The notes under the pieces: generated by a model
What the model was told of the DNA's origin: nothing
The model's database searches: none
Seen by the model: the letters and a program-made list of their open reading frames with translations, nothing else
Shown here: positions 1 to 64,000 of the stretch, one piece after another
Position numbering within the stretch: position 1 is the first letter of the stretch
Layout of the letters: each line of letters begins with the position of its first letter
NCBI GenBank assembly: GCA_976226885.1
Contig: OZ320317.1
Span: 24,800,001 to 24,864,000, forward strand
DNA from: Iphione sp. A-MEVVRFRX5
Taxonomy: Eukaryota
Direction: 5' to 3'
DNA length: 64,000 nt
Made by a program: the position numbers and the translations under genes

Positions 1-422
1 CAGTTGCAGCTAGAGCATTGTTTTCTTTGAGAAAAAAAATCAACCTTATTCGTGCCAACCAGTGTTGAAATGTACATTACTTCAGCCGATCGAGCCTAGC
101 ATACGTGTCACATAAAATCACAATAGGTTGAAGATATCCGACTAGATACCCTCCCAATGATCGTTCCGTACCAATGCATATCTTATGAAACTGATGAGAT
201 CATTGTAATTTGTGTTTTTGCTCAAAGTCATAGACAAATTTGAGAGACCCAGATGGTCAACACTTTTCTTTCAATTCATGCTAGACTTTCCGGTTAACAA
301 AAGATGGGGTCGGTTAGAATAATTCCAAAATGATTGACCTAAAGATCAGTGTCCTAAGAATGTAAGCTCATACGTTGTAATAGGACACATGCAAATAATA
401 AATTTGTTTTTTTATATTACAG

Positions 423-603
423 GAGTGGGCTCGGCACACCGGTAAATACAGGGAGGGCTTGGATAAGCTCGAGTGGGCCAAATGGAAGACCCGGCTTCGG
501 TGCGCCTTCAACAAAGCCCCAGATATAGAAGAGTTAAAAGATCAGTCAGAGCTGGATGGACCAAACCCCTTCAAAGTGTACATGTTCAAACCGAAGGACA
601 ACC
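423..603 (+). CDS. IRF: IRF-A exon: C-terminal half of the IRF DNA-binding domain
   Basis: AG at 421-422, donor gtaagt at 604; translation contains GKY, WKTRLRCAFNK and PFKVY motifs diagnostic of IRF DBDs. Confidence 0.95.
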
Positions 604-3600
604 GTAAGTATGAAAGCAAATGCAATTCTGACCAGTAGTTCACAGACAACACCTCTCTGTTATGTAGCCCCATAACGCCCACTCGGATTCTATGCCAAAA
701 AAAGGGGGGGTGCTACTGTTTTAATTTTGGTCATCTCTCTCAGTCATTTTCTAGCATTATTTCGTACTCTAAAGCACTGAATCTATCAGAATATGAGCGT
801 AGGGGAGCCCAACTATGGGTCAAGATCGTACTCAAGCAGCAAATCAGTTTCAAGTACGCTTATTCCATTCAAGTTAGGTTATCTGCACCGTGCATGGACT
901 ATTGAAAAATGTTTAAAGATTTCATGCTATTTTTATATTAAAGTTTGTTAAGTTACCGGTCGAGGGAGCCACGTATATTTCAACTGACAAAGAAATGTTT
1001 ATCGTCTGTGTGCCATAAAGCACAAATATTTATCCTTTTTTCGGTATATGTAATGTTCTTCCCTTCTTTACAACTTGTACAGATTTCTTTATCACCATGG
1101 AAAATAGAACAATGATTTTGCTCCTGATCATTTTGACTAGCCTGTTGATTTCTTATTTATCACTTTTTCCCAGAACCCAAGAAAGAGGAAAAAAAGACGA
1201 ATAAAGTCGTCAAAGAAAAAGAGGAGACAAAAATGGTGAGCATATCAAGATAAAACTTGCATTCTGTCTTTTTATGCATCTTTTTAACTGTGTAAAATTC
1301 CAACTTTCACCTCAATATGAATGTATGTTTTTATCCGATTTCATATGTCCTTGTTAACATACACTGTATCTAACTTGTACAGTACTTAGCAACTTACCTT
1401 GTGGGCAACTCAACTAGGAGGGGAATTCAGGATTAAGAGCAAGTTTGGTTGGTCCCCATGGTTTATTTTATATGATATGATTAATTCAGGTAAGAGGGAA
1501 ACCTGCATTTAAGGGCATCTTTGTCTGGTCCCATTAATGGTCTTGATTCTGAGTTGCTCATATAAGTAAATTCATAAATTCTTCCTCTTAGTCCCAAGAG
1601 TAAGTGAGGCTGGTCTACATAGCTTGAATTGGCAGCGCAGATGATTTTTTTCACGATCACCTTTACATACTTTACCAAGAGTAGGATGCCTCCTACCATG
1701 GCCAACCCGCACCAGCTACAGTCAGCTGTGAAGAGTCCGGAGACAGCCATTGAGTTGACGTCAAGCAAAGTAGCAGCTAGCTTGTCGAGCAGTCTCTTTT
1801 GAGAGTGGCTTGAGGGTCAAGTAGTCTCGAAGTTGTTTGAGGATGAATTGTCATAGAGTTTTCCGAAGATCAGGTCGTCTCAAAATGTGTCTGTGGCATG
1901 AATCGTCACAAAAGTTGTCATCGAGCTGCTCGAGGGTTAAGTTGTGCCAAAGTTGTCTCAGGACGAGTTTTCTCAATTCCTCTAAGGAGTGAATCATCTG
2001 AAAGTTGTCTGAAGGATCAGTTATCCGAGGGACAAGTGATCTCAAAGTTGTTTTAGGGAGGTATCATCCCAACTTTGTGAGTTGTCTCAAACCTGCATTC
2101 CTCCATGGTAAAGGTGTTTGGTGACTCGGGTCATCAGTAGTCAGGTAGATGTTTGAGTGCTATATGCTTGGGTCAGAGGTCACAGATGTCAGGCCTTCAG
2201 TGCCATGGCTCGGTTGTTGCTGGTTAAACACGAGGCCCCTCATGTCTTAATGGTCAGTAGTCATATATGACATGAGCCCTGTTATGGCATGATTCGGTTG
2301 TCGGAAGTCAAATGGAATGGTTTTAGTGCCCAGTAGTCAGAGAGATGCAAGTCACCTAGGCTCACTGATCAGTAACAAGTTGGTTATGAGGCTCCCTATA
2401 TCAGGGCTTAGTGGTCAGTAGTCTCGTTTACATGAGGCCCCCTGTGTCATGGCTGTCAGTTGTCAGTAGTCAGATAGACGTATGGCCCCCCGCCTCTATC
2501 ATGGCCCAATTTTCAGTACTCAGATGGACACGAGAACCCTTCATGGTGGTTCAGTGATGAGTAGTTGAGAGACCTGAAACCTCTGATTTCATGGCCCATT
2601 GGCCAGTAATTAGGTATATATTAAGCCACTATGTTTCCATAGTCAAATGGGTACGCAACCCTAGGTGTCTTCAGTCAGTGGCCAGTAGTGAGGTTAATAT
2701 CTGTGTCCCACTTCCAACAGCCCATGTTAAATGTACTTTGATATTCTTCCGACTCATGCTCACTTGTGTTTGCCCTCATGACAAGTGTTATCAAACTGAT
2801 GGTTGTTGTCTCTGCTGTCTTCAGACATATCAGGAGCCTTTCCTGCCTAATGTGCTGGATGAGTTCAACTTATCAAACAAAAGTAAGCTCCAGTTTACTA
2901 CCTTGTGTCACTTTGGCAGTCAGTTCTTGTTTATTACTAGAATCCCACAATGTGGGTCAGATGATGTCCACATTTGAATTTGTCATTTAAGTGTTATTTG
3001 TATTCTGTAAAATACAAGAAGGTATACTGTATAAATAATAATGACAATAATGATAATAATAATTTAGAATAATAATAATAAACACTATCAGTATCATGGA
3101 CAGTACTAAAAGCAAATGGCAAATGTGTGTTTTGAGTAGGGAGCATTCAGATCCTGCTATCCTGTGTATGAAGTGAGTAAAATGTGTTCCAGGGAGAGGG
3201 ACAGTCTTTTTGATGGCTCAGTCGGCCCCTTGCCTCATTATGTCACTGTTGGCTGTTCCTGGTGGGTCTGGTGAGCGAGTGAAAGGGATGGGCGGCCTTA
3301 GGCAGCAAAGGAGGACATCTGAAAGCCGTAGCAGCAAGGGTGGCTGTCTGAAGCTGAAGGCAGTGAGGGTGGGTGGGGGTATCATGGCCATAGGCAGTGA
3401 GAGAGGGGGAAGTGACAGTTGTAGTGAGGGAGGGAGTGCCTGTAATGAGTGAGGTAGGGTGAATGATACTCGTAGTGAGCGAGGAAAATGTGTCTGACAG
3501 CTGTACTGAGTGAGAGAGGGAAGGAAGGTGCCTGTTAGGCTGCAGTAAACATGGGAGGTTGCCAGCTGGCCATGGGCAGTGAGGGAGGGTGTCTGATGGC

Positions 3601-6600
3601 TGTAGGAGTGTAGGGGCCCAAATCTCCACATTGCAGCTTACAGCTGCGTCTCCCCCTAGCATACAGCTAAAATGTACTTTATATATATATATATATATAT
3701 ATATAATCCGTTATATCGAACAGGAAGCATTCAAATAACTAAAGGGGAGGATACAAATGATACTCCCCGTTATTGCAATACATGTAGTTGGGATTTGCGG
3801 TACTTCTCCGCGTATAGAGTAGAATGGATATACGAGGTTAGACCCTAAATTGTATTTAACCTTTGTCTTGATTTTTGGTGTTGTCAACACTGTATTACTG
3901 TATTACTGACTGGTCAATCTCTGTAACTTGTCAGTGAATAATCAGTGTTTAAAACAGGTCATTGTTTAAACTGACTGATCAGATTTTACCAGTGGAGCCT
4001 GGAGGTCAGATCATGTTCAAAGTGGTGAGGTTATAAGCCACTGAATGAAATGAGAATTTAATAGGTTGGAGGTCCTGTGGTGTTTCTGAGTTGTTCCTAA
4101 GCTGCCACATGCTAGCACCTGAGAACTCAAGATAAGAATCAGATAAGGGGAAGAGCACCAGGGCCACCTATCTTCCTCCTCCCGGCAGGACAGCAGGCTG
4201 CTCAGATGGAGGGGGCTTATGAGAGGAGAGTGCTGGGGCTATCGCCCTTCCTCCCACTGGATGACTGGCTGCTAGGAGGATGAGGATTTGTGAGGGAGAG
4301 TGCGCTGGGGCTTCCTGTCCATCTTGCCGCTGGACAGTGTGCCACTAGGAAGGAGGGGGCCCATGGGGGGAGAGCCTGGTGCCAACACCTCTACACCTCC
4401 AGGCTTGATAGCATGCCACTAGGAGGAAGGAGGCCCATGGGGGGAGAGCCTTTGCCGAGGGTTCATCAGTCAAGATGTTGGTCCGTGTGTCACTATGTAA
4501 AGCAAATGCCAATATTAGAGAAACAACAAATCGAACATTAAAAATTCAGCTTGGATAATTCTTTTCTGTTATTCATAATCAAATGAGTACAACTACCCGA
4601 TCCAACGACCAGTTCCAATGAGAACTTCTTCCCTTTCCTCCTATTACTGATTTTTGCTGTCCTGTGCTCGGTATTATTAATGGTCTTTGTTTAAGAATTT
4701 TCATACGGTACCTACATCAACTGTAAACACTATTGTTGTAGGCGTGGGTGAAAGTATACGTTATATGTGGTGGTAAAATGTCATGGATTTGATCGATTCT
4801 CACATCGATTTGAAAATTCTTCTACAGAATGCAGCAGACATGGCGGACATTTTACAATCTCTACCAAATTCTGAAACGTCAGTGCAGGGCGGTGGGTCAA
4901 ATTGTGTTTCGACCAGTGGTGAAGTCATTGTATGCACGTGTTACCTTTTTATGGGTGGTCAACTTGCCAGCATGTGCAGCTTTCCATCCATTTTCAGTCA
5001 AGATTGCCATCATCAGTATGTATGTATGTATACGTGTGTGATCTTTTGATAGGCGGTGAACTTCCCAGCATGTCCAGCCTGCCATCCGATCTTAAGAGCA
5101 TCCCAAGTCTCGACCTTGTACGTGGATCCACAGAAGAGGTGGCCATCGAGTCAACCGACTCCTTGTCCAGTCTGAAATTTGAGGCCATGGAGACCGACCA
5201 GATGCAAACAGGTGAGGACCTGACCACATGTTAGGGTGTGGCCGTCGTGGGGATGGCATGGAAGTGGAGTGAGAATCAAAGCTCGACGAGACAGGCTAAT
5301 TGAACATCACAGTACAATCAACGTCTATTAACTGGATGGTTTTTTTAGTTGCCGAAATTATTGCCTGGTTGTCCAGTTGTTGTCTTTATCTCTTTATTTA
5401 TATATATATTTCTTTTCTTTTTGTTCTAAAATCTGTCCAGTTGAAAAGGGGGGTGGGGGTTAATGAGGCCCGACTGCATTCACCAGTTTTCTTTTCACCC
5501 TTTACACTGCTGTATTGGAGGAGGGATGTTGTGAGGGGAGGAACGGGTACAGCAGGGGGAAAGGGATACTGAGAGGGATAGGCGTAGGATAGCCAAATTA
5601 GCGAGTACTCACACGTAGTTATCACTGAAGTCTTCTCGTGAAAAGCGCCAAGTAATCCAGTAACAAGCCGCAAGACCTCCAGAATGACAGGGATGTCAGC
5701 CTTCAACCTTTTCTGTTCGATTTGGTTTGATTTTGGCCCGACGTTTACATCATTTTCCTCTGTTGAAAGGTCATTCCCCCTCCAGTGGGTGACTAGAAGT
5801 ACTTAAGTCAGTGTAGGATAAAGGAAAGTCCTTAAGTGAGGACTCAAACGGAATATACCTTAGTGAGACACATGAAGATGGAAAAATACTCTGAAGGGTT
5901 GGAGCACACCAAGTCAAATTTTCAAAGTATCCGGTCAGCAGGCAGCTGTAGTGGTCCTTCTCAGTTGGGGGCCCCTCTCCCCCATATCCGTGTAGGGCTC
6001 AGTTGGGATGTGGGTGAGGGGGGCATAGCAGTCTGACTTGGCCGTGCCCCCTCCCTCGTAGTGGTGTGGTATTTCAGTCCGCAGGGTAATGGGTGGCCAT
6101 AGAGTTCCTTCTGAGCCTGGTCCCTTTCCCCTCCCTGTTAAGTGGAGTGTCTTTGGATTTGTATACCGTATGTGTATGTTTATGTGTGTTCTATGGACAT
6201 CATTAATTTTGTATATTATTTGCATAAAAACACACGCTTGCAGGCTTTACTGTCAGCAGCAGCCCACGGACAAACTCAAGCAGGTACCACAGATTTATAA
6301 AGTGAGACATCACAATCCCACCTATTTCAGGAGCCCCCCACTCCATTCTATCCAAGAAAGCAACTTACAAGACAGGATATGAAAATTAATAAAGATAATA
6401 TTGAGATCACGGTTAGGTAGTTCAAGACAATTGACTTCAGAAAACCAATGAATATATTTATTTGGCCCTGTCGGGTTTGCCGTTATGTCTGCTTTTAAAG
6501 GCACTGCAGGAGGCCTTCAGAATTTATCCTTCTCATTCTCTTAATCGGACCCTATTTAGATTTCCACAAGATTTCTGCTTTATCAACCCACTCCGCAGTA

Positions 6601-9600
6601 CAAGCCTTAAGAGTCTTATTGCAAGCAGTACGACTAGCCCGTTCAAACTGCCCTTTCACAGCATTCAACTAGAAAGATCCACCCTGCTACAAGCATTGGG
6701 TGCTTCTGAGCAAGAATTAACAGCTAAAGGCACCTGGGTGACTACTTCATCATTAACCTATACAGGTTACAGTCCAAGGTCTTGTAGGACAGCGAAGTGT
6801 TTTTTTTTCAAATCTCTAAACCCTTCAAGTTGGGCTGTGGCTATATGATGATTAGCATTGTTAATAATTAGCCTGTTAATTTCACTAATATTTCTGCTGC
6901 TAGTCTCCCCACACTGTATTCCTCCAGCTCCGGCTGAAAACCAGCCATTAGGCTGATGCTGGTCTGCTGTTTTAAAGAAATAAAAAAAATTAGCACATCA
7001 CATGTTAGACTCTCCAGTTATCTTTATGCATTGGTAGGCGGGGTCCCCGAGTTGATCGTCTGAAGTACGATAATATAGAATTACGGGCATTTAAAATCTT
7101 GTCTCTGGGGTAATAAGTCAATATTGCTCTTAACTGTGAGTTACCTTGCCACCTGAGTTGGTAATATTATAGAAAATAAACCATTAAGGCCATCCAACCT
7201 TGTAATTAATTCCGAGTTGCACTTCTAATCGCGTAGGCTATAAGGTGGATTTATAGATTGGTTCCATTCAGAGTGGAACTTGGATATTAGGGCATTGGCT
7301 GAGTGAACGTTAGTGTACATTATTTGGTTGATGATAACTCCATGGACTTCCTATTATTTTAAATTATTGTTTCCAGATTTCTCTTCTGTGATTTCTTGCA
7401 GAAACTGTCATAACAGACCCAGGGACCTATCCCACCCCGAGAACCCGAGGAATACCTGGGCTGTCCCCATCCTCATCACCCCTCCACGGTGCCACTGCCA
7501 TCACTCATGTGCTCTTCGACCAGGAAGCTGCATACAGAGAGGAGGCCCGAGGATTCGCGGTCTCCCCATCACACTCGGAGTCCTCCAGCTCCTCCCAACA
7601 GACAGCCTCCACGGTGGCAGATGGCTTCTTGCCGTATGCCAATATGGGGTCACCTCTACAGAATGCCACCATAGGTGCCCCACAAGTCACGCCAGGGGAG
7701 CCGGCTTACACTGCCAATCTAGGGGAGGCTGACGGAGAGAGCATCGAGCTTCTACCGATGCCCCTCGGTGGCACCGTGGAAGTGCACGAACTGCCCTCTC
7801 ATGTGGTGATGAGACCAGGGACCATCACCCTCAGGCTCGTGCAGGACGGTGACACCGAGTCTCCACATGTACTCATTAATGACGAGGATATGGACATCTC
7901 CGAAGACCGAGCCACCATCCGTTAGTTCTTACCTTCATTCTTTCATTTACATGTACACCCTAGACGAGTGTAGGAGACCAAGCTTGGGCCAGGCCAGTTT
8001 TTTGTCTCTCCCACAGTTCTGCCTCATTAGACAACATATATAGTGTGTAGAATGAGTGATTCGTTGGTAGAAATCTTGGCCCATGTTCAAGTTTGGTCTC
8101 TCCCGTGATCTGGTCTCTACTGTAATTCTTCATCTGTGGTTTTCGATCATGTACGGTCAGACCCTTCTACTTCAAAGACTCCCAACTTCAAACTACGCAC
8201 TACTTTGAACACATCAAGTCACATTACTTTTACTATTTCCATTGTATAATGACTCAGTACTTCCGACGATTCAATTGGTGGTACAAAACGTTGGCATGCT
8301 TAGATATGGGAAGCAGAGGGGTCTTACTGTGCATGTATTGCCTGCAGAGCGAGGAGAACAGGCAAAATGATAAGCCCCAGTTTCCATGTACACATATTTC
8401 CTGCTGTATATTTGCTGTCACAGAATCCATATTCACTATATTCCATGTATTGGGACACCCCAAAACATGTTACATGGTTTAGAAATTCTATGATGTGACT
8501 TCGGAAAATGTGCTCTTAATGGAAATTGAGTCCATGTACATTACACTACATTTGGTCATTTTTGCATCCCGTACGTTTTACCCTCAATGTAGCTAGGTAT
8601 TTCCTCAACTGCTTGATTTGATTACTCGAATGAGGCCTGCTTTAACGTATACATATGTATTTAGCCGAGCAATTTCCAAACATGATTGTTGCTATCCTTC
8701 AAAGGGTCGTTCTTTACAATCTGTGTATGTAATTTTAAAGGGCTAAAACTCTCCTTCAGAGGAGGTACAAAATCCCTACAAGTTCCAGTCTGCTTGTATA
8801 CGTAGTCAAGCAAAAGATAGAGCTTTATCTGATGATGACGACAGATAATAACATAGTTGGAACAAGCTCTTGGGAATTATTTCATATGTATACGATTGAC
8901 ATTGCGTAGGCTTTCTCCTAGAAATTAGTAGAATTTCCACCAGATGGAAAGGGCCTATTGTGTTTGTATACATGTACATTAAAAGCTAACTTCGAGGGTC
9001 ATATGAGCAGGCTCATGTAGTGCAATTCCAGCCCAAGAGATGGCACCACCCGCAGTCTACATGACCCTGCCGTGAGCTTTTCGCAAAGGTTGAAATATGA
9101 CAGCTATAATACTGGCCTGGTTCTTGTGGGTTCCTTTCATCTAAGGGGACTTGTCCACGTTGCCTGCAGTTGTCTAGAAATGAGCAGTACATCCCGTTTT
9201 CTTGGTCGAGTTGGGTCGCAACGACACCCCGCTCCGTTTGTGGAACTCCCGTACTTGGAACGTCAATAACACAGATGTAACTGATTTTGAAATGCTTTAT
9301 ATCTCAGCACCTGTTGTGTCACTATCATGGCTTCCTAAGTCCCGAAAACACTACACGTTCCCCTTTTGTAACTTTTGTAGAGAACCGATTGAATGTGCGC
9401 GTGTATTATATGCAAAACGTCGTGCTGGAAGAGTGGACATGGAATGCGCAAGGTTTCCGTTTATATTACGGTTCGGACGCCGACATCCGCTTAATGAGCA
9501 ACACCGAGCAGGCAAGACAGGTGAAACTGATTAAATGATTTGTAATGTTTTTATTCAGGATGATAATTTATTCTTGTAATAATTTGTATTTTCTCATTAG

Positions 9601-12600
9601 ATGTCAGGAGGAAAACAGCAGGGGTACCTTTGTAAGGCTAAGTATTTTGGTACTACTTCTGTATGCAAAGATTATCTTATTTGGGTTTTTTTCTGCTTTT
9701 ATTTTTTGGACAATTAGTCAACTCAACCATCGTTTGTCTAATGACCGAGGATACGTCCCATTGCCACATTGTATGTTTATGTCTAGTGAAAAAGACTAAT
9801 AGCCAACATACCTTTTTTATGTAAAGGGTTTCTGGCTAGAAGTTTTTTTTGTATTGTATGTTTATGTATATCACATCAATCACATAGAAACAGTTGAAGG
9901 AAAAGTATTTTCCTTCATTCCAATACTAGCTTTAGTTTGAGACCTTGGTAAGATCGTGCTTGTCCAAAGCCTTTGTGGAAATAGTATTCAAATGCTGATA
10001 AAGAAAACGTTGTGTGTAGTATATTTCATTCGGATAGAACCGATTTGTTGAGCAGGAAAGAATAATAAATTCGGACTCAACATGCTTATCAGTTCGAATT
10101 GTTCTCCTCTGTACCATCAAATGTCATCATGCAGACACCCCACGGTCCTGACTCTAATTAACCTGGCTAAAGTAGTTGTCTAACTTCTTGTTTTGTAGAA
10201 GCTTGGGCCTGCCGATGCCCACCAGCTGCACTTGCCACCATGCAACGGACTTGTTGGTGCACCTGAGCATGAGGAGTATACTAAGATACTTCTCGAAAAC
10301 TTAATGCGAGGAATTTATATTGAATGTGAGGAAGGCAACATCTATGCGACTCGGCTTTGCAGGTACATGCGGTAGTTGACCTTGACATTTAGAAACTCTA
10401 GATGCATTAAGCATCAAAATGAATACATAACGTCGGTGTACTCAAACCTTTTCATCCAGAAACTCAGAATATAAATCTATTCCGTATTTTTAGATGACTT
10501 CTCAAGATTTTAGGGGTGATAATGTAAAACGACAGTTTGATAAATTTGTTCTTATCTAGTCAGATCAGGAACCTGCGTGTAGTTTTTTGTTCACCTTGTC
10601 AAGAACTCGTATTTTAACTAGTGCCCCATCATACAAGTCATAAACCATAAATGTTAGGTATATTCATGTCCGTTATTCAAGTAATGAATAGCGTATGCAT
10701 CTAGCGTGTGTGATTCTAAGAAAAGTCTCCTGTTAAAATTTCATCATCATCTCCTCAGGTGCGTAGTGTACTACTGCAGCTCCAGTCAGCAAAATGGGAT
10801 CAAGCTGAACCGGTCCATGAGGACCAAGATTTTTGACATGGCGGGCTTCGTTCGCGCCTACCAGACGTATAAGAGAGGCCAGGGCAGTAAGCCCAGTCCA
10901 GAGGTGGCGCTCGGCTTCGGCAACCCCATCAGCTACGTCCCAGTGAAGGAGAAACTGCTCATCTCAGCCTACGTCCTCAGTATGCAGGCACACAAGCTGC
11001 TATCCGAGGTGCGCTAAGTTTTCTGTTATTGCTATTGTTGTTGTTGTTGTTGCTGTCGTTGTTGTCTTTGGTTCGACAGGTTTTCATTAGCCCAGTCGAC
11101 TTTCATTGACACAGCATGGCCGAGGGGTCCCATGAAGTATAGAACTATAAAAATTGGAACAATAATTTTAAAAAGAAGTATAGATTTTCCTGGCTCAAAA
11201 AGGAACAAATAAGAACATCAAGAGACTTAACTAAAAGCAGCCCTCTTCAGTGGTAATGGTGTAATGCTAACAGTAACGGTATCGCTATTGCTGTTCATGA
11301 GATTTCTACTATGCAATTGTATAGGGTTTCCCTCGCTTGATATTTCTATTAGGGATAACAATTTCAGTAGTAAAACACTTGTCTAATGCAGCTTAAACTT
11401 AGCTTAATACTTAGATATGTACCATTCGAGCGAATCTGTAATAATAGTAGATTTCAGCAGCTATGGCCTGTAATATGATGTATCTTTATCTAGTGTAACT
11501 ATTTTGTAATGCTTTTTAAACTAGGATTACACTGCTATGACCTTTAGTCTGATTTACCTTTGTAAACTGGGAATTTAACCAAAGTAAACTTAGATGAAAG
11601 GTATTGTAATTTTTACAGACTATTCCTAGATCTTCTATAGAATAAGAGTATTAAAAACCAAGCAACCATATTCTTGGCAGACCATAGTTTAGACATGGTC
11701 AGAATTACGGACTCTTTACAGAGGAACGAATTTTGTTATACCCGGTAATAATGGTTGGTCACAATACGAACACAACCTGAATTAAGAGTTTCATTCAGAA
11801 CCTTATGGTGTATTGTAGCGTTCAACTACGTGCTGAACATATTTATAATTGAATATATATATATATATGACAGACTCAGTAATCCTTAAGGAATCGGTCA
11901 TTTGAAAGCAAATTTCTTAACTGTTGGAGACGAACGTGTTTGTCATGAATGCTGGAATGTCGTAAAAACCAACTAAATATATAGCTCACATCTACATTAA
12001 CTTTATGGCAGGACTTACATGGATTTTAACAATGTTTAACAGAGCCCTGTTCCATAAAGAAACATGTTTCATTAATATAAAAAGTTTACACGGTGTTTAC
12101 TATTGATGTCATTTGGAATTTTCATTACAATATATTCATAATCATATTCTAGACATACAGCTATAATGTTTTAAAGGAAAGGTGTTTCAAAGATATGTAC
12201 ATAACGATTTTTTAAAAAAAGAAACATGTATACAGAATACTTTCTACTATACAGCCGACCCTCATTGGTTTGAACATACAGACATGAAATTCTATTGTGA
12301 GAGTAGCCAAAGTAAGGTTATGGCACTAGATGCTATACACAATATGAATTCTATAGATAAGTTCTAATGTTGTGTGATTTTGACGGATTTTTTAAAAGGG
12401 ACGGGTACTTGAAGGCCTAGCGGCATGAAAGTATGGGACGAGGTCAACTGTATAGGAAAAAAGAAATTGTTAATGCTTGAGAGTAAAAATAAGTTTGCTT
12501 GATATAAATAAATACTTGTAAAACAATCATTTTATGAGACATTTTGTCTTCTTTGTGCTCTATCACCAGAATGCAGTTGTCTGCCAGGACATTAACTTGG

Positions 12601-12683
12601 AAGAGAGTATGCAGCTGTCAGATGCCGATGACTATGATGACCAGGTGACCAATTTTGGTCTGTCTGCCACTGTCCAAATGTAG
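423..12683 (+). CDS. IRF: Interferon regulatory factor A (IRF4/8-like DNA-binding domain plus C-terminal IAD/SMAD-FHA domain); 5'-partial, 9 coding exons in window, ~550 aa visible
   Basis: Exons 423-603 (EWARHTGKYREGLDKLEWAKWKTRLRCAFNKAPDIEELKDQSELDGPNPFKVYMF, second half of IRF DBD), 1174-1235, 4828-4891, 5053-5211, 7402-7920 (S/P/E-rich linker), 9381-9520 (NRLNVRVYYMQNVVLEEWTWNAQGFRLYYG, IAD start), 10199-10362 (LLENLMRGIYIECEEGNIYATRLCR), 10759-11008 (CVVYYC...TKIFD...VALGFG...AHKLLSE), 12570-12683 (acidic tail, TAG). All introns are GT-AG and splice phases chain without a break (1653 nt). The first DBD exon lies upstream of the window. Confidence 0.9.
1770..2720. repeat. Old degenerate minisatellites in an IRF-A intron
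   Basis: ~20-nt aagttgtc(t)ca-type units at 1770-2100, then ~45-50-nt units with core ggtcagtagtcag...gaggccc to ~2720. Confidence 0.55.
9381..11008 (+). CDS. IRF: IRF-A exons encoding the IRF-association domain (9381-9520, 10199-10362, 10759-11008)
   Basis: Motifs V.YY..., GFRLYYG, RGIYI...G.IYA.RLCR.VVY, TKIFD and LGFG match the IAD1 pattern of IRF3-9; splice phases 1/0/2/0 are consistent. Confidence 0.88.
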
Positions 12684-13600
12684 GCCCCCAGTGCCTCTGA
12701 ATATGCCAGTAAAGACAACCCTTGGAGCATCAGGGGACCACACCTCATGCCAATTGCTCTAGAACCAGAATAGTAAATCTCTACCAGGAGACTTAACTTC
12801 AAAAAGAGCGAGCAGCTTTTATTACGCTGAGGAATAGAATGACTGACTGTCCACTTTGGGTTTCAGTGCCACTGTCCAAAAAGTATGTCCCAATGCATTT
12901 AAATATTGTATCGAAGACAAACTTTGGAGCATTGATGGACTGTGCCTGGTAACAGTTGCTCTAAAACCGGAGTGTAATTCCCTCAGAGGAGCCCGACCTC
13001 AAGGAAAGCGAGCAGCTCTCAGATACCAATGTACATGTGTATGATGATGAACTGACAATTTTATATCTTAGGTCCACTTTACAAAAGTGCAAGTAAATAT
13101 ACCCTTAACTACAAACCTTGGAGCATCAGCGGACGCCGCTTAGTAATGATTGCTCTACAACCAGAATGTCATTCTTCACCAGAAGACTTAACTTCAGAGA
13201 GAGTGTGCAGCTGCCGGATACCAGTGAACACATGGAGTAACTGACCACTTTGGGTGTTAGTGCTACTGTCCAAGGATAGATCCCAAAACAGGTGATTATA
13301 TCAGTAAAGCCTGAGCGCATAGATGGACCACGAGTGGAACCCCCCCCCCCCCGCTCGAGAACTGGAATGGAATTCTCTGCTAGAGACTTAACATCAGGAG
13401 CATCTGCAGCTCTCTGATGCCCATGAATGTGATGAACTGAACTACTATTGGTCTTACGCCACTGTCCAAATGTAGACCCCCAGTATATGTGAAAACGCCA
13501 TTGAAGGCAAAACCTTGGAGTATTTATGGGCCATGCTTAAGTAGCAGCTGAGGGTCAAGCCTCCACCAGTCTTACGCACTCTGGAAGAAACGTTCAGATG
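12570..13600 (+). repeat. ~200-bp degenerate tandem repeat (5 units) derived from the IRF-A last exon and proximal 3' UTR
   Basis: Anchors gccactgtccaaa-like at ~12666, 12868, 13075, 13261, 13458 and ccttggagcat-like at ~12720, 12922, 13116, 13513. Confidence 0.8.
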
Positions 13601-15823
13601 TACTGTGAGCGGACCTCGTCCAAGGATTCCCAGGCCATGGGGGGATGACCCTGTCGGTCTAATCATGTAATGAATGTGATGGTTTTTTGTTTGCCTTAAG
13701 TCGAATGTTCGCAGTGTGGTACGAATCTTCCCTGTTTATTGTGAAACTAAGCTCAGTGGATGATGCATCGCCCAGAAGTTGAAAAACTACGAATTGTTCG
13801 CGTAGGTTTCTGTTTCATAAAATAATGCATTTTCATTGGTTTAAGTTGTCGAGTAGCTGATGTTCTGGTAATAGGTTCTTTGGGAAGTGGTCCTGTAGTA
13901 CATAATTCTTCTCAGAAACTTCTGCTTTTGTTTTAGACCTCATGTAGCGAGGCTGCCAAGCTTATGTATATATTTTTAACTCGTGTAAATCATACTCCAG
14001 CGTTTGAGTTTTCGTTCCCCCCCCCCCGGGATTCTATGCTTATAATAGAAAGTAGCGATAGTGTTGATGGACAATTGCAACGGTGCTTATGCAACATAAG
14101 CAAGAGCCCAAAGGGACTATAGTCATTGACTGGTTTCCTGTAATTGGAGATCCGGTAATTGGAGGTCCATAGTAGATGTCAAAAGGTGGTGTTGACATCT
14201 ACAAGCGGAGAGCCCTGTTTAAATAGTATGTCTGAAAACTATATTTGATACGTCTGTGCCTCTGATTCCTGACAGGATTTAGAATGTGGTTCTGAAGCTC
14301 TGTGGATATTGGGTGATGTTCATCAAAAGAGCATATATATATATATATATATATGAACAAGTTTTTGACCAGAGTTCTCTTCCCTGTGCATTGTGCAGTA
14401 GAAAGCACAGGTTTATGTGGACACTGGTGAAGCTTACAGTCGTATCAAGCTATCAGAGGGTCAAGGTCAGACTCTCTGGAAATGGTGCTTAAGTAAGTCT
14501 TGTGAAGACGAATGCCGAACTTGTCTAATTATAAGTGTACTGCATCCGTTCATGTTACTCGCTCCTGTTAACCCCTGGTGGTTTCAAAGTGAACAAGTTA
14601 TTCTAAGTGATCTGTGACCCTTCACCTCTGAGAGCCAAATTAACTCCATATGGGGGAATGAAAACAAAGCCTCACTCTACATGCTGTGAAAATTTCAGTC
14701 TTGCACCGTTGAGAACCTGAGACATTTTGTCCACAAGTTCTAAACATATGGTCAGACCCATACCGTTTTTTTAAAAGTTGGACAAAGGCATTCCTCATGT
14801 CCTCCAACCTAGTCGGGGGAGAACACTTGCGAGTGTAGTGTAGGGGTTTTGTTATGTTTTAGTGTATGATCTTTTTGAATTTTACATGGCTACTATAAAT
14901 CATTCAGTTTTTTCCTCAATATGAAGTACACTGTAATAGTGCCTGTTGCGTACTTCAAAAACTGTCTCCATGAATTGTCCGACAACGTACAGGTGTACCT
15001 TCATTAACCATTAATCTTACAAAGAAGCTCTTCCATAACTAAGTTTGGCTGCCTCCATTGAATTTTGTACCAGGTTACTTTATGCCAAACCATTTTTAAA
15101 CCAATGAAATGGAAGTCGTACAACCGTATATTTCTTCTAATTTTGTCCAAATTTCAAGTAAAAAACTGTGAAAGGTCATGCTGAAATTGTGCATCTCTGA
15201 TAACGAAATTTCTCGCGATGAAGTGCAATGAAAGAACACATGTACTTTATTATAAGAAGTTTACCTTTAAGTATATGCTTTGGCGTATTACCTTTGTTAA
15301 TTCAAGGAAGCATTAACATATACTCAGTGTAATGTTATGCTATGTTTTTCATTTGTTGTTATAAATTTGACCTCCTCTTACATTTCTTTGTCACGGAGGA
15401 CAGTCTTTAAACTGATGTATGCTTATACGACTGGTCCAGAAATGCTTCCAGTTTCATCCTTTTTTGGAGAACAGGAAGCTCGATCATTGAAGGAAGCTGA
15501 GGATATATGCAGTCAAGGGTCGAAAGTTGCCCGATCCCATAACGGAATTCCTCATGAAAATCAAAAAAAGTCAGATATTTCTCTGCTCAGAAGCCCTAGT
15601 ATTATCAATGGGAATCATTCGGAAAAGCTGTCTGGTAACTGCCTGTGAAGACTAAGATTAAGCCCCCTTACAGGTAAGAATATAAAATTAAACTGACTGA
15701 TACTTATCGAGTGAACTCCAACAAATACAAACACTAACACTCAGCCTTGAACCTTACCTCACTTCACACTTTTGAGTCATGACTGCATTCGAAATTACAT
15801 TGGTATAAGGTTTCGTATGAGCT

Positions 15824-16119
15824 ATGGCCTGAGGTCACTGCTCGTGTTTTCACAGGAGGATCCTGTTTTCTCCCTTTTGTGTCTTGAACAAATACAAATA
15901 TGCATATAGACCTCGTAATGAATCGCCCTCATTTAAAAAAAGAACCTCATAATGGTGTTGGTAAAATCCCCATGGCCTGAGGTCACTGCTCGTGTTTTCA
16001 CAGGAGGATCCTGTTTTCTCCCTTTTGTGTCTTGAACAAATACAAATATGCATATAGACCTCGTAATGAATCGCCCTCATTTAAAAAAAGAACCTCATAA
16101 TGGTGTTGGTAAAATCCCC
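15824..16119. repeat. Two identical tandem copies of a 148-bp unit
   Basis: atggcctgaggtcactgctcg...ggtaaaatcccc at 15824-15971 and 15972-16119. Confidence 0.9.
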
Positions 16120-19100
16120 AATAGTACAAACCGTATGGTATGGTTTACCTTATCACAGATTAACCATTTCTCAGATATGCCCCAGTTTTCAGACGGATCC
16201 GTAGGGAGGGCAGTGGACTATACAGTGTACATAGACATTATAGTCAGCTTTTGAGTAACTTATAGTTACAGTGATTGAACTATTAAAACCGGGAGGAAGC
16301 TGGTTGCAGAGGACAATATGTACAATGCACTTCAGAAAATTGTGTTTAATTTCTTAGCACACTCTTGCCTCGTTTTATGGACAGGAAATGGTGTTTATGA
16401 AGACGATACCGACTTACGGTAGTGGAAGGTGCTAGTAAAAATGAATCTTTATAATATTCCTACTAGTGGGAGTGACTTTGATGGTTAGTTATCTCAAACG
16501 TGTAGGATTTTATTTTTACTTTATCACTGGAAAATATCCAAGTGTGTGGTTTCATCTCTCACTGCTGTTAGTGTTAAGGAGTAGGCGTCAAGTTTGACTC
16601 AAAATAGGCTTCAGAGTGAACACATTCGTAAGCTGCAATATTCTTAGTTATAGTCAGTCCAGGTGAGGCCACCGTATAGAGAGTATAAGTTGACAGGTCT
16701 CTGACAGATCCGGTTCCCAGTGGCTCAGAGGGGTGGAAAGAGGAAGAGTGTGACACTGAGGTGACTTGCTGATCTGAAACCTCCCCACTGTATGGCTGGT
16801 TAATGTATTCAGCCTTCCCAGAGCTGCCTGTGTAGTACTTCCGACCTCCACTTCACAGCAAGCCGCTGCATATGCTGCTGGTTCCAATATTTTTGTCAAA
16901 CATTTCTATGTGCAGTCGACCATGTATGCTTCGCAGTGTACTGCTTCTGTGTAAGCTGCCACTTCATTGGCTGCCATTATCAGGTATCTCTGATCACGCT
17001 GCAGTATGATTGGCTCGAAGTGTACCCTCCATTAGGTCTCACTTCATTAGCTTGCATTTTAAAACGTGTGTATATGTATACAGAACCCCCCCCCCAGCCT
17101 CCACCCAGTTGTAGATCCATCTGCTCTGTTCAGGAACCTTTTTGCTTTTCTCCTCTACACAATAGTGCATCTCCTGGTTTAAACACAAACCCCCCTCCCC
17201 TCCTCGCGAGCTAAGCATAGATCCACGCGGTCTGAACATGAGCCTCCCTGTCCTGTCCTTGCGCCCAGTAGTGGATTCGCCTGACCTAAACAGGAACCTT
17301 GCTGATGTATTTCTTTTTTTTCTGAATATTTTTCCCGTTTTCCTAGTTCTGCTTTTATGGTAACCATAACAAACATGTATCCCAAGAGGCAGTTTTCTCC
17401 GGCACTCACCAAACAAATTTCAAAGTGTATATATAGAGAAATTATGTGTCAATATGGTCACATGAAAATGTATAGATGATTACACATTTGTGTCATCTGC
17501 CTTGATAAAAGAAAAACCTTGTTCTGCATATGTGCAGAATATCCAGTAGCTACCGTAATCACAATTGTGATATTTAGCAACATTTCAGATATCAGACTGC
17601 ATCTAAACAGAATAAGTTGGAGTGTTACTCTATCCATAGAAATGTCAGAATCAGAATATTATAATAAGAATGATTACTCTTGTATGAATGGGCCGGTCAT
17701 AGTTTAAAACTACCCAGGCCTATAACTTGGGTTTCTCGTACGATCAAATATGAAGAATAAGACAGAAAAGTACAGTCCGGCTGCATCTTCTGTGCCCTCC
17801 CCTCCCCCATCTACCAGAGTACTGCATCATGAGGAAAAGAAATTTTGTGCGATAGATTACCATATCAGATAGCTGAATTACCTTTGGCAGCCAGATTCCT
17901 GCCCTATCCAGGCTAAAATGTCTGTAAGAAAAAATTCAGAAGATGTGACAGTATGTAAAAGATGTTGACCCTGAAAATAAAAAAATACAGGGTGAATGAA
18001 CTAGGTTGATTGAGCACATATGACCACCACTTGTTCATATTGATAGCCTAGATGGTCTGCCTGATGGAGTCAAAATGTAATCAGGTAGACCCTCAGTAAT
18101 GCTGTCAAACTCCATGTTTGATATCATTGTTGAGAAGTACAGTACATGGAAATCGGTCATTTGTAATTACAGCATATTGAGAACACGTGCATGGACTGTA
18201 TTATTGGTCTGACCGGAAAATGAGCCTTCGGTAGACCTCATTTGATTAAAGTTTTACACGTCTGACCTCACCATCGAAAGGGAGAAAAAGTAGACAGAGA
18301 AATTTGTCCTCTTCAATTACACAATAGGCAATGATTTCACCAGGAAATGAGAGTCTACATCATGTCTTCACATTTGTTTCTTGGAAACAGTCCTTATTTT
18401 GTAGGTTGTTGAACTGTACATATGTATGTATGTCCTCTATACATTTGTACCCATACGTAGATCTCCTATTATCCAAGAAGGTGTAGTTATTCATATACTG
18501 AAAAACCCAGCGTTAGGCAACTGTCACGACAATATGCCACTCAAAGTGGCACTGTGGTGTACAAGGCTTCTGAACTCAATAAAGGGTGGTCTAAGGCCAA
18601 TTTTATACATGTGTCTGTTTGTATTCATACATTTTTTAAGCTCAGAGTAGGTTTCAGTAAGTTGGACAAAACTCGAAATTGTATCCCTAGGCCAATTTCC
18701 TCATGTGTTTTCCTCTTTGTATTGCACTGTCAACACAGGGAACCTTTGTTTCATGCAGGAATAATTCACATCAAAATTTAGACTGATGTAGTAAGAACTC
18801 AACCTTTGCACATTCACAATCCATGCAAAAGTGTACACATTAATTTTCATGACACAAACTGGCTGCTGCTTATAAAAATATTACTCAGTATCCACGTGTA
18901 ATCAAGGTCCACATGAAAATCAGTGAAACACACACTATTGAGAGACTCAGTTCTGACGGTCTGTTTTAGGAGGTGTATAACTGACAGACTTGGAGTCATT
19001 CCCAGCTGATCTGCTCGTGTTCCATTATGGAAATTCATATTTCTGATACCAGAATTTCCAAAATGTACGTCTAGGCAATCAGCCAGAAGTACAGTCATTA

Positions 19101-19689
19101 TTTCCCCATCGTCACTGTCCTGGCTTACAGATGGCATCCACCGTAACTGTGGGTGTCAAGATTGGTTTCTTGAATGTTTTTACCCATAACCAACACACAC
19201 CATTGCTGACCCATGCCCTTGCCAACTTATGTCATAACTAACTCAAGCCTTCCTGCTTCAAGACATGTCATCGTATATTCTAGGGATCACACAAAATTGT
19301 GTTCAAATATCATGTAATTTCACACAGATTGCATTGAGTCACAATAAGGTTTGCTTTAAATTCAACGGGAAGGAATCGGCTCTTCCCTATCCCAAGTCCT
19401 GAAGTTTGCTTACCAACAATTATACACCGTACAAGTCGATTTACAGGTGATTTTCACCTGATGGCCACACCAGAATGTAGAAATCAAGTTACTTTTTTTT
19501 TATATTCAGTGGAGGTCACGTCCACTTATAATAGTGCTGTCGTAGTGGATGACGAGAAACAGTGAGGGCATGGCATTTCTCTGAAGTTTGAGCCAGCATA
19601 GAGGACCTCTCACATATGATTCCTGAGAACTGGTCTGAGTATTTGGGGGGGAGTTTGAGGCTATTGGGCAGGGAGAGCAGGAGGGATTG

Positions 19690-19911
19690 GAGCTGGTCAG
19701 CCAGTCCAGCAGCTATCTTCTGGCTGCAGGATGGGAGGGTGCTTCTGGCCCAAGCTTAGCTGGTCCAGCAGCTGTCATCCAGCTGGAGGGTGGCTGGCAG
19801 GGTGGGAAGGTGCTGGCTCTGTCCAGCTGCTATCCCCCTGCTGATAGGCAGGGTGCAGGGTGGGAGGGTGTTGTTGACCCAAGCTAAGCTGGTCCAGCAG
19901 CTATCCCCCAG
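19690..19911. repeat. GC-rich minisatellite running into an assembly gap
   Basis: Recurring agctggtccagcagct and gggtgggagggtg units directly before the N-run at 19912. Confidence 0.6.
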
Positions 19912-22900
19912 NNNNNNNNNNNNNNNNNNNNNNNNNNNNNNNNNNNNNNNNNNNNNNNNNNNNNNNNNNNNNNNNNNNNNNNNNNNNNNNNNNNNNNNNN
20001 NNNNNNNNNNNNNNNNNNNNNNNNNNNNNNNNNNNNNNNNNNNNNNNNNNNNNNNNNNNNNNNNNNNGTGTGCTGCAGCCATTTTCTTGTAACTAGTATG
20101 TAGTATATACATGCACAACATGACGCCAACATGTACAGGACTTGAAATCAGAATGGGTTTGATCAATATATAAGGCTACACATACTGTGGTATTACAGTG
20201 TGTTTTACCAAACTTTTCCCACAATTGCAAAACTCACTGAATTATGTTAATAATGAATACATAAAACAAGATCAGTAACAGTATATTTATTTGATACACA
20301 GGATATGCATATATGTAGTTGTGTATGCACTAACACCTATCACCATAAAGATTCCTTCCTATGGTATCCTTTTACACTAACTGATTTCGAAAAAGAAATT
20401 ACAGGAAAATAATGGTGCCACCCTGCCTTCGGGACAACCCTCCTATAGAGGATCTTCCTCCCAACACCAACATTCTTATACTGAGCCTTTCTGACTAATC
20501 TGTATTTTCTGCCAGTGTGCTTTCGCTGAGCCATGAAAGCATGCACCCTTCGGTGTGCAAATTTGTGATTTACGTTTACATTTATTACATTCATTTATCA
20601 TTGATATACATGGATGGACTAAAGGCATCGTTATCACATACAGTCTTGGTCTTTCAGTCTACTGAAACCGTTTGCCTTTTCTGTCAGGTGAAATTAGTAA
20701 GGGACATATTAACTGAAAAAAATAACCTGTCGGCCACCATTAAACATTAATGGCCTGATGAGACTGCCTAGTCAAAACTGAAGGAATCTGTGATAAATCA
20801 ATGCCTTTCCCCAAGAAACAGTGCTGTGAGACCCACATAAGTAACCATGGGCAATCAACCCAAACATATAAAAGAGGGGGCCACCAGCTGGCAACTGACA
20901 CACTCGGCAGTCACTGCAGCAGGAAGCCTAACCATGTCTTGAACATATTAACTGAAAATTGCCAGTTTTAGGGTTGTGTGATCTACGGTTAGGCTGTGTT
21001 ATCTGCTTGTCTACATTAACTACCGAGCGATGATACAATATCCAATAATACAAACAGAAGACATTTCCAAGACATATACATCAACATCTGATCATAACAT
21101 TCATTCCATTGATTTGCACTGAGCTAAAAGGTCCTGTACAAAATCTCCAATATATGTGGATCCTGAGACTGCTAATTGATACAACATATGGGAGAATCGA
21201 ATGTAGCATGCTTATTACCTATAACTAAGAAATACATATTTTACACCAGTAACATATCATAATACATAAACAACCAAAGAAATATGAACATGTTAGTGAA
21301 ATCATTCAAAAAAAGGCATAACATGTAGATGGAACAACCAGGAATTATGGTTAACCTGAATTTGATGATTTATGTATTACCCTCTGACTGGCCTGGTTAG
21401 ATAGTGATAGAGACAGATTATTTACTAGTAAGCGATGTTGCTGCTCTCCAGTCTATACACTGTAATCTGCAGCACCGGCTGTAGACCAGCCAATTATGGC
21501 TGATGCCGGATTGCTGTTTTTAAAAGAAATAGAAAAAAAAGTACAAATCCGAGCTGATGTGTTTCATGTAACACATCTTTGGATGTGACCTGTAAACTGG
21601 GGTTGCACCTACTCTACCTCAGTATTCTCTACAGTGTAAGATGAAAAGCCCTGAGTGATTTTTTTCTTAAAGAAATCATTACTGAAATCAGTATAACAGG
21701 TTCTGGCTTCTTGCTTTTATAACTTTCCTCTTCAAGACTAATACGTAGTTGGATGGCGAAACAAGCCAACCAGAAGGCATAGATTTCAGAACACATTTGT
21801 CAGAGTTTGATCACACAGCGTGTTACGCTAAGGGCAGTCAAGACATGAAAGTAACCATCACTGGGAGAGAAAGATACATCGATGAGCATTTTCATGATGT
21901 TGTTGTAATCTACATCTTGGAACACCAGTCTTTGAGACTAGCTGGACAGCGTCTACCTTGTACACTGTCTGCATTATTGCTGGTGCCCAATATCAAGGTG
22001 AACTTCTCTCACTGATAGGGCAATTAGCCATGGGAGACAGGGAACATGACTTGCTCAGATACTGAAGAGGGGGGGGGGCACGAAGTCGGGAGTACAGTCA
22101 TGTCTCGTCTCACAGATAACCTTCATAACAACCTTGTCCATGTAACAGGTAATCTGTACACATACAATCTCATTTTTACACAACTAACTTGCAGTTGGTT
22201 CCCATGAAATTCATCTGTATCAAAAAAAAATACTGTTACCAGATTCTCTGTTTAAAGAGACGTGACTGTAAATGTCAACTTGAACTTGATTTTATATTCA
22301 TACGGTCAGTCCTTTCATTGAGCTAAGGTCGCACACCACTAATCTATACACCAAACTTCCAACTACACCTCTAATCTGTTATTGATATATTAACAGTAAC
22401 AGACTAAGAATTCCACGAATCAACCAAATTCTCTGGAAACGAGTGGTGTCAGTCTGGGGTAGTTGAATGTTCATCTACATATCACTTCTGTAGTCTTTTA
22501 ACATTCAAATTATTAAGGCACGTGAGACTTTTCCTGTTTAAATAGACTTCCAACATACATTCTTGCAGCAGTCGACTCATCGACAAATATCATCATAACA
22601 TGCAACATACACCAGTTTTCGCACCAAATGTAAACACTGTTGTGGCTATATTTTGAAGTTACTACACAGTGTGGTGATCAGTTAATTACTGTTAAGTGTG
22701 ATGGCTGAACATCTCGCGACACACATTCCATGTGCACTGCATAAAAACTGAGAACACAGAAACACGTTGTAAGAATTCATGTTGCTGTGACAAGTTCAAA
22801 TATGCTTTAGTAAAGCATTTAGTACAAAAATTCTATCCTATACTAAACTCTGTTCCAAAATAAGCAATATATTTTCCAAATGAATGATCCTCTGCATTTC

Positions 22901-25900
22901 CATTAAGAATGTGTTTTAGTCAAATAAAAACATCCTTATTCTGAAGAAGTATTTTGGGAATTAAAATATTCCTGCTAGTACTCCAGTGAGTTATTTTTTA
23001 CTGTCATATTTTTTTTATAATTTTGTTACTAATAGGTAACATAATAAATTACAAGAAGAAGCTATGAAACGATCTGCAATATGCGCCAACACAAATGTTC
23101 AAGACACAATATACACTCAACCGCAAATAACCGATCACTAGCAAGCACAAAAACATGGAAATTATGGTCTCAGCTTCAGTAGTAGTATCAAGGATTGTCC
23201 CAGGGACAGTTGTAACCAAGATCAGTACTTTTAAACTATCAACCTTCTCTGTGATTGCTCGAAAGAAAAATAGTAACTGCTGTGCAGACCTGTATCGTTT
23301 GTTGTCCCTAACCAGCGCAGTCTTTCAGTTTCCCCCATCATTTCCTGACCGAATGTGGTATTAATAGTGTTACATGTCCCGTTGCACGGATCACTCTCCA
23401 TTCCTGATGACCAGTATTTTCTATATAGTGAATACCGGGTATATTCGAAGTATTTGTTGTACTATTTTACATTCTGTCTACAAGAAATTACTATAAGGAA
23501 GTGTGCAGTTCAGCAAGCAGACAGATATGGTATACATTAAATAAAATAACATCTCCAACCTTGATGTAGCAAAATATGGGAAATCAAGTTGTCTGTGCAT
23601 ATATAGTTGGCCCATTATTACTAAACTCGCAGTATACAAATCACATTCTATGGGAACCAATTGATTTACAGTATTGTTTTACAGATCACTCAATATGAAA
23701 CAAGGCTAGACCAGCCTTGCTGATGCAACCGTGGGTTGCCTTTATACAAGCAATTTTGTATATATAAACATACAATCAGCATACAAAACAGTTTTGCAAC
23801 TCACAATTTACACTACGTCCTCATGAAATTCCTGTTTGGTGAAATATTCCATTAAGAGAATCTGTGTTAACAGGGAAATGACTGTATACTGAAATTCATG
23901 TGTTTATACTTTCAAGAATTTAACAGCCTTCATATGCGAACAGAATCACCTGAAACTCAGTTTGGATAGCAAGGGCCACTTGCATGCTGCAACCTCAATA
24001 TCCAAATGGCTGCTTTTTATAATTTCATTATTTCGTTAGGTTATTGGGGATGGACTTTGGATATTTAATTACATTTTCGTTTTTTTTTTTAAATCGCCTT
24101 TTTAGCATGGCTTTTAATTTCCATCATTTATTGTTTTATATTGTCTAAAAGTAGCATCTTCCTATTTAGTTGTAGTGAACTACAGTTTAAACAAGTCGCG
24201 GCACCCATCATTACTTCTCCAACTCTATATACGATCACGCCCACTTAAACTATACTCACACCTCCGAATTCTCATCTGGACTGCACAGATAACAATGTTA
24301 CAAATCGTTTCTGTCCAGGGATTAGTAACTAAAGTTACCGCTAACATTATGCAAATGCAATTTTCCCTGAAATGCACCCTGTTTGGATAATATAAAATAA
24401 TCAAGGCTTCAAATGGTCCTCACTGCATGAAATTGCATTTAGAAACTGTGCTGATTCGGATACTGGATAATGTTTCCGTGGTGGAAAACCTCTTGGCACC
24501 AAGCAAAGCCATTCTTAAATCGAAAATTTTCAGATAGTGTTCGGAAATCAAGTCCTGACTGTAGTTGTCTGCACTGAAAGGCCTGCAGATGTCTCAGATA
24601 GTTGTACACCCCAAGGGATTAGTATCTGCATGATGCGTTCAGTAGCATCTCTAGGACATAAATAGATTAGGACTAGAACATTGCTGAACGGAGGGTACTG
24701 TCTTTTTTCTGAACTGACCGTAGACCTGTACACTTGGACAAATGGAAATACAATATGCAGTTCTTTCGACAATAACACACAGAAGGATGTGAGAAGGGTA
24801 CCTAGACTTGACTGTTGTGTGCCTGGCAACAATATTACGAAATAATTCCTCCAAAAAAAATGTCCCGGGACTTGATGAGCATCATTAAGAAGCATACCTT
24901 GTGCAAGAATCATTGTAGCCATAAAACCTTTGTCAATATACTCAGTTATAGTGGCCTTCAGGAGTTCGGAACTGACTGCACAAAGAGACATACAACAAAC
25001 AGGTACAGAGCGGGGGAGACTGACAGAGACGCAAGCAGTGTGTTTACTTGACCTAAACAACAAAAATGGGNNNNNNNNNNNNNNNNNNNNNNNNNNNNNN
25101 NNNNNNNNNNNNNNNNNNNNNNNNNNNNNNNNNNNNNNNNNNNNNNNNNNNNNNNNNNNNNNNNNNNNNNNNNNNNNNNNNNNNNNNNNNNNNNNNNNNN
25201 NNNNNNNNNNNNNNNNNNNNNNNNNNNNNNNNNNNNNNNNNNNNNNNNNNNNNNNNNNNNNNNNNNNNNNNNNNNNNNNNNNNNNNNNNNNNNNNNNNNN
25301 NNNNNCAGCATGAGCGAGAGTGTGACTACTCGGGGGACTCAGCTGGTAAATTTCATGCAGAACGCTGACGTGGGGGTATTGAGCAGTGGCTGACGGACCC
25401 TTATGTCGACCTCCTGACTAAGGGCAGTGACTGCTTGAAGCTACTAAGCAGCACTGCCCTGTCAATCCCACTGTCCCTCCTGCTCTGTCCCCGAGATGCA
25501 CCGTTCTACTAAGATTGCCTAACAGCAAAATTCACCAGCTCAAGAGCAAGGTAGGAGCAACCCACAAGTTTAACACTGGTTTTCCCACTGGATTAGAAAG
25601 TGAAGCAAAGCCAGACGAAGATGCGAGACCCTGCTCCCATGTCAACTCAGAGATCAAATAAGCTCCTCCCACTTTTACCATTGCATGATTCCTTGCAGTA
25701 AGTGGAGGTCAGATCACTGTAGCTATACTTGACTACACGTGCATCGGACCTCCAATCATTTAATGACAGTGACATCAACATTTTGGATAAATTAGCAAGG
25801 TTTGCTAAGATAATGCCCGAACTGGCTGAAATTCTAATTTCTATGGCGCCCTATGATATCCTGATTGTGAGTGTTCCTTCTTCGATTCCTGACTGTATAT

Positions 25901-27936
25901 CTATATACATTCAGAACTCAGGATCGAAACATGTGATTTCTCAACCATACAGNNNNNNNNNNNNNNNNNNNNNNNNNNNNNNNNNNNNNNNNNNNNNNNN
26001 NNNNNNNNNNNNNNNNNNNNNNNNNNNNNNNNNNNNNNNNNNNNNNNNNNNNNNNNNNNNNNNNNNNNNNNNNNNNNNNNNNNNNNNNNNNNNNNNNNNN
26101 NNNNNNNNNNNNNNNNNNNNNNNNNNNNNNNNNNNNNNNNNNNNNNNNNNNNNNNNNNNNNNNNNNNNNNNNAGTGTTTTTGTACATACATTTTTGTACA
26201 TGGATTTTCAGTTTACCCACTTTTCCCCACCAGTTATGTACATTTACGCACAAATACATCCTTTTCCAGACTTTCTCCGGTCATTTTTGGAGGTTTTGTC
26301 CTTCTGCCCTTTTTTCATCCTTTTCCTCACCATTTTTGCCGGCCTTTGCGGTATTGTCTGTCTTCATCCTTTTCTTTGTCATTTTTGCTGATTTTTGCAG
26401 TATTTATTGTCAAGTTCATCCTTTTTCATGCTTTTCCTCATCATATTCACCAGATTCACACAGCCTAAATGTAAGACCAAAGGACAGCCCTCTCCATTGA
26501 GCTGCGTGAATACAAAAATGCATACCAACACACATGGAGGTCTAATGCAGCCTATTGCAGACAAACATGGTTAAGAAAACCAGGCCTGAGTGTGCATGTT
26601 ACACGACACAGTCAATAAAGTCTGGAGTGAACCATGTTCATTGATGCACATACAGTCGCCTTCGCCTAAAGCGACCACCTAAGGGACTGAACAAAAGTGG
26701 TCGCCTTGGTCGCCTAAGCTATTGGCTACTCCTCCTACTTAATTTGATTTGTTCTTTGAAAAATTGGTTGCACTGGCCGACTGGTCACCCTGGCCGACAA
26801 GTCGCAGGGTGAGAGTCTACTGTATTTGTATTCGTGTTGTACATAACATAAGAAGTCATCCACACAGAGATCTGAGGAAAATCAAAGTCACAGAAAACAA
26901 GGAAAGACATATAGAATACGTGGTTAGTCCACGCGAATTCTGGGTGTAAAAAGAAACAAGAAAAAGAGAACACAGGAAAAGACGATGAAGAAAGCTCAAC
27001 ATCCTTATGAGCTAAATATGGACGTTCAGGAAAGAATGGCCACTCTTATAAAATGCGTGTCTGCTGATCTATAGGCATCGCATTTATAGAGTGGAGTATA
27101 AGCCGACTTGCATGGCTAGAAAAGAGTGGGTAAAAAAGTGCAAATTTTTTTGATAAAAGATTGTTAGCTTCATCACTTCATTCACAATATTTCATCATCN
27201 NNNNNNNNNNNNNNNNNNNNNNNNNNNNNNNNNNNNNNNNNNNNNNNNNNNNNNNNNNNNNNNNNNNNNNNNNNNNNNNNNNNNNNNNNNNNNNNNNNNN
27301 NNNNNNNNNNNNNNNNNNNNNNNNNNNNNNNNNNNNTTTTCATCATCGTCAATCGTCATCATCAAATAGGAAACAACAGGGCAACGTGGTAACACAAAGC
27401 TTATTACATAGATTATGTACTACCATTGGACCTATGGGATAAATGGCCCGGACTTTCACTGCAACTGATGAATAAATAAAAGAAAGTGTTAAAAAGCATT
27501 AATCCAGAACAAAATACGTGTACAAACAGTTTGTTGTATGCCTCATTCTTTAAGTGGTACAGTCAGGGTTTTCTTCTCACAAACTAACCTTTCTCATAAG
27601 TCAGGCTGAATTACAGTGTATATCATCCTCTATATATCGGGCACATTGCCGAACAACTCAGCATGTATCAAAAGACAGCAATTAATAACTTACATCTATT
27701 ACAACCCTGATTCCACATTTCTATCAAAGCATGCTTTGTGAAAAAACAGTTTTACAAAAATCACAACGGTGATGGGTGGGAGCTCATGCTGAAGCCATTC
27801 CAATCAAAAGACCCGACAGAACAAAAATATAATATAATAATTACATGGGTTCTTCTTGTATTTATATATATATATACAAATATATATCTACGAGTATCAA
27901 ATACATTGTGGCAGAAAACATCCTTTCACACAGAAA

Positions 27937-30900
27937 TCAAGATTTCTGATCCAAAAGCCCTTTTATGTCTTGGTAGAGGTCGGTACTGATTACTCTGGCT
28001 AAGGTTAAGAAACTTTGCAGAACCTCGGGGTCAATGTTGTACGGTCTTCGTTCACTGCAGCTGGCACCCCTGCTGCTTTCTCCATTGCAATTCAAAACAT
28101 TCCCCGGCAGTGTCTTCGTGCTTTTTTTATCTCCTGCTGCCCCAGCAGGGGTTATGGCCACGTAACTGCCACTTGGTTTGGAACATGAAAGGTCCATGGG
28201 ACTTTCTTGGTCAGACTTGCTGATTTTCTCACTTCTGATAAAGGAGGCCGTATACATCTGTACTGCACTTGCTTCTTTCAAGCCGCTTGTGTCACTGCTG
28301 CTCACTCGGTTACAGGAGCCTGCGTTCTCTGTTACATCTTCGCTGCTACTGCCATCATTACTGTCGACTGAACTGTGACTGTCCATACTGTCGTGGCTGT
28401 CTGCATCCTTGGTGTCAGCATCCACTGTCCGTGGTATGATGGTAGCCCGTATGTCAGCCTCCGGTTTCTGAAAAATGAATTCACTTCGTTGGTCACTCCA
28501 TTGTTAGAATATTTCTTTCCATACTTCATGAACACTGATTAGGAGTTAGCAGTGGTAAGATACGGAACAAAGAAATCAGTCTTCCAAAGAATTTTACATT
28601 CCCCTTAAACTTTGCTATGGAAGTAGTGTTGCCTATTAGCTTCAAGTGGTTACAATGGAGAGGTGGTAATTATGACCCTTCCCCCCATCATCACCCCCAC
28701 CACTCCCTCAAGCACTTTTGTACTGTGAACTTCCATCCGAGGGGTAGAAAATCAAACATCGCTCACGACCTTTCCTCACAGATAAGTTTCATGAGAACCA
28801 AATGTTTGTGACCCGTCAACGAATAGAAATCTAGCATAATCTCGCTAATCTGTGCTGCCCAGTCTGTTTATAGATTTGCCATCAATCACACTAGATGATT
28901 CTCGTCATGCATGGTAAACTTTGGATGAAATATGCATTATGGCCGACTTGACAGGCCTGAGAAACAAACCTTAGTCATGTTTTCAAGTGCTGCCTTTCGG
29001 TTGCGTTCTGCCTTAACATGCTTGGCAACATCTGGAACAGGAACGAACCATTAAAACATTGGTTACGAGTTTTCTGATTTATTAGACAAATTAATGTTAA
29101 AAAATGACGGAAAATATTTTCATACAGTCGGATCTTGTTATCTACAGAGGTTCTGAAACATTCACTAAACAGATTCACTTATATTACAGGGTCTCTTCTC
29201 TGTGTATTTTTAGTATAAGCTTATTTAGGAATCTGGAGAATTCAGTTCCTGGAGGATATAGAATGTACATGACATGATCGGTAAAAATAACTTCCTCCCA
29301 ATATATATGAGGACTGGTAGTTCTTATATATATTTTCTTCTCATTTCATCAATATTCTTCTCACAAATGTGTACTCGCTACATTCGTATTTAATGAAATT
29401 CAATTTACAGGATGGATATTGGATTGGATGCAGTCCATTTATCCATAAATGATCAAAGTTCTTCACAGGAGTTATGCTAGTACCTTCTTAATCTACAAAA
29501 CGTTCTAAAGGTCACGAGTTCAGAACACTGACATCCAAAAATCCGCATTTGGCAGAACTAGAGAAGCACAGAGTATGTATGTTATTTCGAGCTATACATT
29601 TGGGTTTTTTTTTATATCTGTCGAACAAGGTGGGTGTTGCTGTACAATACCCATGTACAGTTGAGTCTACTCTATTTACGACCACCACTTGGGACCAAGC
29701 CCAAAAGGTCATAATGGCAAATTTGGTTGTAAATAGAGTATCAAATGTATGGAAATTGAGATTTTTGTTCCCAACTAAAGTGGTCTTAAATAGAGAATGG
29801 TTGCAAAATGATGTGGTCGTAAATAGAGACTCCACTGTATATAAATGTCTTAAAAGAAGGATTCCTGTAAAGAGGCGATGGCAGAAAAAGGATTGAGTTC
29901 ATCTTTTTATAACTTGCCTTGATGAAATACTCTCATACACATGTATAGATGTAAAATTATACACACCTTTTCCATTAGTTTTAAACATATAAACTTTATA
30001 GGGATTATCACCCTCCAGATCTGAAAGATCCTTCAGTTCTGTGATGTCAGGGGACTTGTTGAAGGCACACCGAAGACGCACTTTCCACTTCGCCCATTCT
30101 GTCTTATCCAGACCCTGGCGATACTTCCCTGTATGTTGGGCCCACTCCTGTGAAAATGGAAAGAAAACTTACTGCAATGAATATCAATATAGGGTAAAAA
30201 AATGCAATACAGATAATGATCACTTTAACATGGACGGGAAATAAATCCTGACAGAACAAAGCCCTACATTTCTGTGTGCATGCATACAGGCAAAGTTTCC
30301 TATCTCAATGATCTGCTTAACACAACTGTCCAAGGAAAATGAGAAAATTCAGATGGTCACATTTGTATTCTCTGGTTCAAGGAATTAACTTATCACAAAG
30401 CAGCTTCAGTTGTGTTTGCACAACTGACCAGAGCAGACCTGTTTTAACAGTTCTATTCCAGCAGGCTAAACCTGGTCAACCAGATACCCAGACAAGTGAA
30501 CTCGAATTCCAAGTTGAAAAATACAGGGAAAGCTGAGCATTTTAAATTTTCAGCTAAGCTATTTCCGTTGACCTATGCACAACTGGTATCACAAGCCAAG
30601 CAAGGCCAGTGCTGAAACCTCCAGCCTCTAAGCAATCACTTCACACCTCCAGCCTCAGGTAGCAAATTTGCCTTTATGACCAACTTAACAGCTTGACCCA
30701 GATAATTTTTACCCACAGCTTCACAGAAATGTATTCTCTTAGTTGTTTTCTTTCTCCTCGCCTCTTTTCTTACTATTTTTTCACCCCAACAGGAAAGAAA
30801 ACCTGTCTTTTACAATCCTATCTACACAGTCCACCCTGACCCATGAGGCAGTAAGGTTTGTTTTAAAGAGACAAACATTTATCATAGTTTTTCATTTTGT

Positions 30901-33900
30901 AACACCCAAAAGCCAATCCATGCCAACATGACCTAGCCTAACAGCAAAGTCTCAGCTTAATCAACTGATAATGAAGTATAACTGATCATGTCCTGATGAA
31001 GGCTTAATTAAGGGACCAAACCGTTGAGACATGTATCTTATGACACCACTAATAAACACTAATTCACCATCATGGGGGTCACCTGGTTTTGTTTGTCCTA
31101 CAATTAGGACTCTGATACAACTTATTTTGTTTCACTAAAATCTATATTTTCAGCCCCCCACCCTTCAATTAGGCCCAAATTTGCACATCTTAGAGAGGAT
31201 TTATTTGTTCTAAAGAGATAAACACTCCCCCCCCCCAAATGCCCTCCTTTTCTGCTTTACTGCCAGTACAGACTGACCTATGAACACCGATTTGATCCAT
31301 ACTCCCCACTAAACAGGACCAACCGACAGATACACCCTTCATCCCCTCCGAACTTAACAGAGAAGCAAAGACACAACCTCAGGAGACAATGACATCATCT
31401 ACTCCATGTTGCAAGAATCACCAAAATGATTCCATAAACCCATACGTGTATATAAATATATCCCTTAATAAAACTCTTCTGCAATCGGGTCATTCTTTAT
31501 TAAGGTAAGTCCTACAAGTGAAGGTACTGGAGACCTTCCATTTTACTGTGTATGAACACTCATGTCATACTACTGGTAGTGCTGCATGAGTGAGTGCACT
31601 GTTCTCGACTCCCTGACCACAGCAAAAGGGAAACTTAAGACTCCACAAAAATCCATGGCATGAATTACATATGTAAACAAATGTACACCAACATATACAG
31701 TTTTATAGATTTTGGCAAAACAAAGAAATGAAAACAGAGCACTGTTTAGAATTTGTAGTAGTTCCTAATAAAAGAGAATAAATGTAGTCATGTAGAGTCA
31801 GCCCCACTAAGCCAAGAAAATGGATTGTTTCATTAGAAAGAGTGCATGTGAGAGAGAGTTCAGCTATCATAAACATTAAATACAGTAAAAACCTTCATAT
31901 TTCCCCCAAGGTGTGCGGTTCTGCAGGGAATCCACAAGTGTGAATTTGAGGGGGTTCACTGTATTTTACCTGTCACTAACCTAGTTTCACTCAAGATTGG
32001 ACAAGAACGGACTCACTGCCAACTGGGGTGGGAGTGGGGGGTTCTGTACTAACCATAAATATCTGTGAATGTTGTGGAGACCAGTCCTGCTTTCCACCAT
32101 GCTTCCATGGAATGCGAAAGATGGATTTCTCTTTGTTCATCCATTGAAGTCCTGGGATATCACCACTGTCAATCTTGGATATCAGCCATGGCCTCAAACG
32201 CCTGCGATTCTCACCTCCTGGCTGAACACGTGTTGTCTAGGAAGAAAGACAGGTAACAGAAACAGTACTATTATAAGTTTAGGACAAAAATCTCTTTCCC
32301 TTTCTATACTTAAGTCCCATGATTTCACAACTGTCAATCTTGGAGATCGGGCACAGCTTCAGATGCCAGTAAATCTCACCTCCTGACTGAAATGAATTCT
32401 ATGGATAAAGGTTAACAAGAACTTTGGTCTGAGTTTTATGTGTATCAAAGTGCTTTTCTTTTGCCTCTCAACTTCAGCTCCAGTATGTCAATACTATCGA
32501 TCTCGGAGATGAGCCATAACTTCAAACATCTACTCATTTCCAGACCAAACACAGATTGTTAAGATTAAGAGTGCCAGGTAGGCTACAGCCATTGTCATAA
32601 TAATTTAAAAATTTGTTGTTTATCTATTTAAGTCCAAGGATGTCAACACTGTCACTGTGGAGATCATCCATTGCTTCAAGCATCTGTGATTCATACCATC
32701 TGACTGAACACCAGTGGTTCATGGAACAACACAGAGGTAACATAAACATGAATATAGCTTTGATTTATAACATGCATAGAGCAAAAGTGTATCTGTACAA
32801 TGCTTATAGACTATCATGGAATTTTTTTGAGATTGTATTGTTTACTCAGGTTAAAAGGAGTGACTGGGGCTATTATCTGACCAAGCCAGCATAAAGGGGA
32901 TTACTTTTCTCCTGGCTGTCTAAATTCTTTTTCTGGTGTTTTGAGGATTTTCACAAATTCTAAGTTTTTTTCCCTTTAGGGATTTTTAGGGGACGATCTT
33001 CTACTTTTCTTGTGCTGTGATTATCCTGTGTACAACAATAAAATAATGCTATGAAGTCAACCCCAAAATTTACTTACAAAGATCCAAATAAAAAATGCAC
33101 CTATGGACATAGCTTATTTGAAAGTATTGCTTATTTAAGATTATCAAATTCTGAACTTCAAATTGTTTTTAAATGTTGAACTTCGAGCACTTCCCAGTGC
33201 CTAGCCTCCCACATGAATACAGATGCTCTAAACAAACAATATATGCTCTAAACAAACAATGTATGTTTCTCTCTCTATATATATAAATATAGTTTCGCAC
33301 ACCAGTGCAGTCAATTATTCCCAACTTACAGACTCTGGTGTTGACAGTGTGAAGGTTTGTGTGACTGATGGTTCTGGCTGTCTCTCCTCTGGAGGAGATG
33401 AATCACTGGAGGTGTCCGGCTCCTCCTTCACACACGGCAGGTTATCTAAGCTCACTGTGATGGGGATGGCGAGAGGTGCCTTGTTGAGCTGGGGAGTCTG
33501 AATTGTCTTGGTGACCGGAGCTACTGTTTGGGTGAGGAGGGACTGGACACTGGTGCCAGTCTTGTTTGATTTTAATGATACCGGCACGAGGCAGATGTCT
33601 GTACGAGGTGAGCCCGTAGCCTTAATGTTCTTCTCCAAGGAGGCAGGTTTTTCCTCCAGGGCAACTACTGATACCTTTTTCTCCATCTTAGAGTCTTTTG
33701 GTATACTTTTAATGACGTAAACCACATCTTGGACAGGCACCTGCATGGCCAGCCTATCTGACATGGTGGAGCCTGGTTTAGAGTCTTGTGAAGAATCACA
33801 AGCAAGTGTATAACTCACTGAGGAGGGCATAATCTTGACCCTTTTCAGAGCAGGAGGGGAGTCCCCCTCTGAAATTTTCTTCACAGCCTTCACTTCCATG

Positions 33901-33938
33901 CTTCCCAGCACTTTGGAGTCACTGCTCGATCTAATCAT
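27937..33938 (-). CDS. IRF: Interferon regulatory factor B: N-terminal extension + IRF DBD + low-complexity C-terminus without IAD, ~521 aa, 5 coding exons
   Basis: Exons on minus: 33938-33330 (ATG, 203 codons, donor gtaagt), 32236-32054 (RRRLRPWLISKIDSGDIPGLQWMNKEKSIFRIPWKHGGKQDW), 30147-29967 (EWAQHTGKYRQGLDKTEWAKWKVRLRCAFNKSPDITEL...PYKVYMF), 29031-28970, 28467-27937 (TGA). Phases 0/0/1/0 chain; the 181-nt and 62-nt exons match IRF-A exon sizes and phases exactly. Confidence 0.88.
29658..29837. mobile_element. Tc1/mariner (pogo/Tigger-like) MITE
   Basis: TIRs cagttgagtct(a)ctctatttacgaccac / cagtggagtctctatttacgaccac, flanked by TA on both sides. Confidence 0.75.
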
Positions 33939-36262
33939 GATGAAGAAGGTGAAGACAGTGCAAAAACACTTGACACAGCCAAGGAGCCTTGACTGGTTTT
34001 GTCATACCGAGGCAACAAGGCCTCCAGGTCACGTGGCAGACCTAGAAATGATCTTGTGGAGTGGCTTTATCCTAGACTGTAAATGTCAACTGGGACAGGA
34101 TGTGGATACCTTCAGTTATACCGTCCTGAATTTTCCCACAAGTCACACAGAAATACTTGAATGACCTGCAATTTAAAAAAAAAGAATAACCGTTAAATAT
34201 TACTTATTAAACAAAACTGCAGAGTGGGTGCTGGGTATTATTTCACACAAGGTTGTCAATGGACTGTGACTGTCTTTTCCCCAAAAGATACCTCACATCC
34301 GGACACACATACAACCTTTCTTAGATTACTAGTGGGGTAGGGAACCAATTATTCCAAATCTACTGACATCCCTATTAGAATCAAGTCAATCTAGGAAGAG
34401 GAGAGGTTACTGAACCATTTTAGGGCAACATGCTCCTTGGAAATTTCCTGATGGGAGTACCCGCAGTAGTCAAGAATGAAGAGGTCAAAAGTACCTCAAA
34501 GATAAGTGATTGACAGGACAGAAATATCACCCAACAGTAAATCAAGTAAAGTGTAAATCAACAATGGTCAAGTGCGGGAACAACTTATTCATATGATTAT
34601 GTTATCCAAGTGACCAAGTTGCAAAAGGTTCATTTATGTGGCCTTTACCAAGACTGTCATCAAATATATACAGTGAAACCTTGCTTCTCCAACACCATGT
34701 TATTCCACAGAAATTTAATAGGAATAGAAGGAATATTCTTAATATAAAAAAAATTAATAAAACACCTTGTCATTGCAGGCATAGTCATTTGGTGCCTACC
34801 AAAGTTGCAATGGAAGAGGGATACTGTATTTTATTGCTGAAGATCTACTGATGTTTTTCTGAGCTCTCAGTCTCCCCACTGCAGTATGAGGATTTTGAGG
34901 AACTGGTACATGCATATGAGAGGTATGTGTAACATTAAGAGGTGTCCTTGCTGGCACATACTTCTCATAAGAAGTTATTTGTAAATTGGTTGATAGCCTA
35001 AAATAGTGTGATATAGATAATGCATGAATGACGTGACAGTGTTGAAATTTGAAAAAAAAAAAAAAAGGTATAGGCTAGATTGTGTTCTGCAAACTCTAAT
35101 GAGACCTAATAAAACATGTGTTTCTGGTATTCTGGCCAACCCTGATTTTCTACCTCTTGGGACTCTTTTTATTCTTTTGCAAATATCTGGGGAATGAATA
35201 CAGCTACAGATTCATACAGTACATGATTTTGTTCCTTAGGTCATTGTCTTTCCTGTACCATTTATCTAACACTGACTTAACCCATATTTTTTGACAGACC
35301 TTTTTTCTTGGGGAGCACCTGACATAGCTTGAAGATTGACATTAATTCCAGTCCAGTAGTATAATTTCTTTACAATATGAATGTTAAGTATTCCAAGGAA
35401 TAAGTTGTTGTGCCCTTGGCCTTGTATTAACCACATGGAGAGGTTGTTGTCAGTTGTCAGTGTTGCAGTCGGGGGTAGATAGACAAATATATGTGCTGTG
35501 AATAACTGTATATATGCACAGAATATAGTAGAGTCAATTGAGGTTTTGCTGGACACTACTACAACATAGTGCTTTTTTTATATTTTGAGTGGACAAAAGG
35601 CCACTGTGATTTCAGAAATAACAAATATTATGATGCGATGCAGTGTTCGATGAAACCTCAATAAACCCTTCACCATGCTGTCGCAAATATCCATTAAGAT
35701 TTTTCATAATAGGAACATATCCTGCCATGATACTTAATTCAAAGTGTCCTGAAATGCATGTTCAGTGTTCTAAAGTCTATTTTGACATCCTTTTTCGCGC
35801 ATAAAACATCTCGTATCAGGATAGCTAACAAATCTGTGACGGGTCGATTGACTTCTATGCTTATTACTATCAATAGGAATTTTGTAAACATGTTCAAAAA
35901 CAAGTTTGGTCCCGTACCTAAGTGATTATTATATATTTGCCAATAATCTGTGTCGAAAAATGCTCGCTTAGTACAGACCGCACGCACAGAACACTCGTGA
36001 TAGATTTATTTACCTGTTAATCTATTAATTCTGGCCCTATACTATCACAAGATCATCTCGGTATGCTAGCACACTTACAAGCACAACACCAACAGCCACT
36101 TAAGTGGATGTATTGTAAAATCCATAGAGGATGAATCTTCCCATTTGTTATATTCTAATAATTCCAGAAGTAATTCATGAAGTTTACTTACACAGTGTTC
36201 AACGCTTCAAAAAAGATTGCTTGGTGTATTATTGAAATGTTTCCTTGACGGCTGTTCAAAAA

Positions 36263-36879
36263 GAAAACTGAAAGACGAACAGAACTGCCAAGAGTTTTCC
36301 CAAGGAAAATGGGGTTTGAAACTGAAACCGCACGGTGCCACTAACGAAATTCCCAGTGGATACTCTATATAAGATGCACATACCATGAAAATGAATTAAT
36401 CCATGTCTTATGTCTGGTCCCTTCACGCAGAAAACCTCCAAAGAACTACTGTTCAAGCGTCTCTCCACTAACAGCGTGTTTGAAGTCAGGACTGATATGG
36501 ATCAGGAAGATTCCGACTCCGAAAACGAAAGTGAAACTAACTGGATATGACTTCGGCACACACCTTGATCAGTACGGAATTATTCTACCTTACATGCGCA
36601 GATAATACGTCTTTACTTGTTTCACGACGTGTTCATATAAAACGTGAACATTTGTTCCGCAACCTTTTTTTTCCCGGTCAGTTAGCATTGTTGGCGCCGG
36701 TGGTGTCAGGTCGATCAGGTGGTAATTTTGTGTAAAATTGAAAAAAAAAACACGGATCATTGAATCTAGGATGGTCGCATATCGCAGAAATTTCTGTAAA
36801 AATTAGCAGAACAATCGCGAGAAACAGTACGATATGTTGTATGAGTGCGACCGATACACAAGATGGTTGGAAAATTCCC
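36263..36879. promoter_or_regulatory. Cluster of ISRE/IRF-E and kB-like motifs in the putative first intron of IRF-B
   Basis: GAAAACTGAAAG 36263-36274, GAAACTGAAACC 36318-36329, GAAAACGAAAGTGAAACT 36521-36538; kB-like CGAAATTCCC 36345-36354 and GGAAAATTCCC 36869-36879. Confidence 0.55.
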
Positions 36880-37170
36880 ATTGTCACTATGGCCTCCTCG
36901 AGCGATTGGGGTTTCGAACCCAGCCCAGCGGCGGTGATATGTTTTTACACATCAAACATACTTGTCTTCTAAAATGTAAATAAAATTCGAATTTACCTGC
37001 CCCGTCTAACTTGTATTTAAAGTACTTTATGGGCCAAAAGTATTGAAAAACTTGCATGTCCACTCATCCGACCGACCGTACTTCGTAAACTTTAATAACA
37101 AGATTTTAGTTCGGAAGGTACCCGATGACCTAGAAGGCCCTAACAACCACATCGTACCATTTATACTCAC

Positions 37171-37700
37171 CACAAAACAACTTTCCAGTGAGAAGTAGAC
37201 TCCATTTACTGTATAAATATCCAGGAAATCCGATGAGGAGTACGAATTTAGGTGGACTACATAACATCGGAACCTTCGGAGCCTTATTTTCCTTCCTCTA
37301 TCATCGCTCACGACAGATGGCAGAAGGAACTGATTGGCGCAGTGGCTTAGTACCTCTCACTTCCGGGTGTTGGCGCAAGCGGTCGACGAGAGCTATGCGT
37401 ACTAAACAGGAAAAAAATAAATATAAAAGACCATACAAAACAGGAATAAAGTGACGGTGACACACGCGCGATGATCTCATTTGTAAGACGATGTAAGATT
37501 GTCGTTTAATGAATATGCACATGTTTGTAACGAGTTGAGACCCTGTCAACTAGGTAGCCGCACCGGTACGGCGGTGGTTAAATCGTCGACGAGAAAATAA
37601 ATCCAGGTAGCCTATACTGTTCCCTTGACAACACTGATTTGTCCACCTGCGTTCAACCTTCACTCCGTCATAGGGGATCGGTCCTGAAATGCTGCCTTTC
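37171..37700 (-). promoter_or_regulatory. CpG-rich putative promoter / non-coding first exon of IRF-B (possibly bidirectional)
   Basis: Local CpG enrichment, ETS/GABP-type CCGGAAGTG (plus cacttccgg 37358-37366), CCAAT box near 37333, strong minus-strand donor GTGAGT at 37170; an acceptor at 34166-34167 opens the ATG-containing exon. Confidence 0.45.
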
Positions 37701-37868
37701 CCCGCGTCATGGCTGGGTATTTTCTTTGATCTCGTGTAAAGTTTGTTAGTTTCATTATAGGGGGAGCCACTGTCTCAGATTTTCCCGCATATGTGCCAGA
37801 CCTGTCCCGGTTCGAGGGGTCACAACATGTGACATCCGTGGATACCTAGTATATGCATATATACACTA

Positions 37869-38043
37869 CAGGCCCGTAACCAAGGGGGTATCGTCCGATA
37901 CCCCCTACAAAGATTTCTACATACAGACTTGCATTAGAGATGAACACTGGGAGTTCCACCCCTGGGGTACTGGGGGTATTGTCTGATACCGGTACCCCCC
38001 CCCCCCCCACACACACACACAAAACTTCCTGGATACAGGCCTG
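37869..38043. mobile_element. Non-autonomous DNA transposon (CAGGCC termini, 5-bp TSD)
   Basis: TIR CAGGCCCGTAACCAAG / CAGGCCTGTATCCAGG; TSD CACTA on both sides. Confidence 0.75.
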
Positions 38044-40595
38044 CACTAGATATGGACAAGTCCAAACTGACGCCTGTTGTGAGCACATATGTCAGAAGTT
38101 ACCCTCTGGTTGGTAGCATTTAGAGGATACAGCCATGCAGTAGTGGTCCATGCATGGGAACTAGTTTTGATCATTGTGCGGTCCTGGTCCCTGCACTCTT
38201 AAATGTGTGAATGGAGGATGTAGGTTTGTTCTAGAGCATCCAAAATACATGTACACCCTTTTCACTGAGTTTTAGCTGAAAAAAGTAAGTGCTTAAAACA
38301 ATATGGAAATTACAAAAAACACCCATTTTTAAAAGAAAAAGAAATCCATTTGTCCACCCTCGTTTGCAGGCATGTTTTCTATCTTCATTCCCTCTTGCTG
38401 GCTTTCTTTGTGATAAAATGACCCACTAGCATCCAATTTGATGAGTAAAAACATCATTAGCAGGGAAGCTGATGATAAAACACGACTAAGTTAATGGTGA
38501 ATTTGACAGATGAGACAGGAGGGTGANNNNNNNNNNNNNNNNNNNNNNNNNNNNNNNNNNNNNNNNNNNNNNNNNNNNNNNNNNNNNNNNNNNNNNNNNN
38601 NNNNNNNNNNNNNNNNNNNNNNNNNNNNNNNNNNNNNNNNNNNNNNNNNNNNNNNAGAGGAAGGGAGGGAGAGACAGACAATGACGAAGGTCAGTGTCGC
38701 TTTGTTTGCGGTCCATCTATGCATGGCTAGTTGTGGGGGAGGGCGCAACCTATCTTGTTGCTGAATAATTCCTCTCTTCATTCATAGGTGGCAGCACCTG
38801 TTTGGACGGAAATTTCCCACACCACGCCTCCGGGTCCTCCTGGGCAAGTGCCTGCACTTTTCCACAAGGGCGGGGGTGGGGGGGGGGGGGTTGGCATCTC
38901 CAATAATGCTTCACCAAGAATTGAGAGTACCCATTAACGGTTAAAGAACGAGCAAATAATGATTGACCAAGAACTTATTCTTTGATAGCGTTTCACCAGT
39001 AATTGCTTCAAAGCACTTCCTGCTCATTTGGCAGGGCAAATAACGCTTCGGGGTAAATGAATGAAACCAATAACGCTTTAACAGGTTAGTTGACATCCCC
39101 CCCCCCCCCCCCCCTGTTTTTCCGCGCTGCAGGATTTGACAACCATTTCATCACTTTCCTCGATCTTAGGGTCACCCGGACTAGAGACAGCACGTTTTTG
39201 CTTCCTCCAATGTGGGGACATTCCAACTTGCGTTCACTGGGCCTTGACCACAATACTAAAACCCCGCAGTGGGTATCTTGTACTTCGTCGTTATCACTGG
39301 AACTGTCATCCCCAGATGTGAATGCCCACTTCAGTAGATTTTTGCCATCTCCAATACAGTATACTGTGTGCAACTATTTCAGTATTGTCCATGGTCCAAC
39401 CCACCAATTTTCCAGTTTGTGATTTCTACCAGGCTTCTCAAGTGGCTGAAATAGCCACACTCTTTTTCCTACGTCTGACACTTAGTCGTCCAGGGGAATT
39501 CAGCCCATTCATCGGTCAATTCAATTAGAGACAAAGCTTTTTCAGCAAATGACGGTACAAAGCTCCTATCATGGTATTTTATTAACGTATCTGGTTACCA
39601 GCCAGTCTTTCACTGCAGTCATCTTGTTAGAGCCAGTGTCCGCTCCTTTGGTAACTTAAATTTTGAGACCTGCCTCTTGGGACCAGTCGAATACGACAGC
39701 CAACAGACAGGTAGATCCTACCAGGCCACGGAGAACCGCTTCCATAAGGCATTTAAAGGGCATTATGTGCTATCCCCATGTATGCAGGCTACCTAGACCT
39801 GAACCTGGGGGCATGGACAGCGGGAAGACTGCTCTAGGGAATTTGAATAGAACTTTCCCCATAACGTGGGCTACCTGAACCTGGATCTAGTGACGTGCTT
39901 CCCAATCAGACCCTGCCACATGTTGCAGGCTGGGAATCCCATATGTACAAGTTAACACGTTAAATCTTAAAAATTAATTTCCTAATTTACATCTCATTTT
40001 CATAAAGACACAAAATTCCCACTGCTATGCCTCAGCCTTAAAAAGTTGCAAAATTTCCACCAATATGCCCCACTTTATTATTTTCACTTTATTTATACTG
40101 GCGAAATCATACAATGTAGTGCAATTGCAGCCAGATTTACGTTCAGATAATTGTATCACAACATTTTATAGATAGAACAAGGTTAGTAGTTTAGAGTATA
40201 CGGTAGTAATAATAACCATTAAAGATAGAAAGAGTTCCGGTTTTTCGTTCATACCTATTTCCCACTTTGACCATATTTCTAAACATAGTTAGGGAGCGTG
40301 AATATAACACCGGACAACATCCTGTCCTTCCGTATTGGACCAAGTCCTTCTCACAGAGATCAATCAGGCCATCTCCAAATTCGTTATTCTCTTTCTTATT
40401 AATAGGGACCAAGTCCTTGCATAGTTAGTGAATAATGAAAATGATAGTAGGACCATGTCCATCCTGGGTTGCTATTTTAATTCACCAAGTCATACCTAAC
40501 GTGCAATTTAAACTTAGATCTGCTTACAATATTTATACAGGAACCACGTCCTTACCATTCTTCCATTGCTGGCATAAGTTAACGTTAGATAGTAT

Positions 40596-41200
40596 TTAGG
40601 GTACATAATAGTTGGCACTTATTCTCTTATCCCTACGCATCCTCTTCCAGAGGCATTTCATCTTTAGACTATCATAATATGATTCAATTTGACTAAGATT
40701 CAACGAAATCATCTGAAATTTATATATTACTGACAATTTCACTGCCTCTTTCCTGGGACACATCCATGGTATCTGTCTCTTAACTAGTTGTCTTGTTACA
40801 ACTCTCTCATCTTGTGCAATATTTCTTGGATTTACATTAAGATCATGATAATAATAGCCCAGGCGCAATTTTGTGGAATCACGTATGCCATTAAACTCAT
40901 CAATTATCATGTCTCTAGGGGGACCACGGTATAGAATTATTCTGTAAACTGTCCTTCTAAAGGTTATTAATTTCTTGTACATTTTTGATTTTTTATTAGT
41001 TAAAAGAAAGGATCCATACTCTATTATTGGGAAGATCATCGTTCTAGCCAACATGAGGGCATACTCAGTATTTAGATTCTTGCCAATATAGCGGAAATGT
41101 TTCAATTTCTGGTACCCCTTGCACAGTACATCTTTAATGTGCTCATCCCATTTTAAGCTACTAGTTAGTTTCACACCTAAGTACCTAAGTACCTTTCAAC
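40596..41200 (-). mobile_element. 5'-truncated non-LTR retrotransposon ORF2 remnant (end of RT and post-RT region)
   Basis: RYLGVKLTSSLKWDEHIKDV...MIFPIIEYGS matches the YLG...L.W..HI and P.+EY motifs of CR1/L2-group LINEs. Confidence 0.75.
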
Positions 41201-41521
41201 AAAAAGACTACTCTACTCTCTGATATTTATTTAGAAAAATTAACCTGTGTGAAGGTATACATATGGGATACACAATAAACTTTAACATATGCTAAAACAG
41301 TGCATATAACCCACGTACCTGGAGATAAAGGCCCACCACTTGTTGTGTATGTAGTGTACCAGTACCACCGGGTAACATGTTAGGGGTGAATATAGGGTGA
41401 GACACCACCACCCAGGAGCCATGGAGTAACACCACATGTGCAGTGAAGTAAAGGAGTAGAAAACTAAGTTAAATCTGTCTTATTATTACCCAGCAAGGGA
41501 ATATTACAGTGTATGGGTGCA

Positions 41522-41891
41522 CAGGCCCATAGCCAGGAGTTTTTGTGGGGGGGGTGGTATCTTAAATTAGAGAAGTGGAACTCCTGGTTACAGGGGTGGA
41601 ACTCCTGGTTAGCGAGGTGGAACTCCTGGCAAGCAATCAACATTATTTCCACATTTTCCTCACTTCTGTTCACCAGTTTTATAATTTCAAGTCATTTTCT
41701 TATAAATAAGCTTCTCTTTCTCACAATTCCTAACTTTTTCTCACTTCTGTTAAGTGCTCAGATTGAGGAGGTGGTCTGGTTAGAGAGGTAGTCATAGTCT
41801 GAAGGGACACTATTTTTTCTGGATGGAACTATAAAGAGCCTTCTGGGTGGTATTGGATGATACCCCTGATTCCCCCTTAGCTACGGGCCTG
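41522..41891. mobile_element. Non-autonomous DNA transposon (CAGGCC termini, 5-bp TSD)
   Basis: TIR CAGGCCCATAGCCAGG / CAGGCCCGTAGCTAAG; TSD GTGCA on both sides; internal 21-nt x3 repeat at 41575-41629. Confidence 0.75.
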
Positions 41892-41944
41892 GTGCAGACT
41901 TCCCAGAATCTGCCCCCTGACACAGGTTTTTAACATGGGGATAC

Positions 41945-42480
41945 CGCCTTACTGCGAACTGGAGCTTGCCTTCAGTGGTGCAATCGGAGGGTGTAACTGT
42001 ACTTAGCAGTATCCACTATCCATGTCAAACGTGGAGAAATAATTGGCTCGCTGGATGGTATCAAGGGTACCATCTCTTCATGGTATCCTTCCATCATAAG
42101 TGAGTTGAGTTGGCAGTAATCCACGCAGAACCTCACCCCTCTGTCCTTTTTGATGTTATAACACCACAGATGAAGCCCATGGGGTAGTAGATGGTTTAGT
42201 CATCCCCTTTTCGACCATGGCCTGGAGTTTTTTCCTGCACCACCTTCGGTCTATCCCTTGGGATCCTTCACATGTGGTGCTCGAGAGGGGTACACCCTTG
42301 AGCGTTGATGTAATGGCTCACAATAAATGTGTGACCACGGGGTCTTGACGCCATCTAAAGGATGTCACAGTAGGATTGCAATTAGGATTGCACTACCCTC
42401 TTCCTTCATTATCCACTTCCTGATCGTGTCATTTCTGTTCTTCACTAAACCCTGATGAAGGCTTCACGTTGTTCCTGGAC
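41945..42480 (-). pseudogene. Heavily decayed Ty3/Gypsy reverse transcriptase fragment
   Basis: Across frameshifts: MVEKGMTKPSTTPWASSVVL..., VRFCVDYCQLN, DTIQRANYFSTFDMDSGY, GKLQF; upstream FSEEQK linker-like piece. Confidence 0.7.
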
Positions 42481-43464
42481 ACATCATCCTTGGACTATTC
42501 TAATCCTTGGAGGTGCCCCAGTACTGCTCCACAAAACACTTATTGCGAATCTTGTCCAGGGTTCCAGGGAATGACCTCACTATTCCCTGTGTAGGTATCA
42601 ACCAAGGAGTTTAACATCCATAACCCTGTCTGCCCTTCAAACTTCCAGAGGCTTCAGACTCTGCTTCGCCTTCATCACCAGCCACCAACCTGGCAGGCCC
42701 ACAACTCGGTAGCACCTAAAAAGAGTAGTGAACCTAGCAATCGTCCACAACTTACCAACCGCCAACCTATAGACAGGTACTATGACTTGTTGTATCACAA
42801 TCACCTCTTCCACCACTGCAACTTTCCACACCGGTCAACCAATCTACAGTTGGTATGGACAGTACCTCCTTACTTGAGCCGAAGGAGGGCTTCTGCTTGC
42901 AGACCGGCAACCTGAGCCCGGCGGATGCAGATTTCCAATGACGATGGTCAGTTCTTCATCCACAATGACAGAGTGGGCCTCCAGCTTCTTCTTCTTCTTT
43001 GGTTTTCAACTGTCCGAGGACAGTTGAAGGTGCCCTGTTCTGTAGAACTGGCACCCCCTGGTCTACAGTGAGATATTGTCTAGCAAAATTGTAGTGGGTG
43101 CTTCTGTAGCAAGGTGATCAGTTCCTGCTGGTTCGGGGAGGACTGTGTCTTCAGGCCTCCAGCAGTGCACAGTACTCAACCCTGGGTACAGAAGAGAGCC
43201 AACCCTGGCAGCCAGTGGTAGATGTGCTCAGAGAGAAACATATCTAAGGCCCCAGTGTCCATCAGCCAGTTGGCTGGTAATCCCTGCACCCGTCCCTTTT
43301 AACATCCAGTCCTGGTATGATTCATGATGCTCTGCCTGTATGCATCTCATGTCCATTTCCAATATTAACTGCCAAAGATATTCTGTCCAAGGGACCTGGC
43401 TAACTTACAGATTCAGGATCCATGGTGGAAAAATGTCACACAATGGCAGGAAGAGGCTCCCACA

Positions 43465-43575
43465 AACCTCTCCATGAGGAGGAACATAGTTATAAAACCA
43501 GCAGATAAAAGGGGCTGCATTGTCATCTTGGACAGGGTGGACTATGAACAGGAATGGGTGCAACAACTCAGGTTA
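43465..43575 (+). pseudogene. Penelope-like element RT N-terminal remnant
   Basis: NLS...NIVIKPADKRGCIVILDRVDYEQEWVQQL resembles the PLE motif I.IKPADKG..VV+D..DY. Confidence 0.7.
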
Positions 43576-44663
43576 ACTCTGTAGCAGGCCTTTTTCAGAC
43601 ATTCCCGTTTCTAAAGTAGTTATAAATCCCTTGAAGACATGCCCAAAAGACGTCCCCTCCGACAGACAGATAATTGTGAACTTTTCCTACTCAGAGGTTA
43701 ACTCATAAGTTTCAGATCAAGCCTTCTATGGTATCCAAATTAATTTAAAGCTCCTTACCACTTATACCTCAGCCCCAGAAAACAGGTTTCTGTTCTTATG
43801 TGTTATCTCCATGTGCGCAAACTATATCTGAACCCGCCACTGGTGGCTGGGAGAGTGGGGAAATCAGACAAGGCAATTAAGATAGACTTATCCCCATGTG
43901 CATGGATGGTACGGACCTACCACTGGATGCATGCAGACCAATCAGTATTGGTCCGGTCCATCCGGACCCTGCCACCTCATGTGTGCTGGAAAAAGACATT
44001 TAACATATGTAAAACATTAATTAAAATGCTTGCTTTAAGTGTGTCATCCACGGATTTGAATGTTAAAGGCCTGTAAACCTCATATCAATGAAAACAGAGA
44101 CAGTACTTAGGGAGTCAATGACTCGTATCCCACACCACACATTCGTGTATTCTATAGACAGCTCCATGATTTCCAAATCAATGTATACATGTGTAGTCGG
44201 TTAAATTATTCATAGAGCAAATGTTTACTCCGTTTCAAGTCCCATTTGCACTGGATTTTAACGGATGTGTCAACATCGAGGTTTATCATTGTGATTCAAT
44301 GCAAATCAAAGGCATAAATCAATGTACAGATACACAAAGCAAAGGTTGCAGTAACCAGGGTGATGTATGTCGGATAATAGACAGGAGGAAGACCTCCGCA
44401 CCCTTTGTTCTCTTAACGGACCAGAGGATAGATGAGGAAACAGGGAGTTTATCGTGACGGAGACAGACAGCGAAGGAAAGCAACGTTGTACATTCAAAAC
44501 AAATTTGGTGCCTATGCTACTATAGTGGTGCTTCTGAATCTACACTTATGAAAAGATTTTATTTCTTGCTGAACCCACAGTCACTGGAGGAATATAAAAG
44601 GTGAACATTTCGTGACGAATCACACAGGAGGAATACACCCCAGACACATTCGCACTCAAAATA

Positions 44664-46514
44664 ATGCTTTGCCATGGAGGGAAAAAAAAGATTTTTATTG
44701 ACGCTGATGAGAGAAGCCCCCCTGACGTTCTGCCCGTATGGATCGAGTCGATTTGCTCAGATGAACGAGCCAAGGCCGAGCAGCTCCTGGAAGCAAGTGA
44801 CTCCAAAACCAGACAGTTCCTTCTCCATGGGACCTTCCCCAAATGGAAGCCTGTGGAGTGTGAACATAAGAAGGCTTGTAGGTGCTATCCACCCTACCTA
44901 GATTGGGTTGGCAGATGTTCCCTGAACATTGCGGTCTACATGCCCTCTCCAGGGATCCTCCATCTCCTTCTGGCCCAAGGGGTGGACTTTCAGGCCCAGG
45001 GGGAGCCCCCTGGAGGCCTCCTCCATCGACTTGTACAGTCTGCCTACCACCGCCGGAGTAAGATGGACAAATACATCTCTGTCTACCTCTGGTTCTGTCA
45101 AAATCTGGACAGACATGCCATGGCAGCCTTACTCAGTGTTGAATCAAGCGATGGCTTGAGACCACTAGAGAAGGCCGTACAGTTGGGGCTGTATGATATC
45201 TTTTACCTTATCCTTGACACACCTGGTGTTTACCTGGCCGAACAAGAGAGGAAATTCGGAATGGCCTATAAACGGTACGATATCAGTGACTACTTGCTTC
45301 CCAATGGCAAACGCAGGAATGCCTCTCCTCTGAACAGTATGGTCCTGCTTGATGGCGCCTGCATGGCCAGACAGGACACACAGTACTTTCTCCAATCACT
45401 CCCCATTCAAACGTGGTTCACATGCAAGTACAGAGCCTTGAGGCACATCCTGGCCATATCAGTAGCTAATCACCTCCTGAGGATCGCCGTGTTCTTCGCC
45501 TTGGAACAAGAAAAGCTGATGAAAAAACTGCAGAGCTGCAGCCAGGTCAACAACATGTCCCTGTTACAGGGTGATATCTCACGAAACACAACTGAAATTC
45601 ACCATGACTGTCAAGTCGATGTCTCTGTTGTACCTATCGCACTTGCCAGTGTATATATCTTCATAAACTTAGTGCTATCCCTCCTAACGTTGGTATCAAC
45701 AAGAAAGATGTTCAGCTCTTACAGGGGAGTCAGAAACAAGATTCCTGTAGTGGAGCCCCTTTTCTTTTACGCGATTGACGTGTGTATGGACACAGTCATT
45801 TTAGCGAAGACGCTTGTAATTTTACTATTGCTGGTCGTTGCAGATACCTTCCACCCTCTCCTACTGCAGCTCCTATATATTCTAGATCTTGCAGTTCTTC
45901 CATGTATTTTCAATAGTCTTCGTTTCCTTCTCATCACCGACATCGGTCACCTTGTTGTTATATTGCAGAACATGATTAGGGACTTCCTCCAAGTCTCAAT
46001 CATACTTCTAACTTTTCAGTCCATCTTTGCCGTGGCCTTCTACAATCAGGCCACCGTATACAACGTTGAGGCATACGGAGCAGACGGTCACACTAGCTTC
46101 CAGACTTGGGACCAGAGCTTTTACAACATGCATGAGCTGATGCTCAACACCATCAAGATCAGTGATATTCCCATTCTCAACCCTGCTTACCTGTTTTCAC
46201 TCCACGTGATTTACACCTTTCTTGTGCCGATTTTGCTGATCAACCTCCTCATCGCAGTCTTTTCGGACTCTGTCTCAAAAATATCCCAATACAAAAACCT
46301 CGTCCTGATGTTCCAGCGCTACGTCATCGTCAGTGAGGTGGAGAAGTGGTTGTGCTGTATTGCTCCAAAGTGGTATTTAACATTATTGGGCGAGACGTTC
46401 ACCCTGAAAGATGGCAGACTGTACCTAGTGATCCTCTCAGTGGATGAACACCTATGGTCTCCGGAGAGGTCAATACCAAAGTTGGACCCTTCACTGCTGT
46501 CTGTTAGTCAGTGA
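44664..46514 (+). CDS. Single-exon TRPV-like (TRPVL-type) cation channel, 616 aa
   Basis: Ankyrin-like repeats (LLHRLV, DGLRPLEKAVQLGLYDIF), pre-S1 KRYDISDY, six hydrophobic segments, S4-S5 linker DIGHLVVILQNMIRDF, pore helix SFYNMHELML, S6 ILLINLLIAVFSDS and a TRP-helix equivalent; uninterrupted ORF. Confidence 0.85.
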   Translation: MLCHGGKKKIFIDADERSPPDVLPVWIESICSDERAKAEQLLEASDSKTRQFLLHGTFPKWKPVECEHKKACRCYPPYLDWVGRCSLNIAVYMPSPGILHLLLAQGVDFQAQGEPPGGLLHRLVQSAYHRRSKMDKYISVYLWFCQNLDRHAMAALLSVESSDGLRPLEKAVQLGLYDIFYLILDTPGVYLAEQERKFGMAYKRYDISDYLLPNGKRRNASPLNSMVLLDGACMARQDTQYFLQSLPIQTWFTCKYRALRHILAISVANHLLRIAVFFALEQEKLMKKLQSCSQVNNMSLLQGDISRNTTEIHHDCQVDVSVVPIALASVYIFINLVLSLLTLVSTRKMFSSYRGVRNKIPVVEPLFFYAIDVCMDTVILAKTLVILLLLVVADTFHPLLLQLLYILDLAVLPCIFNSLRFLLITDIGHLVVILQNMIRDFLQVSIILLTFQSIFAVAFYNQATVYNVEAYGADGHTSFQTWDQSFYNMHELMLNTIKISDIPILNPAYLFSLHVIYTFLVPILLINLLIAVFSDSVSKISQYKNLVLMFQRYVIVSEVEKWLCCIAPKWYLTLLGETFTLKDGRLYLVILSVDEHLWSPERSIPKLDPSLLSVSQ

Positions 46515-47068
46515 TGGCATTTTAGCAATATAATCTAGCCCCCTTTGAATGGGGTTAGTGGGGGTGGTCGATTTTAGGAACTATTTAGCACAGGTGCACC
46601 TCTGGCAAGCAAGCATGTGTATTCAGTTCAACTTCATTGTGGGATCATGGATTCATCCTGTTTTTTCATGGTTTTGGACTTGATATCTATTTTAAAATCC
46701 TTTGTCTCCATAGAAGTACACATATCTCTTGGTTGTTCCGCTTTCTTTTCAGTAATATTCTCAGAAATGAGTCGATTTAAAGCGGCCTCATGCAGCACTT
46801 GTCTACGGGGTAAAATGAGATTGGAGGAGTCGTTGAAACAGCTATAACTGTAACTAAAATTTACTATTCAAATGTTTCTTTTACTATGAAAACGGTTGCA
46901 CGCTTGGCTTGCTTGATGTTACCATTGCTACAGCATGACCGCACTGTGTATCATCTTGTCAGCAGATTGAAAGAACACTACTCTTCCATATTTTCTTGTG
47001 AGGTATTATTAAATATTGTAGTTGTGTTTAATTACAGTGAATGTCAAATACAGCAAAATGGAAATATA

Positions 47069-48500
47069 TTTCAATTCAATTCAATTCAATTCAAAGGTTT
47101 ATTCAAATATCTCCGTTGCGTGGTACAGAGCTTTCCAAGTTAAGGGCCAACTGGCCAACATTGCCTTAAAAGTAGACGAGTGTAGGGAAGACAGAAGAGT
47201 GCATATATAGTTCTTTGGAGTCAATCAAGAAGGTTTGTTCAGTATGTAAGCAAAGAGATTATCTTACATGGGTACAGAAATATACAGTTCAGATCCTCTA
47301 TGCTGATACATGTGAGCGACAGTCCGTAGTACAAGGGACGGCAGTTTATAACTGAGTAAATTTAACAGTATCACAGCTCATGCTTCAAGGCCTTGGGCTA
47401 ATGTACAGTTTGGCCAAAAGACACATAGGTTAATTATAAGAGGTATATGAGCACAGGCTGAATGTCGGTTCATGGCCAGAAGTTAACCATCCGTCACTAG
47501 GTACCCGTGTAGTTATATAGGGAGATGACTAACATGTCGTATATATACAGGAATAGGCAATCTAGTGCCCGCTATGTCATATTACGTTATGTCAAGTAGC
47601 ATATTCACCTTTTGTCCCCTTTGGGCCACGCGATCACCCTAGTGTCTTTGAGTACATACCATGTGATTTTGTTGTGGTGATCAACAGTTTCGTATACGGC
47701 AAATGATTTGGCAGACGCTGAATATCAGGGTTCCCACATCAGCGTAGACAGGACATTAAAAGAGTCGGCGTTCCGTCAAAATTGTCACTGTCATCCCTTA
47801 TGAATATTGGATCACTGTCTGTTTGGCATCTGAGATGTGGTTCACTTTGTTGCATGAGCAGCACTGTAGGTTTTGAACTATCCTATTACCTGTCGGTGTC
47901 CTGTGGTTTCGACAAGTAGTCACCTGTCCAAGTTCGTCTGTATGTCAGTGTCACAGTTGACTCCCGCGGCCATGTCAAGTCCTTCTGTCTCGTCTGTTTA
48001 TCTGCTCGTAATGGCCAGGGCGTTTATATGTGGTCCGTGACATTATGTCGTGCCCCAGCGAGCCCATTGGCCGGATACCCCTGAATTAGCACAAAGCATT
48101 CCTCACAAGTTTTCTCCTTCTACTCTCACGGGGGTTGGTTGGCCGTGTTGATATGTCGATACAACTCCTTGCTCGTTTCAATATGGTACTTGTTGTGCAG
48201 GTCTGTCCCATTGTTTTGTACCTTCCTGTAATGCATCTCGGCTAAGCCACTGTCCGCGTTTTGCGGCATTCTGATTCTTATGTTATTGCCGCACACGCCC
48301 CGTCAGTGATAGCTAGTGTCCTACCCGTCAACTTTGGTAGTTTCTTCACGTTCTCCGGTAGCTCGTTCCACATCCTCACTCCTGCGTACCTGAGTGATCT
48401 CATGAAACTTGCGCTCTTGGGTTTGTCCACTTTGCCTCTTGTCTCTCTACCCCTGCGTGATAGTAAATCCAGTCCTTACCAGCCCTCTCTATGTATGTGC
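47069..48500 (-). mobile_element. 3' end of a non-LTR retrotransposon with (TTGAA)n tail
   Basis: RSLRYAGVRMWNELPENVK (about 48340-48410) is a typical LINE ORF2 C-terminal motif; AATAAA followed by (TTGAA)n on minus at 47069-47103. Linking the two ends into one copy is inferred. Confidence 0.6.
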
Positions 48501-51500
48501 TACACTGATAACTCTTAACTGTGTGAGGTGGGGCAGAGTGCGTTCCCTTACTAGGGCCATATGTTTATTACACTACCTATATAAAACGTTGCCCGAAAGC
48601 AGTCCGGCCATGGTGACTGACATTATGTGGCCCTGTGGTTTTACAAGATTTAGTATCAATACACCTGTGTCCACTCAAGCAGAATGGAAGGCTGTAAAAT
48701 ACTATCCCTCCACCTGATAAGGCAGGCGCCATAGGCGCTTGTTTTTCTAAAGATACTTCAAACTAGAAAATCGTTTAGGAACGGCACACCGGTTTTAAGG
48801 CCCAAACCTACATTAGAGACAGCCATTGGCCTTGCGTCAATAAGTTTATGATACCTCCACCTACGTTGAGGGGTTATTTACATGTATCCATATGAAAAAT
48901 CCATTTATGTGTCTGGAGCTGTAGCTACCTCTGGTGGATTCTGTATATTGATGACTTGCATCTGTTCACCAGATGTTTCTACATCATTGTGCCTATGAAA
49001 TACAGATCAGTAGCCATAGAAAAACCATCCCCGACAGAGTTGTCACCTACATCTATGGATCTGTAGACATAAGAAAATACTGTAATTTGCTTATTTATAT
49101 CTCCTTTTGGTTACTCCTTTGAATAAAGTTATATCCCAAAGTGTTGTATGTGTGTTGTTATTCCCACTTGGTAAATCCTCCTAAGGTATTTAATTCCCTG
49201 ACTTAGTAATCCGCATTTGATAATCCAATACATTTCAACAATAGGCTAACCCTAAGGTAAGTGGGTATGTGTCCCTAGCATTTCCTGAAGAGACAAGTGC
49301 CACAACGTAATTCAAGTGCGGACTGAGGTTATTTGCCACACATTGCCCTTATTTATAGGAGTGCAACACAGTATCTTTTTTTGGAATGATATTGCTACAC
49401 TTGTCCTATTTATAGACTATAAATAGCATGCTCAGGGTTCACCAAGTACACCACAGTACATAATCCTTGGGAGTAAAACCAGTCTTCCAACCCCAGAGGC
49501 ACACTCCTATACTAAATGGCTGGTGGCACCCCTAACAATTCCTAATTACCGGCTATAAATAGCATGCTTGTCCTACATACAGGCTATAAATAGTACACTC
49601 AAGGCTCACCTAGTACATAGCAGTGCCTAAACCTTGGTGGTGCCACCACTCCTACTGCTCTGCGAGTACATTCCTACTCTAGTTAGTTAGTGGCACTGCC
49701 AGCACCCAGCACACTGGGATCCAGCAAGTACAGTGTAGCGCAGGAACCTTGGCGGTGTCGCCATTACACCACCAATGTCTCCCACAATATAGATACAGCC
49801 AGATGTGAATCGTCTACATATAGGATGGGTATTTTTCTGTGTCTACAGATCAGCAAAATACAGATACATGTGAACCCCACCTTAGACAGCTGGGGTTTGC
49901 ATCAAAAGGTTCATGATATCTGCCATCTGAATAGCCCTAACTGTCATCAAGGTGAATACATTTTTAGGGTTGACATCTGTTATTATGACAGAAGAAGGCA
50001 AAACCGCTGAAACGTTAATTGGGAATTCTTGTATTAAAGCCAACAAATACATACACATTTTTGTCTTTGTCATTTATTCTTTTTCTTTCAGATTTCACTT
50101 GAAGAACTCGATAAACTATGTTCTGTGGGAATCAGAATACGTTTCTTGAATCGAAATTGATATTTAAGTGCAACTAGTACAGGGATTAAATGTGACCAGG
50201 GGTATCCAATAGATTAAATTCAAAATGTAAAATAAGTATATTAAAGGAATAAACTGAAGAAAATGGTAATCTAGTCATGAAAAACTCTCTTTGCTAATCT
50301 TTCATGTAGAATCTGTTGCAAAACTTAGTTTAGGTAAATTCTTATTCATTATAAAGTTATTTTGAGTCACGTTAGCAGATATGTAAATGAGCTTATTTAC
50401 ATAAATACATACATTAGGTTACCAAATTTAAGGACTATTCTCAATGCCTATATTAGGTAAAAATATGAAAAATGTCCTATCAAGAACTGAAGCCCTTTCT
50501 AAAATATCTTTTCTAGAGCTGATTCTGTGTAAGAATGAGGATTTAGGATTAATTTACATATTTTACATCATCTAGATGTTCACACTATAGAAAGTCAAGG
50601 AATGCATTAAGCATTGAATTACATCTTTTTGAGAGCTTTGCTATTTTAACTTTAAATTGAGATATCTTAGGACCCAGAAAGAGTATTCACACAATCTTTG
50701 CACCAAATGATGCCCAATTTAAATGTTCTTTAGTTTCCATAGGTTTGCACTGGAATACCCTTTTTTCCTGGGAGGTCACAAATACTAAGCATAATGGTTT
50801 AACAAACACATATACATTTATATTTATATACATATATAATCACATCTTATATGTGAAGCACTTTTGGAGATGAAGTTTCTTTTCAAGATGTCTCACTGTA
50901 TGTGGTGTTCAGAATATTGATCTGAGGAAAATCTTTTATTAGTTTCCTAGGTCACTGCTGATCGGCTGTGCTTGGTGGTCAAAAGTTATGGTAACTAGGG
51001 TATCCTTTATATGAAATAGAATATTCGAATCTTGTGGTTGATGTGATACTGTGGTATTTGATAATTTATATGTAAAAAAATATTACTTATAGATTCGCCC
51101 AACTGAACCGGGTGGGCACAGAGTAATTAATTTCGTTATTGTTTGCCATATGGAGTTGTGTCGTTTTTTTCAATAAAGGCAATGTTCCTTATCCTATCAT
51201 AGTTTGTCATGGCAGGTTTCAGGCAATTTTGAGATGGCAAACTACACGTCCAGAACTGAAGACATTTTACATGAGACATTCCTCCAACAATACACAGATG
51301 GGTTCGCATACGAAAATATTTTGGGGGGCTATGGTATTTGACCTACCTGTGAACCCAGTAACTTCATTTTCTTTGAAGACGAATCTCCCCAAAACAGTGG
51401 AGTTCTCTTACCTAAATTGTGAATTTCACAGTTGTGATGGTGTGTATTTTGGGGAAATATGTATCATACTAGGGCTGTTTCCATGTGCATGTAGCATGTT

Positions 51501-52670
51501 TTCATATTTTGTGCTGCCATGTGCTTGGATTAGAGAGGATCCCATTTTTCATGGCCATGCATTCATGTTTTGCACAGCACTATAGGAAAAGCCAGAATGA
51601 AAGGGCCTTGTTAGTTATATTTCACGTAGAAAAAGAAGATATTTCAATATATTTTCTCACTTTTCCTCAAACTTATTCAGCAGTCTTGCAATTTTTCTGC
51701 CAAATTTAGATAGATTTTACCATTTTTCAGTAACGATTCATGAGTTTTGTCATTTTTCAGCCAAATTGAGATCAATTTTGCATTTTGTCTGGAATTTACT
51801 ATTGTTTTCCATTATTTTAGTTGCATTTTATATTTTTTAAAACTAAATTTGCATGGATTTGTTGTTTTTCTGCTGAACTGACCCAAAACATATGCAATGA
51901 AAACATGTTTAAGGACGTTCAGCCTTGGGAACTCTTGAGAGCAAGAACATTTTTAGGTAGGGTAAGGTTTTACTAGGTAGGGGTGGGTAACCAGAACCAA
52001 ACTTATCTTTTTACGGCTTTAGCCCTTCCATGCTTGGACCTACCTGAAAATCTTAATTATACCTGACTTACACATTCTCCAGAACAACCTGCCTGATGTT
52101 ATCATCGCAACTGTCAGACCTGCTTGAAAGCCTGAATTATTCCAAAGCTACACTTTCTCTATAGTAAGCTCTCTCTTTGATCAGATGTTTGTTTGTTTCA
52201 CCTTTTATGTTCTTTGCTATCCTTGTGGATTCGAAACCTCTGTACAGAAATAAAAGTGCAAATTAACAAAATCCAACTGCTAGGCCTCGCTGAGGGATTA
52301 AATTCAGGTTGCACCATGTAGGAAGGAGCTATACCAGTACAACATATGTTTTAGTGGATTTCTATGACTCTGTCTCAAAACAATATTAGAATTCACATTT
52401 ATTGGTCTGCTAGTGCAATGGTACGTATGATAATCCACAGATATTTGGAGCGAATCAGCAATAGAGGGGGCCTCAGTCACTTATATCCGCATAACACTCG
52501 TTCTTAAAAGCCTTAAATTGAAAGCTTGAATGAAATCTGCGTTGCATTCGCTCTCCAGATAATTTCCTTCTCCCCCCCAGTTCACACATACAGCCGCTAG
52601 CCTGATTTGTGCTCTTCTCTCATTTTTGTGACCCTGAGTATTTACTATTAATACTATCAGACGATTTTGT

Positions 52671-52780
52671 CCATCTCTATTTGAACGTTTGTATCTTTGA
52701 TTACGGTATCATGTAAACACTTTGCCCATCTCTATTTGAACGTTTGTATGTTTGATCACGGTATCATGTAAACACTTGTA
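52671..52780. repeat. 55-bp tandem duplication (2 near-identical copies)
   Basis: ccatctctatttgaacgtttgtat...ggtatcatgtaaacactt at 52671 and 52726. Confidence 0.8.
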
Positions 52781-52946
52781 ATGTTTTGTTTATATTTACA
52801 TGTGCAAAATAGCGATCCATCTCCATTCCTTCATTTCAATATTTTAAGGTATCACCTCAAACAAGTACGAAAAAATCAGTACGGAAAATATTTGTGCTGC
52901 CAATATTAGAATAGTGATCTGTCATGCAGAGCCGCACAGTCCATTA

Positions 52947-53237
52947 GGCGTATGAAAAAAAAACATCTGTGTTTCTGGTAACCAGACCGAGCCTTATATG
53001 TGGCTAATTGCAACTTTTTATTTTTTCTTGTTTTCTGAATATCTTAAGACCGAATAATGATAGAAACCTATACTATACATCGGTGTGTTCATTGCGTCAC
53101 TAGCTTCATTTGGTACAGTTTTGATTGAGATCTGAGCAGCAACGATGATATTACCATATACATCTGTTGCCACCTATCTACTGATCTTTGGTTTTTCCAG
53201 CTAGTTACCGGAAACACAGATCCTTTTTTTAAATGTC
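52947..53237. mobile_element. MITE-like element with imperfect TIRs and TTA flanks
   Basis: aaaaaaaa.atctgtgtttc(t/c)ggtaac present in inverted orientation near both ends; TTA on both sides. Confidence 0.5.
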
Positions 53238-55021
53238 TTAATGAAGTTCAGAGTCCCTTTCTTCTGCCTAACTGCATGATTTTATTGGATTCCCGGAATT
53301 ACATAAAAACACGTATCTCGCATAGAAGTCAGCACAAGTGAGAAATGAGCCCTAGAAGTTATGCAAATTGAGCTAATATCGGCCCTTGCCTGAAGGTCTG
53401 TAATGGAAGTAGAACACCTGTTCCTGCTGGGTGTTATTCACAACTATGACAACGGTGTGGTCCACAGGGACGTACTCAACTACATTTTATTTTGTATCAG
53501 CTGATTTTAGATGGGCTGTGTTGTACCCAGCTCGGTTTTGGATGTTTCAATTGAATATAAGATGTCCTAGCTGAGATTACGATGTACTAAGATGGGTACA
53601 ATATGTACTAAGCCAAGTTAAGGTTGTACTCAACCGAATTTAGTCAGTTGCGTTTTGCGTCCGGGTTTTACCTAACTAAACTGCACGCAAGAGGTAATAA
53701 GGGTTATTCTTTTGTTTGTGACATCTGTTTACAGAAATAATGAAGCCTCTATTTGGTAATACAATTCAAAGGTGATTTTTCTTATACATAAAACACACCA
53801 GCTGATATGAATATATATATTTATTTTTTACACATAAAATACATCTGAAATACAAGATTCAATAAAAATGCTTTGTTAAAGAATTTCATGTAAACTTGCC
53901 AATAAGAGCAGTCACAAACAAGAGAGAAAGGATTTATGTGAAACATTTAGGATGTCCTAAAAATTCACCAAGTGATCGAGAAATATTTTTAGAATGAAAT
54001 TCACCACTGATGATACCACGACAAAACTAGTTGTCGAATTCTTGTTCCTTTGTTGTAGTTACAGGCTTATTGTAAAGAGGACAGCACCTTGATGCCTGAC
54101 AATCGACAAGTAGCAACACGATTCCCCCCTGCAGTTATTACACAGTGACAGGTAGACACGACTGCCATCATCCACTCCCACTCCATTACTCTCATTACTA
54201 CATTACTCTCATTCACACTGAATGTATGGGACTCGCAAACAAACAATATGTGGATCTATGGATGTATATTAGTCTCCCAGTTCCCTAAAGGGATGGGCTG
54301 GTCACAGGTGGAGCCACTGCTGTTGTTATAAGCGGCAGACAAATTTCTCAGTATTAAAGGCACACAAGATTTCATACATGCTACTCCATTTTACTCCTAT
54401 AACCTCGCGGCCATTTGACCCTTCCCCCAAACTTTCAGGATTAGAAGTCCTTTTATCTTTTATCCTTCAATTTTAGTTTGGCATTTCCCTCTTTCCTTAT
54501 GNNNNNNNNNNNNNNNNNNNNNNNNNNNNNNNNNNNNNNNNNNNNNNNNNNNNNNNNNNNNNNNNNNNNNNNNNNNNNNNNNNNNNNNNNNNNNNNNNNN
54601 NNNNNNNNNNNNNNNNNNNNNNNNNNNNNNNNNNNNNNNNNNTGTTACTTTCTCTTTTCCTCTGCCTGCATGTCAACCGGTAATTCATTTATATGACTAA
54701 CACTCTAGTTCTTTCTTTCTTCTTCATCATCTCATGTCTGTCATTACACCTCCTCCTGCCCCCTCTCTCTTTTTTTCATCTGTCTGTCTGTGCCTCGGTT
54801 TTCTCTCTGGGACTCACTCTACTATCTTCTTTTAATCTCAGAATGTCGCTTTCTCTGTGTCCATCTTTTCCTGTGCTCTCCTCTTTGTCCTCCGTTCTAT
54901 TGGTCATCCCTTTATATATCTTTACATCGGTAATACAACATTATATAATAATGTTGTAGCTTTGTTAAGTAGCCATGTTCTGCTGGGCTGAAAACATCCA
55001 CCCAGCTTGATAGCTGCATCT

Positions 55022-56351
55022 CTACTCCTCTTCATTCACCACAAGCAGCAGTTTCTGGACGAAGAACGTGAACTTATCTGCAATGAGATGATGATACAAT
55101 TGGTGCTCGTACCTATCTATAACCTGAAATAATCAGATATGTCTGAAAATCTTCTATAAATTATCTCTGTAAAAAAACTTGTAGACAATGTAAACGTATA
55201 TAGTTCTTGTGTGTAGCTGCATAATTAATCCTTAAAGGCATCGGAAAAAGTGTTCATGAAAACATTTTGAAAATGAAAAGGCAGTGAACGGGGGAAGAAA
55301 ATATAAAAATTACAAGCGGGAAATATAAAGGGAGACGACTGATTACGAATGATAGCGTGAGTTGAGCAAGGTGATCGATAATAATGAGAGACTAAAGCAA
55401 TACCTCTTTGAACAATATACTTGAGATCCATGATATCATTGCGTTGTCAACAATTTCGTTACTGGAGGTACATTGAGTCGGCTATGAGAATCAACCTGCA
55501 GCACGTACTTTGCATTAGTAACTTGAGATTATTTTACCGACTTCGTCATGAGGGAGCTCCGTTCGTGGACGAGTCGTTTAAACCTGCACTTACCAAAACT
55601 GTTCGGAGCACCTGCCCTGAGTCTCTCTGTCCTCGCTCTCAAGATGGCGTAGGCAGGGAGGCCAGCCGCAATAGGAAGAAGGCCGATCCCGTTCCTAACG
55701 GGATATCGGACGAGACCTATCGTTGCCAGGGAAACGAGGACGGCCAAAGATAGGATGGGTAGTGCAAGAGGCACCTGGAAATGAAGCAAACATTACCAAT
55801 GTATCATATTGCGAAAGCCTCTAATCGGGACACCCTTGGTTCTTTCTCAAGCTGCCCCTAGTTGAGACATGTCCCTATTGGAGACTTCTTTAGTTATAAA
55901 ATCTGTTCTTTACAAAGGTGTCCCTATCAGAGACATGTCCGTATTGGAGATGTGTCCCTAAGGTGGCTTTCTACTGTAATGTGTTGACATTTAGACCGCT
56001 GGTATGAAATGAACGGTTTCATACACATATACACATAAAGTGTAACCTCTTATTCTTACATCTGTGCAATTTACAATAAATGTTTGTATGCTCGAATCAT
56101 TCTTGAGCTCTCTTTTAAACGTTTGACATAACACGACCAGGTTATAGTTTGCACAGACAAAGTTTCCCCAGCCATACTTGACGAGGGGCCCCGAGTCTTA
56201 CTTTGAATGTTGCCTGCAGAGTAGGATTCCTAATCTTCAAACTGATGAGACTCAACGTGGTCAGGCCTATGAAGAGAAGATCTGTGAAGCCTAGATACTC
56301 AATCACACTGACAGGGTCACCCCATAGTGACCACAGGGAAGAGAGGACACA
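55022..56351 (-). CDS. SLC7 family (LAT/y+LAT/b0,+AT-type) amino acid transporter light chain, last three coding exons (5'-partial)
   Basis: Exons 56351-56202 (50 aa CVLSSLWSLWGDPVSVIEYLGFTDLLFIGLTTLSLISLKIRNPTLQATFK, TM9-10), 55774-55594 (VPLALPILSL...GIGLLPIAAGLPAY, TM11-12), 55077-55022 (DKFTFFVQKLLLVVNEEE*, typical QKL..VV end). GT-AG sites with phases 0/0/1 appear to match vertebrate LAT1 exon boundaries as recalled. Confidence 0.8.
55810..55976. mobile_element. Degenerate Tigger/pogo-like MITE in an SLC7 intron
   Basis: Right end ...gtgtccctaaggtggctttctactg|ta; left end gaaagcctctaatcgggacac is the decayed inverted match. Confidence 0.5.
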
Positions 56352-58229
56352 CTGGAAGATGAAGGCAGGAACAGACTTGCTGTAGTACATGTAGAATAAT
56401 TGAGAGAGAATAGTTACTATGGAAATGAGTGCATGGATAGAGCTGAAAGACAATAGAGGTGACAGGGATTATCTGAACATATCGAAGGTACATATTACGT
56501 AGAAAATTACAGATAGATGTTAAATGGACATTGCCTGGGCACAGAGAAAGCACAGAGTGAGGAAGATGATTTATTTTGTAGAAAGGCACAGATAAAAAAG
56601 AGAGAGCATTCGATAAAGACAAACATTTCATGAAGGCACAGAAAAACATACCGCATAGAAATGTTTTGATGAAGATAAGAGGTATTACATCATTTGCATC
56701 AATGCTCCAAGATTTGAGTGAATATATAGAAAACAAGGCAACATAACTGAATAGGCATTACCATGTCTCTGTGCACATTTTATACTGAATGATTTAGCTG
56801 GGTTATACATAATCCTAGAGGAAATAGGGTTTTATTGATGTCATTGTTCCAATAATCCAAGTTTCCTTAACTTTCGTTGTCCTATTTCATAAAGCTTTAT
56901 GGAGGGAGGAAATGAAAAGAAAATGTATAGCTTGTAGCTCTGATACCGCGGATAATCAATAAATCACAATCAAAATAATATGTCCCGTGTACGTTTACTA
57001 AATTCATCGGATCTACCTTTACTAGTCTAGGAGGAGATAAAAACACCACCTGCTAACACAGAAATGAACAACAGAATGCTTTCCTTTGCCCACCGTGCTA
57101 TACATGTATAACGGAGTGGTATGTATTACCATTTAAATGACTATATTGCTTCACACACTTCACCAGTTCACACCGAGACATTCATCGGTCATATTTCGCA
57201 AGTAGTAAACCTTTATAGAGCCTTACAATGAACTGAAGTGAATCGATTATAGACAAAATCATTTCCGTGAACTGAATACGGCTCCATGCTAGCGTCCCTG
57301 TAGTATTTTGTTACTTGGTCACACGGCACAAATTAAGAAAGGTCTATCCACAAGCTTCAGTATCCCGGGGGACAAAGTGCTGCTAATTTCCTGAGCACGC
57401 AGCAAGAAGAAAAACCCGCGAAAAGCCTCCAGCGATGGCAGACAAAGGAAATGCTACTTTTAGACTCTGATGGGATCAAAAGCGTTTTAAAAATAAAAAG
57501 GGAACAAAAGGAATCTATATATATTTACATACTATGTATTGTATACATGTCTTGACGTGCATTGGGAGTGCACTCTCAAAATGGGATAAAATACGGGGAC
57601 CGACTTTGGAATTATTATACAAGAGTAGAGAACTGACAGTATATTAAGCAGTCTACCTTCACGCTGTGTTTCTCGTACCTCGGAAGATGAATATTGACCA
57701 GTAAAAAACACTTCCAAATTCCAATTCATGATGCTAAGAAATCTGAGGCGAACTAACTAACATGCCGGGATGATCAACCCATATTCTATCCATCCACAGG
57801 TCTTCAGTATTCTGTAAAAGCGTTAAGGTTTTTCTCCGTATAAAAGTACGAAATGTATATAAATATATATTATGCGCCAAAGCTAAATTTGCACAATTCT
57901 GAAACGGTGCGGTGCAATTTAGGAAATGCAATGTAAAATTCCAGAATTTCTGTTTCCTAAATGATAGGGCACAAGACTGAGGAAGGGAAACAGGTGAATA
58001 AAGAGAGAGGGGGGAAGGAAGGAACAGGGAGATATCGTGGAAAATAGAGGGAGAGAAAAAGGAGAGGGAGAGAGAGAGGAGAAAGGGAAGTCTGGCTCCT
58101 ACTTTCACCCTTTCTTACTCTCTCTATACCTCCCTCTTTATCCCAGCATCCCTCCGTGGCAAAACTGTACAACTGCCGGACGATCTTGTGTCTAATGACA
58201 AGAGCTTGTTCAAAAGAAAAGCTAACGTT

Positions 58230-58705
58230 TGTAACAAAAGACACCAGAGCAGGTTCTTCAAATCGTCCGGCCTTTATTTCTGAAGCACAGCATCACAGGT
58301 TACACGGTCATCTCTGGCGGATCCCAACTAGGGACACGCACTTCAATCCTTATATACCCAGCAATGACGTAAACAACGCTAACGAAAGTATGCAAAGCCC
58401 GCCACGCTATCACCAGCGGAAGTCTCGTTAGACATCACACGATTGATCACCCATTGTGTCGACTCCAACTAGCTACAGTATCGCATGCTTCTACTGATAA
58501 TACCTCGTTAATTGCAATGGTCACTTCGTCAACAAGATAAGGACAACCTGTTTACAAGTTAGGCGTCATGTACGCCAATCGAAAATTTTAACTGCGTCTC
58601 CAGTAAAAGGTCTTTCTTTAACTGCGTATATCTGTACACTATACAAAACACAGTATGCCCTTCTCTCATGCATATATTCTTAACTCATTCTGGTACTGTG
58701 TCACA
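58230..58705 (-). repeat. 3' LTR (476 bp) of the Gypsy element
   Basis: Begins TGTGACA immediately after the PPT and ends TGTTACA; contains TATATAA (58350-58356) and AATAAA (58273-58278) in the expected order on the minus strand. The 5' LTR is outside the window, so identity and TSD are unverified. Confidence 0.8.
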
Positions 58706-59916
58706 TCCCTCCCCTTCTTGAGAGCAATGCCACCATTGCCCAGCGTATGTATGGCCAAGGCTATTGACTGATATTATCAGGACAACTTGGGCCGTTGTCC
58801 TTACACAAGACTATACGCTCCGTATTCAGGTACAGGAAAACCTAGCTGGCCATTATCTGAACCTGCCTAGGCTATTGGAAGAGGGCATCATCCGGTCGCT
58901 GCAACCACGCACGCTGCCATCGGATCTGGAGTACGTCCCAATGGAGAAGGAACTACTCACCCGGGAAGAACGAGGCATATTCTCGGTCATATCTACACCC
59001 GGACTTCCATCACAAAAATATTCCTATCTTCCTATCCTACTGTATCATTTTAATTTCATTCTTGTGTATTTTATTTTGTTTGTTTAAGAGAACCACCCGT
59101 CACGCTCCTGTGACTGGAATTCAGCACACCACGTCCTTAGGGAGTTGCACAAGGACCGCATTTTCTCGTCTGCTGGTGAAGTACAGATCAATCATTCTCA
59201 TCGTAAGAGTGGGGGTAACCTCTTGGAAAGAAAGAATAGAGTATGGGAATACGGAACTGAAGCAAGGCCTTGGCCGACAAGCTCAGACTCCCTGGATGAC
59301 CATGAGAGATCCCTTCACAGGGAAGTGGACAGCTTGGGCCCACCACCTCACAGAAGACTACAGTCCGTAGGAAAGAAAGTGTGGCGGCCCTAAGGCTCAG
59401 ACCAATCCTTGGAGCGCTAAGAGGAGGGCACTCCGAAACAATATGTACAACTAGGAGACCAGTCCTCTCAACCTTCCGCGGCAGTCTGACACCTTCCCGT
59501 TACTAATTAACCCAAGCGATTATAGTGATTTTATCCTCCTTACAGGTAATATGGTACGTGTTGATTCACAACCATGGCCATCAGCCTCTTTGTCCATTAT
59601 TTCAAGTCATCACAATTCAGCAATTGGTTACACAAGATTAAATGTTAACACGCGTTGGTTACATGTCATGACATTCACGGTATACATACTTTGTTTGGTT
59701 TTTTTTTTGTTTTTTTTTTTATTTCCAATAATAACAACAACACTTTTCAACAATCGACCCGTCCGGCGGTAACTACACCAGAAACAACAGCAACAACAAG
59801 ACATCTTGAGCGGTAGACTCGCCTGGTCTAGCACTCGTGTCGACACTACATAACAACAGTATACCTTGAGCGGGAGATCTTCTCTCCACCTGCCAACCAT
59901 GTACTCATAACCCCAT

Positions 59917-62108
59917 TTACTGAAATACGGAAAAGGGATACTTCTTGGGAGCTGTCGCCTGCAACCCCGTGTTGCCCTCGGGTCTATACACTTCAAGCTG
60001 CTGGGATGGACCATTAGACAAACGCACCGCACACTCAGGCACCACTCTCTCAGGTTCAGGCAAGGGCGGAATGGCATAAGTGACAGTGGTATTAGTAGGT
60101 CGCACCCGTTCAGGACTTTCCTTCGCACCTGCTTCCCCTAAATTGATGGTAATAGGAGCCGACCCATTTCCTGACCCCCTTGGTCCCATAGGTGACCGCT
60201 GAGCTAAGCGCCTCCATTTTCCCTTTTTGCACAAACAACAATAGCAGCACATTCCCAAAGTCAGTGCTGAACTCAATCCTCCTAACGCCCAAATAATCAT
60301 AGAAGTCATTGAGGTTCCTGGCAACAAGGGATTATTTGCCACTCGATCGTACAGGTTATTAATACGTTGCATGATGTCTGCTACATCTGACTCCATTAAC
60401 GCCGGAAGAGGTTGCAAGTTCCCTGTATGGTTGGGAGATTCAGGCAGATTTGGGGTCCAGACCAAAAGTTCGTTTACCACAAGCCCAGTAGGTAACACAA
60501 TAGGGTCACGCTCTACCTCATACTCGCTCCTCTGTTGGTAGTATGTTGGTAGTGACATTTGGTCCCCAATAGCTCCACAACCATTTGGCAAGTTCACTAG
60601 CGCAAACGGCGCCGGTACGTTTCTCCGATACATCGTACCGTTAACACATTGAATCCGCAAGGTCAAATCCATGGGCGTAGTCACCACCCAATTGCCCCTA
60701 TCCAAATAACGCGCTTGCGGCATGGACACATTGTCCAGTACAATTCGCTGGCACAACTCGCGAACCCGTTCTACCTCTCCTCGGAAGATAGCCATAACGC
60801 AATAAGAGTGCATATTCAGTTCGTAGACGGAGAGGAGACGAGGTAAGACCCTTCTCGCAACTGACATCTAACCAGTTCTTCGGTGGTCGCAATGGCATAA
60901 CGCCGTCTGTCCTTGGTGACTCTGAAGTAGGTGAACTCCAACTGGAACTGAACAGCTCTGCCCGCTTGAATAGGTACAGGAATGTTCACTGCCTCATACA
61001 TCGTGTATGAAGCCATCGGGTCAATTAGCGAAACACTCACAGAAGTGATGATTCGTCCCTCAAAGATGATGGTAGTTGTCTCTAAAGTACTATAGTAGCT
61101 CCACACATCATCAGGCTCAAAAGGTAACTGGAGTGTTGGAGGCAGCTGACGAGCTACACCAGCAAGCAACTCCTTCAGCTCAGTAGCCGGAACGACTTCA
61201 GGTGTCAAATGTCCTCCTAACAAGTGATCTACTCGGGCCTCAAGTCAGTCGACTGCGCTTTCCCAAACAGCTAACTGATACTCGAATCTGGAGAAATATC
61301 GCTCAGCGTTTAATATGGTATGGATATGCTGTATCTCCTTCGCGGTAATGTTACTAGCGCGCTGTAAAGCCTCCCATAAATCTCCTTCTACCAGCTGTAA
61401 TTTACTCATCACGTCATTCACACCATCTCTGTTTCGCCTAATCTCAACTCGAGTCTGATTGATAAGAGTCATCATGTCTCCCATAATGGTCATCATTTCC
61501 AGCTGTTGTCTCTGCATTTGTCCCACGCGATGTTTGATAACATGGATCTCATTTCCTACCACACCAAAACCAGTGGCGGTACCGGCAACCAGCGTGATAA
61601 GGCCAGTCACAGCCGCTACCATGACTGCCCGTTTCTTCCTGGGTCCCGTTCGATTAAGAGCTAGAGACGGATCATGGACGGTAGCAAACGGAATGCGCCC
61701 CGGCCGAGTCTGCACCCCAAGCCGCGCTATGCTGTCAATCCGCTGCAAACCCAGACGTATTCGCTCCAGTAACACGTCAGCTCGGTCCATCTGCGATCTC
61801 ATAAGGGTTCTCGCAACCGTTTCTGTACGTACACGATCCCCATAACGGTGGCGCGGCGGCATAACCAAATACGCCATCTTCAAGAACCCGTTTCTCGTCT
61901 TGTTCAACTGCTCTTGTAGGACATAACCGGCTTCCTTGTATTGATCATATTCCAACACCAGATCAATTCTCCATGTCGACAACACCGATCTCACATCCAG
62001 TCTCTTTTTGAAGATCACATTTTCCAAGGAGCCCTCCTGCGATTGGCCAACCCACGCCAACAACATCAGAATCAAGAGGCCACCTGGAAGTAAAGAAGAG
62101 AACCGCAT
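59917..62108 (-). pseudogene. env: Envelope/fusion glycoprotein (class I-like; baculovirus F / errantivirus env-type architecture), ~730 aa, one nonsense and one frameshift
   Basis: Signal peptide MRFSSLLPGGLLILMLLAWVG, furin site RKKR (61629-61640), fusion peptide AVMVAAVTGLITLVAGTATGFGVVG, heptad-repeat region, G.L.P..+P motif, Cys-rich region, TM IIWALGGLSSALTLGM followed by CCYCCLC and a cytoplasmic tail. In-frame TGA at 61245; frameshift near 60826. Confidence 0.85.
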
Positions 62109-62111
62109 TAA

Positions 62112-64000
62112 TTATGGTTCACTCTTCTCTATCTTCAACGCGGAACGCAACACATCAGCTACTTCATCTAATTGCGTCAATACATCAACTAATGCATCCG
62201 TTGTCTGGCCTATCTCTTCCTCCTCGACTAACAACACCTGTTGGTCAGACCTAGCTCGTTTTTCTACTGGCGGTACTTCGTCCATCATGCTCTGCTCGCG
62301 TTTGACCACCGATCTAGTCCGGTAAGGCGCCAACCCATGGCCCTCTACCCTAGACCTAACTGCAACTTGATCACTCTCTCTCCCTCTTTCCATATTCTCT
62401 TGGGTCTCCATCGGATCCACAGCTATTACGGTCGGAACAACTGTGTCGGTCTGCCCTTCTACATGGTCTTCATGCTGACCTTCTCACCCTCCCTCCTGAC
62501 TCAGGGTCGTTGAGTGCAGGTTCTCGCGATGAGCTACAGGACCATGCGCCTGCTTCGGTGGACTCGCGCTTCCCGCGGGGCCCTCCACCTCAACCCGCCC
62601 TTCCTCCTCGGGATTGGGGTTGACTACCCTCAGCACGTCATGCTGACGTTCTCTTCCAAACAATTGGGCCAACGGGATTTCGTCTTCTGAAGAGAACTCG
62701 GATCCGCTTCCCTCGGATCCCCCCTCCTCCGCCGAGCCCAAGTCGGACGGAGAGGACGAGCCGGCTAAAGCAACACGCCGGCGCGGTCATCCCATCTCTT
62801 CGCGTTTCTGCGGCAACCTACAGTCCAGGTCCGCTAACCGAAGACGATCACTGTGGACCTTACTCAACTTCCCCGTTATCTGATCCTTGACCACCAAGTT
62901 GACCGGCAACAAACATTCCACTACGCGATGATATGGCCGCCACCTCATATCCAGCTTATGCTTCCGCAGGGGATTCTGTACATAAACAGGGTCCCCCACC
63001 TCAAAGGACACATCAGTGGCACGCTTATCATGATACTTCTTCATGCGTTGCCGCGCTTTAGCGACATTGTGACGTACCACTGTCATGGCTTGGTGATGCC
63101 GCTGCATCGCCAATTTATGGTGCTCCTCCCCGTAATACCACAACCTTGGTTGGAGCAAAGTGTCCAAAGGCAACACTGGGTCTCTCGCATGCAGCAAGTA
63201 AAAGGGAGTGTACTTAGTCGACTCATTCGTACTCATACGCATAGCCAACAAAGCTGAGGGAATCACCTCCTCCCAGTGTGCCATATCGCTCAACGTCAAC
63301 TTCGCCACGATGTCATTCCATACCCGATGCATGCGCTCAACCTTACCGTTCGCAGCTGGATGGTACGGACTTGTGGTGATACGTACTACACCGAGTTCCT
63401 TACAGAGACCTGCGACAACCTCGTTTACAAATTCCGTCCCATTATCCGACAACAATACCACCGGCATCCGTGCCTAGGCATAATGTCCGTCGCTAGGATC
63501 TGTGCGACCGTCATGGCCCTCTTATCAACCATGGGGAACAACTCTGGCCATCCAGAATAGACATCGATCAAGGACAACACATACTTGTACCCCGCCTTGG
63601 ACTCAGGATATGGCCCACAGGTGTCGACCGCTACCTTCTGAAACGGAAAGACAATGCTCTCCATTTCCTGCAGTTGCCTCAGCTGCCTTCTCAGGTTCCT
63701 TGTGTTACACTCAACACATCGCCTGATATATCTCACGACATCCACATACAGATTTCTCCAATAATACAGTCCGCGTATGCGATCATACGTTTTATCAATC
63801 CCCATATGCCCCATCCGATCGTGTTGCTGATCCAACACTGTATTATGGAACACCTGTGGTACCACCACACGCAAGCGAGCTTCTGGACGCTCACTCACAT
63901 AGTACCACAACTCCTCCAGTCGCACAAACTTTGGCCCCTCCTTTAGCCGTCGGCATTCAGGGTCCTGCGCCTGTGCCCTTTTCATGTCTACGTTTCGCAA
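62112..64000 (-). pseudogene. pol: Gypsy pol 3' part: integrase (HHCC, DDE, GPY/F) plus acidic C-terminal extension; disrupted
   Basis: HDRMGH...CVEC zinc finger, VAVD/SDNG/KVER catalytic triad, FEVGDPVYV...RWRPY module; 1-nt deletion near 63462 and in-frame TGA at 62787 and 62484; terminal TAA at 62112-62114. Confidence 0.92.

What the first reader, a model, noticed from the sequence alone, without database searches (positions are those of the whole stretch)
423..37330. Tail-to-tail IRF paralog pair that looks like an activator plus inducible repressor circuit
Seen: two convergent IRF genes share exon sizes and phases (181 nt, 62 nt) and 45/60 identical residues in the second DBD exon, including the unusual EWAKWK and CAFNK variants. 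IRF-A keeps a full IAD. IRF-B ends without one, carries PMDLS, and has ISRE/kB motifs in its putative first intron. Known: IRF DBDs bind GAAANNGAAA, IAD1 mediates activation and dimerisation, and vertebrate IRF1 induces the antagonist IRF2. Inference: a lineage-specific inverted duplication independently produced a negative-feedback pair in an animal without interferon, with B competing for the same sites and recruiting co-repressors.
Basis: partly seen in the sequence, partly recalled or inferred. Interest (0 to 1): 0.8.

Follow-up and report, generated by a model that had tools for sequence, protein, structure and literature searches.

The report
Old IRF paralog pair, one IAD-less
Two real interferon-regulatory-factor genes lie tail-to-tail in an invertebrate genome. 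One is a standard type, and its old sister copy has lost the partner-binding domain and gained long disordered ends, but nothing yet shows that they form an activator-repressor feedback loop.

Summary
The observation largely holds. IRF-A (+, from 423; its 5' end is off the window) and IRF-B (-) are both real IRF genes. Their second DBD exons are both 181 nt, in the same phases, and 45/60 residues are identical. IRF-A has a complete IAD. IRF-B has none in the sequenced DNA and carries PMDLS. An ISRE-like cluster lies upstream of IRF-B.

Corrections:
- IRF-B has a missed 609-nt coding exon (33938-33330). This gives a 521-aa protein with an internal DBD and a roughly 203-aa disordered N-terminal extension.
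- The ISRE cluster may therefore be promoter rather than first intron.
- CAFNK is typical of the clade, not unusual. The intron position and phases are also found in Lingula, so they are family features.
- No strict kB site lies in the cluster.
- IRF-A needs an extra 58-nt exon to stay in frame after its 62-nt exon.

Evolution: A and B are sisters in the DBD tree (100/99). A B+IRF1 clade is rejected (p=0.0002). Synonymous sites are saturated, so the duplication is lineage-specific but old.

The repressor/feedback reading is untested. No RNA runs were listed, and an IAD-less oyster IRF activates ISRE reporters. The tail-to-tail adjacency spans four unverified assembly gaps.

The parts
423..603 (+). 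IRF-A DBD exon 2 (181 nt, phase 0 to 1). DBD exon 1 lies off the window.
   Evidence: AG/GTAAGT borders. Pfam IRF E 3e-16.
1174..1235 (+). IRF-A 62-nt basic exon (QPKKEEKKTNKVVKEKEETKM)
   Evidence: Strong polypyrimidine-AG acceptor and GTGAGC donor. Coding LLR +3.8. In frame only together with the 58-nt exon.
2825..2882 (+). IRF-A 58-nt exon (TYQEPFLPNVLDEFNLSNK), newly proposed
   Evidence: Restores the frame, since 62+58=120. AG/GTAAGC borders. Its LPxxLD/E motif aligns with relatives P0200-P0204 and P0203.
5053..5211 (+). IRF-A exon carrying the conserved LPSDLK motif
   Evidence: tblastn with Arenicola P0197 and P0119. Frame-consistent model.
7402..7920 (+). IRF-A linker exon (Ser/Pro-rich, acidic)
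   Evidence: Open frame with AG/GTTAGT borders. Coding signature.
9381..9520 (+). IRF-A IAD exon 1
   Evidence: Pfam IRF-3 positions 3-37. tblastn with P0119 E 1e-4.
10199..10362 (+). IRF-A IAD exon 2
   Evidence: Pfam IRF-3 positions 41-92, E 2e-8.
10759..11017 (+). IRF-A IAD exon 3 with TAA stop at 11015-11017
   Evidence: Pfam IRF-3 positions 90-179, E 3e-12. Model.
33330..33938 (-). IRF-B first coding exon: about 203-aa disordered N-terminal extension (ATG at 33938, alternative ATG at 33899)
   Evidence: 228-codon ORF ending in TCT|GTAAGT in phase 0, matching the phase-0 acceptor at 32236. Codon-position asymmetry and codon LLR exceed 2000/2000 background segments. AF2 mean pLDDT 35. No RNA evidence.
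32054..32236 (-). IRF-B DBD exon 1 (183 nt). It has no ATG, and an in-frame TAG lies directly upstream.
   Evidence: Pfam IRF E 5e-18.
29967..30147 (-). IRF-B DBD exon 2 (181 nt)
   Evidence: Pfam IRF E 8e-16. Recognition helix RLRCAFNKS aligns with IRF4 RLRCALNKS.
28970..29031 (-). IRF-B 62-nt basic exon (DVAKHVKAERNRKAALENMTK)
   Evidence: Needed to join phase 1 to the phase-0 last exon. Good splice signals. Coding LLR +3.6.
27937..28467 (-). IRF-B terminal coding exon: 176 aa plus TGA. Acidic, Ser-rich and disordered, with no IAD.
   Evidence: No Pfam match. AF2 is disordered except for a terminal helix. pI 4.7.
28186..28200 (-). PMDLS (CtBP-type PxDLS motif, in the context SPMDLSCSKPS)
   Evidence: Atlas feature neighbours include E1A and NRIP1 (a lead only).
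27943..28029 (-). Predicted C-terminal amphipathic helix of IRF-B
   Evidence: AF2 helix at residues 147-175 of the exon, pLDDT about 80.
36318..36536 (.). ISRE-like cluster 2.4-2.6 kb upstream of IRF-B's ATG: GAAACTGAAA at 36318-36327 and GAAAACGAAAGTGAAA at 36521-36536
   Evidence: On the gene's strand, a TATATAG (36371-36365) and a GTAAGT donor (36191-36186) lie nearby. Whether this is promoter or intron is unresolved.
32320..32718 (-). Three decayed tandem copies of the 5' part of DBD exon 1, within the intron
   Evidence: tblastn E 4e-4 and 2e-3, plus a DNA alignment.

Best explanation
This is an old, lineage-specific pair of IRF paralogs in a lophotrochozoan. The nearest named relatives are annelids.

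IRF-A is the canonical IRF4/8-like gene. It has the DBD, a basic linker, the LPSDLK motif and a complete IAD.

IRF-B descends from the same IAD-bearing ancestor. It kept the first three shared exons: DBD 183 and 181 nt, then a 62-nt basic exon. Its DBD is intact, selectively constrained and of the IRF4 type. It replaced everything downstream with a 176-aa acidic, disordered tail carrying one PMDLS motif and a terminal helix. It also carries a roughly 203-aa disordered N-terminal extension.

Shown: the gene structures, the domain content, the sister relationship and purifying selection on B's DBD.

Inferred: B binds the same GAAA-core sites as A. It cannot make IAD-mediated contacts, so it acts as an IAD-independent modulator of A's targets. 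The most likely mode is a competitive antagonist, possibly recruiting CtBP. Its own transcription may respond to IRFs through the upstream ISRE-like cluster.
For: - Pfam IRF on both genes, and IRF-3 (IAD) on A only.
- Uninterrupted 521-aa spliced model for B and 513-aa partial model for A.
- Coding signature of the N-terminal exon.
- A+B are sisters at 100/99. A B+IRF1 clade is rejected at p=0.0002.
- dN is 0.17 with saturated dS, which means long purifying selection on both DBDs.
- The recognition helix is identical in A and B and matches IRF4's except L to F.
- B's tails are disordered apart from one helix.
- PMDLS is present in B and absent from A. Atlas neighbours of the tail are CtBP-binding proteins.
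- Significant ISRE-like cluster upstream.
Against: - There is no transcript evidence. No RNA run was listed. The N-terminal exon junction, the 62-nt exons and B's 3' end are therefore predictions.
- No AATAAA or ATTAAA lies between B's stop codon and the gap at 27336.
- One PxDLS motif is weak evidence. By my estimate the chance of one in 521 aa is about 0.1.
- B's acidic Ser/Asp-rich regions would suit an activator equally well. Oyster IAD-less CgIRF2 activates ISRE and IFN-beta reporters (PMC5557890).
- No invertebrate IRF1/2-like sequences were in the tree.
- A contributes only 60 residues to the tree.
- Adjacency and orientation cross four unverified gaps.
Confidence: 0.4

Rival explanations
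1. IRF-B is an IRF1-like stand-alone activator. After losing the IAD it acquired acidic, Ser/Asp-rich activation regions. It works in parallel with IRF-A or amplifies it, as positive rather than negative feedback.
For: - The tail has pI 4.2-4.7 with 27 D/E and 43 S/T in 176 aa. The N-terminal exon contains an acidic stretch, EEPDTSSDSSPPEERQPEPS.
- Vertebrate IRF1 lacks an IAD1 and is an activator (established knowledge).
- Oyster IAD-less CgIRF2 is virus- and poly(I:C)-induced and activates ISRE and IFN-beta reporters (PMC5557890).
Against: - The PMDLS motif, and Atlas neighbours that are co-repressor-binding proteins.
- No recognisable activation-domain family was found. Nothing was tested.
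Confidence: 0.3
2. IRF-B still has an IAD. The IAD exons would be hidden in the N gaps or further downstream, and would be reached by an internal donor in what looks like the terminal exon.
For: - Four gaps of only estimated length lie downstream of B, at 19912-27336.
- No canonical poly(A) signal lies between the stop codon and the first gap.
Against: - In A, the IAD needs about 560 nt in three exons spread over 1.6 kb.
- tblastn with A's IAD and 13 relatives finds nothing on the - strand between 11 and 28 kb.
- The 176-aa exon has a full coding signature up to its TGA.
Confidence: 0.05
3. The 609-nt ORF at 33938-33330 belongs to a separate gene or is an unrelated exon. IRF-B would then start with a short unseen exon, giving an ordinary N-terminal DBD.
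For: - No RNA evidence.
- No homologue of the ORF was found.
- Most IRFs have an N-terminal DBD.
Against: - Same strand, 1.1 kb upstream, a consensus GTAAGT donor exactly at the ORF's end, and a phase-0 match to the acceptor.
- Strong coding signature.
- DBD exon 1 lacks an ATG and is preceded by an in-frame stop.
- Arenicola IRF P0197 has a 150-aa N-terminal extension.
- Another N-extended, IAD-less IRF is noted in this genome (s1-327849, untested).
Confidence: 0.1
4. The similarity and pairing are artefacts. Either gene conversion homogenised exon 2, or a scaffolding error placed two unlinked IRF genes tail-to-tail.
For: - Only exon 2 of A is available for the tree.
- Four gaps separate the genes. 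One gap abuts a 129-nt repeat.
Against: - Third codon positions are at chance-level identity: 22/60 against 0.24 expected. Third-position composition differs between the copies. Recent conversion is therefore excluded.
- Scaffold orientation could not be tested.
Confidence: 0.08

Closest known systems
Lophotrochozoan IRF4/IRF8-like genes (Haliotis, Patella, Liolophura and Lingula IRF8-like; Arenicola marina IRF-like protein; unnamed Logan/ENA proteins P0200-P0204)
   Same: IRF-A has the same architecture: DBD, basic stretch, LPxxLE and LPSDLK motifs, and an IAD. DBD identity is 60-69%. The intron position and phases match Lingula.
   Different: IRF-A is 5'-truncated by the window edge. IRF-B shares only the DBD with this group and lacks the LPSDLK motif and the IAD.
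Vertebrate IRF1/IRF2 pair (activator plus antagonist, both without IAD1)
   Same: Two paralogs with near-identical recognition helices, one proposed to antagonise the other. IRF-B, like IRF1/2, has no IAD1.
   Different: In this pair the proposed activator keeps an IAD1. B's DBD is not of the IRF1 type (AU p=0.0002). B has an internal DBD with a long N-terminal extension. No functional data exist.
Oyster CgIRF2 / CgIRF8 (PMC5557890)
   Same: A lophotrochozoan with one IAD-less and one IAD-bearing IRF, both immune-inducible and active on ISRE reporters.
   Different: CgIRF2 is described as IRF2-like and is an activator in reporter assays. IRF-B derives from the IRF4/8-like lineage and carries a PxDLS motif.
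PxDLS-containing CtBP-recruiting repressors (adenovirus E1A C-terminus, NRIP1/RIP140, ZNF238)
   Same: IRF-B's tail has PMDLS in a disordered acidic context. These families are its nearest Atlas feature neighbours. From memory, E1A's PLDLSCKRPR resembles SPMDLSCSKPS.
   Different: There is no sequence homology, only one motif, and binding is untested.

Membership tests
IRF family | IRF tryptophan-pentad DNA-binding domain (Pfam PF00605) | tested here: met
   Pfam E 3e-16 for A exon 2, and 5e-18 and 8e-16 for B exons 1 and 2. All five Trp are present in B: PWL, QWM, PWKH, EWA, KWK. Only the last two can be seen in A.
IRF family | Recognition helix residues that read GAAA (R-C-x-x-N-K/S) | tested here: met
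   RLRCAFNK in both genes. It aligns with IRF4 RLRCALNK in solved IRF4 structures.
IAD1-bearing IRFs (IRF3-9 type, 'IRF4 supergroup') | C-terminal IRF association domain (Pfam PF10401) | tested here: met
   IRF-A: profile positions 3-179 of 180 over three exons. Local HMM E 1e-49.
IAD1-bearing IRFs (IRF3-9 type, 'IRF4 supergroup') | IAD in IRF-B | tested here: not met
   No Pfam, local HMM or tblastn signal. The tail is predicted disordered. Exons hidden in gaps cannot be fully excluded.
IAD1-bearing IRFs (IRF3-9 type, 'IRF4 supergroup') | DBD groups with IAD-bearing IRFs in phylogeny | tested here: met
   Both A and B sit inside the lophotrochozoan IAD-bearing clade and are sisters at 100/99.
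IRF1/IRF2 group | DBD groups with IRF1/2 | tested here: not met
   The AU test rejects B plus vertebrate IRF1 (lnL difference 39, p=0.0002). No IRF2 or invertebrate IRF1/2-like sequences were available.
CtBP-dependent repressors | PxDLS motif in an accessible region | tested here: met
   PMDLS at residue 435 of the model, in a region with pLDDT below 50. I estimate the chance of one such motif in 521 aa at about 0.1.
CtBP-dependent repressors | Binding to CtBP and motif-dependent repression | not testable with these tools
   Needs co-IP and reporter assays.
IRF-inducible (ISRE-driven) genes | ISRE elements in the promoter or an enhancer | tested here: met
   Three GAAANNGAAA matches in 220 bp against 3.8 expected per 64 kb, plus an exact triple-GAAA element. 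Their position relative to the TSS is unknown.
IRF-inducible (ISRE-driven) genes | Induction by immune stimuli or IRF-A | not testable with these tools
   No RNA run was listed.
NF-kB target | Consensus kB site GGGRNWYYCC in the cluster | tested here: not met
   None in 35.8-37.4 kb. Window-wide there are 6 matches against 6.4 expected. Near-matches only, at 36354 and 36879.

The most novel reading that the evidence does not exclude
A lophotrochozoan independently re-invented an IRF2-like antagonist from an IRF4/8-type, IAD-bearing ancestor. On this reading, IRF-B is an ISRE-inducible, CtBP-recruiting competitor of its neighbour IRF-A, closing a negative feedback loop in an animal without interferon. 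IRF-B would also belong to a small family of N-extended, IAD-less IRFs in this genome.
Probability: 0.2. Interest if true: 0.65.

Novelty: new variant of a known kind. Interest (0 to 1): 0.4.

Why it matters
If IRF-B works as proposed, the activator/antagonist logic of vertebrate IRF1/IRF2 arose more than once, from different IRF lineages and before or without interferon. That would give a compact, testable two-gene module for invertebrate antiviral regulation.

Even without that, the locus documents a clear case of IAD loss with tail replacement and N-terminal extension in an IRF4/8-type gene. As it stands it is a well-supported annotation plus an untested hypothesis.

Tried and rejected
- RNA evidence: the look-up of sequencing runs (kind rna, B's last exon plus 3' flank) listed nothing.
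- The word search with B's terminal exon found nothing. Its length window of 103-329 aa would miss a 521-aa protein.
- phmmer and blastp of B's N- and C-terminal regions and A's linker against all 325 fetched proteins found no hits, apart from A's LPSDLK exon.
- The search of earlier findings by sequence came back blank, which is uninformative.
- The window's own proteins did not appear in either big word search. Absence of B orthologues therefore says little.
- My first IRF-A model (181+62 nt joined directly to 5053) was out of frame. It was resolved by the 58-nt exon.
- ARAGORN found no tRNA, despite tRNA-like box sequences near 36.9 and 37.35 kb. The upstream region has no repeat copy within the window.
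- TRF found no tandem arrays around the gaps.
- Nehyba et al. 2009 (PMC2767096) is not held. Statements about IRF supergroups rest on my own knowledge.
- Single-sequence AF2 of the two tails gave only low-confidence models, so no fold search was run.
- Taxon identification was not achieved. The 'annelid-like' placement rests on weakly supported grouping with Arenicola and Capitella.
Full report
**What is in the sequence**

A six-frame scan finds EWAKWK and CAFNK once on each strand. On the + strand an exon of exactly 181 nt (423-603...acag|GAGTGG...AACC|gtaagt) encodes the second half of an IRF DNA-binding domain. On the - strand an exon of exactly 181 nt (30147-29967) encodes the same segment. 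The two peptides share 45/60 residues and 124/181 nt. Both match Pfam IRF.

IRF-B's first DBD exon is 32236-32054 (183 nt, phase 0/0; Pfam IRF E 5e-18). IRF-A's first DBD exon lies left of the window.

**IRF-A model**

Homology to relatives and splice-site and frame bookkeeping give these exons:
- 423-603
- 1174-1235 (62 nt)
- 2825-2882 (58 nt)
- 5053-5211
- 7402-7920
- 9381-9520
- 10199-10362
- 10759-11017 (TAA)

This is an uninterrupted 513-residue partial protein.

The 62-nt exon alone breaks the frame. The 58-nt exon restores it. That exon encodes ...EPFLPNVLDEF..., which aligns with the LPxxLE/D motif of the nearest relatives.

The IAD is complete. Pfam IRF-3 positions 3-37, 41-92 and 90-179 fall in three consecutive exons. 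A local IAD HMM gives E 1e-49.

**IRF-B model**

DBD exon 1 has no ATG, and a TAG sits directly upstream in frame. A coding exon must therefore lie upstream.

About 1.1 kb upstream on the same strand is a 228-codon ORF. It ends precisely in TCT|GTAAGT in phase 0, matching the phase-0 acceptor. Its codon-position asymmetry (chi-square 34.6 against a background mean of 6.8) and its codon log-likelihood exceed all 2000 background segments, and only in that frame.

Splicing 33938-33330, 32236-32054, 30147-29967, 29031-28970 and 28467-27937 gives an uninterrupted 521-aa protein. Its parts are:
- a roughly 203-aa N-terminal extension
- an internal DBD
- a 21-aa basic exon
- a 176-aa tail ending in TGA

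Single-sequence AF2 predicts both the extension and the tail as disordered, except for a C-terminal helix with pLDDT about 80. The tail is acidic (pI 4.7) and rich in Ser and Asp. It carries one PxDLS-type motif, PMDLS; IRF-A has none.

No IAD is detectable in B. None is detectable anywhere on the - strand between the two genes either.

**Assembly gaps**

All four gaps in the finding's range lie between A's stop codon (11017) and B's stop codon (27937). No exon, intron or reading frame of either model crosses a gap.

Two caveats remain:
- The tail-to-tail adjacency and orientation depend on scaffolding that I could not check. No run was listed. One gap abuts a 129-nt repeat.
- No canonical poly(A) signal lies in the 600 nt between B's stop codon and the nearest gap.

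**Relatives and phylogeny**

A profile of the two exon-2 peptides was searched against 1.84 billion representatives. This returned 770 IRFs.

The best full-length matches for both A and B are lophotrochozoan IAD-bearing 'IRF8/IRF4-like' proteins. The nearest are unnamed transcriptome or metagenome proteins (P0200-P0204), Arenicola marina and Capitella. The host is therefore probably an annelid or an allied lophotrochozoan, but this was not settled.

A and B are more alike (75%) than either is to any database protein (at most 69% and 64%).

In a careful ML tree of 82 DBDs, A and B are sisters with UFBoot 100 / SH-aLRT 99. The AU test rejects a clade of B with vertebrate IRF1 (p=0.0002).

Limits of the tree:
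- A contributes only 60 residues.
- No IRF2 or invertebrate IRF1/2-like sequence was among the fetched proteins.

The duplication is old. NG86 gives dN 0.17, and dS cannot be computed because it is saturated. Third positions are 22/60 identical against 0.24 expected by composition, and third-position composition differs between the copies. This also excludes recent gene conversion. It shows long purifying selection on both DBDs, so B is not a decaying copy. Outside the DBD nothing aligns between A and B.

**What the shared features mean**

The intron after ...IF(K/M)|(E/N)WA and the 0-to-1 phases are also found in both Lingula IRF genes. There the exon is 178 nt. Exon size and phase are therefore family traits, not evidence for this particular duplication.

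CAFNK is the clade's normal recognition helix. It is IRF4's CALNK with an L-to-F change. EWAKWK is private to the pair.

**Regulatory motifs**

GAAANNGAAA occurs 13 times in the window against 3.8 expected. Three of these fall within 220 bp at 36318-36536, including an exact GAAAACGAAAGTGAAA.

On IRF-B's strand this cluster brackets a TATATAG. It precedes a GTAAGT donor at 36191. It could therefore be promoter plus a non-coding first exon, rather than a first intron. Without RNA this is open.

No strict kB consensus lies there, and kB sites are not enriched in the window.

**Function**

Established IRF biology, together with the conserved helix, makes it likely that A and B read the same GAAA-core sites. 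B cannot use IAD-mediated contacts.

The case for repression:
- The PMDLS motif. By my estimate, one such match in 521 aa has about a 10% chance.
- Atlas feature neighbours of the tail that are CtBP-binding proteins: E1A, NRIP1 and ZNF238 (a lead only).

The case against assuming repression:
- Acidic Ser/Asp-rich tails are typical activation regions.
- Vertebrate IRF1 is an IAD1-less activator.
- In the oyster, the IAD-less CgIRF2 is virus- and poly(I:C)-induced and activates ISRE and IFN-beta reporters (PMC5557890).

I therefore give the antagonist reading about 0.4 and the activator reading about 0.3. The full inducible CtBP feedback circuit gets about 0.2.

**Verdict**

The evolutionary part of the interpretation, a lineage-specific duplicate that lost its IAD, is supported, with the qualification that the duplication is ancient. 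The circuit is an untested hypothesis built on an incomplete gene model.

In kind, this is a new variant of something known. IAD-less IRFs, lineage-specific IRF duplications and paralog antagonism are all established. The IRF4/8-type origin, the internal DBD and the replaced tail are the unusual parts.

IRF-B may therefore belong to a small family.

Noticed in passing
window 32320-32718 (-): Three decayed tandem copies of the 5' part of IRF-B's DBD exon 1 lie in the intron just upstream of the real exon. The peptide remnants read GLEMSRCLKLWLISEIDSIDILEL and TTGVQSDGMNHRCLKQWMIS.
   Followed up: partly
window 15824-16119: A perfect 148-nt tandem duplication (100% identity), lying between the two genes. 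It may be real or an assembly artefact.
   Followed up: no
window 19722-19911: A repeat unit of about 129 nt runs into the assembly gap at 19912-20067. The gap probably sits in a repeat array.
   Followed up: no
window 44616-46511 (+): Intronless 632-codon ORF with a sub-threshold Pfam Ion_trans match (E 7e-5). It may be a cation-channel-like gene or a retrogene.
   Followed up: no
window 59920-64000 (-): LTR-retroelement remnant. It has integrase domains (Integrase_H2C2, rve) at 62790-64000. These are followed by two long ORFs without a Pfam match, at 61248-62111 and 59920-60867. It is cut by the window end.
   Followed up: no
window 33856-33867: A palindromic kB-like GGGGGACTCCCC lies inside IRF-B's N-terminal coding exon. 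It accounts for three of the window's six strict kB consensus matches (overlapping, on both strands).
   Followed up: no
L001 (Lingula anatina LFEI02000726.1): Two IAD-bearing IRF genes sit head-to-head about 3.8 kb apart. Their DBD exon 2 is 178 nt, with the same intron position and phases as here. Neighbouring IRF duplicates recur in lophotrochozoans.
   Followed up: partly
window 423-602 vs 29968-30147: Third-codon composition differs strongly between the paralogous exons. A is G/C-rich (40/60), while B is T-rich (20 T).
   Followed up: no
window 36900-36925 and 37330-37400: tRNA-like box sequences (GGTTCGAAACCC; TGGCGCAGTGGCTTAG on the + strand) suggest a SINE-like element upstream of the ISRE cluster. 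ARAGORN calls no tRNA, and no second copy exists in the window.
   Followed up: partly
L002 (ENA ERZ25069859 contig): A 605-aa IRF with DBD and IAD is encoded without introns on a 396-kb contig, unlike the multi-exon genes here and in Lingula.
   Followed up: no

What the first reader, a model, noticed from the sequence alone, without database searches (positions are those of the whole stretch)
27937..28467. IRF-B replaces the IAD with a PxDLS (CtBP-type) motif and a short helical C-terminus
The last exon is Ser/Asp-rich, contains ESPMDLSCSK (PMDLS at 28186-28200) and ends in an amphipathic segment (IDPEVLQSFLTLARVISTDLYQDIKGLLDQKS*). PxDLS is the established CtBP co-repressor docking motif. 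I do not recall it as a standard IRF feature, so a CtBP-recruiting IRF would be a distinct repression mechanism.
Basis: partly seen in the sequence, partly recalled or inferred. Interest (0 to 1): 0.7.

Follow-up and report, generated by a model that had tools for sequence, protein, structure and literature searches.

The report
IAD-less IRF with candidate CtBP motif
An invertebrate interferon-regulatory-factor gene ends in a disordered acidic tail that carries one textbook co-repressor (CtBP) docking motif and a self-pairing helix shared with a transposon protein; the motif is real and plausible, but whether it works could not be tested here.

Summary
PMDLS lies at 28186-28200 on the minus strand. 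It sits in a Ser/Asp-rich last exon (28467-27937) that ends in a predicted helix.

I rebuilt the gene as five GT-AG exons encoding 521 aa:
- a 203-aa N-terminal extension;
- an IRF DNA-binding domain on two exons;
- a new 62-nt basic exon, needed to keep the frame;
- the last exon.

No IAD is present. The only IAD in the genome belongs to the neighbouring gene IRF-A.

For CtBP docking:
- the motif lies in predicted disorder;
- the genome has a CtBP gene whose N-terminal exon is near-identical to that region of rat CtBP;
- language-model neighbours of the exon are E1A, NRIP1 and ZNF238, which I recall (ZNF238: per a paper) as CtBP binders. A motif-less paralogue gets none of them.

Against:
- P.DLS turns up in 0.8-2.4% of shuffles;
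- the only relatives, three near-identical paralogue copies, lack it;
- no orthologues and no RNA runs could be found.

New here: the C-terminal helix is a module shared with more than 100 copies of a zinc-finger ORF of a Penelope-like element. It is predicted to self-pair (0.49 against 0.02 for the best control).

The scan noted a similar IRF on another piece of this genome (s1-327849). My odds of functional CtBP recruitment are about 45%.

The parts
33330..33938 (-). Exon 1: ATG plus a 203-aa N-terminal extension with an NLS-like PPALKRVK. No known domain.
   Evidence: The donor TCT|gtaagt is in phase 0 and is conserved in the paralogue. Exon length is 609 nt in both copies. No Pfam hit. The exon occurs only at the four IRF-B-type loci of the genome.
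32054..32236 (-). Exon 2: first half of the IRF DNA-binding domain. An alternative in-frame acceptor at 32221 is the one conserved in the paralogue.
   Evidence: Pfam IRF positions 1-49, E 7e-18. Splice sites.
29967..30147 (-). Exon 3: second half of the IRF DNA-binding domain, ending in a phase-1 donor AAAAG|gtgtgt.
   Evidence: Pfam IRF positions 49-104, E 6e-16. IRF-A has a phase-1 donor at the same position.
28970..29031 (-). Exon 4: 62-nt basic mini-exon (DVAKHVKAERNRKAALENMTK). It restores the frame between exons 3 and 5.
   Evidence: Acceptor ttccag| and donor AAG|gtttgt are both conserved, and the exon is 62 nt in both copies. Splicing exon 3 directly to exon 5 gives a stop after 4 codons.
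27937..28467 (-). Exon 5, the finding itself: 176 codons plus the stop.
   Evidence: The frame is open in both paralogues despite 32% nucleotide divergence. dN/dS is 0.61.
28045..28467 (-). Ser/Asp-rich tail, predicted disordered.
   Evidence: Most of exon residues 16-135 have pLDDT below 50. Composition.
28186..28200 (-). PMDLS, a candidate CtBP docking motif (protein residues 435-439).
   Evidence: Absent from the paralogue.
27940..28044 (-). C-terminal module PYNIDPEVLQSFLTLARVISTDLYQDIKGLLDQKS. The helix spans 27943-28029.
   Evidence: AlphaFold2 helix at residues 147-175. BLASTP E 2e-9 to the C-terminus of a 430-aa zinc-finger ORF of a repeated element. 119 genomic matches to the module profile. 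Aligned. Homodimer prediction 0.49 against 0.02 for the best control.
10202..11011 (+). Context: the IAD exons of the tail-to-tail neighbour IRF-A. This is the only IAD found in the genome.
   Evidence: PF10401, E 8.5e-9 and 1.4e-4.

Best explanation
IRF-B is a lineage-specific chimeric IRF of 521 aa. Its parts, in order:
- a novel N-terminal extension;
- a well-conserved IRF DNA-binding domain;
- a basic mini-exon;
- a disordered Ser/Asp-rich tail;
- a C-terminal helix of a type otherwise found at the end of a zinc-finger ORF carried by a Penelope-like retroelement.

Proposed mechanism:
1. The domain binds ISRE/IRF-type sites. This is inferred from conservation.
2. The helix pairs two IRF-B molecules, standing in for the dimerising role of the missing IAD. 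This is predicted only.
3. The exposed PMDLS docks CtBP, turning the dimer into an active repressor that could oppose the IAD-bearing neighbour IRF-A. This is inferred from the motif alone.

What is shown: the gene architecture, the absence of an IAD, and the presence of the motif.
What is predicted: disorder, the helix and self-association.
What is untested: CtBP binding and repression. I put those at about 45%.
For: - Gene model: all five exons have GT-AG sites and compatible phases. The paralogue keeps the same five exons, with identical lengths for exons 1, 3 and 4.
- The domain is constrained. It is 75% identical to IRF-A although synonymous sites are saturated (pS 0.91, pN 0.14). It has 3 lineage-specific changes against 24 in the paralogue (p = 5e-5).
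- No IAD.
- PMDLS matches the core consensus and lies in a region with pLDDT around 40.
- A CtBP gene lies at G000:C15, about 49.816-49.821 Mb. One exon has CtBP1/2 as its 15 best PDB matches (E 5e-18). Its N-terminal exon is 35/38 identical to rat CtBP/BARS (1HKU/1HL3), including DVATVAF.
- Atlas feature neighbours of the exon are a ZNF238 fragment (0.91), adenovirus E1A (0.85) and NRIP1 (0.76). All are CtBP binders: ZBTB18/ZNF238 per PMC9684030, the other two from my own knowledge. The motif-less paralogue exon gets none of them.
- Helix self-association: ipSAE 0.49, best of three controls 0.02. The mark was reached by 21 of 30 proteins solved as homo-pairs and by 0 of 23 solved as single chains. 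The runs agree in at least 94% of contacts, and partner pLDDT is at least 77.
Against: - P.DLS arises in 0.8-2.4% of shuffles, and the looser pattern in up to 14%.
- The three paralogue copies lack the motif.
- No orthologue could be found to test conservation. There was one weak hit among 1.84 billion representatives, and the word searches were empty.
- No RNA run was listed, so exon 4 inclusion and expression are unverified.
- dN/dS of the exon is 0.61.
- The atlas recognition value is low (1313), and scores under 0.9 are leads only.
- An acidic tail followed by an amphipathic helix is also what an activation domain looks like.
- The homodimer pass is a model's confidence for a single short helix. 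That calibration is weaker for eukaryotes and is untested for disordered chains.
Confidence: 0.45

Rival explanations
1. PMDLS is a chance or very young match with no CtBP role. On this reading IRF-B acts only through its DNA-binding domain and the dimerising helix. It would be either a passive competitor for IRF sites, or an activator that uses the acidic Ser/Asp-rich tail plus the amphipathic helix as an activation domain.
For: - Shuffle frequencies of 0.8-2.4% (strict pattern) and 3.5-14% (loose pattern).
- The motif is absent from the only homologues.
- The tail evolves with dN/dS 0.61.
- The conserved element of the exon is the helix, not the motif region.
- None of the transposon ORFs that share the module has an ELM-type CtBP motif.
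Against: - The paralogue is the fast-evolving copy (24 against 3 domain changes), so it may simply have lost the motif.
- The flanks of the motif resemble those of proven sites, and the atlas neighbours are CtBP binders only for the motif-bearing copy.
- CtBP and its N-terminal region are conserved.
Confidence: 0.4
2. The last exon is not translated as modelled. Possible reasons: exon 4 is skipped, giving a truncated protein with the N-terminal extension and DNA-binding domain that ends four codons into exon 5; the gene is unexpressed or decaying; or exon 5 belongs to another transcript.
For: - No RNA evidence could be obtained.
- Exon 4 is short, and its protein sequence is poorly conserved between the copies (45% identity, dN/dS 1.6 over 20 codons).
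- Introns and exons of the two loci differ by similar amounts, about 68-80% nucleotide identity.
Against: - The 176-184-codon frame stays open in both copies after about 32% nucleotide divergence. By my estimate the chance of that is about 1e-4 per copy.
- The splice sites and the 62-nt length of exon 4 are conserved.
- The IRF-B domain is under strong constraint.
Confidence: 0.12

Closest known systems
Vertebrate IRF1/IRF2 (IRFs without the SMAD-like IAD1; IRF2 is a repressor)
   Same: An IRF DNA-binding domain is followed by a basic stretch and a non-IAD regulatory C-terminus. The proposed role as antagonist of an activating IRF is also the same.
   Different: - The domain scores higher against IRF4/IRF10 than against IRF2 or IRF1 in the PDB.
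- The domain is internal, behind a 203-aa extension.
- The C-terminus has no sequence relation to IRF1/2.
- The C-terminal helix is shared with a transposon ORF.
PxDLS-bearing CtBP-recruiting factors (adenovirus E1A PLDLS, NRIP1/RIP140, ZBTB18 VLDLS, and Drosophila Knirps PMDLS from memory)
   Same: A single short P-x-D-L-S in a disordered region of a nuclear DNA-binding or regulatory protein. These proteins are the atlas neighbours of the exon.
   Different: No binding data exist for IRF-B, and conservation is not demonstrable. As far as I could find, no IRF has been reported to carry such a motif.
Human CtBP1-HDAC1/2-IRF1 complex (PMC6643137)
   Same: An IRF-family factor and CtBP are reported together on one promoter.
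   Different: That paper names no PxDLS in IRF1 and mentions the motif only for CtBP1-HDAC contact. Here the motif would be in the IRF itself.
Zinc-finger second ORF of a Penelope-like element in this genome (also noted by the scan as s1-320360)
   Same: The C-terminal module PY-[DGN]-[IL]-x-P...L..S.L...R..S.DL..D[IM]..L...K sits at the very end of the protein, after a long low-complexity linker.
   Different: The transposon ORF has two N-terminal C2H2 fingers where IRF-B has an IRF domain. There is no nucleotide-level similarity, and protein similarity is limited to the last 33-61 residues.

Membership tests
IRF transcription factor family | Tryptophan-repeat DNA-binding domain (Pfam PF00605) | tested here: met
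   Two exons cover profile positions 1-49 and 49-104, E 7e-18 and 6e-16. WKH and RLRCAFN are retained.
IAD1-bearing IRFs (IRF3-IRF9 type) | C-terminal IRF association domain (Pfam PF10401) | tested here: not met
   No Pfam hit in exon 1 or exon 5. The genome-wide six-frame scan finds PF10401 only at window 10202-11011 (+), in IRF-A.
CtBP-binding PxDLS linear motif class | Sequence match to P-x-D-L-S (ELM-style pattern, recalled from memory) | tested here: met
   One match, PMDLS, at protein residues 435-439.
CtBP-binding PxDLS linear motif class | Motif lies in an accessible, disordered region | tested here: met
   pLDDT is about 40 around exon residues 90-94, and no secondary structure is predicted there. 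This is a prediction only.
CtBP-binding PxDLS linear motif class | A CtBP partner with a conserved N-terminal region exists in the same organism | tested here: met
   CtBP exons lie on G000:C15. The 15 best PDB matches are all CtBP1/2. The N-terminal exon is 35/38 identical to rat CtBP.
CtBP-binding PxDLS linear motif class | Motif conserved among homologues | tested here: inconclusive
   The motif is absent from the three paralogue copies, but that copy is fast-evolving. No orthologues could be retrieved.
CtBP-binding PxDLS linear motif class | Physical, motif-dependent binding to CtBP | not testable with these tools
   CtBP is split over several exons, so no unaltered full-length reference could be handed to the complex predictor. 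This needs bench work.
C-terminal module of the Penelope-like element zinc-finger ORF | PY-x-[IL]-x-P followed by an amphipathic helix at the extreme C-terminus | tested here: met
   BLASTP E 2e-9. The module aligns with 11 ORFs from several subfamilies. 119 genomic matches.
C-terminal module of the Penelope-like element zinc-finger ORF | Pair of N-terminal C2H2 zinc fingers and linkage to a GIY-YIG ORF | tested here: not met
   IRF-B has an IRF domain instead. Zinc fingers and GIY-YIG are seen only in the repeat copies.

The most novel reading that the evidence does not exclude
IRF-B is a host-transposon chimera. An IRF DNA-binding domain, duplicated from the IAD-bearing neighbour, lost the IAD and gained a dimerisation helix from a Penelope-like element's zinc-finger ORF. 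It then evolved a CtBP docking site. The result would be a dedicated dimeric, CtBP-dependent repressor of IRF target genes in an invertebrate, a repression route not described for any IRF.
Probability: 0.2. Interest if true: 0.7.

Novelty: new variant of a known kind. Interest (0 to 1): 0.45.

Why it matters
IRFs control antiviral and immune transcription. How invertebrate IRFs without an IAD dimerise or repress is poorly known.

A direct IRF-CtBP link would be a new repression route for the family. A transposon-related helix replacing the IAD would be a clear case of domain recruitment from a retroelement ORF into an immune transcription factor.

Both ideas can be tested with simple binding, reporter and oligomerisation assays.

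If the motif proves inert, the gene is still a useful example of rapid turnover in IRF architecture.

Tried and rejected
- Direct splice of exon 3 to exon 5: rejected. The phase-1 donor gives a stop after 4 codons in both copies. That led to the 62-nt exon 4.
- Orthologue hunt:
  - the word search of the last exon found nothing;
  - the search of all 1.84 billion representatives gave only P0001, a 5-repeat protein at E 7e-5 that matches the helix region, which I judged uninformative;
  - word searches with a 632-aa ORF from the window and with the transposon ORF were also empty.
  This lineage seems poorly represented, so the blank says little about novelty.
- RNA evidence: no run was listed.
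- Pfam on exons 1 and 5: no hit.
- A CtBP/IRF-B complex prediction was not possible, because CtBP is split over exons and no full-length reference was allowed. The single job went to the helix homodimer instead.
- Nucleotide similarity between the IRF-B 3' end and the transposon copies: none. Only protein-level similarity was found, so the direction of transfer is unresolved.
- Exon 1 is not a repeat. It occurs only at the four family loci.
- A locus fetched from the genome (L001) showed letters where the window has N at 27200-27336. I did not use them.

Full report
**What is at the coordinates.** The gene lies on the minus strand. Reverse-complementing 28186-28200 gives the codons for PMDLS, within ESPMDLSCSK. 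The open frame starts behind an acceptor tttttcag at 28467 and ends at the stop at 27937-27939. The 176 residues are 18% Ser and 10% Asp.

**Gene model.** Pfam places the two halves of an IRF DNA-binding domain on exons at 32236-32054 and 30147-29967.
- Exon 3 ends in a phase-1 donor (AAAAG|gtgtgt). The neighbour IRF-A has a phase-1 donor at the same position.
- Joining that donor directly to 28467 gives a stop after four codons.
- A 62-nt exon at 29031-28970 has acceptor ttccag and donor AAG|gtttgt. It restores the frame and encodes a basic stretch, KHVKAERNRK.
- The domain exon has no ATG. An upstream 609-nt exon (33938-33330) starts with ATG and ends in a phase-0 TCT|gtaagt donor that fits the phase-0 acceptor of exon 2.
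- The result is 521 aa from five GT-AG exons.
- No RNA run was listed for this stretch, so the model rests on comparison alone.

**Paralogues as a check.** The last exon has three further matches in the 1.18-Gb genome, on C2 and twice on C22 (E 1.7e-31).
- These loci are more than 98.8% identical to one another over 9-10 kb.
- They align with the IRF-B locus at 68-80% nucleotide identity through exons and introns.
- They keep the same five exons and the same splice sites. Exons 1, 3 and 4 have the same lengths, and all frames are open.
- Amino-acid identity is 45-67% per exon. dN/dS is 0.57 overall, 0.24 for domain exon 3 and 0.61 for the last exon.
- With IRF-A as outgroup, the IRF-B domain has 3 lineage-specific replacements and the paralogue has 24 (p = 5e-5). 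The paralogue changes include WKH to WPD and RC to RA in the recognition region.
- Against IRF-A, synonymous sites are saturated (pS 0.91) while pN is 0.14.

IRF-B is therefore the constrained copy, and the triplicated paralogue is the drifting one.

**No IAD.** Neither exon 1 nor exon 5 matches any Pfam family. A six-frame scan of the whole genome for PF10401 hits only window 10202-11011 (+), in the tail-to-tail neighbour IRF-A. By PDB scores the domain is nearest IRF4, then IRF10 and IRF2, then IRF1, then IRF3. "Replaces the IAD" is a fair description. IRF-B and IRF-A share 75% identity in the domain, and only IRF-A keeps the IAD.

**The motif.** PMDLS is the only P.DLS in the protein.
- It occurs in 0.8% of shuffles of the exon and 2.4% of shuffles of the whole protein. 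A looser ELM-style pattern, recalled from memory, occurs in 3.5% and 14%.
- AlphaFold2 predicts the surrounding tail to be disordered, with pLDDT around 40.
- The paralogue has a three-residue gap and NRSFY at this place. The motif is not shared, but the drifting state of that copy weakens the argument.
- No orthologue was retrievable. The word search was empty. The exhaustive search of 1.84 billion representatives returned one weak repeat protein. Unrelated ORFs of this genome also find nothing.

Conservation therefore remains untested rather than refuted.

**The partner.** The genome encodes a CtBP on C15.
- One exon has CtBP1/2 as its 15 best PDB matches (E 5e-18).
- The N-terminal exon is 35/38 identical to rat CtBP/BARS.
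- That stretch includes the residue I recall as the PxDLS-cleft position A52 of human CtBP1. The one I recall as V66 lies in the next ORF fragment.

**A language-model lead.** The atlas feature search places the exon next to a ZNF238 fragment (0.91), adenovirus E1A (0.85) and NRIP1 (0.76).
- ZBTB18/ZNF238 binds CTBP through VLDLS (PMC9684030). E1A and NRIP1 are classical PxDLS proteins, from my own knowledge.
- The paralogue exon lacks the motif and gets none of these neighbours.
- The recognition value is low, so this shows only that the motif and its context look like real sites.

**Literature.** Literature searches found no IRF with a PxDLS motif. A human CtBP1-HDAC1/2-IRF1 complex has been reported. 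That paper names no PxDLS in IRF1 and mentions the motif only for CtBP1-HDAC contact (PMC6643137).

**The helix.** AlphaFold2 gives one helix at exon residues 147-175, with pLDDT 79-87.
- The last 50 or so residues match the extreme C-terminus of a 430-aa ORF (BLASTP E 2e-9).
- That ORF has two C2H2 fingers and lies directly after a GIY-YIG endonuclease ORF. This is a Penelope-like element with a second ORF, as the scan also noted (s1-320360).
- A profile of the module finds 119 places in the genome, in ORFs of several length classes.
- Eleven ORFs from different subfamilies all end in PY-x-[IL]-x-P followed by the same amphipathic pattern.
- Similarity exists at the protein level only, so the direction of transfer is open. 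The breadth of the transposon family makes capture by the IRF gene the simpler reading; that is inference.
- Two copies of the 41-residue module are predicted to pair. The score is 0.49 and the best of three controls 0.02. The mark was reached by 21 of 30 proteins solved as homo-pairs and by 0 of 23 solved as single chains. The runs agree in at least 94% of contacts, and partner pLDDT is at least 77.
- The interface uses the conserved hydrophobic positions.
- The tool's own caveat applies. The model supports binding and does not show it, and the calibration is weaker for eukaryotes.

**Reading.** The architecture is firm. IRF-B is an IAD-less IRF with an internal domain, a disordered acidic tail and a transposon-type helix that probably self-associates. 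CtBP docking at PMDLS is plausible.
- A rough estimate from my own knowledge: a few percent of sequence-specific factors use CtBP, most of them through this motif, against a 1-2% chance rate. This gives roughly even odds.
- I lower that to about 45% for the missing conservation and the lack of expression data.
- The main rival is an inert motif in a passive competitor or an acidic activator.
- A smaller rival is that the tail is not translated as modelled.

**Novelty and score.** This is a new variant of a known kind: the IRF family with a new domain arrangement. The CtBP claim alone is a candidate, not a result. The transposon-shared helix adds interest. Interest is 0.45.

Noticed in passing
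window 32312-32391, and weaker at 32445-32552 and 32624-32749: Degenerate tandem copies of the 5' part of domain exon 2 lie upstream of the real exon. One is 80 nt at 78% identity, 165 nt upstream in gene orientation. Their frames read as decayed versions of RLRPWLISKIDSGDIPGL.
   Followed up: partly
G000:C2:18310000-18320000, C22:32981500-32991500 and C22:48010500-48020500 (L009-L011): Three copies of a fast-evolving IRF-B paralogue sit in blocks that are more than 98.8% identical over 9-10 kb on two chromosomes. This is either recent segmental duplication or an assembly duplicate.
   Followed up: partly
L005:2-1707 and more than 100 other places in the genome: A Penelope-like element carries a second ORF after the GIY-YIG domain. 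That ORF has two C2H2 fingers, a long low-complexity linker and a conserved C-terminal helix. Several subfamilies exist, with open frames of 331-430 aa.
   Followed up: partly
window 402-635 (+), 10202-11011 (+), and G000:C11:24797412-24797558: IRF-A is the tail-to-tail neighbour. It has a canonical N-terminal domain starting MSSESRQRLRPWL and the only detectable IAD in the genome. GC3 of its domain exons is 0.73, against 0.49 in IRF-B.
   Followed up: partly
window 44616-46511 (+): A 632-aa open frame, apparently intronless, that looks to my eye like an ankyrin or ion-channel-like protein. It has no relatives in the word-indexed protein search.
   Followed up: partly
window 59900-64000 (-): Long open frames that look to my eye like integrase and envelope-like parts of an LTR or retrovirus-like element. 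Observed only.
   Followed up: no
window 33860-33880 (-), protein residues 27-35: An NLS-like SPPALKRVK in the N-terminal extension is kept as SPPAPKRIK in the paralogue.
   Followed up: no

Follow-up and report, generated by a model that had tools for sequence, protein, structure and literature searches.

A broken F-type envelope gene in a probable env-bearing Ty3/gypsy retrotransposon of Iphione sp.

The DNA analysed in this study, a stretch of 64,000 nucleotides from the Iphione sp. assembly (hereafter the window), carries on its minus strand retrotransposon sequences in the order pol (integrase), env, polypurine tract (PPT) and long terminal repeat (LTR), the positions of which are given in Table 1. 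The env reading extends from an ATG at 62108 to a final TAA at 59919-59917 and comprises 2,189 coding nt, or ~730 codons, divided into three pieces by one in-frame TGA (61247-61245) and one frameshift near 60830. The frame shared by pieces 1 and 2 is open to 60819, the homology changes frame near 60830, and piece 3 lies in an open frame at 60867-59920. The window also encodes a TRPV-like protein.

Table 1. Positions of the env, pol and LTR features within the 64-kb window.
Feature	Positions	Strand	Details
pol 3' end	62112..64000	-	Last part of the bridge; integrase with an H2C2 zinc finger and a core of D,D-35-E spacing; ~225-codon acidic tail, TAA 62114-62112; runs off the window
Putative acidic motif SSEDEIPLAQL in the Pol tail	62661..62693	-	Identical 11-mer in P0279; tail otherwise variable
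env piece 1	61248..62108	-	287 aa; predicted signal peptide (~1-24), cysteine-free F2-like N-terminal subunit, RKKR, fusion-peptide-like segment, helices of the N-terminal heptad
Predicted furin site RKKR (residues 157-160)	61629..61640	-	Sequence and conservation
Predicted fusion peptide, residues 161-185	61554..61628	-	Hydrophobic, Gly-rich, after RKKR; hydropathy 1.91; G168 and G176 nearly invariant
Premature TGA in env	61245..61247	-	Homology runs on in frame past the TGA
env piece 2	60830..61244	-	Frame of piece 1; head-domain strands; profile E 1.7e-40; ends at frameshift near 60830 (tblastn frame switch)
env piece 3	59917..60829	-	Ectodomain part rich in beta structure and bearing cysteines; membrane-proximal region; weak TM segment with CCYCCLC (60309-60229), 103-aa Pro-rich tail, TAA
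Region between env and PPT	58720..59916	.	1.2 kb; on the antisense (+) strand, successive open frames with 121, 169 and 105 codons
Polypurine tract AAGAAGGGGAGGGA, 14 nt	58706..58719	-	Sequence
Inferred 3' LTR	58166..58705	-	TG start 58705, TATATAA 58356-58350, AATAAA 58278-58273, then long hairpin

A first-pass annotation of this DNA had ascribed to env the complete layout of a viral fusion protein. The signal peptide that it proposed coincides with a hydrophobic stretch at residues 1-23 of piece 1 (19-residue Kyte-Doolittle maximum 1.92), although the label rests on hydropathy. The RKKR said to end at residue 160 is present (157-160) and is the sole R-x-K/R-R motif of piece 1, and the hydrophobic, fusion-peptide-like stretch placed after it was likewise found at residues 160-185 (Kyte-Doolittle 1.91). 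R160 was conserved in at least 90% of the alignment rows, in which G168 and G176 were nearly invariant. The proposed heptad repeat agrees with long predicted helices at residues 184-205, 212-250 and 256-286 in an AlphaFold2 monomer model of env residues 1-413 (X at the stop; mean pLDDT 78.7). Piece 1 contains no cysteines and four N-x-S/T sites, and four cysteines lie within the homologous ectodomain part of piece 3. Conserved cysteines do occur in what had been called a 'Cys-rich' region, but they are only a handful and the label was overstated. A candidate for the announced transmembrane (TM) segment is a run of 27 uncharged residues followed by KKGK, aligned with the TM segment of the relative P0166 (see below). 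However, it is weak, its hydropathy being 1.69 versus a median of 2.66 in 101 long relatives, just six of which were equally low. The CCYCCLC cluster (residues 207-213 in the numbering of piece 3, at the end of the hydrophobic stretch 189-213) and the tail, estimated at ~100 aa and measured as 103 aa, were both recovered; at least two cysteines at the TM end were seen in 31 of the 101 relatives, a feature that is common rather than general. The signal-peptide and palmitoylation-like labels reflect hydropathy and motif only.

A phmmer search with pieces 1 and 2 (X at the stop) retrieved 544 proteins at E ≤ 0.001, and the best 150 of them were examined further, 101 of these being at least 550 aa long. 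Piece 3 was matched by 98 of the 101 long relatives that had been recovered with pieces 1 and 2 among the best 150 of 544; an R-x-K/R-R motif within residues 60-260 was found in 82 of them, and a C-terminal hydrophobic segment in 96. When a profile was built from 109 relatives, pieces 1, 2 and 3 matched it in this order with E values of 5.5e-24, 1.7e-40 and 3.3e-39, at profile positions 19-246, 259-393 and 404-615, respectively. Since all three pieces fall in order on one profile, the match is more than chance. The family matched by all three pieces comprises proteins of 550-870 aa, one relative being from the abalone Haliotis. Among 57 relatives taken from the best 150 and scanned with Pfam, 40 matched Baculo_F (PF12259) above the cut-off and 17 had no Baculo_F match. 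Among full-length relatives, P0166, with 713 aa, comes nearest; it shares 36% identity with pieces 1 and 2 and 40% with piece 3 over 210 aa, and it matched PF12259 above the cut-off (E 3e-13).

The Pfam scan of the window env pieces themselves returned no family, and a PDB sequence search with them gave coiled-coil or chance matches only and no solved fusion protein; the F assignment of the window env therefore runs through its relatives. Compared with the PDB, the family profile hit two chains named 'fusion protein' (9w4d, E 2e-23; 9w4c, E 2e-22), which, judged by their sequence, are probably baculovirus F. Word-based homolog searches confirmed none of 7,998 candidates for pieces 1 and 2 and none of 840 for piece 3 against longer proteins. 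Likewise, there was no usable match to piece 2 in the Atlas and no relative of piece 3 in IMG/VR, and none of the 192 stretches found by searching JGI metagenomes with env patterns was confirmed.

The comparison with viral fusogens by Foldseek, which the first-pass annotation had recommended, yielded F proteins. With the 413-residue model of the window env, all five matches at E ≤ 0.001 were paramyxovirus or pneumovirus F proteins, with TM-scores of 0.18-0.29. When the model was aligned with Foldseek's hits by VIA-align, Z was 7-8, an unrelated designed helical bundle coming first at 8.7; the alignment with the head of RSV F covered 142 residues with Z 8.0 and rmsd 4.4. The structural support that the window model itself gives is modest. 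The model of P0166 (pLDDT 71.7) matched RSV F at 2.5e-10 and baculovirus F at 1.9e-22, and its fold matches also included proteins of chu-like RNA viruses and one of an abalone herpesvirus. In the Atlas, P0166 fell near Baculo_F and Fusion_gly clusters at 0.95-0.96 but with a low recognition value, and we treat this as a lead only. No gB chain was among the PDB matches listed for the models of the window env and P0166, those listed being F proteins, and given this positive match a gB-type (class III) identity is very unlikely as judged from the models. The env is of class I and F-type and not of the SU/TM type of vertebrate retroviruses, and the earlier label 'retrovirus-like' has to be replaced, its relatives being the F proteins of baculoviruses and Mononegavirales.

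The window env resembles the F proteins of paramyxoviruses and pneumoviruses (hPIV3 1ztm, RSV 3rki, hMPV, henipaviruses) in predicted fold and domain order but differs from them in sequence (7-15% identity) and in having an N-terminal subunit without cysteine. In paramyxovirus and pneumovirus F proteins, F2 and F1 are joined by a disulfide. The N-terminal subunit lacked cysteine also in 70 of the 82 relatives having a furin motif; an inter-subunit disulfide is therefore predicted to be absent, and the two subunits of the window env would not be disulfide-linked. Baculovirus F was among the best fold matches of P0166, yet the identity in the structural alignments was 12-15%. The predicted signal peptide, furin site, fusion peptide and TM segment are shared with the Env of Drosophila gypsy and baculovirus F (PF12259, PF07253) as described in the part of PMC4276936 used here. 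The env of Drosophila gypsy is made from spliced RNA, whereas no site fitting a strict splice-acceptor pattern was present on the sense strand at 59917-64000 of the window, and the env ATG starts in frame 3 nt past the pol stop.

The integrase zinc finger encoded upstream of env matched PF17921 above the cut-off (E 7e-18), and the core matched PF00665 weakly on both halves. This reading, too, is interrupted, near 63464 by a frameshift and at 62789-62787 and 62486-62484 by TGA codons. Over two frames, the window integrase was 63% identical to the Pol protein P0279. The 18 closest Pol proteins were 41-67% identical over the integrase, and the sole taxon-named one came from the pearl oyster Pinctada. 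The domains of P0279 follow the Ty3/gypsy order PR-RT-RH-IN with one RNase H region of the RT type, and no second RNase H family was found in it by Pfam. The ~150 residues between its RNase H and the integrase zinc finger are without a Pfam match and are compatible with the 'mini' bridge domain of the 'ancient errantivirus' group, which there takes the place of a pseudo-RNase H behind the RNase H. Of the 18 closest Pol proteins, 8 had the pattern [DE]x[ILV]PL[AS]x[ILR], chosen after the acidic motif in the Pol tail had been noticed, within their final 400 aa, as compared with a mean of 0.02 and a maximum of 1 in shuffles. In IMG/VR, the single window integrase found no relative, and a query with the integrase alignment found one weak locus.

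The claim that env belongs to a Gypsy element was supported by the integrase upstream, by the PPT and LTR downstream and by the linkage of env relatives to pol. Similarity to the integrase was used to collect 81 loci, of which 80 were the best among 271 matches in metagenomes and one was a viral contig, and many of the loci stop soon after the integrase; in five of the 81 the same env type followed downstream, and other copies pairing this env with pol, on which the first-pass annotation had made its reading depend, were thus found. One of these loci, L003, contained gag, pol and an unbroken env of 692 codons. The ENA contigs of origin measure 8,355 bases for both P0166 and P0279, and 6,741 bases for the two members of a second Pol-env pair. 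From the equal base counts of the source contigs, the nearest env and the nearest Pol cluster appear to share a contig. In the env tree (130 rows) the window sequence grouped with P0003 and P0166 with a support of 1.0, and in the Pol tree (19 rows) it grouped with P0169, a cluster mate of P0279, with a support of 0.995. The PPT and LTR noted earlier were also located, the LTR beginning with the TG next to the PPT. Its other end is most likely at 58166 (TGTACA) and alternatively at 58230. No second LTR was found within the 64-kb window, and because the window has a single LTR its ends are inferred and unconfirmed. The LTR contains a perfect 10-bp inverted repeat (58175-58184/58262-58271), and the hairpin there had a z of -3.48 in a region picked after the repeat was seen.

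The region between env and the PPT has open frames on the opposite strand. The longest of them (58861-59367), tested after it had been noticed, was reached in 9 of 1000 dinucleotide shuffles. Two of the antisense frames share the motif T-x-W-A-x-x-L-T-x-D-Y; a 12-residue match between two frames coincides with a 34-nt DNA repeat that could equally be a cis-element, and an acceptor-like site lies near 59545. The antisense frames had no Pfam family, no notable PDB match and no IMG/VR relative, and against the fetched integrase loci the best E was 0.03. A tblastn match of one frame in locus L030 (E 0.013) was set aside, as it was absent on re-run. HBZ of HTLV-1, an antisense gene transcribed from the 3' LTR, provides a model for an antisense reading. 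It is a tentative and rather unlikely suggestion that the element was a complex errantivirus, with a decayed and possibly spliced antisense accessory gene in this 1.2 kb transcribed from the 3' LTR.

Altogether, five lesions were counted in ~4.0 kb, two in the 2.2 kb of env and three in the 1.9 kb of pol. The one nonsense codon and one frameshift reported earlier are correct for env, but the adjacent pol adds two TGA codons and a frameshift. All three in-frame stops are TGA, an outcome with a probability of 0.01-0.02 in models that include no CpG effect and of 0.11 in one with a tenfold effect. The observed/expected ratio of CpG was 0.48 at positions 1-58000 of the window and 0.85 in the element; from this difference the host DNA looks methylated and the element looks fairly recent. 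The earlier suggestion of methylation-driven decay gained modest support, and on these sequence grounds CpG-linked decay is modestly favoured. Under simple neutral models, three stops in 1,339 codons correspond to 66-81 substitutions or 1.6-2.0%, and the Poisson limits on three stop events widen the neutral change to ~0.4-5%. The element is probably young, with ~2% neutral change and a wide error. The env reading stops at codon 288, short of the anchor, and the integrase also has a frameshift, so that the copy is predicted to be inactive. The most that this env copy would make is an unanchored fragment of 287 aa.

The interpretation that we favour, with a probability of roughly 0.9, is that the locus holds the broken env of an env-bearing Ty3/gypsy retrotransposon, i.e. 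an errantivirus in the broad sense, the env being related to the F proteins of baculoviruses and paramyxo/pneumoviruses. The intact form was likely a signal-peptide-bearing, furin-cut, trimeric fusion protein serving the cell entry of particles. As far as the sequence can be examined, the testable features of a broadly defined errantivirus are present, namely a pol that ends in integrase, with env, PPT and LTR behind it, and the linkage of env to pol elsewhere. RT, RNase H, gag and the 5' LTR would fall outside the window, and the lineage and age given here are accordingly provisional. It is improbable that the breaks come from errors in sequencing or assembly and that the animal carries the element unbroken. 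The window is indeed draft sequence that has gaps and runs of N, but the lesions are five separate ones within ~4.0 kb, the three stops are all TGA, which CpG decay explains better than uniform error, neither frameshift region has a long homopolymer, and a host frame of 632 codons in the same window is unbroken.

Slightly less credible still is an affiliation with a lokiretrovirus- or Odin-like lineage near retroviruses instead of an ordinary Ty3/gypsy errantivirus. The Env of lokiretroviruses, according to the part of PMC7947760 used here, has a signal peptide, RXKR, fusion peptide, coiled coil and TM and resembles paramyxovirus F, and its layout and F-type similarity are like those of the window env. 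However, the same source describes lokiretroviruses from vertebrate hosts and with a tether and RNase H in pol, whereas the named relatives found here are molluscan (the Pinctada Pol and the Haliotis env) and the nearest Pol, P0279, shows no second RNase H by Pfam; moreover, the env relatives matched PF12259 and not PF00523. We consider least probable of all that env was domesticated by the host, or is an endogenous viral gene standing alone, and lies beside an integrase remnant by chance. It is against this idea that env begins directly behind the pol stop, with a PPT and an LTR after it, that env and pol have decayed alike (2 lesions/2.2 kb vs 3/1.9 kb) and that their pairing recurs at five related loci, even though a domesticated F-type env is known in Drosophila (Iris; PMC1262188, in the part used here) and the F-type fold is likewise seen in chu-like RNA viruses and in the abalone herpesvirus protein.

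Env-bearing Ty3/gypsy elements of this kind, which the first-pass annotation called much less characterised in marine invertebrates than in insects, have been described before from a wide range of invertebrates, and the window element is ordinary in this respect. Chary and Hayashi (eLife 2026; PMC13524379), in the parts of the article used here, describe 1,512 env-bearing Ty3/gypsy elements from most animal phyla, with F-type env among them and mostly in multiple copies, and report no such elements in echinoderms or sponges. The 35 rows used from part 1 of the 34 parts of Supplementary file 1 are all annelid, and 34 of them are F-type; in the rows of that source used here, many polychaetes, two clitellates and one hemichordate carry F-type elements. 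The part of PMC8220671 used here holds nothing further on env in annelids. The F-type 'ancient errantiviruses' of non-insect animals described in PMC13524379 have the order pol-env-LTR, as does the window element, and their F-type ectodomain is flanked by a signal peptide and a TM segment and includes a furin site and a hydrophobic fusion peptide, like that predicted here. Unlike them, the window copy is broken, and the likeness is one of description; the element could be one of the families listed there in clades A1-A11 or a separate one. The criteria given in PMC13524379 include continuous ORFs and copies >98% identical, and in the window copy five lesions interrupt the ORFs. The antisense frame after env and the Pol-tail motif are features of the window that are not mentioned in the sections of PMC13524379 used here. 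A literature search on antisense or extra ORFs of gypsy elements and on integrase-tail motifs turned up mostly work on plants, yeast and rotifers, and neither feature is put forward here as new.

By analogy with the F family, the intact env protein would enter the secretory pathway, trimerise and be cleaved after RKKR; the freed hydrophobic peptide would then insert into the target membrane, and the heptads would refold to a hairpin that drives fusion. If Drosophila gypsy is taken as a guide, the purpose of this machinery may be that particles made in somatic cells bring the element to the germline. The mechanism of transmission outside Drosophila is called elusive in the part of PMC13524379 used here. 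The Pol-tail motif would carry more weight if it were shown to steer integration, and the element would matter more if the antisense frames are a real accessory gene. The window element adds one decayed member to a class whose catalogue dates from 2026, and it belongs to a sub-lineage in which env has diverged enough to escape Pfam and word-based searches. The contig that the nearest env and Pol relatives appear to share supports the idea that F-type env and pol move as a unit in the Ty3/gypsy elements of invertebrates.

In the decayed env-bearing Ty3/gypsy element, the TAA stop codon of pol is followed after 3 nt by the ATG of env in the same frame (62106-62114, minus strand), and no site matching a strict acceptor pattern was found on the sense strand of the element (59917-64000). 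This 3-nt in-frame spacing was absent from three related loci fetched by integrase similarity (L003, L005 and L012).

We observed a series of open frames on the opposite strand between env and the inferred LTR, the longest of which was matched in length in 9 of 1000 shuffles, in a test made after the frame had been noticed. Two of these antisense frames have a common 12-residue match (7/12 identical, E 0.014 in pairwise comparison), which results from a 34-nt direct repeat, 76% alike, at 58780-58813 and 59327-59360. An acceptor-like site lies at about 59530-59545 on the plus strand of this region, and a search for relatives of the antisense frames found none. The inferred LTR contains a long hairpin (58166-58285, minus strand), which begins directly 3' of AATAAA; its energy of -37.5 kcal/mol (z -3.48) was equalled in none of 200 shuffles, the region having been picked after the inverted repeat was seen.

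Features of the element and of the surrounding window
Feature	Window positions	Strand	Basis
Antisense open frames, 121, 169 and 105 codons in series	58720-59916	+	open-frame reading
Motif D/E-x-I-P-L-A/S-x-L, variable acidic Pol tail	62661-62693	-	sequence comparison
Unbroken 632-codon frame	44616-46514	+	PF00520 (ion-transport domain) at E 7e-5, which falls short of the cut-off
Low-complexity open frame, 177 codons	7392-7925	+	no Pfam match
Low-complexity open frame, 188 codons	27937-28503	-	no Pfam match
Low-complexity open frame, 228 codons	33315-34001	-	no Pfam match

Elsewhere in the window, the 632-codon frame also gave a weak Pfam ankyrin match, and we take it to be similar to a TRPV5/6-like channel. 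The three low-complexity frames are probably host exons. We read two minus-strand stretches, 41988-42381 and 39472-39567, as remnants of other retroelements, since tblastn matched them weakly (E about 1e-5 to 1e-7) to the parts of the Pol relatives that hold RT and RNase H. By eye, 40596-41195 (minus strand) resembles a non-LTR element tail. Degenerate tandem units of about 200 nt (4-5 copies, 60-80% alike) occupy 12624-13510. Tandem duplications occur at 52666-52777 (55 nt, 94-95%) and 15824-16120 (148 nt, exact), the latter possibly an assembly artefact.

When the model of P0166, the closest full-length env relative, was compared with BFVD, an uncharacterised abalone herpesvirus protein (A0A145VUZ2) ranked sixth (E 5e-20), and several chu-like virus glycoproteins were also among the best fold matches. 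In L003, an additional 337-codon frame lies between pol and env (10016-11026, plus strand). Its Pfam matches, every one below cut-off, are of coiled-coil type and zinc-finger-like, and it is reminiscent of the additional SMC-like gene that certain lokiretroviruses carry (PMC7947760).

The Pol-tail motif recurs in 8 of the 18 closest Pol proteins (P0169-P0186; shuffles, mean 0.02, maximum 1; pattern picked after the motif was seen) and is present also in L002 and L003. It is a candidate host-factor or targeting motif.
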